A stretch of 64,000 bases of DNA, taken from NCBI RefSeq assembly GCF_964204865.1, contig NC_135263.1, positions 6,448,001-6,512,000 of the forward strand, written 5' to 3'. This stretch comes from Styela clava. Taxonomy: Eukaryota. The notes under the pieces were generated by a model. It was not told the origin of the DNA. It saw nothing but the letters and a program-made list of their open reading frames with translations, and did no database searches. Of the stretch, positions 1-64,000 are shown one piece after another. Position 1 is the stretch's first letter. Every line of letters starts with the position of its first letter. Made by a program: the position numbers and the translations under genes.

Positions 1-70
1 CTAACCCTAACCTGGTACACATACGGCGTTCCAGTGTCCACCATCTTGGTGCACATACTTCTGGAGTACC
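1..70. mobile_element. Right arm of a GGTACTCC-family MITE, cut by the window edge
   Basis: ctaaccctaacctggtacacatac...catcttggtgcacatacttctggagtacc. Confidence 0.82.
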
Positions 71-145
71 CAAAATTTTTGCGAACATATTTGCAATGAA
101 AGCATTTATGATCAAGTCCAATTGTTAATGAATAATTTTACAAAC

Positions 146-278
146 CTTTTGATAAACTCTAGTCGCTTGAGTAAAGTCATACTGAGTTTCATATTCAACT
201 GCATCACCAAATAAAGATCTGGCAACAGGTGTTCCAGTAAAAATTCCTCGAAGTACGTCCAGATCTTTTCTGTATAAC
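146..278 (-). CDS. PRKDC: PRKDC last visible exon (early FAT region: [14 protein letters not shown]...VYQK)
   Basis: Own translation (frame not in the ORF track) matches human LYRSIGEYDVLRGIF; cag| acceptor and AAG|GT donor. Confidence 0.85.
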
Positions 279-3200
279 CTGAATAAACATAGTTGGCATA
301 TTGATAAAATATTGAGACTGGATGATAATTATATCTACACCGTTGGGTTGAAGTCCCTGAACCCAGAGTCAAGTTGAGTCATGAGTAATAGGAGTCTCGA
401 GTGAGTCAATCACTGGGGTGAACTGGGGGTTACCCGAAAACATTATTTTACCAAGATGACTAGAGTCTAGGGATGTTCATATCTGAATACTGAACTATTC
501 TAGAATAACACTGTAAAAACATTTTGAGTATTGTTTCAACAAAGTTAACCAGAGTCAAAACAATGATGCAGGGCGTTTGAATCACTTTATTTCTCACCAT
601 ATGTGAGTGAAAAAAAACAAGACATGGTACAAAGTCTGTCACATTGAACTGATGCCTGTTGCTGAAATGGTAAGCATCATCCTATTCTAATGAGTGGCGT
701 GATTGTGGCGACTGTTTCAGAAGTCATTGCATAGGAATGTCCGATTCCGATTTTGAACTATGTGATGTAACACAAGAATTGAGCGGATGCAGTAGCAAAT
801 TTTGAGCATTTTCTAAATTACGATTAACTGGAATTGAAAAAAAACTATTCAATATTCGAATACAACGCTAAACGAAAACGATCAAAACATCTCTAATCGA
901 GTAAGTCCTTGATATATGGTGACTTTGAATCCAACTTCGAGACGAGTAAATAACTCGAACCTCATTGATTCAATTTAAGTTAAGTTGAACATTTTATAAA
1001 TCAGTCCTTTCACATAGATATTATCAATTCAGTACCTTGCTAATTCAATCCATGAAACCACGTCTGCTTCATTAACATCAGATGATTTCTGCAACATTCT
1101 TCTACGTTTTGACGAAGGTTCTTCAGGTTCTTGTTGTGAGAGAAGCCATTCTTCAATGACTCGAACACCTAGAAATTATGATCAATTTGAAAAGTAGTTT
1201 AGAACAGAAAATAACATTGAATTTAATTGAAAATGTGACCTAAGAGGGCTGTGAAACCTGAAAAAATTTGCACCCAACTCCATTTTGGTATAATGACTCC
1301 GATTTTGAACCTTGACTTTTCTCTTGACCTTGAACTGGTTGATTTTAACTCCCAGTTAAATGAAAAAAACTCTTTGATTCCAGATCCAAAATTTGACAAA
1401 ACCAAATTTCAATAGAAAAAATTTTGGAATTATGCAATCTCTTCAATACGCCTTTCTAATTGTTTGTTGAAATTGTTCAGTCAACTTTGGTTGAGTTTTA
1501 TTTTGGATATTTAACTTCCATTATCGACATTGAGTCTGAAATACCAAGTCTGAGTGAATGCGAAATTGCACATGTTATAGCCAAAATTGGCATAAATTTT
1601 GCGTTCCAGATTTGAATTCAGATTTTTACTCTGCGATGCAAATACAATGCAATGTCTTAACTACCACTGCATTGTGGGTTCTATAGACTTCAAACCAAAT
1701 TCTTTGACTATTCTTCTCCTATGCAAAAAATATAAATATATATACATAAATAAATATCACCCACCATAATAATGTTGATTTGACTTGATAGCAGCATGTG
1801 CAACTATAGATGGATTAATTTTTATCGAAGCTGCATTTCTTTGAATGATATCAAGAATAAAAGCAATGAATGCAGGATTACATTGTTCAGATGAAGCTAA
1901 AACATTTCCAAGAGTTTCAGCAATCTGCTTGATATATTCCTAAAAGTAAAGAATGATTATTAAGACATATAATGCATTGCATTCATGATATATGCAACCT
2001 AGAACAATATTTCTGGCAACAGTCAAAATAACAGAACACACATGCGTGAGTTGATGAAATAGTTTTGGTAAATTGTCAATCGATAATTAAGCAATGAATA
2101 TATATATATATATATAGGCACAATAGTTCAGTTAGGTGTAGAAATTATAATAATTATGAGGCTGTAGAAGGCATATTTGTCCACAGTTAAATAAATTGTT
2201 CACAGGTTCAGTATCTCACCGTAGATTTCTTTGATTGTTCTTCGATAACAGCGTGAACAAGAGAAGAGAGTAATCTTTGAGACACAAATAAATCAAGATG
2301 AGCGAGAGCTGCAAGAGGAGCAATGAGAGATCTGTGATGAATCTGAATATCTGGAAGTTCACCAGCTCTGTATGTTCGATACAACTGCACGGAATGTTGA
2401 CGTTTTGCTTTCTCACGTTTGATGACTTCCTAAAAAGTTTCAGTTTGTTCAATACAAGCCAATTGAAAGTTATGTAGGAATCCTCAAATCCTGAGTAGCG
2501 AGTAAAGTAGAGTCACATTTAGTTGTGTACGAGTTATTCATTTAGATGTCTTGCGTCCACTCAATTCCAAATTTGGTTGAGTCAATTACTGGTAATATCC
2601 AATATTACTTATTAAATAAAATCTGTTAAACCAAATAAAAAAGAAAAGCAATCATAATCTATTATCCAGTTCCATTTACGTTTTCCTATCAAATGTGATT
2701 ACTATGAGCAGTATATTTTCAAATTATTTTACAATCTTGAGATTCGAGCCTTAAATTCTCTCTTGCCAAAAAATATATTTTACTTAAACAGGTACCGGTA
2801 AGCCAAAAAAAAAAAAAAAGATTTGGATACGTAGATGGAAAAATAGATCTCTGAAGACGTAAATTTAACATATTAAAATACCTGTTTTCTCCTATTTTTC
2901 TGCTGCACAACTCTGGCGAAGTGGTAGTTATCAGTTGAAGATTTTTTCTGGAATTTTCTACGCAGACGTGCAATATCTATCTGCATATCATCAGCTTCTG
3001 AAAATACAAGAAAAAAATTAGAAATTATGATGGAAAACAATGGAAAAATACATACTGCTTCAAAGTATTTCCAAATAGGTATATACACTGGTACTCTGCT
3101 ACATTGCAATTAATTTAGATTTTAAACATTATCAATTATATTGAAATGAAGATCATTTTAAATGTGTGTATTAAAAAAACGTTATTTTATTAAATATCAG

Positions 3201-6200
3201 AGATTTTGATTTTACTAGAAGAAGTTCAGTTAACCTCAACTTCACAATACAGTCAAAAAAATGGCTTCCAATTCCAACAATGGCTTCAACTTGCTTCAAG
3301 TACTGCCCAAATTATTAAATATAATTGACATAACTATTGAAGTAAGTATTTAAACTAATTCTTAAGACTATTGAATATAATTAATTTTAAATCGTTTCGT
3401 ACACCCCTACAAAATACCTTCAATCGGAGACTTCAAATTTGATTTTCCAAAATCCTGTCCAACAGGTTTTCTTCTATGTCTGTTTTGTCTTCTGTTGGTT
3501 AATATAGCACTTTCTTTATTATCAGTGGAACTAACGACACCAGCCATATTCAATGTTGAAAAAGTATCGACACTACTATTGGAAATCCAGTCATAAGTGT
3601 TTTTCCCAGTCACTTTAAAAGAGATAAAGTGACAATGTTAACTAGATTACCACAATTCCTGGCCTAGTGTTTGAAGATTTACACCTGACTATGTTGGTAA
3701 CACAGGTTCAAATCCCATTAACCAAGGATGTAATAAATTGGATAAGAAATGCCAAACCGAAAATATTCCGGTCTTTGCAAAAACAGTATCTACACACATA
3801 TCAGTGGATGCTTAAATAGTTCCTTGTTTGGGGTGAAAGACATGAAAAATATGATAAAAAGAACCCCAAGTTCCCCCCAAAAATTTCCATATTTTTCTTA
3901 CTATCAACAGTCGCACTAAATTGAGCTTCAACTTGTGTAGCTCGTAATGCATTTGGTTGTTGGTTTGCAGCTGTGTTTGATAACGTAGGAGAACTGCCAA
4001 AGGATGAACTAATTGTTTCAACAAACATTGGATTCATAGTGAAATGTCTGTGTTGCCATGTATGATCGACAATTACATCCTGGAATGAATAATCATAAGT
4101 ATAATGATAGAATTTTATAGGTCAATATTCAAGATTATAAGCAGATCAGTGTGATTGAAATTGAAGATCGGCCACCATAAAAGGTCCAAAATTTTGTCTT
4201 CACTTCAGACAATTTACAATTTGAAAAAAAGACTCCGACTTCAATGCAACATGCCACAATGACTGAACAGCCATGATTATATTGTAAAAAACTACTGATA
4301 TCATGTACATAAGAAGAATACCGCAACACAAATAAAACATACAAACCTGAAAAACACATTCAGACAATGGATGTTCAAATATTGCTCGTTCAAAATCAGG
4401 ACTTCTTGAAGCAGCTTGTAAAAGTAAGTTACATGAACTAGCGAGAAATCCAGCTTCATCCACTTCGTTTTGATACAATTCACCAAGTAATCCGTTAATT
4501 TTGCCAGAAGGATCGGCTGCTAATCTAACTTGATGTGAACCAACATTTTCTTCTGACCAGAAATTAATGACTTGTGTTCTGGAATTAGGAATTAGAAAAG
4601 GATTTTTATATTTATCTCTCTTTATATTTATTAACTCGTGCAGTTTGAATAGTATATAATGTGTCCATTTGTTCAGTATTTTTTATAACTAAATAACATT
4701 AGTAAAACTACACCGAATAAAGAGTAATATTTTTTTAGTACCTCCATGAAAACACTAATGTTCTTCCTCTTTAGGAAACGATGGGTTAGCGGTATGTGAT
4801 TCCCCACATGTAGGAAGAATGGCCAAAGTGTTTTAATCACTGGATTTGATTAGATGATTATGCCTTCGATAACTGACAATATTTACCATGAAAACACTTT
4901 TGGAACGAAGTGAACAAAGCTACCTGAGAAACACTTCTGTATCATTCAATCCACGTAGTAAAATAATTTTTGCAGTTTTGATTGTGTTTGAGGATTGATG
5001 TTCAGTAGGAAACCTGGAAAGTACATAAAAATAATTATTATCTAATACATCATACAATCTACAAATAACAAGTTTGAAAACAAACTCACCTGTTTTGAAT
5101 ATCATATATCTGCATTGCCAAATCATACATTTCCTAAAAATATAATAATATTGTAAAAAATTTATTCCGAAGGGATGAATAGTCGATTAGACAACTAAAT
5201 CATAAGAAAAGAGGTGGGCCCTCATACATTTACCAGTCTATGTCAGGTATGGAAATAGTTAGCCAGTTATTTATTCAAATGCATGGACTTCATTGTGAAG
5301 GAGGCCGTAGTGGACTAACAAGTACCTGAATCACTCTACAAAAACAAGGAATATTCCCTCGAAGGAATACACATAAATATTCCCTCGATGACAACCTGTT
5401 CAATTCAGAGGCACGACAAAAAGGGCATTTATAGCGGTTAGCAAGATGTGGCAATTGCCAAGCAAGGTAATTTTCCTCCCTTATTCCTAAACAAAGTTTG
5501 CAGTATCATACAATGTAGTAGTTTTCACTTGTCAATGAGATACTTTTGCAAAAAATGTCATTTCCTAAGAATTTATGGAGTGTCAGCCCAATCTCACATT
5601 TTGACTGTTAGACCATCATGGCCAACATATTCCCTACAAATTCAAAATTTATTAGAATACATACCTGTCTACACAGCGGACTTGGATGGAATTGAAAATG
5701 TTTTTCCACCGATGGGAAGAAGTAATCGACTAATTGTTTATGGTAAATCATGTCTTCATTGTTCATCTTGTTCATATTATTATCCCAAGTAATGGATTTG
5801 TGAACCAACGCGGAACATAGTTTCAAACAGGAATGTTGTAATGATTCGTCCCTGGTAGAAAGATTTGGAAAAATTGTTTTGTGTATATTTCCATCAAGTC
5901 AACAATAAAATGGTTAAAATCTTGCATATGCAAGAGATATTGCGGTCAAAATTTGATTTCTTGGGAGTTCGGGGTTGCAGTGTGAATTAAAATGTTTGCA
6001 GAAACCGGGTTAATTATCAAATATTTCATAGTTTTGGGTCGAATGTAAATTAACCCCAACTTCGCTGCGCTGGTTTTTAACGTAACACTCACAAGACCTC
6101 TCAAATATAACGTTAAAGGACGATATTACTAGATAAGAATAAGAAATCTCCGGCACAAATGTCATTCCTCCTATTATTCACAGACGAAGCACATAATTTA

Positions 6201-9200
6201 CAATAGAAGAAGAAATATAGGTAAAGCTTTAACCAAACCTGTGAACCAGCATTTCAATGAAATCCTTCGCTTTCAATTCAGCTAACAAGCCATTGATTTC
6301 ATCAACATTTAAGCATAAGATATCAATGCATTTGGTCTTCATCTCCGTTCCTGGTAACTAAAGACAAATAAGTTGGACATTGAAACGTTGAATATGAATT
6401 ATTTTCTATTTGATATATATCCGAGACAATATCCAGTAAATTCCGTGAAAGATCATGCAAACAGATAAATAATATCAGCTGCCAGTACCACAATGTGGAC
6501 TATTCAAATTATACTTTCAAGGAAGTCACTGAAAATGAACCAAAAATAATTGTCATAAGTGATTCAAGAGTCTTGCTGCACACTAACACAAATATACAAG
6601 TATGTGTCTGAGGAAGTCTGACCTTGGTTGACGAAACGTTACAGAAATTTATTTGTGTTAGTGTGCAGAAAAACTCTTGAATCACTTATAGTTATCTTCA
6701 CTTTTGCTACAGCATCCTTGCAAGTAGTTAGTCTCGTAGAAACCCAATCAATAGCAAAAAAATGATTGTTTCGAATTTTTTTTAAATTGGCTGGCGTCAT
6801 TGTAAGTTCGACTCAGTCAATCTAAACCGACGATAATATTTTTGGCATTATTATTTCTTGAACACAAAATAGATGGACTTAGCAAAGCAATACAAACCTT
6901 TGGCAAATTGAATAAAACTCTAGAAAGGAATGGTTTAGCAGCTGGAGAATGATGTCTCGATACTCTGAGTAAAACATCGATAAATATGCCAAATCCAGAC
7001 ACACCACTCTTAGATGAACTTGCCAGTTTGTCGAGTATGCCAGTAGCCTGGAATATAGCATGATTATTAAAAATAAAATATACTACAAAACAGTCAACGG
7101 TTTCAAATTCAAGAAGTATGCAGAAGTTAGGTCTGAGTTAATACAATTTCTAAAAGAATACATGGTTAAGCAGAGTTGGATAGAATACTCTAAACCAAGT
7201 GTCCCAGAGTCAAGTTAAGTCACTGGCGAATCGGGACTTGAGTCAAGTCAATCATTGGGTTGAGTCTCACTGGAGGACAGTTAATGACTAGTCTGAGTCA
7301 TTCCATTTAGATGACCCAAGTCACTTTGAGTGTTTGGCAGAAGATAACGCGAGAGTCCAACTTAAGATGAGTAGAGGACCCAAGTCTTTTGAAGACTGCT
7401 CGTTAGTGGGAAAATAATGGAATCATTATTAAGAAATGATGAGTATAGTCACTTAATAATAATTTTCAATAGAAATAGTGGTTAGTTTTATGTTGTATTG
7501 ACAGGTTCATACTGAATCACATAAATTTCAGAACTTTAATTTCACATGTACTCGAGATGCCATCATATTGGGTCTAATATTGCCACCATGTTAGGAATGG
7601 GCAATATAGAATACCGAATCCCAAAGTATTCGAATCCAACAGGATCCGATAACAGGATTCGGTTTCCGCCTCTCCGGCACCATGCGTCGATTTTTGCATT
7701 TCGGGTTTCTAAATATCAATTAAAAATGAGCGTTTTTCTCGCGTGGAAATCTCTCTCGTTTAAATAGACTCGCGTCTGCTCGGAAAGAACCCGTAAAATC
7801 GGAAACTTCAAACACTGTAATCTCAATCGGCGTATTCTGGACAGGAAGTCAGCGAAGTACATCTCATGACGAAGACCTGTTATTGCACCATTTTTGCGTT
7901 TTTGTCGTGCGTCAATTTTTGTATTTCGGGTTTCTAATTTATCAATTAAAGACAAGCGTTCTTTCTCGCGTGAAAATTTCTCTCGTTTAATTAAACTTGC
8001 CTAATCGCAAAGAACCCGTAAAATCGGTAAACATCAAACACTGTACTCAATCGGCGTATTCTGGACAGGAAGTCGGCAAAGACTTGTTATTGCACCATTT
8101 TTGTGTTTTCGCCGTGCATCAATTTTTGTATTTCGGGTTTCTAATTTATTAATTAAAGACCAGCGTTCTTTCTCGCGTGGAAATTTCTCTCGTTTAATTA
8201 AACTTGCCAAATCGCAAAGAACCCGTAAAATCGGTAAACATCAAACACTGTAATCTCAATCGGCCTATTCTGGACAAGAAGTTGTGAAGTACACTATACG
8301 ACGAAGACTCGTTATTGCACCATTTTTTGCATTTTCCTGCTTTGCTATCTAGCTAGGGTTTAATGATAATAATTATTTGTGCCGACTTACTGGCGATATT
8401 CCGATAATCTGATTGCAACAATCTTCAATTTAACTTCATTTTACATTACTGTAAATGATTTTCCGCGACCGGCGAGTTTTCCCCAGAAAATGATGCATGT
8501 AAACCAAAAGCCAGGCATGAAATGTTATGACATTACTTGCGATTAATTTAAATCAAATATTATTTAGGAATAATTTTATTACTTTTATTACACCAGTTTC
8601 GGAAATACAAAGTTATATCGCAAAACACGACGATCTGTCGCATTTAAATTTCAAATTTCACTCTCAAAAGATTACATATCTTTCGGTCCGTTTCTATCGT
8701 TCAAGATAGACGCACGTTTGATCGAGTGTCTGTAGTAATTTTATTCGCAGATAAATTTAAAAAAAGATGCCACATCTGGCGAAAATAGTTACGTATTGAG
8801 TTTGAGTAGGGCCAAGTCTGGGTAGATAATGATATGTAACGATAATATTAGAAAATGAATTCGTCTTTAGATGATATTAACTAATAACTAACTACGAAAT
8901 CGCGTTTACAGGAACCTTGTTTTGCACGTCTTGATCGCACAGAATAAAAAGTTGATTTTAATTGACAGTGGTTAAATTTAATATTTTACACCGGTCGCAT
9001 AGGTTGCAGTGGCAACACGCTGGTCCTGCATCTAATTAATTCTCAGCGGGTATGTTTTAGTACACTCGGCACTCTAACACTAATAATGATTTAATGCCGT
9101 GTCATATTTATTTTTGTATTTAACCTCTTACTATTAAAGTGTTTGAAGCTTGTCTTAATTTAGCATATTAGTATTTAGAGATTACATACATTTGGAACAA

Positions 9201-12200
9201 TTGAAAGCAAAAATATTGTAATATTCTTAGATTTCATTGTCCTGGGAAATGCCTGTTTAGTATCAAATCAAATCCAATGTTAAGGACATTTCCAAATAAA
9301 TAATACATTTATAGAAATACATTTATAATTTTTTGACATCTAAATCCAGCAATTAGGAAAATTCTCACTATTTGAATAAGTATGAAAATAAAATAGGGTT
9401 CGGTATCCTGGATTCGATTTAACTATTCTAGAATATTCTAGAATAGTTAAATCGAATCCAGAATACCGAATTATTCTACATTGCCCATCCCTACACCACG
9501 TCTATGAATTTAGTTTTGAATGGCGAGTTTTTGAATGAAAATCAATGCTGAATCAAATATCATTTATATAAAAAAAAAAACATACAATGTCATGAATTTC
9601 TCCTTCAACTTCCTTCTGATTTTCCGCAAGATGTTTCAATGACATTCCAATCACTTCTGACGTTGTATCAACAATCTCTTTTCTTGCAGAAAGAATATTA
9701 TTGAAGATTCTGAAGACAAAAATTTGGAAATATTTATCAACATAAATGAAAAAATAGTGATTGAAATAAATGATACTTGAGAAAAAATTTATGTGCAGTT
9801 CTTAATAAGGCAAACAATAAAAGTTCCGAAACTGTTTAAATGTCTACACGGAGACATTTCATAAGTAGCTAAATCCGACATTAAGATATGCATAAATTCT
9901 CTCATATCATCGGCTTTTACAAGTACGTCGTATGAACTATGAATAAGCATTAAAATAACAACTTGCTGTTGAGAGAAAATAATGTTTTACAAAACGCGAG
10001 TGGCTTGACACGATACATCACAATTTAATGTATAAAACAGCAACCTGAAATAGCATCTTTCAGTGACAATTTGGGAATTTCTCGAGCGTTACTCACCGTC
10101 GGAAGAATACGTTCCTATCCACTTCAATAGAAGGAGTGTACGGTGGCAGATCATTAGCAAGTAATACACCAAGCACTTGCAATCCAGGAAAATTATCATT
10201 TGACTTGATATCAGTGCTGTAATGGAAAACATGATTTTAGAACATTATTTATGTAATTGTTAAGTAGGATAATGAGAAGTTATATGAATAAAGTGATGCC
10301 GTGGCAGCAATTAACATGATATGCTTCTTGTTTGGAACAAAAGGGGGGAATAAGCGTCATATTAAAAAGGATCATACTGGCCTAAAACACAAATTAGCGG
10401 CATTCTTTGGATGATAACAAAACCAGATAAGAAAAAGTTCAAAATACCTTGCACATTGATGAAATATAATATCAGTGTTGATATCTGATACCCTGATTCT
10501 CCAACATTCAATCGTTGTTTTCAAAACTTCGAGATTACGTCGAAACACCGAACGATTTTCATGTTGAATGTATTTCATTAAATTTTCAACCAAAGCTCTT
10601 GTCAGAATTTTTTCTTCAATGTCATCCTGTAATTAGGAAGATCAATATTATTTCACTCTTCTATTATATAAACTTGCACTCAGTTTATGGTGAGGTGAGT
10701 ATCATCCTTTTGGAGCATAACTTTTTTATGTTATGCTCATTCACACCATTCACTTCGAACAAGGCACTGTACAAGTAATACTTCATGAGCTACTAAAAAA
10801 GGGAATTGGTAAAAACAGGAATTTTTTCGACACGGTTTAACAGTGGTGCACTTGGGATTTGAATGCAAGATTTTTAACTTGTGATAGCAATGCAGTTGGG
10901 CCTAATGCTTCAACCAACTAAGCCTGCTGATTTTAAATAATTTTGTTTCAAATTTTTTTTACTTTGATTTGGTGTGTAGTATTACTAAACGTTATTGACT
11001 GATCCAGTAATATAGACATTTATGTAAGAATTGTGAATTATTCAAATGTTACAAAAGCCAGAGTGCAACTTGAGTGTATTACTAGCTTATGAACCTTATG
11101 AAATTTAAATAAAAATGGAGACGGAGAGAGTTTCAAAATAGCCGTATGAAATAATGTACCAGTATTAAAAAAGTGGGAAACCACTGACCTTAGGTATTGC
11201 AGTTCGGGACCACGACAGCATCGTTGCGACTGCATCCACAACAAACTGATCCATACCAAGGTTAGCGTCGCCAGCTTCGTTTTGATGTTTGAAGTGAGAA
11301 AGAACAGCTTTCAGCATAGGAGCAATTAAATGAGAGGCGAACGGTTCAAAAATATGTTCGCAATTGATGACCAGTTTTGCAATAAACAATTTAACATTGT
11401 TATGTGGAGAAAAAGATAGTTTGGAAATCAATATGTTCAACCATTTAGGTAATGGAAGGGTGGATGGACTGCTTTTCAGTTCCGTGTCAACTTTTGGAAA
11501 ACCTGAAATAATAATATAATATCCATTTTATTAACTTAATATCCTTATTATTGAATATATTATTAAGGAAAACTTAAAATAATAATATAATATTTATTTA
11601 TTAACATTCTTGATTACAGAACTTGGCTTGACACTAAATCTCAAAAAGCAAAAGTTACTCAAAAGTTTACAAAACGTTCTTAACATGAGCTCAATCGAAG
11701 CTGAGACAAATTTAAAATTTTTCTTAAACTGGAGCCCGGAGTCATTGCCAAAATTTTAGGTGTATAATGTGTATAATTATATGTATAATGTATTTGATAT
11801 ATCACCTATGGCATTCTTGTGCATATGCATGATCAATGAAATAATATTTGCCATACACTCATGATCATTAAGTTCATCATTCTCCAGCGTGACAATATTT
11901 TCTGTCCATGTTTCATCTTCAAACAAAAGTTCAATATCATGAAGATATAAATTGACAATATCAATACTAAAACTGACACCAGTGCAAAATTTCAAGTCAG
12001 AAAGGAATATTTTACAGTTCCCAGAGATTTGAATGAAAGGGCATTGAATGTATTTACATCAATAGTCAATCTTTGCCACCTGTTTGTACAGATACGACTT
12101 AAAAACAGATATCAACTCATTACTTAAGTTTTTGACGAAGCGATCTAATTCGTGTTGGATTTTAGGATAAAATGGACGTTCATATTTATTGCGGGAGAGA

Positions 12201-15200
12201 GGAATGCCGATAAGACATAAGCCGATAACTTAATCATATGATGAACACATTCTCTCATCCAATTACCAGTCCATGTCGGGGATGGCAATAGGTAATGAGT
12301 TATTTGTTTCAGAAGCATAGACCTGATAGTGGAGGAAGTCGAGACTGTTGGTCTATGATGGTGAAGAATACAGCAATTCTCTCACATATGATTATCCCCA
12401 CAGGTTTTGAACCATCAAACCCACACAAGGTAAACAGAGGTGTGAAGGCAAGCTTATTCCTGCCTGTGCACAAATTATTAGAATTATTGTTATTCAAATA
12501 AAAGCTATTACATGCAATGCTAATGTTGTCGTCTATTATATTTATGTGCTTGTATTAAGATAAATAAGGATCAAATACTAACTTGACTCAACGCTTTCCA
12601 TAGCAGTCGGACGTTCCGTTAAAGTCAAAGACAAATTATTGTCAAATGGATTGACATCCTCACTCAGGCTACTTCCAGCTAACGATGAAATGTATGCAAC
12701 AGATTGATTCTCTGGGTTTTGAAGCTGTTAAGAAACATTTAAAAAATGTCAAGAAAGTTTTGCAATTTACTGCAGCAATTTCCAAAAGGGACCACTTTGT
12801 TTAATCATAGTACGTTTTGTGAGGTTATCAATAATTAGTCATTATCTCATACTTGCCCATACTTGAAATAAACTATTTTTTTTTTATGTTTCACTCCTGA
12901 TTTATGACATACTTTTTTACATTCTACATGATTCAAAAGTCTTGCTGCGCACTAAAACACATTCATATATATTTCAGCATCTTTCGCTCGAATAACTTGT
13001 GTAGTTATCTTCATTCTTCCTACAACTTCCTTGCATTATATGCATACAAATCCAACCGAGTGGAAAAGCATGAAAGCATAAGTGGTTGGATGCTCAAAAA
13101 CCCAATTCATATTACATTCCCATATGGGCATTCTGGTCTCAGAAATGACACACATTGGGAATGAGCTAAATTGTGTTACTGATTTCCTAATATGACATTG
13201 GTAGCTTCAATTTAAATAGACTGAAATGAGTAAAAATTTTAAGCCTCGCTGTTCCCGTATATATATACATTAGGAAATATTTATACCTTCGCGATATCTC
13301 TGTTTGATCTTCGAATACCAACAAATTTTTTTGTCTTTTCTACGGGTTCATCTGATTCAACAGGAAATACATAATTCTTGTGTTTGTCAATTAAATTATC
13401 AAACAAGAATTCTTTCTTTTTTGGGTTGTCAGAAAATAGAAAAGCATCAAACCTAAAATATGAATAAATTGAGTGTTAAAATGTTTTTCAGAAGATTATT
13501 AACAAAAAATATAAATTAAAAGGATAATATTCTTGTTAACCAGAGGCACATTTCACATCTTATTATCCAATCTAATATCAAGAGCAGGGAGTCAGAATTG
13601 AGGTCAAAGATTTAAAATGTTTTCTCAGGAGTCGGAGTAATATTTTTGTACCACCCGTAGTCAAAAGTCTAAATGTTATATGATCAATGGTGAGATGATA
13701 GAGAAAATCAAAACTTTTTACAAAAATTCAGGAAGCATCAGGATTACTGAGCGTTATTAACATACTATCACAGGAGGCTTGCATACATCAAAATTGTTTT
13801 CAAAATTTGATCTTCTCTGATTTCAAAACTGAAGTCGTGTTCAAAATTTTTCACAACCCAGAGACGAAAGTCAAAGAATTTTTTTTTAACCCTGGCAATG
13901 GAAGTAAATTTATCCACAGCACAGATAAACAATTGAGGTAGGCTACCAATATAGCAATAGTAGTAATAAAGAACATGCAGAATTCTAATTTACCATTTTA
14001 TGTCATTTTGTGTACAAATGACGGCAGCAACAACAGCATTATAAACGCAACAATGAAATTTTCTTCTTTCCTCTAAAAGCTCGGTTTCTCCAGTCATATC
14101 CTCGTTTTTATCCCTTTAAAAAAAATTTCGTTTATAATTATTAGTCATAAATTGTAACATAAATAAATTACAAAGATAAATTATGACATTATAACGCTGC
14201 CATAAAAGCATTTCAAAGAATTTGATACATTTCAATATACTGGATAATTTAGATAGATTTATTTTTATTTTATTTTTTATTATTTTTAGATAATTAATCA
14301 AGTAAAGCAGTGGTTCTCGAACTTTTTAAAGGGCGCTCCCTTTTTAAAATTTGTCTCGCGCCCCACCTAAATAATAATTAGCTAACAATAAGCTACAAAT
14401 AACAGTAGTAAGGCGAAAGTAGGTTTCATTCAAAAACACGTTGAAAATTCATGGATTAAACATAAATAATGAAACAAATGCAACGTTTTGCAATGTAAAT
14501 ATCCAAAATAAGGCGGGCAGGATCAAATCTAACAGATATTTTTACTTTTAATTAGCTTTACGCTGCCTCAAAAAATTGTCTACGTCTGCCTTGTGGGGTG
14601 CACCCCTCCGTTTGAGAATCACTGAAGTAGAGTAAATCACTAATCTACCGGTAAGTCTCATTGGCGGTTGGTTGAGTACTGAGTCACTTATTAGAATTAA
14701 TTTCAATAATTGCTTCTAGTTTTATTTCCAAAGTACATTCAATTCACCTGATTACTCTTCCCATGAATAATTTGAGTAACTTAGTCGACCCAGCACCCAC
14801 AGGTGAAGCAGCAAACGATTGAACGAGAGGTGAAGACTCGTTTTTAATAACGTCAGATTGAAGATTTGAAAACATAATTTCAATCAACTTATAACAACAT
14901 GACTTCATGGCAAGCTGATCTTTCCATTTTTCCTTGACATACTAGAAATCAAAGCAAAATTTAAATATTATTTTATTTGATTGAAGAGTCCAAAATTCCG
15001 GTTTTATTCCGAAAATAAGAGGGAAATTTTATTTTCCATTTTTTATAATTTTTTTCAAATAAAATTTTCTCAAAATTTCAGTTAATCGCCCATTTGTCAT
15101 AAGTATAACTTTGGGTACTCCTGAAGTATGCGCACCAAGATGTCGCATAACCTGAACCCTAACCTGGTACACAACCTGAGTTCAGGTTGTGCGCCATCTT

Positions 15201-18200
15201 GGTGCGCATACTTCAGAAGTCCTAGCTTTGAGTATAATGCGTTTATTCTTCCACTTTCGCTAGTTAGAATATTTTGCTCAGCAAACATAGTTAACTGATG
15301 GTATCCAATCAAAAGCAAAACGATGTATTTTTATTAAAAAGATAAAGGCACAAGCACAACAGTCTTTGGGAAGGAGACATGGATAATGAAAGTTTGAGAA
15401 TATCTGAATAAAACAGTAACATCAAGGGTACTAAGTATGTGAGCCAAGATGGCGGACACCGGAACGTAGTATGTGTACCAGGTTAGGATTAGGCTATTGG
15501 ATAATTTTATTCCAATTTTCCTTATTTTAGTTCTATTATGACTTCGGGGACTAGCCAAGTGACTCCCGTAGTATTTGTACCTGAAATTTTGGCCTAACCC
15601 TAACCTGGTACGCATACTACGTTCCGGTGTCCGCCATCTTAGTTAGCATACTTCGAGAGTACGGTACCAAATCGAGTAATAAACACAATCCTGAAGAATG
15701 TAGTAATACCCGCTGGATATCTTCCACAAGATATTGCATGATGTTCCCAATATGATCAGTGAAAAACTCATTGGTTGCATTGGAAGAGCATTGTGACATC
15801 ATAGAGACCAAAACACAATCAATTGTTCTACATCTGAATGCAACTGGATAAAAACTCTCTGCATCGGAAAAAATTTTGTATGGAACGTCCAGAATGGATT
15901 TTTGAGTTCTTTCATCAACACTGAACAAAAAAAATTTAAACTTCTTAAATATGGGCATATGGCATAGTGCCTAAGACATTTTAATTTTGTTGGTATCACA
16001 TGTTGAACACCTCATGTCTTACACCTCATTCAGGGCATAATGTATTAGGAGTTTTCAAAATGTAATATCATCTTACAACAATGGATTCTAGTACAGACAT
16101 TTGCGCAAAGTGGAGAGTCCCTTGAAAATAACCAACAATTAATTTAGTTAGCGCGTATACATACTTTGAAAAACATTTTCTAAGACTTGATTGAAACTCT
16201 TTCTCAAGTACATGTTGTTCTTCTTTACACATGACACCAATAAGAACTTCTAAGACCTGAACAAACACAAGAAAAATGTACGTTTGCGAAAGCGTGCTAA
16301 AAAATATCAGAAACAGAAAAACTGAGGTACATGACCACTAGAATGTGGTAAGATCGAGCACTGAGTTTGCTTAAAAAAGCAGCAGTGATGATGGAAGCTG
16401 TAATGGTTGAATGAATAAAAAATTAGGTACTTCCTTTGTATGTGTACCAGGTTAAGGTTAGGCCATAATTTTATTCCGATTTTCCTTATTTTAGTTTTAT
16501 TACGAGTTCGGGGACTGTTTGTGTTAGCCAAACGAATATATCCCCTACCCATAGGTTTCATTCAGTCCCTTTACACAACCTGATGTAGAGCAGACAAACA
16601 AAATTAGTTACCTCCATATTGCTACACCTACTTCTGGAACCCCAAAAAAGTGTTCTCAAAGTTTTGGGTGAAATATCAGACCCCACAGAATTTGAAAAAT
16701 GAATAAAAGTAATATCTTATTGGCGACTACATCCATCTTTAAGAACTAAAAATTTTAAATTGATTGGTCCATGAAATGCAGAAAAAAGCGCAACAACAAC
16801 AACATGGGTTTAGCAAAACGATTTCCATATGGATAGTTTGTGTCCAATAACATATATTCACTAACCACTGCACTGCCCGTCAGTTCCAAACATAGAAAAA
16901 ATTTCCTTAAAGCAGCAATGTAATTATCATATTCATATGTTCCTTTTGTAAATTCACTTGACCGTGATGGGAAATGTAGAGAACAGAAATCAGAAATAAC
17001 GCTTTTCAATTCGCTTTGACGTTTGCTATCTTCAGACTTCACAAAGAAGTTGAGGAGAGTCAAAACCTAAAAATAATATTTAGTGGATGCTATGCTATAC
17101 TGATTACTAAAATTAATGTTTCCAAGGCATGGATTTCCCTAACAATAACCAATCAGCAATAATTAAAATTTAATCAGCTCTAACGTAAGCATGTCCTTAT
17201 TTTTGTAGCCTTGAGCATTGTTTGTTAATTTTTACATACATTTCCAAAATTTAAGTACAAATCAGAGAACTCAGCCGTCATTTTTTCCTCAGATGTGTTT
17301 CAGTTTAATTGCGTAATCAAAAACAGAATGGAATAAGCTTTTTAAATTAGTTTTTGGTCCATTTTTACATCTTTAATGTATGTCTTGGGAGAAAAATAAA
17401 GTTGTAAACCATTGCACACATATTGCACTGTTTTTTCATTTTACATGAATTTAAATGGAAATAATATGATATTGATGGTATTTATTTCCAATATATTAAT
17501 TTACTATTCGTGTGATAAACAATAAAAAAGCAAATTATCACCACCGAAATACAGATAGTTAGTTTAAAATATCAAAAAATAGTGAAATCAAGTAATAATG
17601 CTATACCTTTGTTTTGAATGAAAGAGGCAACGTCATTGATTTTAAAAAGTGACAGAACATTTCATAAACAGCAACATAAGCAGAACTTTGAGGATCAATG
17701 CAAACCTGTGATAAAGGAAATCAAAATTTCAAATAAACTCAAAGTATCCTCGTTCTGAAGAATAAAAAAGAAATTTAAGTTTAGAGTTTCAGGATGACGG
17801 GTATATTGGTCCCCTGCACGAGTAGATAACGTGAGTGAGCAGGCCGATGAAAAGTACAAAAATACATACAACAAATTACAATGTTTAATATCCAGAATCC
17901 AGTTGAACAAAGGTTCAATATTTAGTCTCAACAAATTTAAATAAGTTTAACATACCGTAGAGTCCAATGTGACAATCTTAATGAAAATATCCAGTGCTGC
18001 ACTACATTCCGTTTCTGAGTTCGAAGATTTCCATAAACATGATAAACTTTCATCCCATTCTGCCAAAATATTTTTGCAAAGATCAGCAGAATATTTTTTG
18101 CGAAATGATCTGAAAATATGGTAAGATGAATGAAATATGATGCATTTATCTGTAACTTCCAAAATGAAAAGATGGCATTTTCATAATCATCCTCTGGAAA

Positions 18201-21200
18201 GGCGATAAAGCGAACATATTTATATGGCAAACCCGGCCTCTCATTCAGTTACATTTTTTCGAGTTCATTTGAGTCATTTTGTCTTCAAAATACAATGCCA
18301 AAGGAGTTTTGCTCACAAGATAAATATGTAAAAAAAAATGACGAATATAATGACTTTGCCGCAACTGAAGCAGAAAAATATAAAATGTAATAATTCAGTT
18401 ACATTTTTTAAGAAAACTTGCTAAAAATCAAGGTCATGTGCACTCACTCAGAAACAAAGAAGACGACCTATCTCTGAGCTAAGTTACAAATGACCACCAA
18501 AGAGCCTACAGATAATTAGACCCTTAAATAATTATTGGCTAAAGGCTTACATATGCTATATAAAAAAACAAATTCAAATATTATTGAAGCATATATAATC
18601 ATAACTTACCGGTTGGTAAAAAGATGTTCCAAAACTTCACTCAATATATTTGCGCATGTTACCTTAGATTTTCTGCAATGTTTACATAACATCGGTATGT
18701 ATGTGGGCGATTTGGAACAAATTTCTCTAATAATCTGAAACAAATCGAGATAAAAAAAATGTGATGGTATGAATTGGACTGTGATAGTTAGCCTTAAGTT
18801 ACAAATTTTTTTATTGTAAACTGTCATCCCTGGTTGTGCTCTCTTTTCGGGACATACATTTTCCTAATTTAGCATGTTAATAACGAAGTCAGAAGTTCAA
18901 GTCAAAATTTTGAATTCTGCCAGAATTTAGACTTGCAATAGTGATAAAAAAGTCAAAACTTTCTATAAAAATGCAAAAAAGAAGCGTTCTTAACATGAGG
19001 CTTGAATAACTCAAAGGTTTATTTGAGAGAAATTCGACTTTCTCAAGAGTTCAGAGTTGAAATAAAAAAAAATTTCAACCTGTAGTCAAGACCTATCACC
19101 TCTGATTTTATCCGTAGAAAGAAATGGATATGAAAAAATCCAAACTTACAGATGATTTATATGTGGAGAAGAAAACCTGGCCATGTTTTGATAAAAGCAA
19201 AACACCAGTATCAGAATAAAGAGACGTTTCATTCATCATGAATTGAACCAACATGTCTGCAGATACACCTAAAGCAGAAGATTCATAATGAAAATACACA
19301 AAAAACTTAGAGAGTGAAAATTGGTTCAAAATATTAATATATCTTATTATAAATTTGCTCATGAGAGAAAGCATCATTGTCCATGGGCAATTGCAGCAAC
19401 AGTGAAACTATGTATTTCAAACTAATGAATTTGTTATTACAACTCAAGAGAAGTTTTAAACTACGCCTGCGGCTCCAATATCCCAAAAAAATAAAAATTT
19501 TACCCAGGAAGCCAGGGTGTAATAAATTGGGTAAGCAATATATATCGTTCGATATCAGTGGATGCATCTACAGGGGTAGTTCAGAACAGAAGGTGTAATT
19601 GAGCGTCTTATAAAATATTTGCATACATACTACTATTAATTCAGAACTAAATTACGAATAAAAATTCAAATTAGTACCTATATTGAAAGAGAGATCAAGT
19701 AAACTGTTTCCAAGCTTTATTGTAGATTGCGAAATTGCTGACAACATCATTTTCGACTGTGAACCTTCTTCAAAATTTTTTTCTACCAATGAATTGAAGA
19801 CTAAATACACAATTTCTTTTGCCAACGATAAAGCACTTGATATCTGAAATAAAAATGTCAGCCATTCTGCAATTTGAAATACTGATTAACAATTGATTAA
19901 TTGTAAATCCTAATTAAGGTTCAAACAAGGGCAGTCAAGCATTTAACAATAACAATGCAAAAAAAAGAAACTGGCAGTTTTGTCAAAAATAATTCAAAAT
20001 AAAATATAACAATTTAATAATGGAAAACAGAATTACATATTTTAAATCAAATTAACGATTATGAATATGTAAACCAGTTTGTAAGTGTCGTGACTCATGA
20101 TAACAACCATTCCAGTCGTCCTGTCTTCAAAATGTGGTGCCAGAGAAGTTTTCAAATAAGTTCATTATGCAAACACATTTGACATAAATAATGACTTTGC
20201 TGTGATTGAAACAGTTGCAAGACATTAAACTTGACTAATACTACAATAGACTGGTAGATTTACTACCCTAGGGATTTCAACAACACAAAAGTTGTTTCTT
20301 ACCTTTGTTTTTGCTAAGACCTCTACTAGAACACTGCTCTTTTGTAAAACACAATAAGCATTGACCAGATTTATTTTAGAAAACTGTTTCGAACTCTCAG
20401 ATAACGGAGTAATTTGATCAATCAGGCTTCTGAAAATATAAAAATGACGGGTTAACAAACAAAAGCAAATGAATTATCTTGAATTCATCACTGTTAAGGA
20501 TTTAAACAAATCACAGCGAATTCACTATACATTTATGGGTGCTCCCGAAGTATTCATACCAAGATGGCGCACAACCTGAACATGGTATGTGTACCAAGTT
20601 GGGGTTGTTCAGGTTGTGTGTCATCTTGGGCCCCCTAGGACCCGTTTGAGAAATCCTGGAATAGACAATATGCAAAGTTGAAAGGGTGAGGTTCAATTCT
20701 GCGTAACCGAGAACTGATTATTTAAACATTAAATATCCCAATTTGTAAATCTATTTTCCATATTTACCCATCATTGCATATTTCTTTCTGTAACTGATTT
20801 ATAAATTCCTGTTTCATTTCTCCTGACAGTTTCTTATTCAAAGATGAAATAATATCAGAAGTTAGCACGGGCAATTGTTCTGCAATTTTGATGTCTGATT
20901 CAATGTTAAACCCAAGTATATGAGGATTAACAACACAGCTTGCTATAGTTCCAAACAATGTTTCACTTTTCCAAAAACTTCGAGGAAAAAACTGAAATTG
21001 GTAATCATAATTAGGATGTAATTCATTGTGTTTTTTATGCTATTTTTTGTTGTTTGCTTTCTAGACCAGTGGTTGTCAACCTTTTTTACCCCACTTCAAA
21101 AATAACTAGCTAACAATAAGCTACAAATAACAGATAGTAAGGCAAAAGTATGTTTTATTCAATAAACATGCTGAAAATATGTGGATGGAACGTAAATAAT

Positions 21201-24200
21201 GAAATAAATGAAAAGTTTCAAAATGTAAATAACCAAAATAACGCAAGATCGAAAATTAACAAATATTTTTTGTTTCAAGTAGCTTCACGCCCCCTCAAAA
21301 AATTGACTACCGCCCCCTTGTGGGGAGCGCCCAATAGTTTGATATCCACTGTTCTACACATTTTAAGGTTAAACGATGATAAACAGAACTTCACCAACAA
21401 AAAGCTTAGAAAAATTGTCAGAAAAATTGACACTGAATGAGTTAATTACTAAATGTTGAATATCAGTGGATACTTATACAGTGCCTTGTTCAGGGCGGTC
21501 ATTGGGAATGAGTATTGAATCAATAAAAAAATCAAAACAACCTTGAAACAATCTTCTGGATATTGCTGCAATAAGAGTTGAGTAAACTGCAGGATTCTGA
21601 CAAGTACTGTGCACTTTTTTTCATTGAATATTTCATGTTCTCGAGGTGTGAAAATATCTGAAATAAAAGAGCGAATACTTTCAGTTACACTCCTAAAAAA
21701 ACTTACACTCCTACACAAAATATGTTGCTCCAAATAACTTTGATGAGGTAATTTTTAAGAAAATCTGCTAGAAGCAAGATCACACATTTTCACTCACTCA
21801 AAAGAAAAGAAGATTAATCTCTGAAATTACGGGTGGCTGCTAAAGTGCCAAGAGCTATTAAAAACCTAAAAATTTTGGCACAAAATTATGTGAAAGTTAA
21901 CGACGATTGATGTGAGATATAAAGTAGTTGATGTTAATGTTACGAGAAAAGCCCACAGAGTTGACAGATGAAAACTTTCAAAGCACCTGGTTCTGTTGAA
22001 ACTTCTGATATTCCTCCTTTTGCAACATCGTGCAGAATATAGTTGATGCATTCAAACAACCTAGAACTATTGTCTGTAAAAAAAGAACAATGTTTAGGCA
22101 TTCTGCAACATAAAATAAATCTTTAAAAGGAAAAGTCATCTATTTTAACGCATGGTGTAATAGAAGCAACTGTTTCAGAAGCCATTGCATAAAATTTTCA
22201 AGGCACTGAATGTGAGTTTTTGAAACATCTTTTTTGTCTTGGTCGAGCCTTTGCTCAAATGTATAAACACAATGTATGCATTCCTTGAGCAACAACTCAC
22301 CAGAAAAGGTCGGCAGAAAATCTGTGTGCAGTCACAATTATTTTCAAAACTAACAAAATTTGAGAAAAAAGTCCAAGTCTAGATTAAGAATGTTCATATC
22401 CGAATAGTTGAGTGCTTCCAAACTCTATTCCAGAATCCAGAATTTTACTCAAAAATAGTACATTAAAAGAATCATAATTTTAAATTTCAGTCATTTTCAG
22501 TTAAAACTTGGCTGATCACCTTAGCGATAATGTCGTTCATAAAATAACGCTGCCAAACAATTTTTCATACTATCTTTTCTCTAATACCCCACGGTCTCAA
22601 ATTTGTGGGTTAAAATGATATGGGTGATGAATAATGGCATCTCACCACCAAAGGCTAAATTTGGAGTCAATAACTTTTGCTGAAAGATCCAAGTGTAACA
22701 ATCAAGACTTGCCAAAACAACATCAAACCAGTTTGAGGCGGTTTTAAGTGGATTGTTTCCTTTTTCACATTTCAATGTTTGTGGATGAAAATCACTTCTA
22801 AACTTGCTTTCAAAGCTGTAGAAAAAACATAGTTTCAAGCTGTAGAATTTTTATTTTTTATTATTATTAAATCAGAATTTGATACCAAAAACCAGATAAA
22901 CAACTATCATTATAAAGTGTATTATAAAGTGTATTAACATATTGTGTATATAACTGCAAGTCCTTTCTCCTTGTCAGAACCAAAATTTATTTGAATCTGA
23001 TATTTATCAATTGTGTTGGCCTTGGTTCATCTGGTTTGATATTCCTAAATTTACAAAGTGAACATGAGAAAATTGTTGGAATTTGCCGTTTTTCATGCAA
23101 TTTATAAATTGAAATAGATCAAATCAAATTTGGTGTTTTTCTGTCTGTTGACGAGAGAAAGGACGGTAGGCGAATTCCCGCTGGATTTGAAAAGTAAAAT
23201 GCCATTCGAATTGTCATATCAAATATTTTGCCCAGCCCTAATAAGGATGTTTACATGTCAGGTGATTGATTTGTCTGACAAAGTTAGGCTATGATCTAAC
23301 TAGAGCTCACAAATATACTTGCTATTTCATGAAAAGAACTTGTGCTATTCTTATTATTCCAAAAATAATAAGACGAAAATAAAGTTAAATTATGAAAGAA
23401 AAATTTGTAATAACTAACCAAGCAATTAGTGCGTCACTTCCTTTATTTTTCAGATATTTTGTCATCCATTGTCCAGCAGATAACGATCCAGGTACGAGAG
23501 GTACAAATGCATAAAATAACTGCATGCATTGATGACGACACTCTGGAAATGTTTCTATAAATTAGCTCAAACACGAATGAAAAATATTTTTGCTATTCTG
23601 CAAAACTTTTACTCCTCAAGCAATATCTACAACACATTTGTATGGATAAATAGTCCTCGTTAGGTTACCTGAAGAATTTAGCATAGTAGTTGAAGAAATC
23701 GTTGGGCGCGATGCCCTATTAGTTAAATCGTTGCAATAAGTTAACTGTAGGTTACAAATCTTGGGTTCGATTCTCATGCAAGCCACCACCATCAGGGTGT
23801 AATAAATTAGGTAGGCATTGCTAAACTGTTCCAAGAACAACTAAGACTAAAAAGAATTATAACATAACGTAATTACAAAAAGTAAAATACTCGTACCTGT
23901 TTCTGGACAGCCACACTGTTTTATCAGCCAATCTACAATGCTTGCGATTGTAAGTGATGTTGCGCTAGAAAAGCCACTAGGAATTCTTCTTATTTTGGAT
24001 TCTTTGTTGAAAAGATCTTTTTTCTCCACAACTATTCTTTTCAAGTGATTTAGAACCTGACAAATGGAATAAAAAAATATGAGAAGTGATTTTCCTAAAC
24101 AATTTATAAGGTCTTTGTTTTTATTCCTTTTTATTACTCGTACCCAACTAAGTAATCATCAATGAAACTTAACTCAGTGATCGACTCAAATACAGACCTA

Positions 24201-27200
24201 GGCTCGACTCGAACGATTTGTTATTTTAGAACTTAATTTTGAGAATAATTATATTATAATGAAAATTATATTAATAAACCATATTCATATTTTTGCTTCA
24301 TGAAACTTGACAAAAATCACGATTTCACTGTCAAGAGAATGAATTTAGAGAAAAATAGTAATGTTAAATATCTCAATCTTAAAATGGAAAATTTTAGTTT
24401 CGAAAAACATAAATTTTAATATTTCTCTTGATTCTCTAGATGTAAAATCTCTTAGATGAAAATAAATTACATCAGAACAAGCCTTTCTTGTTCCAATTGC
24501 TTCCTCATCTCTGTGCGACATAGCAAGACTATCGATGTATGTCACCATGATTTCAAATGTAAATTCATCAACTAAGGTTTCATGCTCCCTGGAAATAGAA
24601 AAACTAAACTGAACAAGAAATTAAAATTTCGATTTCTAGTGATATCGAGTTTTCAAGAGAGAAATGCTCAAACATATGGACACAAAGGTCAAATAACTAA
24701 GAGACTAGAATAATATCGCCCTCTCTCTGGCGCGCAGCGCTACTAGGAATATTATGAATTAATAATGATTTTTTTTGAGCGAAACAGTAGACAAACATGA
24801 CAGAGGTGATTACCATTGGAGAAATAAAAAAAAAAGTTTTCTACTGAATAAAAATAAAACAGCAAAATATGGGGTCTCATGAAAGGAAATTACTTTAAAA
24901 AGACTTCTTCCCTTTTTAGGCAAATACGAAATTGACAGGCCCATTAGTCTCAAAGAAAGAGATAATTTTATTGTTGCAAATAATACCTGAATACACGATA
25001 CAGGTGATTAAATGCTGTTGCAGATCCGAGTCTCTTGCTTGCTGATGGATGTCGTGCCAAGTCATATAATCTTTTAAATAAAGACTTGACGTTTTTCCTA
25101 GCTATGTTCATTGAAGAATTTTGCTTTATCGACCAAACGAGAAATTCATTGACGGCTCTTCCACAAAATTCTCGCAAAGCACCATCACTCTCGTCGATTA
25201 AACCATTCTGATAATGAAAATAACCAGTTGTTATGCTAGTATAGTTAAACGAACAATACACTCCATGGGGTTACGTAGAAGAAGTTCATAAGCTAGACCA
25301 GGGGTTCTTAACCAGGGGTGGATTTAACTTTCTTTGGGGGTAAAACTAAGTATTCTATAGAAGGGCAGGGACCACAAGTCTTTGAAGGGTTCGCAGCAAG
25401 TTCGAATCCTGTGAGAAATAATTATGTGTGTAATGAGTACTGGACTCCTCCCCATTGTAGGCTCGTTTGCTTAATCACTGTCAGTTGCCATGGCCATGCA
25501 TTTGAAACAAATACCTGACTAACTAATCCCATACCCAATATGGACAGGCAATCGGACAAGAGGTTGTTAGCTGTATTTCTGGCAACTAGCATTTTCCCAG
25601 ATGGTTGAGCATGACCTTTGATGTCATCAGTTTCAGGTGACTGATCATGACCAACCACCTGGGAAGGTGATTTGGCCATGTGCAGGGAGTAGTCGGGAGT
25701 ACAGCTCAGTTGGTGGTGTTTATGTCTGTATGTGTTACTTTGGTTATTGCTTTGGACATTTATTCGCTGTATAATTAAGACATTTATTAAATATACTTTG
25801 GAGTCGCTTTAACAGAGGTAACCGGCCAGGGTTCGACATATGATTGGGCCATCTTATTAACATTACTCTTCTAATCATAAATACAAAAAAAATTCCAAGT
25901 TGAAGAGTAAAAATCAAAAACTTACGATGATAGAATTAAGAAGAACAGCAGTATCAGGACTTTCATATTTCCTGTTATTAGTAAACCAATGAATCATCTG
26001 CATCGAGAGTGGCTCAAACAATTGTTTGCTAACCTGAATAAATTCCTATACAGTCAGGAACGGGTACACATTACGAAAAAAGAATGCATATCCAACAAAA
26101 TTCAATATTGATGTTATTTTCGAAACAGAAAGACTATGGTAAGTCAAATTTACTATTCTCACAGTATATACCTAACTGATGTAAATTTCAAAAATGGATA
26201 AATTGAAGGCTTTCCCTGTCTATAAGTAGCAGCTTAGCTAGACCATTCCGCGGGGTAAATATGTATGGAAAAAAACGCTAGGTTATTTCAGCATATATCA
26301 TGGTTTTAATATGAAATCAAATCAAAGAAATTTTTTATAATTAAAATTATTTACAAGGTAAATTTGTGGGTACAAAACCGCACTATTCAGGTATGGCTAC
26401 CCCAACACACAACTGCATTACATGACCCAGAGTTTGTATTCGACATTTTGTAGCCTCTAAATAAGGCTTTGTATGAGCAGCCATGGTAATGAGCTACCAT
26501 ATTTTGGAAGAACTGGCAATATTAAGATGGAATATGAGTATTAAAATCTCATTTCAAACCCTGTGTCCATCATCTCACACAGCGTACATTAGTGGCTGCC
26601 TGTGCAGAGCCTCCTTTGCAAATGCATATAAATATGTTGAATAGAAACAGTTTCTATAAAGGTAACAAAATGCTTTAAATTCGTGAAATATATATAGAAT
26701 ATAGATAGAAAAAACAGTAACCTGTTCGACATCACATGCCAGTTTGAGTATAATAGGAAAAATATGTTCATAAACTCCTGTGAGAGGATTTCGTTTCTGA
26801 ATTGTTTCATCTTGTTGTGAGTTTCTACCAATTGCATAAATAGTCATTGAATGTAGAACTTCACATGCAGCAACTTTCGTTCTACGAACTACAGACTGTG
26901 ATGCTAAATCGGCCACACGAGGAAGCAAAAGTTCTGTAAATTCAGGGTAAAAGAAGGAAAATAGCTCAGATTAAAAATCGTATAATCAAAAAGAAAAATC
27001 GGCGCTCCAGAAGTGTGTGTACCAATATGGAGGTAACTAATTTTGTTCGCTTACTTTACATCAAGTTGTGTAAAGGGACTGAAAATCTATGGGCAGGGGG
27101 CATATTCACCTGGCTAACACAGACAGTCCCCCAGCTCGTAATGGAACTGAAATTACAAAAATCGGAATCAAATTATGGCCTAACCCTAACCTGGTAGACA

Positions 27201-30200
27201 TATTACGAAAGTACCAAAAGTAGTACCTGATAACAAAATATCTCATGTTTGAATGAACAAACTAGATAGCAATGCTCAAATATATGGGCACAAAAGTCAT
27301 ATAACTTGAAGAGTAGAGAAGGTCCATTGGTAAAGGGAAATTTTTTTTTCTCCTTACAACAATAACAATGTCAACAATATAGCAATATGGGAACTTCATG
27401 ACCAATAAAATGGTAAGAAGCAAAGATTAGCCAAAGTTGAGTAACAAGCGCTCATTATTAAATAGGTCTGATTTGTTTTATAAATCATATTGTATTCTAA
27501 TTATCTTAATAAATTCCTGATAAAATAGAAAAGTGTAATAATATTTTTTTTTTAAATGTTAACGAAGAAACAGTATTTATTGAAGTATTTTTTTGGAAGA
27601 GCATTTGGACATATTAATCAACTTATTTTCATTCTTGTCTATATTGGCATAGTTGAAAAAATAAGGAATGTTTTCTGTCCTTACCCAGTTGAATATCAGT
27701 CTTCAATTCTTGAAATGGAACTGCGTACGGAATTGTTGCATTCTTATCCCACACAATTAAATTTGAGTTGGACTCTTCAGTCACACTTTTAAGGCCAGTG
27801 TGTGCAAGTCCACCAATGCTTCCTATGAATTTGATCGCTCTGATTTGTATCTATAAAATGAAAAAAAAAGGTCGTAAAATAAAATATGAAACTTTAAATA
27901 TAAAATCCAACCCTGTGGTTCTCAAACTTTTATGATCCACGTCGACACTCTGCGGCCCACATAAAACAATAAAAAAAAACTAATTTTGTCAAAAAGAATC
28001 CTCTTTGCTTGTGGCCTCTAGAGAACTACCTTGTGGCATTCTAGGAAGACAGAGGGAAATTTTGATGAAAACCTGATCTGACCTTTTCAAGAGCTGAAAC
28101 ATCAGATTTCAATGGTAAATTTGAAATCTTTGATTTTCCACTTTTTTTCAAATTGACGGAAGACACATCTGAAAGACCTAAAAGATAAAAATATCGAGTT
28201 TGATAAATCGTATTGAGATATCTATGGTTATTTCACCTGGTATACCTGAACAATTGTGATCTATTATTAATTAGGAATAGGTAAAGAGATCAAAGACAAC
28301 AAGACAGGGCATCTACAACATGAACATTTAATGGCGCAGTAGCACAACAACTTCAACATTCGCCACATTCAAATATATATCCTTTTTGTCAGACAATCAG
28401 AGCATAACAGTAAAGTAACTCATTTGCACTCAACTAAAATAAACAGCTTAATAATTCTCCTTGGGTAGGATGGGAATTTCTTATTTATACTGGAGGAAAG
28501 GAGCGTTGATAGAACGCACCGCAGCCTCTCGTCTGGTTACCAGTCCATGTGGGGTATGGCATAGATAGCATAGAAAGTCGTAAGCGCACAAACGGTAATC
28601 AGAGGGGTGATGCCAAGCATGTTCTACAGCTCAGCACAATGTAACAACTGCCGAGCCAATGGTCTTACGTTTGAGTTGCCAGAAATTAGCAATACCTCGA
28701 AACAAAATAATACAATAATAAAAAATAATTCCTCACTTTGTTTTGCCATTGGATGAAGAAAAGGTTCAATATCTGGCAACACTGGAGATATTTTATTGAC
28801 CAGTTCATCAGATAATTGTTTTTTCCACTTTTCCATTGCATTTAGACCAGCTTCAGCAAGTTGTGTGTAACTCAAACCAAGACGAAAAGTGATCTGTCAT
28901 TATGAAAGATTCTCTTTTAAAAATATTCACTCCCTATACATCAGTAGCTGCTTGTGCATGAACTTGTTCAAAGCAAAGTGAATAAGCGTCATATATAAAA
29001 GTGACAATTTCAAAGTTCATAAGTTTCAAAAAGATAATTATTGTTTTGGCTAATTTCCAATTTTACGTGCAATTAACTGAGTTTTAATCATTTTGAACAA
29101 ATTTTTTGCCCAAATTGATAAATTTAAATGAATAACATACTAAATTATTCCAAAATAAAGAATTCATTATATTTTATAAAATACTTTCAAATATAATTGA
29201 GTAGCCTAATGTACTTGATTTGGTGAACAAATGTAGATAATTAGATACTGCTAAGAATATCACCTGTAACGGAAGTACTATTTCATCCAACATATAAACA
29301 ACAATTTCCGATGGAAGAGAAAGTATAAAAAGCAGACATGAAGCTAGTAAATCATCCTTCCATTGTAACAATCGAGAAATTATCTGAAAAACAAAAAGTT
29401 TTCTTTATGCGACACGTCATACAAGACTCAACATATGCCATTGCCAAAATGTACATCAGGGCTTGTTACAAAAATGTAGTTAATTAAAATCATGGGATCT
29501 TATCTGAAAGTAGTGTGCAAAAAAGGGTTTGCATCCACAGGGGATAATCATGTACGAAAACATTGCTGGACTAGCCAACATGGACTAGTGACATGACAAG
29601 AGGCTGTAATTTGCCATAAAATTCGTCGTCACTTCAGATTTCCTTTCTCAGGATGGATATAAAAATCCTATCCCATCTCCGCAAAAGGAGAAAGTGAAAA
29701 AAACTCTAACCTCCAAAACAAACTTTTTTATTAAAATTTGATTTTGATTTCTCTCGGAATTTAGGTCGTTTTCACCATCAACATCCATAGCATCCACATT
29801 CACTGAGGTATCGACAGATGATTTGAAATAACCCAGTGATTCACAAATGTCCATGACTATAGCAAGCAACTTATAAAAGCCACTGACGATTGGATACCTG
29901 AAAAGAAGTTTCAAGTATAGTTTCAACTCTCATAAGTGTGAAAAAGGCGTCGTATTTAAAAAGGTACAATCATAAAGAGATCCTGATCAAGCAAACACAT
30001 AGACACCATATATATAAAGGTACACTCTTAATAAGACCATAGGCAAGCAACCACGTTGATGGACAGACACATTGTACTTATATGTACAGGACAGAGAAGT
30101 ATATCTGCCTGAGGGGTAATTGAAAAAAAACTAATAGTATTGAGCATTCAAATTCCAACCAATAGTAGCCATGATTATTATATATATACCTCGTGGAATG

Positions 30201-33200
30201 TTTTATTAGTTCTTTTATAAGTTCGCTGACACGAGATAAAAAAACATGCTGAGTGATTTCCTTGCCATCATCAGACATTGTAACAGTTGGAAGCAATTCT
30301 CTGCACAGATCAGTCAAATTCACAAAAACTTGGAAATCAACGACGTTTTCCGCAGAAGCATTCTCTACAACTTGGTTTGCTGAAATTTGAGCTTGTAAAT
30401 CATCCTAAAGGAAAAAAATTGCAGAAAAATTATAAAATAGCATCTTGATTTATAGATGGTAAGGCAGTGATTAATATAATTAACTGTAGGTGTTTCTGAG
30501 CATCAACTTCCTTATTTACTTCCGCAACATTGGCCAAGATATCAAGACAATTGAAATTTTAGCCGCCGCTAAGACACTATTTTTCACATTTTTGAGTGAT
30601 TGTGCATGACTTGGCCTTGACTAAATTCCTATTTAAAAAGCAGCTCATATGTTCGATTCCCATAACATAAAGAGGTATAGCATATTTGATCCAAGATAAA
30701 CTCGTAATGTTTTAACAATTTTACATAGATCCCATCTAATTAAACAAAAGGTTTTCGATTGCTGAGAGGGAAGCAAATGCGAGCCTTGAGTTGGGCATAA
30801 ACAAAAAATGAACCGCAACAAAGCAAGTTTTGTAAAGGTTATGCATTTTGCAACTCACCATTGATGTTTTCGGTGTCAAATTCAGTTTTGAGAATATAGT
30901 GATAATAGACGAGATGATTTCATTATAAACCAACTCTTGAACTGTTCTTCGTTTTGATCGATTTTCAACAGTGGATAAAGAAGCCTAAAAATATAGTCCA
31001 AAAACAATTGTGTTGGTATATTGTTTTAACATTGTATATTGTGAAACATCAATGTAAGAATTTACAGCGTTGGCGGTGGGGCGCGCTGCTTTTTAAGAGG
31101 CCGCGGAGCTAATTAAAAATAAAAATATTAGTTAGATTTGATCTTGCTTGCCTTATTTTCTATACAGTATTTACATTTCTTTATTATGTAGTCCTATACA
31201 TATTTTTACCGTGTTTTTTGAATAAGACATTAGCAAATTCTAAAAAGGGGTGTGGCTAAAAAAGTTTGATAAACACTGATTTACAGTATTAGTTTTATTT
31301 AATTGAAAAGGAAATTTATGTCATGTGACTTGAAATTAGTTGAGAATCTAGTATTACATCACAATGACTGTATTTTTTTTTTATAAGTTGGGAAAAATAT
31401 TTGAATAGCGAATCAAATATGAAATATTCAAATTGATTCAACTATTTGAATATAAGGTAACACATGAACTGCGCCACTTTACTTTAATGCGGCACTCACT
31501 GACGTCAGATAACTGTGAGAATTCCTAAAAACATTTTCCGCATTATGAATCCAAATCTTGCAACATTTTTCTATAAAAATGTATATTTCTTACCAGGATG
31601 TCTCCTTGTCGAAGACATATCAACCCTTTCCACAAATTGAGATAATCACGATAAGATAATGATCTTCTATCAGTAATAATATCTTGAACGTTATCTTGAT
31701 TCAATGAAATAGTATTGGAATCATCACGATCATCTCCCAAAACAACTTGATGACAACAACATCTGATTAATCCTTGGTATACTGAAATATAATAGGTATA
31801 TTGAAGTATGGAAAATATGATAACATACTAATGTTATTTGTACACTAAATAAGGATAGAACTTCATATATGACAATAATATTCTTAATCAACTATAGAAA
31901 AAATTAAGTCTGTTTACTTGTAAAAAAATATAAAAAAGATAATAAAATAGGCTACCTATTTTTGATACAAATCGAGACTGAGCATCTGGACAAGTCGAGA
32001 AGGCAGACATCAAAGCTAACAGAGATGCACAACATGATTTTGAAAACTTTTTATTCAGACGAGGATATTCACTGATCATCAATATGCAAAGATGGGATAA
32101 TGACCTGGAGAAAAAAAAAAAAAAAAAAATTTGCACCTATGCAACCAAAAAGTATCTTGACCTTGAGAGACAACTTGTTACTGAAGTTTGAACACAGAGT
32201 TAAGGCTAAATAAGTAAACACATATACATTGTTACTACTCCGATCACCTAAAGATCAAATCTAAGGTAACCTGCAATGTTAGAATAAAAATGACAATGAC
32301 AAATATGTCGGAATCCATTTTCCAAAATGCAAACAAATTATGTACCCCGCGAGGCCTAAATGATATGGAAAAACTAGAATTTCTTTGGGAGCTGAAAAGT
32401 AGAAACTTATCATATTGCAGCATATATATATGTATTGAGTACATAACCCAAGATCTTTGGGCTGGCCAGAATAAATATTTTACTATTCTGAAATATTTCA
32501 GAAAACTGAATATGGTATAAACTAAAACAGGCCATTTTCAATCCAGAAAATTTTTCTGAAATCATTATAAATTGGTAGAAATTTAATTTAATAATGCAGA
32601 AAAGTCAATAAGGTGAACATTGTTTTGATTGGATTACCCACTTTTCAGATTATCATACGTAAATTGGAATCCTTTTTTTTGTCTGACCATCCGTTGTGAA
32701 ACGCTTACAATAAAATATTTCAAAATGAATTTATTCTTAAATATTCCAAAATGTACATTATATAATAATTTGAAGAAGGTTAAAAGTATTTATATGAAGT
32801 GAGATTCATACAATTAGGACAAATGTGGGACAAGTGAGACTTAATATTTTTGAGACACCCAAACAGTTGTGAATATATTCAAACATTCTATTTGTTTTGA
32901 ACATCAAGGCATTTATAAATTGGAACTAAAACCACATGAAATCTTCAACATACCTCTCACACGATTCCGAAATTATGAAGTTAGTATTCTGACTTGGATT
33001 TTCAGAATTTGCAGTTGCTTCATTGTTCAACTCTCGTACAATATTTGCTAATGACTGTAAAAAACCTGGCAACTGATGCAATTGATTGTCGTCAATTTCT
33101 GTTTGTCTGTAATATAGGGACTGATTATTATTAGGTTAGGACAATTGTCCAATACAGTGTAATGATAAATAGGATAAATTATGATTCTATATTCTGAAGC

Positions 33201-36200
33201 CAAGGACAGAAACGACAGATTAAAATACTAGTGCCTTCGAAATCAGACAGAGCTGTGAAAAATCAGAAATAGTCGGTCTGACATCGGATTGAAAAAAAAG
33301 CGGACTCCGACACCAGATTGTAAACAAATTTGACTCAAATATCAGCCCTAACCGCGATAGAATCAAATTTTGATTTTAATGCTTCTTTAATAGAATAAAA
33401 TGATGACATTAAAACCTAATGCTTTTAGAGTTTTCTAAGAGTTCCAATATCAATTTATTAAAACTGAAATTTTGCAATTCATACTCGGGTGGAAATACAA
33501 AATTTCTTTGACGGATTTATTTTTTCTTTGAAATTCCTTATCACCTACCTGAGAGCATCTGCTTCTCCGAGATAAATTCGTTCACATCTTCCGATCATCA
33601 TTGTAAACATCTTAGCAACATCACCAGGCGGCATATACTCCTTACATAAGCCAGCAAATAAGCCATAACCTTGTATTGCAAGAGATATCATTTTACTACT
33701 TGCATTAGGAATATCAATCATCTCTTGGAACTTGTTTATAAAATACTGAAAGAAAACAAGAGAACAATGCTGAAAGCTATGGATGGATGGAAATCAAATG
33801 ACTAACACGAATGTACCAGTTGAATGTTACAATGATTCCTCCAGATGTCATAAAAAGGTGTTCCCATTAATAATAAATAACGGCAAAATTTGCAATGAAA
33901 TACAGGACCCTGCAGGACTCAAACAAATTCAAGGGCTTCCAAGCCAAGAAAATATCTTTCAAATTTGTGTAACTAATTATGTTATAATTATAGATATTAT
34001 GAAAGTGACAAGTTATGAATTATAGGTATAAAGAACCATATAATATTGATTTTCGAAACTTACGATGAATAATCTTTTTGCCTGTTCTGCGTTTAGACCA
34101 TCTGTAACATTTTGTATAATCTGCAAAACCAATATTGATTATTACAATATCTTTCCTGGTTATAAGAAATTGAAATTCGATAAAAAAGCTCGTTTAACTT
34201 TTACATCACTCTCCATAAAAAGAAAAAAATTGGGTTGTTAAAGGACATGTTATAATGTTTTTCCTAATTTTCCAGTTTTATAATATAACAAGCATGGCCC
34301 GGGCAACATTTACTTTTAAGGCTACCTCTAGTTAATATTGTCCAGAGGAAATTCAAAGAAACTCAGCAATTGACAGTTTTTAGATTTTCATATTCATCCC
34401 GGGAAGGAAAAGCTGAAAAGACAGCTTAATCACATGGCGGACAACAGCCTCTCGTACGATTACCAGTCCATGTCAGGTGTGGGATTATTTGGCCAGTTAC
34501 CTGTATCAGTTGCATGGACTTGATGGCGGAGGAAGCCATAATCGACCAGCAGTTATGTGAACCACCCTCTGGCGTCCAGTAAGTAAGAGTCCAGTAATCC
34601 AGCAACAAATAAAAGTGATGATTAATTTTTCCAACAATCTCACCTGCTGCAGGAATGATGTGATGGCTAATTGAGCTTCATGTTTGACTTGATTGTTGTT
34701 ATGAGTAAACCACTTTTGTAATGCAGTGTATATGACATCATAATTATCAGTGAGAAGATGACCAAACTGGGATGCATGCTTCTGTAATACTTGAAGTCCA
34801 GCTGGAAACAAGAAAATAACAAAATTAGAACCAAACAGAAAATTAATGGAAAAAAGTTATTACAAAAAATGCATTTTTACCCAAAGGAACAGCATATCTG
34901 CTAAGATCAGTTTTTGGTTGAATGCTCATTAATGTAAATTTGTATATTTCCTTGCATACATCTGCATCTTCATCAATTGATTTAGTGAAATTTATCATCA
35001 AACATGACAATCCTTTCAATGAACCCTCAATTATTTTGAAATCTGATGATCGTGTGGACAGCATCTGTTGAGTTGGGTTGATACAATTAAAACAAATAAA
35101 TTAACTGAAAGATTGAAAGATATTCATATTTCGAATTCCAACAAGTGAATACGTCAAGATAGATTGATTTCTGGGCATGTGTTTTTTTTTTTTTTATGCG
35201 ACGCTTATTCACGCCTATCACTTTCAACAAACAGCCTAACTGTCGGCCAAAAAATCACTTTGTTAGCAAATCATGGTCATGGACCAACCAATCAATTTTT
35301 AATTTTTAGTATGTTACACAGAAGGAGCTTATATTTTTATTTTTTCATATAAAGATAAATAGTAGTTAAACCTCTTTTTTCAGTTCTCGTAAATAAAGAT
35401 CAAATAATCTTCCACTGTGATTCATCATCTGTCCAGGAAAATATTGTGCAAGAACACCCAGCAGATGATAACAATTACCTTTCACTGTAACATGAACAAC
35501 CTTTATTTGTTGTTTTGGGAAGAAGGTAATACTTTGCATTTGATGTTGTTTCACTAATATTGTATGGTTATTTAGTATTATTATGTTACACATAATTATG
35601 GACACATTAGAAAATATTCAAACTCCGGAAAAGAGTGAAACTTGCGGGTAATAGAAAGCACCCATTGAAGATTGAAAAGACAGCGGAAACAGAGTTACTG
35701 AGAGTGGAATGAAGAGTCCCAAAATAAGCAAAGGGAATAATATATTGAAAAAGGTTTAAAACCATTTTTCCTAAGGTTCTTTACTTTGTTTCGGTATTTT
35801 TGATAAATTTTACCTGTAGAAGTTGTGCCCGATCTCTTAGCCAGTTCTTCATTGCATACTTTCCGGACATTATCGACCCGAATGGCTTTCGCTTGTGGAG
35901 CATCGTGATGAAGATCAATCAACTAAGGAAAAAAAAAATTAACTATTGCTAAATAGTTTTATGAGTTAATTCTAGAATTGGACTGCAATTCTTTTGATAA
36001 TGCAATGGACGTTTCCCGATCATCAACTTCCTTGTGTAAAATTGGATTGTTTCTATAATTTAGGTTTAAATCAAATAACTCAATGATTATTTTGTCTTCT
36101 GACGAGTTTTAGTTCATTTGCTGAAATAAAAAATTAGTCCTGCGGTAGCCTTGGATAAAATTAGTTATCAGTTCTTTTGAATGACATATGATTAAAAAAG

Positions 36201-37501
36201 GGGTTGTGGAGTCTGGGATAATTTCTAATCAACTTAATTATAAATTGGAGATCTCTGCATACAATGATTAGAATTGTTAACTAAGTTTGAAAAAGGCAAA
36301 ATTGTTTAGCCAACTGGGACAACCATTCTGCAGAATGATGATATGTCATACCTTGATTATGATACATAAAGCCTTTTCTTTATTTGAAGATAATTTTCCA
36401 GCTTGAATAACACTCAAGCAAATACTGGTAATGTCTTCAATTAAGGGATGTAATTCATCACCCACAAATGGCACAAGTTCTTGTATGAAAACCAAACATT
36501 TCTCTTTGCATTTTCCGAACTGTTGAATAAACAAAATCAATTGGCGACAAAAGCTATATGCAATACTAAACTAAACACTGAAAACAGAATAAATTTTCAC
36601 TAAAAAGTTCACAACTACACTACACAGTTTGCACTACACTTGCAATACTTACGTTTATAAAATAACTAAATTGATAAATGCTTGAATTTAAGATATAAAA
36701 TTGTTCTGAAATAATGTTGTCCAGACAACTTAGTAACCATTGCCTCCATCGAAGAATTAAAACAGTTGGTAACATAGCTCCAAATCCCTGCAGGTTGTAA
36801 TTATGTGCGAGAGAATTGTTGAACCCCTCACCACCGTATCAAGGTCACGTAACCACTGGCTGGTTAGAGCTTTCTTCACTATCAAGTCTAAGCATCTGAA
36901 ATGAAAACTGGTTAACTATGGATGGAACACAACATGTATGAGGGGCCACGATTAATAGCTATATATGATTAAATCGTTTCATCAACTTTCCTCACTTGTT
37001 GTATAAATATGAAATTCTTATCTTACTACAAAAATATTCAAGTCATACCACTGGTAAATGATTGATTTTCTTGATGAAATTTAGCAAACTCTTCGAGCCT
37101 TTAAAAATCAATGAGCAAAACAAACCTGAAAAATACAATGAATAATCATGTTCCATTCGACCAGAAAGGCTTAACAGATTAGTGATGGTCTGTTTTTCTA
37201 TGGAGTACTGATATGAAATATAGTATGTCAAAACTTCCAGTGCCAGAATATCCTTTATTGTGATTAGACCTCAGCATAATAAAAGATTATTTCAAGATGA
37301 TTCTCAGTTGCGAAGGAAATGCAATGGTACCAAGGTAGGCTTTACATTACTTACATGTACAAACTTACCAATTTTTGAAGAAGATGACGATGTAAAGCAG
37401 GCAGATCTCAGGTCATTGATGAAATAATTTGCCTCAACAACACGATTATCCTGTATGGTAGTTTGTAAATCTTCAAGAGTTCTTCTAAGTAAATCAGCCA
37501 T
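146..37501 (-). CDS. PRKDC: DNA-dependent protein kinase catalytic subunit, multi-exon, 3'-partial (N-terminal and middle HEAT regions to start of FAT; kinase lies beyond the left edge)
   Basis: Many minus-strand exon translations match DNA-PKcs motifs in collinear order: [77 protein letters not shown]...[81 protein letters not shown]. The exons I checked are bounded by GT-AG with consistent phases. First coding exon [13 protein letters not shown] (ATG 37501-37499). Confidence 0.96.
468..895. mobile_element. Probable old hAT-like MITE (TAGGGATG termini)
   Basis: tagggatgtt...aacatctcta termini with gaata/tattc subterminal motifs like the 7592 element; TSD poor (5/8). Confidence 0.45.
2219..2429 (-). 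CDS. PRKDC: PRKDC exon with the [11 protein letters not shown] signature
   Basis: Near-invariant DNA-PKcs motif LYRxYRxGxLPDIQI followed by SLIAPL. Confidence 0.93.
3659..3812 (+). mobile_element. tRNA-derived SINE family 2 copy, decayed
   Basis: tggcctagtg...caggttcaaatcccat...ccaaggatgtaa...atatcagtggatg. Confidence 0.65.
3902..4079 (-). CDS. PRKDC: PRKDC exon carrying the ABCDE autophosphorylation-cluster region
   Basis: [22 protein letters not shown]...[15 protein letters not shown] aligns to human PMFVETQ...IRATQ; phase-1 join to MTGKNTYDW (exon starting 3612). Confidence 0.88.
6601..6645 (+). ncRNA. Putative minimal type I hammerhead ribozyme (Penelope-like element relic) in the loop of the 6555-6689 inverted repeat
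   Basis: ugu-CUGAGGA-a-guc(u)gac-cuug-guu-gac-GAAA-CGUU-aca: both core boxes, a helix II hairpin, a palindromic ACGU helix III and a 3-bp helix I. Confidence 0.55.
7195..7390. repeat. GAGTC/GACTC-rich dispersed repeat
   Basis: cccagagtcaagtt.agtca...gagtcaatca.tggg is shared with ~355-420 and ~40465-40565; further relics near 59680-59760 and 63150-63310. Confidence 0.6.
7683..8335. repeat. Tandem array of three ~210-225 bp units inside the hAT element
   Basis: Recurring blocks tttcgggtttctaa, aagaacccgtaaaatcgg, tcaatcggc.tattctggaca and gttattgcaccatttt; units start near 7683, 7908 and 8116. Confidence 0.92.
9399..9470. repeat. 72-bp spacerless palindrome (36-bp arms, 1 mismatch)
   Basis: ttcggtatcctggattcgatttaactattctagaat|attctagaatagttaaatcgaatccagaataccgaa. 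Confidence 0.95.
12200..12460 (-). mobile_element. SINE family 1 copy, decayed
   Basis: ttaccagtccatgtcggg and ggaatgccgataagac match the reverse complement of the SINE body and tail. Confidence 0.7.
14308..14624 (+). mobile_element. hAT-type MITE (CAGTGGTT TIR family)
   Basis: TIR cagtggttctcgaac / gtttgagaatcactg; TSD aagtaaag / aagtagag; body similar to 21067-21351. Confidence 0.88.
15113..15222. mobile_element. Short hairpin variant of the GGTACTCC MITE family
   Basis: gaagtatgcgcaccaagatg / catcttggtgcgcatacttc arms; related copies at ~20537-20640 and 1-70. Confidence 0.8.
15427..15668. mobile_element. Palindromic MITE, same subfamily as 52744-52977
   Basis: caagatggcggacaccggaacgtagtatgtgtaccaggttagg arm and its inverse at 15595-15640. 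Confidence 0.85.
16426..16643 (-). mobile_element. GGTACTCC-family MITE, asymmetric subfamily, reverse orientation
   Basis: Reverse complement of the 63313 copy (ggggactgtttgtgttagccaa, aaaattagttacctccatatt). Confidence 0.8.
21067..21351 (+). mobile_element. hAT-type MITE, same family as 14308-14624
   Basis: Shared internal tagctaacaataagctacaaataacag; TIR cagtggtt...ccactg; TSD ttctagac / ttctacac. Confidence 0.88.
24986..25208 (-). CDS. PRKDC: PRKDC internal exon ([19 protein letters not shown]...LYRVFR)
   Basis: Matches the DNA-PKcs EFLKWSIKQ / HPxAFKRLG region; GT-AG bounded. Confidence 0.9.
25565..25814 (+). mobile_element. Solo LTR (250 bp)
   Basis: TGTTA...TAACA termini, perfect 5-bp TSD GAGGT on both sides, ATTAAA ~30 nt before the 3' end; interrupts a SINE copy. 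Confidence 0.85.
26721..26934 (-). CDS. PRKDC: PRKDC internal exon (LLPRVADLA...KLACDVEQ)
   Basis: Conserved DNA-PKcs segment [12 protein letters not shown] / LACDV; AG acceptor and CAG|GT donor. Confidence 0.9.
27001..27215 (+). mobile_element. GGTACTCC-family MITE, asymmetric subfamily
   Basis: Collinear with 63313-63508. Confidence 0.85.
31068..31278 (-). mobile_element. Degenerate hAT-type MITE, same family, reverse orientation
   Basis: Right end aaagtttgataaacactg; flanking atttacag direct repeats; internal similarity to the reverse complement of the 14308 copy. Confidence 0.6.
34390..34605 (-). mobile_element. SINE family 1 copy, 5'-truncated
   Basis: ttaccagtccatgtcagg...gcatggacttgatggcggaggaagcc...agtccagtaatcc. 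Confidence 0.78.
36780..36970 (+). mobile_element. SINE family 1 copy, decayed
   Basis: ttatgtgcgagagaattgttgaaccc...caagtctaagcatctgaaa. Confidence 0.7.
37369..37501 (-). CDS. PRKDC: PRKDC first coding exon ([13 protein letters not shown]...SSKI)
   Basis: ATG in gaaaATGG context; G|GTAAGT donor at 37368; phase 1 joins in frame to exon 37049-37125 ([10 protein letters not shown]), then exon 36352-36519 ([15 protein letters not shown]). Confidence 0.8.
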
Positions 37502-39578
37502 TTTCACTAATTTTCCATTTGAAGAAACTATATTAAAGATTCAACCTACTTCTTCCATATCCATCATTATCGCTATGTTAACTTGAAATGAGAAATTGAA
37601 AATTGTTATACTCAATTTTTCATTTGGCTTTATTCACAAACTAATCACATTTTATGGGTGAGATGCAGGAAATATACCAGAAAAAGTCTACAAAATCTTC
37701 AATTCTGTAATTGATCGATTGTCAGATTCAGAATCTTGATGTTTTCATAACAAAAACTCTTCACCGCTCAAGACCTTAGACTAATATGACAGTACAGCAG
37801 TATGAGGTTGGATCAAAAGTCAAGTCTTGAAGTCCAGATAGTTATGCCCAAAACTGGGAAGGACTTGTACAAGTTCAGAAGTTTATATTACCGTAGATTC
37901 AGAGATTTCTTAATTCACATAATACAGCAATAACAGAACTCTGTCTCAACTGAGATAGTCTAATAGGCCTATCATAATACACAGATACAAGAATAATTAA
38001 ACTAGCGATTAACCTGCAGAATAATACGGTACACTGATACACACACAGACACAGGTCTGCTGCCTTTTGCAGTTTTGTGCTAAACTAAACCTATCAATCA
38101 ATCAATTTTAACTAAATATTCGAAATCAGTACAGCAGTAGGCTGCCGGCACCGTAGAATACGAAACCGGTATTTTAATTTCTCAGTCAAAAACAAATGTC
38201 ACCTTCTTACCTGTGCAGCACTCCTGCACTCATCTCAGCAGTCAGCACTTGTCTGTCTGCCTAGTGCCTAGCTTACATTTTTTGTATTCCGATCAATATG
38301 AGACACTTAATGCCAGTAGTGGAAGAAAAACGACCGTGCAATACCGTGAATCAACAAAAATAACAACACAAGTTTCGGTGCACCAGACGAAAAACGCTGC
38401 AATCAAGCAAGCAGTATGTTCTGCAATTTTGCTACCAGAGGCATTCAAATTTGAATTTTATAGTGGCAGTGCGTGGAGGACGAATAAAAACCCGGATCCG
38501 GTATGACAGAAAGCATGTTTTCGTATGATCAATATTTTTAACATTATGTCATTTGGGGAATGTGGTTATGGGAGTAAAAACTTACATTTTTAGCTTTGTT
38601 TGAAATTGCTTATTATTGTTGTAAAATTGAAATTGTATCGTTGGCAAAGTTTAGTTCGTGTAGGTCATCTTTCTCACTTTCGATAATATGATTAGATGTT
38701 GAATTTTTGTGAATAGCCTTTTACAAACTAGGGGGAATTGATAATTTCCCGTGTCAGTTTGATTTGAAATATTGGTATTCAAACAGTATCCAGGACAAAT
38801 TTTTCAAAATTTAATGAAGAAATAAACATTTAATTGTTATGGGGTCGATCCAGTGTGTTGTCATTTTATTGAATCCACAAAATATCTTGTTTGCAGGAGC
38901 AGCACATGGTATCACAGAAAAGAGCCTCAACTGGTCAGGTCAAGTTATAGGACAGCAAACTATTGATCAAAACTGATATCCCCATTAATATCACGCTGTT
39001 CAAATAGTTTCATCGACTTATTTATCCACTTCCTTCTACTGCATGAAATCCTCACTTTACAGTAGTATAAAACTCATTCATTCCATAAAATTTTTGTATT
39101 CCATGAATGTAATTATGAATGCAAATGTCGAAATGGGCATAGAATAAAAACACGTTTTTTAAGCACTTGGAAATGCTTAGGCGGAGTTGCTAGCATATTT
39201 AAAACAAGGATTTCTTATAAGAGACACCAAGCTATGATGAATCGTGTAAGCTCCTTCACACTGCAACTCCAAATTAAAAAACTCAATAAAACTCTGATGT
39301 TAAAAATGCACTGAGCAGAATCTGTTCTGTTGTCGCGTCAAAGCGATCTACCTGATTAAAATATATATATAGATTCATACCATACATATGTTTTAAGTTT
39401 TTCGCATGATACACGTTCCATGAATGAATCGAGTTATTTTTCTATGAATGAACCGATGAACAAGTGACATAGCAATCAAATATAAAATTATTGCACAGAT
39501 TGAAAAACTTTTCCAATGTAGTTTGCAATAAAGTTGAAACAAAATGAAAACAATTTTCATCTCACTACTCTTTTAGAT

Positions 39579-42500
39579 CTAACTAATGAAATTATGCAAA
39601 ATCCACTCTTTGTGAGCTGCGACTCTTGCAAAGTACTTTGGCACATTGAGTTTTCCGCACGGTGCAACCTGGAAACTTGCTACTCCAACAACATAGTTGT
39701 TTCCATTCCATTCACATACAAGAGAACTTCCATCATCGCCCTAGAAAATCAATACAGTGTGATTGTATACCATAATTACATTACCCTATCAGTGACATGT
39801 ACGATTAAAATATTATAACAATCTAATTGAAGCCTTCATTCTTCAAGTAAAATCAACATGGGATTTACCTTATATCAACATTGAAGATTGAACAAGTAAA
39901 ATAGTTTTATGCAAAGGGAAGGAAGGAATGAAGAGTCCCAAAATAGCAAATAGAGGAATCTTACAAAAAAGGTTGTGAACCAGTGCCACAAATTATGTAA
40001 AATGAGTATAATGGCAGGAGATATGTTGAATAAAAATTGGACAATTTTAAACTTTGAAACAATATACAGACAAAAATGTAAAGTCATTATACTCGATCTT
40101 TAGATTCATTCATTCAAGATTCAATTAGCGGTTAAGTTCACTGCAGTTCTACTTTGTTTTCGGTTACCTTTTTGCCAGAACGTCTATTAGCATAATTGTT
40201 GCAACATTGCCAATCTTTGATAATGTTATGATGGTATTAATATAGCCTAGTAACTTACTGGGAGTGAGAAAAGATCAAGTTTGGGAATTGTTGTATTGTA
40301 TTTGTAAAAATTTTAAGATCAACACATTGAGAATGAGGTACTAGATGAATGCAATGCAACAAGTGTTGAGATGGGATTCCTATATATACTAAATAGACAA
40401 TAACTTAAACTGAAAGTTCAAGGATAATAATATATAATGACTTGTGGCCAGATTGAATAAAAGTCCCTGAACTGCAAGTCACGAGTCAGCTGAGTCAATC
40501 ACTGAGTTATGTTAAACTGGTGGTTAGTTGAGTCTGAGCCATTTCATTTGGATGACACAAGTCTTTGATAAATGGCTGAGTTAATACCTCAAGCACCCCA
40601 AACACTGCCTGAGACAATGCAATTTCAACAACCATTATTCTTTATTAACATGCTATTGCACTTGAAGAACGAATATTATTCTTACAACAACCCACAGTAT
40701 GTTTTGAGATGAAACTTACATCACAAAGAGTTTGCTGCGTTCCATCAAAATGCCCAGCACATATTATCGAAGTTGTATTAATTGTTCTTCCAAATGATGT
40801 TGTTGACAATGCATCACAATGGTCATCAGATAGTACTGGTAGTTCTATTGAATGAAGTGGTTGAATACCTGAAAATAATTGAACATGAATATTACCGAAA
40901 CTTTGACTTTCTAAAATTTGTAGGTTGCGATTCCAGAATATATTTCTGAATGGGTGGCGAGAAATATTCAATCTCCGTACAATATAAGCAGAGCTGGTGT
41001 CCTTTCTTCCTGTTTTTTTTTTCACAAAGCTTTTCAGACTTGTATACTTTATGCTAACCATATCTCATGAATAATACAATGTGTATATAATCACTGGGAA
41101 CAACTTACTTATGAGAAGTTACTTTGCATTGAATTAGTTCAAAACATTTACGCTGCTTACCTCCGTTACCTTCTGCATCCCAACCAGCCACTCTACAATA
41201 CTGCTTTGCTATTTCTATTCTACCAAAATTTGAGGAATCCGATACCACATGAGGGTAAGGAAGGCATGCAACTGATGCATCAAGAGTAGATTTAACAGCA
41301 ATCTGAAAGTATAGACATATTTTTCATCAAAAATTCTTGATGATTATAATTTATGAATCAGTTAATACTTCTATTTTTATAGTGGGCAACAAGCAAAATC
41401 AGGTTGCAAAACATAAAACAAAATTTCTGTTTCTTTTTAAATTTCTGTCTATTTAAATAATAATGACTCAACATCGCTTGAATGTTGAGCTTGTAGCCCG
41501 TTAGCGATTACATGATCCATCCTGTCAGAGCAGACTATAAATTCGCAATATGCCATTACGATGCATTTGCAGACTCCTCATTACGATTATAACCTATAGT
41601 CATATTATAATTACCGTACTGGAAATAAAAGCGTTAAATAAAATTGTATAATGCTAGTCCATCAGAAATTTCTGTGTTCATTTTTAGCGCAATTGAATGC
41701 TGATATATAGACAAATACAAACCCATTGACTTATTAAGAGGTCTGGCTAACCTTGATCACCGCAATATCATTATTCATGTTGTCATCAAATTCAGGATGA
41801 ACATGAATATTTTTAATTCTCACTAAAGTTGCTCCATCACTTGTATTCATTGATTGTTTGTTGTCTGTGTTTTGAGCCGTAAATACATGGATAAGATTCA
41901 GCAAGATTCGCAGGCTTGATCCTCCATAACCAACAATGACATCTGACATGCTTTAGATTTAAATTTCAGATATATGTAAAAATTGTTAGTAGGCAGAAAA
42001 TAAACTTAGGAAATAAACAAACGCTGACTTATAAACAAATTTACACGATGGCCTAGTGGTTAAAGAGCTATACCCTAATTGTGTTGGCATCGCATGTTAT
42101 ACTTCTCAAGTTCGAATCCCATGCCCACCACCTCACCCAAGGTGTAAGAAAAGATTCGGTCCATCCAGAAACAGTAGATCCTTGCATATCGTTGGATATC
42201 AGTGGCTGCTTTTAAAGTTCATTGCTTGGAATGAAAGCATCAAATAAAAAAATCAAATCTGCCTACAAAATGTTATTACTGAAAATTGAAAAATTCTTTG
42301 CCAAGTTCATCTTTAAAACTATATGATAATTCTAAATAAAACAAACAAAAACACTCATTATTTCTTTTCTGAAGTTATTAGAACTTTAGTTAGGTTGTTG
42401 ATCAATTGGAAGAATAATTTGTATTTTTAGTTATATTCTTTATAAAAACAACTATGCAAGAATCGATATGAATTTATTTTAAATCTTAAATTCTTTTTCC

Positions 42501-42713
42501 GGAATTGATAATAAATCTACTACCTTTCTTTTGTTAAGTCTGATACACAATGAGCTGCTGTTATCAGGTACTGTGAGTGAACAAACGTTGCGCCACATAA
42601 ATGCTGTTGTCCTTGTAGAGATATTAAACTTGCATGCCAAGGAACCGATGATACTTCAGTTTCTGTGCCACCAACCAAACGTCCTTTCTTTTTTCCAGCT
42701 ACTGATGCACAAT
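39579..42713 (-). CDS. Mosaic gene: S1A trypsin-like domain, predicted non-catalytic (exons 42524-42713, 41752-41950, 41161-41302, 40720-40868, 39579-39740)
   Basis: DCASVAGKKKGR|LVGG...PWHASL...HLCGATFVHSQYLITAAHC; HPEFDDNMNNDIAVIK; ACLP...CRVAGWD; IICAG...TLCD|GDDGSSLVC...VVGVASF...FARVAAHKEWI*. Confidence 0.92.
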
Positions 42714-45700
42714 CTATTAATTGGTAAATGATAAGTGTTGTTAAAAAAAAAATAATTTAAAAGTCAATTGTATTTTAAACTTAAAAACAAACAAGTTGTC
42801 TCTAGTGTTGATGAGGCGTCATTCATTGACTCAAATTAAGCTTGAGTCGCCATCTACCAAAATCTAAAAAAAATATCAAAATTGGGAATTCCTTCAATGA
42901 GATCGATGTGCTTGCATATTATGTACGAAAGATCAAATCTTGGCTCCATTTTGGTGATGATGGGTCGTCGTACTGGTTACAAATCTTTCAAATTTGATCA
43001 ATATTTTGATTCAACACAAGTTAATGTAAAAAAAAAAGCCAATTGAACCCTTTCCGAGCCCCCAGTTTGAAGAACGCTGATCTAAATGATATGATTTCGT
43101 ATGATATGATACGTCATCGACCACAAGTACACTGACACTGAAACGTACGCCAACCCTGAAAGACATTTAGATAACATATGTGATTAAACTGCCTACCTTG
43201 GCCATAAGTAAAATTTCCCCACCAGATGAATGGCCTGAGAGTACCTATAATTTGGCATACCTAACGGCATTGTTCAATAGACAATAGTAAAAAGAATATA
43301 GTTCAGAATAACCTGCTAATTTCTCAGGTAGTTGCTCTGTATCCCATGTTGCTGAAAAACCAGTTGCAACAAAGTCATTATTGCTGAAGAATCGAATTAA
43401 CATTTTCCCATTCATGCTAATGAATGGACCCAGGGTTGTTTTCCATTGTCCTGAAAATAATTTTTTCAGTCATTCAAAAAACAAAGACTATCTTACTAAT
43501 ACTCTGACATGTATGGAAATAATAGTGCGCTTAAATTTACCACACTATGTGCCCGTCAATTATTGTCAGCTTATCCAGACTACACAAAGTTTTGACATCA
43601 AATATTGGTATAACAGTACCTAGAATGGGTTCAAAACATATTACACCAATTTTTTTGTGATAAATCTTGTTTTACTGAATGACTGATTCAAACCATGGGC
43701 ATACAGATAAAAAGTTATGTTTTGCATCAAAGAAAGATAAAAACTATTGATGTATAATGGAGTAGAGTAAGAATATGAAGTAAGATTCCTGGTAAAATTG
43801 AGAGGTTCGTACAGATATTGCTATTATTTTTCAAAGCAAAGACAAAAGTCAATCCACAGTGTGAGATCTATTTTACTTAAAAGTGCTAAGCTGAATAAGA
43901 ATGCGTCCAGATCTATTCTTATGAATGTAAAGTATAAAGTTAAATGAAATTATTATATAGCTGACCACAAATTCGCCCAAGAACATTAGAATTCTCCAGT
44001 GAGGAGTCATCTCCATCAACAATTACTAAACTATCTTCAGTACATCTTCCATATTCATTTGGTTTGGATTTCCCAATGTCAACATTGTGTAACCACAGAT
44101 ATATTTTTTTCCCGGGAGCTAAAAAAATGTATGAGGTTGGAAACATGATTGATAGATATCCAAGAATATAAAATTTGCGGTTATGTGGCAAGATGATCTG
44201 ATTTATTTTATTATTAAGACATCAAGAATGTCAAGGATGACAAAATTTGCATACAAATAATTTGCATTGATTAAACTGTGAAACATAATTCATGTGTTGA
44301 ATTATCAACAAGTTAAACAGGTATTGCGCACCACTCACATAAAATGCAAATAAGATTAAATAAAAAAAAATTTCGATAGATATCATTCAATCAAAATTAT
44401 AATTTTCTTATTTGTCAAAGGAGAATTTAATAAAAACAAGATTACAACACTCTCACAGAAGTAAAGGATACTCATTTCATAGCAAAGTTACAGGAGACAA
44501 CTAAAATTTCAAAAGCTGTTTGGGTGAGAATTAATATTCTTGTTATATTTGTTAATAAGTACATATTTTACAACAGTATAAGCATAGCAGTCAGTCCAAT
44601 GATTTTGATATAAAGATGTGATTGTGCAAATATGCGTCATCTGACCAGCAATTGCATAAATAATGCTGAGATAACATGAAGTCTACCAATCTTTTGAAAA
44701 TGATCATAACCCACAAAATTAAAAACGGTGATCCTCATGTAGAGCAATATATTGAAGAAATGGCGAGTGTGTTCCTATGTAGAACAACTATCGAATCGCC
44801 AAATAAAGGAAACTTCCTCAGTGATTAAACACATGACATTGATATATTATCAGAGCCTATCAAAGAGAAAACAATTATAATACAAATGAAGATTACCAGA
44901 CAAATACCTATAATAGTCCAGTCACACAAAATATTCAATCTATATTTCAAAGGAAATCCTGGGCTACTGAATACTCCACTGTCACTGGATAAAACTCCAC
45001 CACACATCTGCCTAAAGAGATAAATAATAAATTAATTTTTGGTTTTCTATATTTCAGGTCACAGAAAAATAAGAATTTTCTAAATCAATAACATGAAACT
45101 GCCTTTCAAGCAAAAACAAGCTATTTTCTCGTGAGAGGAAATGCGTTAAGATGGCTTAATCATAGAGCTAGGTCTCGTCTGATTAGCAGCCCATGTTGGG
45201 TAAGGGATCAGACAGGTATTTTTCATTTCCAGATGCATGTATGATAAATGTAAATAGCCTATAGTTGTTAAGAAAAGAATTAGGATTTTTGATTGGGTTT
45301 TTATTATCAATACAATCCTATAATGCCCTAACATGAAGTGTTGCTGCTGTATCTGGGCTGCTGCTACCGTAACTTTAGCTCTAAACTATTGGTGAATTGC
45401 ATTTTCACCTAGTTCACAGGTTCTCCATACGGAGCCTCGAAGCTTCGTGAAAAAAACCTAGGGAGCTTGATTATCAAAATAGATGATGCCATATTTCAAT
45501 TACCGCCTTGTTTCCACATTTTGACACCTCTTTATCAAAATGTCAACTGTCAAATTTGCGGGGTTTCGTAAATAATTGTATACCTCTTCCGGGCTTTCAT
45601 AACACCGAAAATCTGAGAACCCCTGACCTAGTCTGGCTTCATTGTAATCCACAACTATCTCAAACTGTTCAATTGGTCAAAATTTCATAGCCTTTTACTT

Positions 45701-48700
45701 AATACAATAATAGGCGCGCCACCTACTTACCTGCATACAGAATTCTGAAGAGACATATTGTTATTACTTTTAAACATATCCATAGAATCAACTTCAACTG
45801 CTTCCCAGTCTAAACCTTGATCAACGGGTAATGCAGTAAGTTGAATAACTGACGATCCACTATTCCAAACTTCCATTTTTTCCGTCACTATATGAAGCAT
45901 ATATTGTTGAAGCTCGGTGTCACCACATGTGAACACCTGGAAGTATGTGAACATTTTTATCTTAGAAAATAAGGAACTCAATGAAAAATCATGGTCAATA
46001 TGGCAAAATTTGAGCTATTGTTCGTTCTGATATCTCATTTATATATAAAAGTACATGAGAACAATCAAGAGTACGATATTAATATGCATATTCATGCTAT
46101 TGTTAAGGGCACAAACTGATAACAATCAAGTTAATCAAACATTGAATACTATGATGATGTGTTACATAATGCCTCCCATATTTCTTGATCACTCAGTTTT
46201 ATAGATTTCAAGATCACAAACTTCTTGAACAAGATAAGGGTTGCCATAAGAAAGCTTATATAAGAGAAACTTCTTCAGACTACACAAGATATAACCTAAT
46301 CAAACAGCAAATTTATTCTATTATTTTCTATGAGAAGAAATTTTATTTTAAATAAAATATGATCTTTTATAAAAGTTCCGAAAAAGTTAATCCCTTTTTC
46401 AGCTCAAGTGAAAAATCTTCATCTCACCCACCTGACCACTATCTTCAAGATCACATTTAGCCAACCCAAGTAAAATACCTCCATCCCGTCTCATTGGACT
46501 CCAACATAGATTAGATGAAACACTTCGAATCAATTTATAATTAAACCAAGTCCATAACTGAGATAAATTAATTTTTGAACATGATGCAGCAGATGCTTGA
46601 ACAACATATTCATTAGTAACACTAGCCTGTAAATAAAATATATAAAATACTGTAAATACAAGATTTGATTAAGAATATTATTAAGTAATTATTGTTCATA
46701 ATTATCATATGGCAAACCACAACATCTTACGATGTCACTATGCCTTTTTAGGTATAGGAATTATAAGGATGTTTGAGAATGTTTTTAAAAATTATCTATT
46801 TTAACTTCTGGTTATGTGTTCTTGTGGCATTTAGCTTATTATGCTAATACTTGAGACTCAGATTCAAAAGACTGAAATTCAGATGAGCGACTCAGGGTTT
46901 AGTGACTTATACTCAACACTGCAATTAATACAAAACTTATTCTGGCACAGATTAGAACATGAAAATACCTGAAGACAAATATGAACATCGTTTGAATAAC
47001 GCTGTCGGATCAGAAAAGGATTGCTTACAGATTCATTACCTAAAATTAAAGGTATTTGTCAAATTCAATAATTGATTTTAATTGTTAAAAGGTACACAGT
47101 AAAAAATGGAGAAAAGGCATAAAGAATTATTATTGTATAGAAATTGCTCAAAAACTTGGAAATGATTGTTCATTCAAATTGTGACAGTTTAAAGTAACTA
47201 CTCCAATGATATTTCAAAAAAATTGACACAGCATTATGGCAATAAGTAAATTACCTAGGGGTGGAGACTAGAGTCGATGTCAGACCTGGAGACTGGATCC
47301 AAGCCTACCATATTAGATAGAACTGAAGCTGAAATTTTGGTGGCCCCAGGTCCAATTTGATTCCAAACCAGCTAACCACCCTGATTCTAGTGAAATTAGT
47401 AAGTAAGATTATTTCGATTTTCCATAAAAAAGTCACAAACAAACAAAAGCCAGGAGGGAAAACCGCAAAACAGACAAAATTTAAAAAAAAATTCGCAAAA
47501 ATATAATTTCTATCAGCAAACACATAAGTTTAAATTCTGATAATACGTCTATATTTAGGTATTTGTCTCATATACGAATACATAAAGAAAATATTCAATT
47601 TGGAGATTATGTATATAAGACCATTTCGGCCCAATACACATGTGTACAACCTTGCAGTTAAGAACAGAATGAATAAAAAAAAATATTGGTTACATGAACA
47701 AGCAGTTGTATTTAGAATTTTCAAGGGTTGCAATAATCACCTCTGCCATCTTCGTTTTGACAACTGAAATTGATTTCCGACCATTTTCCATTATCAGTAC
47801 ACTCTACTCCAGCAATTTCATCTTCAGATACCATTCCAGCAACACAGGTCAAAGTACATTTTGTTCCTTTTGGTTGCCACAGTTGTCCACAGCTGCTTGG
47901 TTTTACCAAAACACCCATTTCTGACATAAATGCAGGACATTGTTCTGTGTGATAGATACGATAGAATAGAATTATTTTGCAAAATGTTATATTGTGCTAA
48001 TATAGCGTAACGTTTTAACTACACTAAAGTGTGAGATCTATTTCATGCTGATTGTCAAACACACAAATTTTCTTCTTTTTTCAAAAGAAAATAGTTTTTT
48101 CCTGACATGTGAAGTTGCTGAATTCATAGCATTCAGTAAAATTCACAAACGACATCGATTAACCTAAGAGACAACAATCTTAAAAACAAACACAAAAATA
48201 AAACACACTTACTTTCACAAACTGGTAGTCCTCCATCCCACTTGTTATCAGAATTACAACTTCTTGAAACAGGTCCACTGACTAAACTGCACCCAGCACC
48301 ACATATAACAGAAACCTGTGATCCAGGAATGACTGCTTCATCTTTATATCTAAAATAATGAAAATAAAATAATGTAATCACAATTACTAAATTTTGTATG
48401 TGATATCCAAAAGGGTGATTCAAAAAAAAAGAACCCATAAATTTCCTAAATACCTTTTTACTAAGAAAATTGATTTAACACCTGAATTTCTGTTGGTGTA
48501 TGATGTTTCATTAATCTAGAACAGTGGTTCCCAACCGCCGGTCCGCAAAGCTTTTTTGCCGGTCCGCGAGAAATTTCGTTGTTTTTATGCCGTCTCAATC
48601 GCTTTATCGTAGACAAAGTTGCGTTGGATCATTACGCAATTCTCTTCCGCCCTCATATTGCGACGTCTTTCGCGACATGTTGGCGCCGTCTTACGCGACA

Positions 48701-51700
48701 TCTTGACGCCGATCATTCACACTTTTCGCTTTTTCGGCTCCGATTCATCGCGAATGCGCTCCATCAAATCTCGCAAAATTAAGATGCCTAAAAATCGGCA
48801 CGCGTGCTTTTTCTGTTTTGCGTGCTTTTCCTGATTAATATGACCATATATATAAATCGTAATGCATATCTCCTTGTTTAAACCAGAAAACAGTCAAAGA
48901 ACAGTGTAATATTTCAGTAAGCTTTGCGACCCAACAGGTGGTCACGTGACACGCAAAAAAAGCATGGGCCGCAGAGATATTTTCCAGACACAGTAGAAAT
49001 TTGAGCCTGTTGCCAAGTTATCGACGACCCTGTCATTGTAAAGCAAATTCATTTCGTTTGAGGCGTCGATCAACTGCAGAGGGAAGATGATGAACCCAAT
49101 CAAAAAGAAAAGGCTTGATTAAAATGGTGACTCTACTTTACAGTTCAGATTAAAAAAGAATTACTTATCACGATTTTAGATATCTCCTGATAACGAATAC
49201 CCATCGCCAGGTTATCGAGCAATCAAACTGTTGTCCGTCTTTCAGCCAGTGACTGCTTAATGCGAAAAAACATTTTCATCACTAGATTCAATTAAAACGA
49301 AGCAAAGAAATCGGCTGCACGCGGCTGAAGAGTTACGTGTTGCAAAAACTTCTTTGAGGCCTCGTTTGCAATCTTATATTGGAAACGAAACAGCAGCAAA
49401 ATTCTCACATGAGTTAATTGCATGTGAGTGCAATGAGTTTGTGCATGTTTTCATTGTGAGATATTCTATGCGTGCCTTTCTTACGCATAATGGGTGCCCA
49501 GCACTGCATGTCATTACGCAAATATATGATATTATTTTATGTTTCACCCATTTTTAATTTTTGGTCAGCACATTATTTGATAGTTTTTCTCCGTGAGAAA
49601 TGTTTTTAAGTGTGCTTTTTTGTCTAGAAGCATATTGAGTGCAAATATTTGGTTATTCTTTTCTGTTCCGGCCATTTCAATTTTTTGCCGGTCCGCGAGT
49701 ACATTTAATCTAATTTTACCGGTCCGCTGATCTAGGACACTTTGCACAAATTATGTTCTTTTTAGATGATGTTCCTCATGATTTGGGCTCTGTTTGTTTG
49801 AGTCCCCCTGATTGGTTTATTTGATATCAAGAAAATGGTTCCATTACATTCGAACCCACGACAATTGCACCTGCATACTATTGCACCTATGTAAATTTTT
49901 TTTGTTTTACGGATATTTGAACCCATACTGACCCTAACCCATGGGTTTTAGCACACGCATATAGATTGAACCCACGGATATACACATGGGTTCGAATGTA
50001 CGGTCAACCAAGAAAATAATGTGTCCCTGTTTAGGTAGCTTCAGAAACAATTTCCTGATGCATCTGGAACAAATAACTGGCTAACTACCCAACATGGACT
50101 GGTAACCAGTCTAGAGGCTGTGGACACCATATGATTAAGCTGTCTAATCTCCTCTCCCCTCACTCTGGATAAATATGAAAATCCTAACATATCTTTTTCC
50201 AGGGAAAAATAAAAAATTAAAAATGGTTACTCACAAATCATGATAAACAATGTTCATGGGGCAATCTCTTGTTGAAGATATCAATGGACAAGCATTCAAT
50301 CGAATACAACTCGGCAAAGGATGACTCCAATTGCCATTTGAACAAACCAGAGAGGAAGCTCCACTCAGAACATAACCACTTTCACATCTATTGATAGAAA
50401 ATATAGAGCTTAAAAATTGAAATCTACATTTTAAAAAAAATGTTTGAAAAAACAAAAAACAAGACCTTAAATAAAAGAACATACAAAATAATATATCAAT
50501 TTTTTATACCCCAAAAATTCTCAATCAATTGACCAGAGGTTTGAGTTCGAAAATTGCCCAACGTTTCAATTATTTTGTATATGCCCGAAGTAGTCTATGC
50601 TGTGTGTTCTATATTTAGATATGTAGTGTTGTCAAACGAACTCCCTTTTGTATACTTCACTCTTACTCCTGTTACTCCCTATACCCTCTGGCCATTGCTT
50701 TGCCTATTAGCCCTCAACTGAATGTATAACTGACTATACTGTTCATATTTTATTCTGTCCAATATTTGTCTGAAGAGGTTCGTGCCGCAATTTGTGATTT
50801 AGGTTAATATGGTCTTGTGCATGCATCCCATCTCGAACATAATAATACCTTATCTATATTATCGTTACAAGATGACTGAACATACATACACATCATACAT
50901 ATAACTTGATGCTGACCAATGCTACCTATTGATAAAATTGAGATTATTTTTTAACTCACTGAAACTGACAGACATTCTCTTCATAATTGTCATCTGTTTT
51001 ACATCTGGTAGGATAAACAATTCCATTGTTTGGTGCTCGCAAATTTTTGCAATATTCTTTAAAGAAATATCAGTAAATGATATGCAGATATGGGGCTTAT
51101 GCGGTGGTTAGCGCATTGTGATAAACCCTAGAAACATGCTTGTCATCACACCTCCCATTACCCTGCATAATCATGTACGAGTCTATTGCTGGCCTCCTTT
51201 TTAGTCAAGGGTGATTCACATAACCACTGGTCAGGTATGGCCTTCTCTAACATAAAGTCCATGCATCTGAAACAAGCAACGAGTTAACTTAACCCATAAC
51301 CGACATTGACCAGTAACTGGAATTACATTGACCAGTAACCGGAGATGCTGTAGTTCCCCATAATGATTAATATGAAAATCTTATTTTAAAATATCAGACA
51401 AGCAACAGGCAATAAAATGTGTTCCCCTTCAATAAAAAAAAAAGAAATTTTTTTTGGTGAAACATTGGTTCCCAGACTCAATGGAAATTGAAAAAAAAAG
51501 TGATAGTCTTCCAGTGGTAGAGAAAGGTGATTTTTTTCTCAATAACAACATCAAAAACCCTAAACAAGAATTTAGTAATTATATTAAGCAAGCTCATTGA
51601 TCTTGGTCCTTACCGTATCGGTACCGATTTCATCATTGCTCTCTTGTTTCTATGACAATCATATCAAAATGTTTATAGTGAATATAATAAAATAAACAAT

Positions 51701-54700
51701 TTACTACCAGCGATTCTAATCATCACATAAATAAATACCAACATACTTGTGCATTTTGTGTCAACTCCATCCCAAACACCACTGGGTTTGCATTTTCGTA
51801 ATGAAGAACCAGAAAGATGATATCCAGCTTCACACTGAAAACTGCATTCAGTTTCCGCTATATTATTATGACCAAGACACCAGGATGGTGAAACCCACCC
51901 ATTGTCTGGTAACAATAATGGTCCACACGTTTGCAAGCAGGTTGGCGGATTGTTTGACCAAATACCTGTAACAAGTTTAAAGGTTAGGTTAGGATTTTTA
52001 TATTTATCCAAGGAAGAGGAAGGATAATAAAACAGCAAACCAAGCCTTCTCTCACTTGGTTACAAGTCTATGATGGATATGTGAATAGTTAACAAGAGAA
52101 TTTTATGAGATCACCCCATGACCCCACGTTATAATAGATACAGGATAATTTATTTTAATTTCCCATTTTATATACCGTATTTCATTTTTTTCAATACAAA
52201 TGTTTTACGAATTTTTTCAGTTTTATCACTTTTGATGATAGTATATTTTTTTATATAATTTATCTACATGCCTTTCCCTGTGAACAAGAGAGGACTGAAA
52301 TTATTGAAGTTCAGCATTGCCTTCCTAAATCATTACAGGTGGATTACATTAGATTTGAACCCACAATTTTTAATCAGCGATGCCAACATAGTTAAGTCTA
52401 ACACTTTAACCACAATTGCTCTCAGTAGTATCAACTATCTGAATAATAATTAGAAAAACTTACCTCCATTCAAACATTTCACAGATTTACTTCCAGATAA
52501 GCTGAATCCTTGAGCACAAGAAAAGTAACAAATTTCACCCTCGTTCACTGGATCTTCAGTACAAGAAGTTGGTGATACTTCGACTCCAGGTGTTGATAAA
52601 ACAAGTTTATCACATTTGTAATCATCTGAAATAAGAGAGAAAATTGGGAATAAGCTGTGAAATCTGTGTTGTGATAAGACTGGTTGATAAGGAAATCACC
52701 ACATTCAAGATTTTTCATATAACATTGATTTTATTGGTAATTTGGTACTCCTGAAGTACGTGAACCAAGATGGCGGGCATCAGAACATAGTATGTGTACC
52801 AGGTAAGGGTTAGGCCATAATTTTATTCTAATTTTCCTTATTTTTAGTTCTATTATGAGGGGACCAGCCATTCCCGTAGTATTTGTACATGAAATTATAG
52901 CCTAACCCTAACCTGGTACACATACTACGTTCCACTTCCGGTATCTATCATTTTGGTTCACATACTTCGGGAGTACCGTTAATTTTACTAATAGGTGATT
53001 TTAATTGCCGAAATATGTGCATTGCAAAAGTGTACATGTAACTTTAACAGTAATCAGCGACTACACCTTGTCCATGCACTTGGAACTCAGAACTGGTTAG
53101 CAGTTGATGTGCTATCTCTGCACAAAAGACAGTCGTTTGTTACATTGTTAAACCTGACTTATTGTTTTTTTATTCTTTGAAAGAATCTGAATCCTTATCC
53201 TAATATAAAGCATTAGGGCTCAAAATGTATTTGATTGGTAAATTGCTAAAACCAGTCACAAACCTTTGCAAACAGGCATTGGAGATGTCCATTTACCTCC
53301 TTGCAGGCAGGTAGAGTGCGTTGTGGCTTCTGAGGAAAACCCGACATCACATGATACATGACAAACAAGTCCCTGCAAAAATTTTAAATATGCACAATTT
53401 AGATTTCTATGCAGTACATGCAATAACATTATGAACTATAAAGTTTACAAATGTTGGTCTTGCAACCTACACATAAATACCTCTTTCACTTTGGTATGAT
53501 CCTTGCAATCATCAGGAGACACCTTTCCATGTTTGGATACAACAAATTGAGGGCATTGTTTGATGTCTTTCATTGAACATACAGTTCCTGTGGATAAACA
53601 GGAGCATTTTTCAATATCAATGGAAACAAATTTTAATATTGACACTTTCAATGGAATAATTTCAAGAAAGCAGGCATGAACTATGGCTACTAATTTCATG
53701 TGAGTTCATAAAATATATTTTTGAATTTTTCTCTTGATTAAATATATTTCCCCTAATTATAATAAAATAAAAAAATAACAAAACTAAAAAGATTTGAAAC
53801 AAGTTGAAATTAACCTTCACTAAAATAGTGTTTTGCTATCCAATGAGATGAAAAATGATATTGAGTTTCCATTACGAGCCGATGTCTAATTATCTTCTCA
53901 GAAAGACTGTGGCCATCCTCCTCAGCCCCGACATCCAAATAATATGTTTCACCACCTGTCACAATATTATTTCATATTGTCATCAGCAGCAGTTTAGTGG
54001 TTGGAGTATCGCGCTAGGTGTTAGGAATGCGCTTGCCATCACACCTTTAATTACCGTGCATGGATTTGCAAGATTGAATCCTTTGGAACATGGCGCGGCA
54101 GTGTGGCTCAACGGGCTAAGCGTTAGGAATACGCTCGCCACCGCACTTCTAATTACTCTGCGTGAGTTCGCAGGTTTGAATCCCATGCAGGGATGGTTAT
54201 GTGCGAGAGGATTGCTGGACTCCTCGCCGTCGTTGAGTGGTTCACGTAGCCGATGGTCGGTTACGGCTTCCTCCACCACCAAGTCCATGCTTCCGAAAAC
54301 AAACAATACAGTCAATAAAACTAATCCCATACCCGACTTGGAATGGTAACCGGACGCGATGCCGTGGTTCGCCATATGGATAAGCCGTCTTATCGGCTTT
54401 CCTCTCCCCTGGGATAAATATGTAAATCCTATCCTAATTATGTAAAAGTGAATTGTTGTTCCCAGCCGTTATAGGGTAGTTCGCAAACCACTGATCAGTT
54501 AGGACTTCCTCCATCGTCAAGTCCATGCACCTAAAACAAATAACTATTTCCATTGCTAACATAGACTGGTAACTGGACAATAGGCTGTGGTTCGTCATAT
54601 GGCCGAGTCGTCGTCTTGGCTTCTCCTGTCTCTCAGAATGAATATGAAAATATTATCCTATTAGATACAAAGAATTGAAAAGTTTAGGTTACATACCTAC

Positions 54701-57700
54701 AGAGATTCTCAAGCTGTTTATATCTGAGTGAGGGCTACTTCCACAATCCCATAATTGAAACGAATTTGTAGAATCGCAATCTTGTAATGTTATCTGGAGA
54801 TGAATAGAGCACCATTGACAATAAATTCTACTGTTAATAAATGAATTGTTTACAGCTATAACTTGACTTTAAATGATAATCTGCTTGATATTTGATCCAA
54901 TAGTGGAATATAGATTACCATTGCCATGGAAATTCGGTATCAGTGTAATATTTATGTTGAAGCATCACCAAAAATTGGTTAATTTTTAATATTTATGCGA
55001 CGTACAGTTATATTGAAAGCTTTGAATTTTTTTGAAAAAACTAAAGATTTCCATAAGAACTCAGATAGCAAGAAAAGTAAATTTACTGAGAAGAACTGTC
55101 TCGTACACAATATATGGGAAATTCCTATAAACTAATAATAAAAATCTAATAATAGCTTTTCTGTACATGCAAAACATCTATTAATAATTATTTTTTTTAA
55201 TGTATCATTTGTTTTGTAAACTTTATATGAGAACGTTTCCTACAGAGCTGTGGAGCCACGAGTTGAAGTTGCGGACTTTCAGTTGTGACCAAATAATTGA
55301 AAAAAAGCTTCACAATAAAACTTAAAAAGTATAATGTTAATCAGCGAGTGTACTTTTATTAAAACGACATGCATACGCCAGAGTTTTTGTTTTTAAAATT
55401 TAATTTCTTGGAGTTTGGGTCTGGAATCTGAATTTCCTACAACCCGGAGTCAGAGTCTGGCTTATTAACAGCTCTGGTTTCCCAGGCATCAATACATGAA
55501 TGATAATAATTGATTTGATACCATTAGTACAACAAAATATACAAATTGAAACATTATGATTATTGATTACTAACTTTGCCCCATTTACTACCGCTACCAG
55601 TAACACACAGTCCAGATTCAACATGCTGAAGAAGATCAGAATTAGTTTTCCATTTGAAAAGTTGCGATGCATCAGTACTCATGCATTTATGTTTTGCAAT
55701 CAAGTTATCTTCTTCCACAGTAACACAAAGGGATTGACTTTTCACAGCCATTGATATTATTTGAAACTGGTCATCTCCTGAGATGGATAGAGGAATAAAA
55801 ATTGTTCTTGACTACCTAATATTTATTAAAAGTTAATGATGGTTTACTGTGTTAAGTAGCTCTCTAGCGATTTTCTATTTGGGGCTCACAGTTTCAAATT
55901 CTGTGAAATGTGAATGTGTGGGAAAGAGTTCTGTCGTCACTAAAATCATTCAAGTCTATGCGTCTGAAACAAGTAACTGGTTAAATCTTCCCAACGATGA
56001 CATGGACTGATAATCAGAGGAGAGGCTGTGGTTCGTCGCATGATGAAGTCATCCAATCGACTTTCCTTTCCACTGGGATAAATATGGAAATCTTATCCTA
56101 CTGATTATTTAAACCTCATTTATTCAAATCAACACAACTAAATCATAATTTTCTTGAAATTAAAAGAGTCCTCCTGATCTATATTCATTTCAAATTTTAA
56201 ACACTTTGATATTCATTTCATCTACTAAAGTAGTAGGATGTTAGTAAAAGGATTTTTATAGATATCCGTAGGAAGAAGAAAGTTGATGATGACTTTATCA
56301 TACAGCAAACCACAATATCTTGTAAAGTACAGTCCGCCATCCATTGTCTATAAAAGTTGATGCATGTTAACAATATATTATTGATGTAAGAGATATTGGA
56401 ATTTCTGTTAACAATATTAAATGGATGGCTCAAGGTTAAATACTTATTTGTCCTGTTTCAAGTTTGTTTTGAAGAAAAAAAATTGTTTCTGTAAATGGTA
56501 TATTCATGATAACAAGGAGTCCAACAATCGCCAGCACGACACACCACATGTTAATCACCACGGGACGAAAACTTATGAACTGCATACAAAGAATTAAGCA
56601 GACTGTGGCTGTATGTTTTTAATGTATACCAATAACCATCTAAAAAAACTATATATCTCCATCAAAATTGACTAAAATTTTAACATAAAAAAACTTACTG
56701 ATGCACTGAGGAATACGTTTGTCCCATTCTCCACTATCCAAGCACATCAAAACCTTTGGACCAGACAACACATGACCAGGGTTACATCTGAATGTGCAGG
56801 AAACACTTCTACAAGGCAGAGGATCAATTTTGCCATCAAGAATGCCGAATATGACTGGACAAATTCCTGTAATTATATATAACTACTATTGAATTGTCAA
56901 AATACACAATTTTGCTTGAGGAAAAAATCATCGAAAGGCAAACTTGTGGGATACACTTACCGTAAGTTTCAAAAGGAGCAATGGCCTAGTGGTTAAAGCG
57001 TTAGTCTGAACTAACTCAGAGGTTACACATCTCAGGTTCAAATCCCATGAGAACCACCTCACCTAGAGTGTAGTCAATTGGTTAGGTAATGACAAACTGG
57101 AAAGATTCTGGTCCTTTCAAAATAAAGTGTAGCTATTTACATATCAGTGGATGGTTGTCGAAAAGTAAAATCGTGAAAATACTAAGATACATTTCAAGAT
57201 TTATTACCTAAAACTCGGTCAACTATTAGAAACCAGTTGGAGCTAAGCATTAAATGATGCAAGCCAACACAATCAGAAAAACTAATTGAATAATAAAATG
57301 TATTAAAATGAAACATAACAGCTCGAGAAAGTTTTCGTTAAAACTGCACAAAATTAATAATGAATGGCTTGGAATGAAAAGATCTACAAACGTACTTCTA
57401 CATTGAAACCGCAGAGGTGACCATTCACCATTTGCTAGGCATTTTCGTTCTGGATTTCCTCTCATCTCATAACCTTTTAAACACTTGGCAATGCATATTT
57501 GATCCACATGAGGTTCATCAAACACACAATCTGGATCTTCATAATAAGTATTCCCTGGCAGTGTGTCCATCAATTGTGGACAACTCTCTGAAAACAATTA
57601 ACTAATAAATATTTGTGTAAACACTTCATATGTAACTTCAACTGTGTGAGAATGTTGGTTCAAACCTAGAATCAAACGTAATAAATCATTGGCTCATGGG

Positions 57701-60700
57701 CCACAAAGTGAAAAGTCATGTTATTTCGATGACCCCTCGGGTCACGAAGTATTGGAAAAAACGTTAACTGGCTTTAAATTAAACCAACTTTTATAGGTTC
57801 AATGGACCTGATCTATGTGTGGCAACTTCGCCTGTTTATGGCAGTGGTTTCATTTTGGAGAATAAGCAGAGAGAATACACGAAAAGTTTTTGAGAATGAT
57901 AAAAATTTTGGGAAAAATTTGAACTATTCTTGAGACACAGTAACCTGATAAATTTGTAATTATAACCTAGATAAGTGTAGGCTAAAACTATCTGTGTGAG
58001 AGAGTAAATAGAATTGAAACAAGTAACTGAGGCAAAGCATACTGGCAAGTGATTTTTTTTTTAATTTTACTGAAATAACTGAATACCAGGTGGAGTCAGT
58101 TGACAGAGAATAATTATCAAAATTTTAGATAAGTGATGATATCTTTAATTGAACTGAACACGATTGTTCTTATGTTAATTCAAAAAGCTCTGTGACATGC
58201 CTGAGAATATTCCGCAGCACACTGGTGTTCCACCCAGTTTGAGAACCACTTCAACACAGTGCTAATACATAAAAAAACAGTCATCTGCAATTTATTCAAC
58301 AAAAAATATCATAAAATAAAACTTACCAACACAAGTTGGTATAGGATTCATCCACAATCCATTTCCCATACACAATGTGAAAGCATCACCAAGAACATAT
58401 GCAGTTTCACTTATACAATCAAACGTGCATATCTCTCCCTCTTCGACAGCGATAGTTTTACATTTTTCTGGCGGATCTACAATACCTCCTGGTATATCAT
58501 ACAATGGTGGACAAGCACCTGTGTATATTGTACAGTTCACATTATAATAATTTAACAAATAATAAAGTAGTTATTGAGGGTACTAGGGTATTATTGCACA
58601 TGAACTGCAGGTTTATTCTCTTTGTCTACTTTCTGCTTCTGAATAATTCTGATCTGTATGTGGCCGTTGCAAATAGAATGATTGAACGATTTAGTATTAA
58701 AGCGAATATGTGCATGTATTGTGAAAAGCCTGATATCAGCCATTCAATATCTGATTTTCAATCTTTTCACATTTATGTTCCAGGTTGCGAAGCATTTTGA
58801 AAGCAGTTCAGCACTACTCAAAAAAAATATGAAAGTGATCTACTATTACTAAAATTATAATTTTACCGCCTGGTCTCCTCGAGCATAAACTGGATAAAGT
58901 AATAGTTCTTAAACTCAGTGTCGAAAAATAGCTATGAGCATCACTCCACAACTGCAACACCACCTTGGCAGAATTCTGTGAAGCAGGAATGTGATTATGT
59001 GACCATCAGTAAAATACGACTGACACAGTTTACTGTTCGAGAAAACTGAAAACAAAAGATGTACAATGTCATCAAGCATACATTGCAGTAATCTCTTGGT
59101 CTCAAATTCCATAGGCCCAACCTCACCAAGGTGGTAGTGAATTGAACGACTAGAATATCATTATATATCTGTGGTTGCTTATACAGATCCTTTCTCAGAG
59201 TCAAAAGCATGAATGAAAGTCATATAAAAAAAGAACCCTGAAGATTAACAGTTTAAAACATACAACAAACGAAATCTACCAACAGGCATACAAATGAAAC
59301 AAGGCACTTTGGGAACTGAATTTTATCTACTGAATTTTTTGCCACAAATGAATAAAATTTACTTGAAATGAATGAAAATATAACCTTTATATAAGTACTC
59401 GGAGAGTAGGCTGTATCTCTAAGCAACAATCGAAATGGATTATGTGTTGAACATTCCCACCACTGTAAAGGGTCTTCTGTATCACAAGGCCGAGTTATTA
59501 AAGGTTCATCAGATCGAACATTATAAACAGCAATGCATCGACCAGTTGCAGAATTCCTGTGGAGAAGATAATTTTCAAATCATATTTATCCCAGTGGAAA
59601 GGTAAGCCAATAAGACCATACGCAGAACCAGGCCTATCGTATGAAATGTACTATTACTCGCATTGGACGGACAGTTATGAGACTTGACTTGTAAAATTTG
59701 CTGTAACTCGGAATTGACTCAGGAATCATATGATCCATGACTCGACTTTACTCATGGTTTAAAGATCTGTACCCAACACTCACTCAGTATGGTGTGGAAT
59801 TTAATTAATTAATATAAAGTATTATATATACAACATAGTGTTCAGATGGTAAACTCACTGAATATTATAATTTTGAAGCCAACGCCACTGATGAGATGTT
59901 GTACCATCAAGTGATGTTTTTAAACAAGATTGTTTGTCGAGTTTTTCTATTTCACCGATTTCATTTTCTGTCAGACATATTGAATTACCATCTAATGATT
60001 GCATAATGTACATTGGCACACCAGTTTCTAAAACAAAATAAAACATATTAGTTATCCTAAGGCTAAATTAGAATATTAATCGATTGTTATTACATTGCAG
60101 AATAAAAGCATAAAGAAAAGTTTCAGCAAATCTCAAAGAATTGTACAAGAAGTTATGTAAACTTCAGAAAATATGTTCCGTTGACAGTGTAAACCCTCAA
60201 GGTGTCAAGACGAATATCAACGTACTGATATCTCTATAGCTGGGATAAACTTACAAAAAGCTCTTAGTGTATTGTGGGCGCTTGCAATGCTCAATTAGTT
60301 CAGTGTAGATCAATTTAACAAACAATATACAATGTATATAATACCAATGCATTCAGGAAAGTCAGGATACCATTGCCCTCTGCTATTACATGTAACAACA
60401 GCAACTGATGATGCAGAAAGCTCCCTGTTGCAAACAACTTTACATTTTGTTCCCCACACATAATCCATCACATTTCTTCCTTGAATTTGTTTTAGATCCA
60501 CAGTTGTACAATTCAAAGTACCATTTTCTATTTTAGGTACTGGACATTGTTCTAAATTAAACCAACATTATAGAATAGAACAACAGTACTAAGTATCTTG
60601 AAATTTAAATGAATTCAAATTTATGCTGATTTTCACTGATAACACTTGCATTATCATATCTGGTTATTGGCGTTGTTGACCCGACCTGATAACCAAACAA

Positions 60701-63700
60701 AAGGTATTCCATTTTAACTGTATAGAATAGAATAGGATTTACATATATATATCCCAGGGGAGAGGAAATTCGATAAGATGACTTAATCATGATTCGAACC
60801 ACGGCCTCCTATCGGGTACCAGTCCATGCCGGGTATGGCAGGATCACCTTTGATAACTAATGTTCTGCTTTGGAAATTTCGTAAAAAAAGTGAGCAATTC
60901 AGAGTAAAATGATAGCAAACAATTATTAACCACAAGATTTTTGAACCTGCCATCTCTAAACACTTCAATTGACAGAATTACGCCGCCACACTTCGGCACA
61001 AATAGCCAATCAACAATATGTGTAAACATAGACTTACAATATCTTTAACGATTTAGAAATGAAAACTATTACACAGTCTAATTTATACTTACTATTGCAT
61101 CTTGGCACAGTGTTATCCCATTGGCCATCTTCACCACATGTTGCTGACGAACTACCAACCAGAGTGAATCCGTCATTGCAAGAAAAGGAGCAAGTTTCAC
61201 CAGCTGTTATATGATTACTATTACAAGAATTGGGTGGACTTGCTTCTCCATTGTATATTTTAGTGAGTGGAAAACATCTTCCTGAACAATACAATGAACA
61301 AGTGCAATTAGGCATAGCTATTTCATTGAATTAGGATATGCTATTTGAATCACAATTTACAAAATTGCAAATTTTATGTGAATAAAGATACTCACCCACT
61401 CACTTAAATAAAACTTGTCTTACACATGGTAAATTTATCCGACAGTTTTATTAATGTTGTAATATAGATATATATTGTCATTATATATCGAAATGATAAT
61501 GGCAAAAATTACACCCTGGGTGATGGGTGATCTGGGTGTAACCCACAATGCAAGCATAGTTAACTATAAAGTTTAATTATTTAACCGTAAGGCCATCGTG
61601 CCACACTTTAACCACTAGTCCATATCTGTACAGAATAACTCAAATATATACGAAACCAACTTTTGCATTCTGGCATTGGTGTACTCCATATCCCAGTTGC
61701 ATTGCATGTTGTAGTGACACTTCCGATAAGCGTGTATTGATCAAAGCATGAAAATGCACAAACAGCTCCACTTCCCATGCTTGTCATTGTACAAACATGT
61801 GGAAACACTTTTCCATCTTCCAATGGTTTTAATGCTGAACATTTTTCTGAAAAATAGAGGTATAATGTTTAAAACTATAACATAGTGCTTCGAGAGTATT
61901 ATACCCAATGATAACATGAGTTTTTTTCATAAAGCATGTAAACCAGACATACCAATGCATTTAGCTGGAATGTTATCCCAAGTTCCATCAAGTAGACAAG
62001 TTGACAATGCTTCCCCGACTAATATATGTTCAGAATCACACGAAGTTGTACACACTGTACCAATTGATATTCTAGATACAAGGGTTATGAATAATACTAT
62101 TGCCTGAAATAGTAAAGTATACTGTTTCCCCAAAAGTCATTGCTCCTTTCAGAATCATAGAACATAGGCACTGAACTACCTACTTCAGCATGATAATGGT
62201 GGGCCGGACCAGATACCATCGTCTTGACACAGAACTGTAGTCAAAGATTTTCATATTTATCTCAGAGAGGGGAAAGCCAATCATATGACAAACCACCACT
62301 ATGTGAACAACCCTACAATGATGAACAATCTTCTTGCTCATAAATATCTCCACAGGATTTGAACCAGATATCCATAAGGTAATCAGAGGCGTGATGGCAA
62401 TAGCATAGATATCCGTAGCATAATGCGCCATTCGCCATTGATTCAAAATCTAATTTAAAATGCATTAAAAATATATGTATAATATTTCATAAACTATAAA
62501 GCACTTACTTTTTCATTATGCAAGTAGCAGGCGTAATAAAAGTAAAATTATTAGTCTGAGTAGGAGAAACACAATATCTTTCACATGAGGGTGGTTCTGC
62601 AGATACTACAAAATCATCTTCGTCATTTTCCTCTTTACTTAGTGAGGAAGGCAAAATCCAAACCCCAGCTTTGCAAACTTTAGAAGAACTTCCACTAACA
62701 ACGAATCCTTCGTCACATATAAACGAGCAGGTCGAACCTTCTTTCACAAAGTTTTCTGAGCATGATAACGGCATTACCTTTGAGAATTAAATTTAACTAA
62801 ATTGATTTGGTATATATGAAAAAAAAATTATTTAATTAAATAGCACTTTTGTATATATAAACCAATTGAATATTAAGGAAATTTTGGGCACATATTGAAA
62901 ATTAAGAATACCTGAAAGAAATTTTAAAATGGTTATAATTTTATACGACGTTTATACGACGTGAAAAGTTGTTAAAACTATGACATAAAACTAATGAGGA
63001 TATTTTCTTCTCACATAACACAAGTATTAACAAATTTTTGCTGGAGTACCTTCTAGCTTTTTGTGTCTGAATGAAGATTGGGATAGAATTTGCAAAAGAA
63101 TTTTTGAATTCACAAACAAACATGGAACAAAAGATGAATGAGTGTTGAGGAGGCTCAAGTCATTGACTCGACTTATTATCTTAATGAAATGACTAATAAC
63201 GGCCAGTTAGACATAGGACTCGGACTAGATTTGATACTCAAATTTAGCGTTTATATAATGAAACATGGTTAAGTGTTGGTGAGGCTTGTGTCATTGACTG
63301 ACTCATCTCATCGGCGCTCCAGAAGTATGTGTACCAATAGGGAGGTAACTAATTTTGTTCGCCTATTTTACATCAAGTTGTGGTAAAGAGACGGAAGCCT
63401 ATGAGCAGGGGGAATATTCACTTGGCTAACACAAACAGTCCCCGAACTCGTAATAGAACTAAAATTTATGGCCTAACCCTAGCCTGGTACACATACCACG
63501 GGAGTACCAACTCATCTAAATGATATGACTAATACTCATGCTCAAATAACTGTCAGTGAGACTTCTGAGCTCAACAGTTGATTGACATAGGATTCGATGT
63601 GGATAATCAACCGTGCCCATTATCCTTGGATGCAGCACAAACAAGAATATTTGATTATTAACAAACCTGACCATTCCTTGGTGCAACCACAGGATTACAC

Positions 63701-63995
63701 ATTGAAATACATTCCACCTCTTCACCAGACCATGTACCATCAGCCATGCATAATTTTGTCACACTGCCAATTAAAGTTGAACTTTGTTCCTTTTTAGTTT
63801 TACACCGATTCACCAGAGCCGTAGAGTTTTCATTATTATTTAAGCCGTCGTTGTAACAAGATACATCAACAATGTCTATTCCAAAACCAATTTCACATTC
63901 AAGTCTACAAATTGCACCTTCAGTTTGTTCTTCAGTAAAACAAGATGCTGGAGAAGCAAAAGCATGAGACATTGGACTAATATTAGAGCAGATAC
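39579..63995 (-). CDS. Large mosaic protein, 5'-partial: >=15 CCP/sushi + 3 ricin-B/CysR lectin-like + CUB + trypsin-like serine protease homolog (catalytic Ser->Asp)
   Basis: About 35 GT-AG exons that splice in frame by hand. Repeated C-x-F-x-C-x-x-G-[FY]-x-L-x-G...C...G-x-W...P-x-C sushi motifs; Q-x-W beta-trefoil motifs; CGG..SSPGFP..Y...CDW CUB; LVGG/PW/CG/AAHC/DIA protease motifs; TAG stop at 39581-39579. Confidence 0.88.
42048..42210 (+). mobile_element. tRNA-derived SINE family 2 copy
   Basis: atggcctagtggttaaag...agttcgaatcccatg...cacctcacccaaggtgtaa...atatcagtgg. Confidence 0.75.
43313..45011 (-). CDS. Mosaic gene: CUB domain (exons ~44909-45011, 43966-44118, 43313-43450)
   Basis: [31 protein letters not shown] | APGKKIYLWL...CTEDSLVIVDG...LGRIC | G...MLIRFFSNNDFVATGFSATW is a canonical CUB consensus. 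Confidence 0.92.
45730..47039 (-). CDS. Mosaic gene: ricin-B/CysR-like domain 3 (exons ~46970-47039, 46432-46627, 45730-45936)
   Basis: PFLIRQ...ICLQ | ASV...SCSKINLSQLWTWFNYKLIRSVSSNLCW...LAKCDLEDSGQ | VFTC...NSVC. Confidence 0.78.
47741..53588 (-). CDS. Mosaic gene: CCP modules 10-15
   Basis: Exons ~53480-53588, 53263-53372, 52464-52625, 51746-51965, 50959-51061, 50234-50387, 48212-48350, 47741-47945; e.g. ECSFQCEAGYHLSGSSLRKCKPSGVWDGVDTKC. Confidence 0.88.
48522..49729 (+). mobile_element. hAT (Charlie/Buster-type) deletion derivative with decayed transposase 3' end
   Basis: Left TIR CAGTGGTTCCCAACC; subterminal ccggtccgc repeats at both ends; right TIR largely deleted; TSD atctagaa / atctagga (7/8). 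Confidence 0.85.
49190..49412 (+). pseudogene. Degenerate hAT transposase C-terminal dimerization-domain fragment
   Basis: EYPSPGYRAIKLLSVF / CEKTFSSLDSIKTKQRNRLHAAEELRVAKTSLRPRL / KQQQNSH, with frameshifts and a stop; resembles the Buster/ZBED5-type CExxFSxLxxIKTKxRNRL motif. Confidence 0.8.
49837..50009. mobile_element. Small MITE-like inverted-repeat element
   Basis: tacattcgaaccca / tgggttcgaatgta 14-bp perfect inverted ends; internal repeated gaaccca and accctaaccc. Confidence 0.65.
51095..51385 (+). mobile_element. SINE family 1 copy, decayed
   Basis: cttgtcatcacacctc...aagtccatgcatctgaaacaa...aatatgaaaatcttat. Confidence 0.7.
52744..52977. mobile_element. Palindromic MITE with CCCTAACC motif (GGTACTCC TIR family)
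   Basis: Long imperfect TIRs ggtactcctgaagtacgtgaaccaagatg / catacttcgggagtacc; internal cctaaccctaacctggtacacatact; flanks ggtaattt / gttaattt. Confidence 0.85.
53815..55777 (-). CDS. Mosaic gene: ricin-B/CysR-like domain 2 (exons ~55577-55777, 54698-54793, 53815-53955)
   Basis: FQIIS...SLCVTV...KCMSTDASQLFKW...LQHVESGLCV | ITLQDCDSTNSFQLWDC | ETYYLDVG...HW; splices in frame. Confidence 0.78.
53985..54660 (+). mobile_element. Older SINE family 1 copy split by the young copy (head ~53985-54090, remainder ~54436-54660)
   Basis: The two halves are collinear with the young copy and together make one element. Confidence 0.78.
54092..54435 (+). mobile_element. tRNA-derived SINE family 1, full-length young copy
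   Basis: A box TGGCTCAACGGG, B box GGTTTGAATCC, body with caagtccatgc, tail ggataaatatgtaaatcctatcct; CpGs intact; many decayed relatives in the window. Confidence 0.88.
55940..56100 (+). mobile_element. SINE family 1, 3' fragment
   Basis: caagtctatgcgtctgaaac...gagaggctgtggttcg...ctgggataaatatggaaatcttatccta. Similar fragments at ~5210-5330, 25380-25870, 28470-28620, 50050-50190, 59575-59620, 60733-60842 and 62245-62430. Confidence 0.75.
56699..58518 (-). CDS. Mosaic gene: CCP modules 7-9 (exons ~58327-58518, 57396-57587, 56699-56866)
   Basis: One phase 1-1 exon per sushi module, e.g. ICIAKCLKGYEMRGNPERKCLANGEWSPLRFQC. Confidence 0.9.
56976..57152 (+). mobile_element. tRNA-derived SINE family 2
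   Basis: A box TGGCCTAGTGG, B box GGTTCAAATCC, then cacctcacc.a..gtgta...atatcagtgg; related copies at ~42048-42210, 3659-3812, 23730-23830. Confidence 0.75.
58867..60028 (-). CDS. Mosaic gene: ricin-B/CysR-like domain 1 (exons ~59858-60028, 59385-59557, 58867-58975)
   Basis: ICLTE...SC...HQWRWLQNYNIQ | ATGRCIAV...TRPCDTEDPLQWWEC... | ...SSLCSRRPG; same pattern as the N-terminal CysR domain of the mannose-receptor family. Confidence 0.75.
60344..63995 (-). CDS. Mosaic gene: CCP/sushi modules 1-6 (exons ~63667-63995, 62509-62778, 61951-62071, 61660-61846, 61093-61281, 60344-60551)
   Basis: For example [34 protein letters not shown] and AVCAFSCFDQYTLIGSVTTTCNATGIWSTPMPEC. Confidence 0.9.
63313..63508 (+). 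mobile_element. GGTACTCC-family MITE, asymmetric subfamily
   Basis: ggcgctccagaagtatgtgtacc...cctaaccctagcctggtacacataccacgggagtacc; closely similar to 27001-27215 and, reversed, 16426-16643. Confidence 0.85.
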
Positions 63996-64000
63996 CTGTA

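What the first reader, a model, noticed from the sequence alone, without database searches (positions are those of the whole stretch)
39579..63995. Giant lectin-complement-like mosaic protein: (CCP)6+ - RICIN - (CCP)3 - RICIN - (CCP)6 - RICIN - CUB - serine protease homolog
Seen: manual splicing gives one continuous frame with >=15 sushi modules, three mannose-receptor-type CysR/ricin beta-trefoils interspersed among them, one CUB and a C-terminal S1A domain. No transmembrane segment precedes the stop, and the N-terminus is outside the window. Known: MASP/C1r/C1s (CUB-EGF-CUB-CCP-CCP-SP), factor B/C2 and horseshoe crab factor C use overlapping modules, but I do not recognise any characterised protein with this order. 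Inference: a secreted pattern-recognition or gamete-coat scaffold joining glycan sensing, a long CCP stalk and a protease-fold effector in one chain.
Basis: partly seen in the sequence, partly recalled or inferred. Interest (0 to 1): 0.85.

Follow-up and report, generated by a model that had tools for sequence, protein, structure and literature searches.

The report
Giant membrane-anchored sea-squirt pseudo-protease
This is the tail of one 4,300-residue sea-squirt gene for a predicted membrane-anchored rod of sushi and lectin-fold modules, tipped by a protease domain that lacks its catalytic serine; it is built like the known sperm protein HrTTSP-1, so it likely binds the egg coat, and it has an almost intron-free twin gene 171 kb away.

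Summary
The module order is confirmed: CCP6-ricin-CCP3-ricin-CCP6-ricin-CUB-protease, spliced in RNA contigs from three studies. The gene runs 25 kb past the window. The full model (74 coding exons, 4,308 aa) is: short tail, one N-terminal membrane anchor, SEA, C7-R-C5-R-C5-R-C5-R-C8-R-C3-R-C6-R, CUB, serine-protease domain. So it is a predicted type II membrane protein, not a secreted one. His, Asp and the activation site are kept, but Ser195 is Asp; the Clavelina orthologue (4,351 aa, 38% identical) keeps the triad. The architecture is not new: Halocynthia HrTTSP-1 (337 kDa; membrane anchor, 23 repeats, 2 ricin domains, protease), a sperm-side binder of egg-coat VC70, has this plan. Its sequence was not retrieved, so orthology is untested. 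Not found in my paper searches: the family spans Styela, Ciona and Clavelina as two old paralogues with nearly the same module string, and paralogue B lies 171 kb away with 4,304 of 4,306 residues in one exon and a dead protease, a candidate giant retrocopy. Best reading: a non-catalytic egg-coat tether on sperm (about 0.55); tissue, ligand and sugar binding are untested. New variant of a known kind.

The parts
60345..63995 (-). CCP modules 25-30 of 39 (last six of an 8-module block; 6 exons). The gene continues past the window's end: anchor, SEA, CCP 1-24 and trefoils R1-R4 lie at G000:C18:6,512,689-6,537,446
58867..60027 (-). Ricin-type (CysR-like) beta-trefoil R5, 3 exons, aa 2863-3012
   Evidence: orthologue model and fold searches
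56699..58518 (-). CCP modules 31-33
53815..55777 (-). Beta-trefoil R6, aa 3197-3350
47741..53587 (-). CCP modules 34-39
45731..47039 (-). Beta-trefoil R7, aa 3740-3897
43313..45011 (-). CUB domain, 3 exons
39579..42713 (-). Serine-protease-fold domain, 5 exons: activation site Arg4040|LVGG (42681), His4083 (42552), Asp4153 (41769), Asp4258 in place of Ser195 (39734-39732), stop at 39579

Best explanation
One spliced gene encodes a 4,300-residue chain of 39 sushi modules, 7 ricin-fold domains, CUB and a protease domain without its catalytic serine, predicted to be anchored by its N-terminus in the membrane, likely of sperm, where it would tether the cell to the egg coat as HrTTSP-1 is reported to do. 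Shown: gene structure in the laid stretch, module order, Ser195 to Asp, single hydrophobic segment, orthologue and paralogue sequences. Predicted: type II topology, SEA and trefoil folds (modelled on the Clavelina orthologue). Inferred: the sushi blocks form an extended stalk (about 170-190 nm if straight, from about 3.5-4 nm per module, own knowledge) that holds CUB and the protease fold far from the membrane; another, trypsin-like enzyme cuts after Arg4040 and the head stays attached by the Cys4030-Cys4171 bond; the head then binds but cannot cut its target, likely an EGF/ZP coat protein of the VC70 type. The trefoils would be spacers or added binding nodes; their ligands are unknown. In Clavelina the same head keeps its triad and would bind and cut.
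For: Open frame over 74 exons, all acceptors AG, 72 GT donors and 1 GC. Only one hydrophobic segment (KD19 2.58 at aa 24; next 1.57), after a basic run; N-terminal hydrophobic segments in the 4 relatives with an intact N-terminus among 8 scored and in P0199. SEA fold: pLDDT 84, best match TMPRSS6 Z 14.5, rmsd 2.4 A, 118 aligned. RefSeq Clavelina LOC143466216 is one 4,351-aa protein, 37.9% identical over 4,195 pairs; 30 of 39 CCPs hit the same-position module best. Review PMC9265791, section 3.2: HrTTSP-1 has an N-terminal membrane domain, 23 repeats, 2 ricin-B domains and a C-terminal protease, and binds HrVC70 by two-hybrid and pulldown. Only one other gene of this plan was found in the genome (counts are lower bounds, and three weak trefoil matches on other contigs were not inspected). 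12 of 15 listed coding variants are synonymous (265 rows hidden), so the gene looks live.
Against: The HrTTSP-1 sequence did not come up in two long-protein searches and the primary paper is not held, so orthology rests on architecture; HrTTSP-1 could equally be paralogue B. Its size and counts differ (337 kDa, 23 repeats called EGF-like in the review, 2 ricin) from 474 kDa, 39 and 7. No tissue label was available; transcripts are in all 4 laid runs from 3 studies, which does not suggest narrow expression. Two-hybrid and pulldown with cysteine-rich domains are weak evidence of the in vivo role. A VC70-like partner was not identified here: 18 ZP-domain matches, no EGF pattern in the 8 loci inspected with 1.5 kb flanks. 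The 40 exons upstream of the window, and those above 59500 in it, have no RNA check.
Confidence: 0.55

Rival explanations
1. Same membrane protein, but somatic: a surface scaffold or recognition protein on haemocytes, pharynx or epidermis, where the sushi stalk and trefoils engage microbes, complement or tunic.
For: CCP, CUB and protease folds are complement parts (established knowledge). Transcripts in all 4 laid runs of 3 studies. A Ciona sushi protein first tied to fertilisation, vCRL1, turned out to serve the blood system (PMC8849226 passage).
Against: The only characterised protein of this plan that I found is sperm-side. No EGF, vWA or C-type lectin domain; module number is nearly fixed across species, unlike expanding immune families (inference). 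Mannose-receptor pocket motifs absent.
Confidence: 0.25
2. A gonad protein of the female side (oocyte, follicle or test cells) that helps build or process the vitelline coat; binding to VC70 would reflect coat assembly, not sperm docking.
For: The same screen gave coat proteins that bind VC70, and follicle-cell ovochymase combines CUB with active and inactive protease domains (PMC9265791 section 3.2). Ascidian gonads are hermaphroditic (own knowledge).
Against: The review calls HrTTSP-1 sperm-side. No direct data here.
Confidence: 0.12
3. Two or more genes, or a secreted protein, wrongly joined by manual splicing.
For: 5 of 26 introns in the laid stretch, among them CUB to protease, are not in the listed joints; nothing above 59500 was laid. 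Ciona RefSeq has the orthologue only as N-terminal pieces of 925 and 1,289 aa in my results; no full-length Styela record of this gene came up.
Against: Exon phases fit throughout; full-length single-protein orthologue in Clavelina; paralogue B carries the whole plan in one open frame.
Confidence: 0.04

Closest known systems
HrTTSP-1, Halocynthia roretzi (Harada and Sawada 2007, seen only as cited in PMC9265791)
   Same: Type II membrane anchor, long run of cysteine-rich repeats, ricin-B domains, C-terminal serine-protease domain; stolidobranch ascidian. I recall a book chapter giving 23 CCP, 3 ricin B and 1 CUB; that is from memory, not from a call.
   Different: 474 kDa, 39 CCP, 7 trefoils and a SEA domain against 337 kDa, 23 repeats and 2 ricin domains; catalytic Ser lost here (state in HrTTSP-1 unknown to me); sequence orthology untested.
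Vertebrate type II transmembrane serine proteases (matriptase, TMPRSS6, enteropeptidase)
   Same: Tail, signal-anchor, SEA, stem with CUB, C-terminal S1 domain with activation motif and linking cysteines; SEA model closest to TMPRSS6.
   Different: Stem of 39 CCP and 7 trefoils, no LDLa or SRCR hit; about five times longer; no catalytic serine; the GSVVV self-cleavage motif of SEA domains (recalled) reads GIVVH; residue 189 is Thr, not Asp (by motif counting).
Mannose receptor (CD206) cysteine-rich domain
   Same: Best sequence-profile and structure match of trefoil R5.
   Different: Seven internal copies; Asn99/Asn102 and the Gly-Ser-Gly-Leu-Trp loop that bind sulfated GalNAc (PMC2193177) are not seen in any of them.
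MASP/C1r/C1s, factor B/C2, Limulus factor C
   Same: Use CCP, CUB and S1 protease modules (domain plans from own knowledge).
   Different: They are secreted; here CUB lies between stalk and protease, there is no EGF, vWA or LCCL hit, and there is a membrane anchor with SEA.
Uncharacterised RefSeq proteins: Clavelina LOC143466216 (orthologue); Styela LOC120340507 and Ciona LOC113474449 (paralogue B)
   Same: Same module string within one or two modules per HMM count.
   Different: Clavelina keeps the triad; paralogue B (25-28% identical) lacks the activation motif and GDSGG in all 5 aligned sequences and is almost intron-free in this genome.

Membership tests
Type II transmembrane serine proteases (TTSP) | Short N-terminal tail and a single signal-anchor | tested here: met
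   Only segment above KD19 1.6 is aa 24-42 (2.58), after a basic run; same in orthologues. Topology is predicted; exon 1 has no RNA check.
Type II transmembrane serine proteases (TTSP) | Modular stem (SEA, CUB and others) | tested here: met
   CUB by Pfam; SEA by fold of the orthologue's domain, Z 14.5 to TMPRSS6; Pfam does not detect the SEA.
Type II transmembrane serine proteases (TTSP) | C-terminal S1 domain with activation motif and linking cysteines | tested here: met
   Arg4040|LVGG, Cys4030, Cys4171; Trypsin hits.
Type II transmembrane serine proteases (TTSP) | Catalytic His-Asp-Ser triad | tested here: not met
   GDDGS for GDSGG, codon GAT, two base changes from Ser; run X2's contig has only one unlisted difference in that piece. 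Met in the Clavelina orthologue. Filed as a TTSP-like pseudo-protease, not as an active TTSP.
HrTTSP-1 group | Anchor + long Cys-rich repeat array + ricin-B domains + C-terminal protease | tested here: met
   against the description
HrTTSP-1 group | Same size and domain counts (337 kDa, 23 repeats, 2 ricin) | tested here: not met
   474 kDa, 39 CCP, 7 trefoils; Pfam itself counts only 30 Sushi and 5 ricin stretches in the orthologue, so part of the gap may be detection.
HrTTSP-1 group | Sequence orthology to HrTTSP-1 | tested here: inconclusive
   No record named HrTTSP-1 or Halocynthia among the named hits; several hits are unnamed, and only 17 of the 150 hits were looked up by name.
HrTTSP-1 group | Sperm location and binding to VC70 | not testable with these tools
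   Run labels are coded; no VC70 sequence was in hand.
MASP/C1r/C1s | Secreted CUB-EGF-CUB-CCP-CCP-protease | tested here: not met
   one CUB, no EGF hit, membrane anchor
Mannose-receptor CysR lectin domain | CysR-type beta-trefoil fold | tested here: met
   R5 only: profile E 5.5e-10 to 1fwu; Z 20.1, rmsd 1.9 A, 132 aligned to 5xtw. Others by mutual profile.
Mannose-receptor CysR lectin domain | Sulfated-sugar pocket in lobe III | tested here: not met
   Motif scan: 0 of 7 trefoils here and 0 of 7 in Clavelina have the loop motif; an N-x-x-N in 0 of 7 and 1 of 7. A motif scan, not a binding test.
Retrogene (paralogue B) | Coding region without the parent's introns, parent with introns in the same genome | tested here: met
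   Residues 3-4306 of P0003 match one open frame with 0 mismatches; a likely 1.4-kb intron after the first two codons; paralogue A has 73 introns.
Retrogene (paralogue B) | Direction of the change (B lost introns by retroposition, A did not gain them) | not tested
   Needs intron positions in other tunicates and an outgroup; a metagenome scan for a second B locus found nothing.

The most novel reading that the evidence does not exclude
Ascidian sperm carry two co-linear rods of fixed length, about 4,300 residues each: the intron-rich A and a 13-kb retrocopy B made before Ciona and Styela split. They act as a molecular ruler that reaches between follicle cells to the vitelline coat, and their protease heads have been turned into non-cutting binders several times (all B; Styela A). 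In stolidobranchs one of them is the still unidentified male determinant that reads polymorphic VC70 for self-sterility.
Probability: 0.12. Interest if true: 0.8.

Novelty: new variant of a known kind. Interest (0 to 1): 0.45.

Why it matters
HrTTSP-1 is listed, with a question mark, as a candidate male determinant of self-sterility in Pyuridae (PMC9265791, Table 2) and appears in only one paper of the held library. A full gene model, an orthologue in Clavelina and Ciona, and a second paralogue make that question testable, including by knockout in Ciona. Two features would interest specialists apart from that: a 12.9-kb single coding exon that mirrors a 74-exon gene module for module, and loss of the catalytic serine in one lineage's orthologue while the activation site is kept.

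Tried and rejected
Homologue search with one 78-aa protease exon: nothing (limited to 138-2000 aa). ESM Atlas with one SEA exon: no usable hit. Pfam for SEA: none on exons or orthologues; settled by fold. PDB sequence search with one trefoil exon: only E>0.4. Metagenome scan for a second paralogue-B locus: 14 pattern matches, none confirmed. Contig depth on exons was about 250-440 in run X2 and 3-22 in the other three; the tool warns that depth is a poor measure, so I draw no tissue conclusion. VC70-like gene not identified. Earlier findings of the scan: none. Papers not held: Harada and Sawada 2007, Urayama 2008, Yamada 2009; no supplements were read, and sperm or egg-coat proteome tables could bear on location. 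Accession search: 0 papers; TTSPs + SEA domain + Ciona/tunicate: 0 papers; Styela testis search uninformative. Candidate exon near C18:6,534,300 dropped (phases did not need it). Model exon 14 (36 nt) has no counterpart in Clavelina and may be spurious, so the length is 4,296-4,308 aa. No complex prediction was run, as no partner sequence was in hand.
Full report
Setting. The window is G000:C18:6,448,001-6,512,000 of a 377-Mb animal genome. A RefSeq Styela clava protein matches the same contig without a mismatch, so the organism is that ascidian. The gene lies on the minus strand; the lower part of the window (to about 37.6 kb) is DNA-PKcs.

Observation. Reading frames of the window give Sushi in 14 of 30, Ricin_B_lectin in 3, CUB in 2 and Trypsin in 3. 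A splice model places 34 exons in the window, with 15 CCP, 3 trefoils, CUB and the protease domain in the order reported. Contigs of 4 RNA-type runs from 3 studies, laid on 39501-59500, show 14 of the 26 model introns directly; 7 more fit by exact contig length, and 5 are not among the listed rows. One 2,031-nt contig joins CCP34 to CUB and overhangs it by 49 nt; another covers four protease exons and overhangs by 68 nt. The CUB-protease joint itself was not listed.

The rest of the gene. Neighbouring stretches hold 40 more exons at C18:6,512,689-6,537,446 (Sushi in 22 and ricin in 2 of 37 frames). The anchor exon is at C18:6,537,317-6,537,446 and the two SEA exons at 6,534,963-6,536,014; the true start may lie further up. 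The whole model has 74 coding exons over 49.9 kb and 4,308 aa, 474 kDa, with 38 N-glycosylation sequons. Order: tail, anchor, SEA, C7-R-C5-R-C5-R-C5-R-C8-R-C3-R-C6-R, CUB, protease. Most CCPs have six cysteines, which may explain why the review calls the HrTTSP-1 repeats EGF-like (inference). The single hydrophobic segment is at aa 24-50, after a basic run. Pfam misses the juxtamembrane domain, but a model of the Clavelina orthologue's domain (7 rows, pLDDT 84) matches TMPRSS6 and MUC16 SEA domains, Z 14.5 to 10.2, the next row 7.9. These upstream exons have no RNA check; their support is phase continuity and the orthologue.

Protease head. The activation motif, His and Asp are present; the Ser195 position is Asp. 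Ser would need two base changes, and the X2 contig has one unlisted difference in that piece, so the loss is not an assembly slip. The Clavelina orthologue keeps the triad. Residue 189 is Thr here and Ala in Clavelina by motif counting, so even the active form should not be trypsin-like and would need another enzyme for activation (inference).

Trefoils. All seven match one another. A profile of R5 and its relatives hits mannose-receptor CysR first of 45 PDB sequences, and the model agrees (pLDDT 84.6 for the best of five, two models under 50; Z 20.1 against 16.2 for the next family). The residues that bind sulfated GalNAc in CysR (PMC2193177, passages) are not seen in any of them. 'Glycan sensing' is therefore open.

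Family. Among the 150 best hits of an HMMER search and two long-protein searches, proteins with both CCP arrays and these trefoils that carry a name are from Styela, Ciona and Clavelina; five more are unnamed. They fall into two groups, split 100/100 in trees of the N-terminal 1,300 residues (6 rows) and of CUB-protease (7 rows), with a warning on long branches. Group A: this gene, Clavelina P0199 (37.9%), Ciona P0197/P0069 (N-terminal pieces). Group B: Styela P0003, Ciona P0152 and unnamed P0006, P0011, P0154, P0198, P0086, at 24-28% to A. Ciona and Styela have both, so the duplication likely predates their split. The module string is the same within one or two modules per HMM count, though CCPs of A and B no longer match by position (4 and 1 of 39, against 30 of 39 for the orthologue). 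None of the 5 B sequences aligned keeps the activation motif or GDSGG.

Paralogue B. It lies 171 kb away, head to head, at C18:6,708,496-6,721,422 (+), with residues 3-4306 in one open frame behind a likely 1.4-kb intron. Four other B proteins come from 37-kb to 2.8-Mb contigs as calls of 3,631-4,256 aa, three of them starting at an internal Met, which suggests long exons there too; I could not fetch their DNA. Retroposition of a 13-kb message is the simplest reading; wholesale intron loss in B or gain in A is not excluded.

What is known. The review PMC9265791 (passages and the whole of section 3.2) describes HrTTSP-1 of Halocynthia roretzi: 337 kDa, N-terminal membrane domain, 23 repeats, 2 ricin-B domains, C-terminal protease, found by two-hybrid with the egg-coat receptor HrVC70 and confirmed by pulldown; its Table 2 lists it with a question mark as male determinant. 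It is the only paper in the held library with that name. I saw nothing of the primary paper. PMC8849226, PMC7344649 and PMC6353882 (passages) do not mention it. Searches for the accessions and for tunicate TTSPs with SEA gave 0 papers; subscription journals and supplements were out of reach, so 'not found' is weak.

Mechanism and odds. That this is one type II membrane protein with a dead head: about 0.93. That it works as a sperm-side egg-coat tether like HrTTSP-1: about 0.55, from architecture alone, with no tissue data and no sequence link. A somatic surface role takes 0.25, a female-side role 0.12, a mis-joined model 0.04. It works like a TTSP in layout but fails the catalytic test, so I file it as a TTSP-like pseudo-protease of the HrTTSP-1 type.

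Verdict. The plan is known from one little-studied protein; the full size, the SEA domain, the spread across three ascidian orders, the lineage-specific loss of Ser195 and the near intron-free twin were not found in my searches. New variant of a known kind; interest 0.45.

Noticed in passing
G000:C18:6,708,496-6,721,422 (+); L020-L021: Paralogue B (RefSeq LOC120340507): one open frame of 4,309 codons, same module plan as the 74-exon gene, dead protease; candidate giant old retrocopy.
   Followed up: yes
window about 100-37,600, minus strand: Multi-exon DNA-PKcs (PRKDC) gene starting about 2 kb downstream of this gene's stop; Pfam DNA-PKcs domains in 5 of 6 frames scanned, 3 over the cut-off.
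   Followed up: partly
L005:1234-2500 (+), about 6 kb upstream of the first exon: Leucine-rich-repeat gene with a long acidic tail, divergent to this gene; looks like ANP32 (name recalled; only a weak LRR_9 hit).
   Followed up: partly
G000:C9:8,152,435-8,153,637 (-); L018, L022: Single-frame 401-aa gene for a small type II membrane protease with intact activation site and triad, between two other long single frames (602 and 790 aa).
   Followed up: no
P0199, protease domain: The Clavelina head has an intact triad and Ala at position 189; the review names a sperm chymotrypsin-like protease as a lysin candidate in Ciona. The Ciona orthologue's head was not retrieved.
   Followed up: no
P0003 and P0006, protease domain: These two B proteins also have Asp at the Ser195 position, as Styela A does, although Clavelina A has Ser: convergence or chance.
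   Followed up: no
window 48,500-50,100, 52,740-52,980 and 53,990-54,440: Intronic interspersed repeats that draw very deep coverage from RNA-type contigs; the middle one has inverted ends by eye.
   Followed up: no
L002:3783 (intron after exon 34 of the model): The only non-GT donor of the model (GC-AG); not checked with RNA.
   Followed up: no
L027 (C1), L028 (C9): Weak matches to a trefoil exon on other contigs (E 2e-4 to 0.09); probably other CysR- or ricin-type genes.
   Followed up: no
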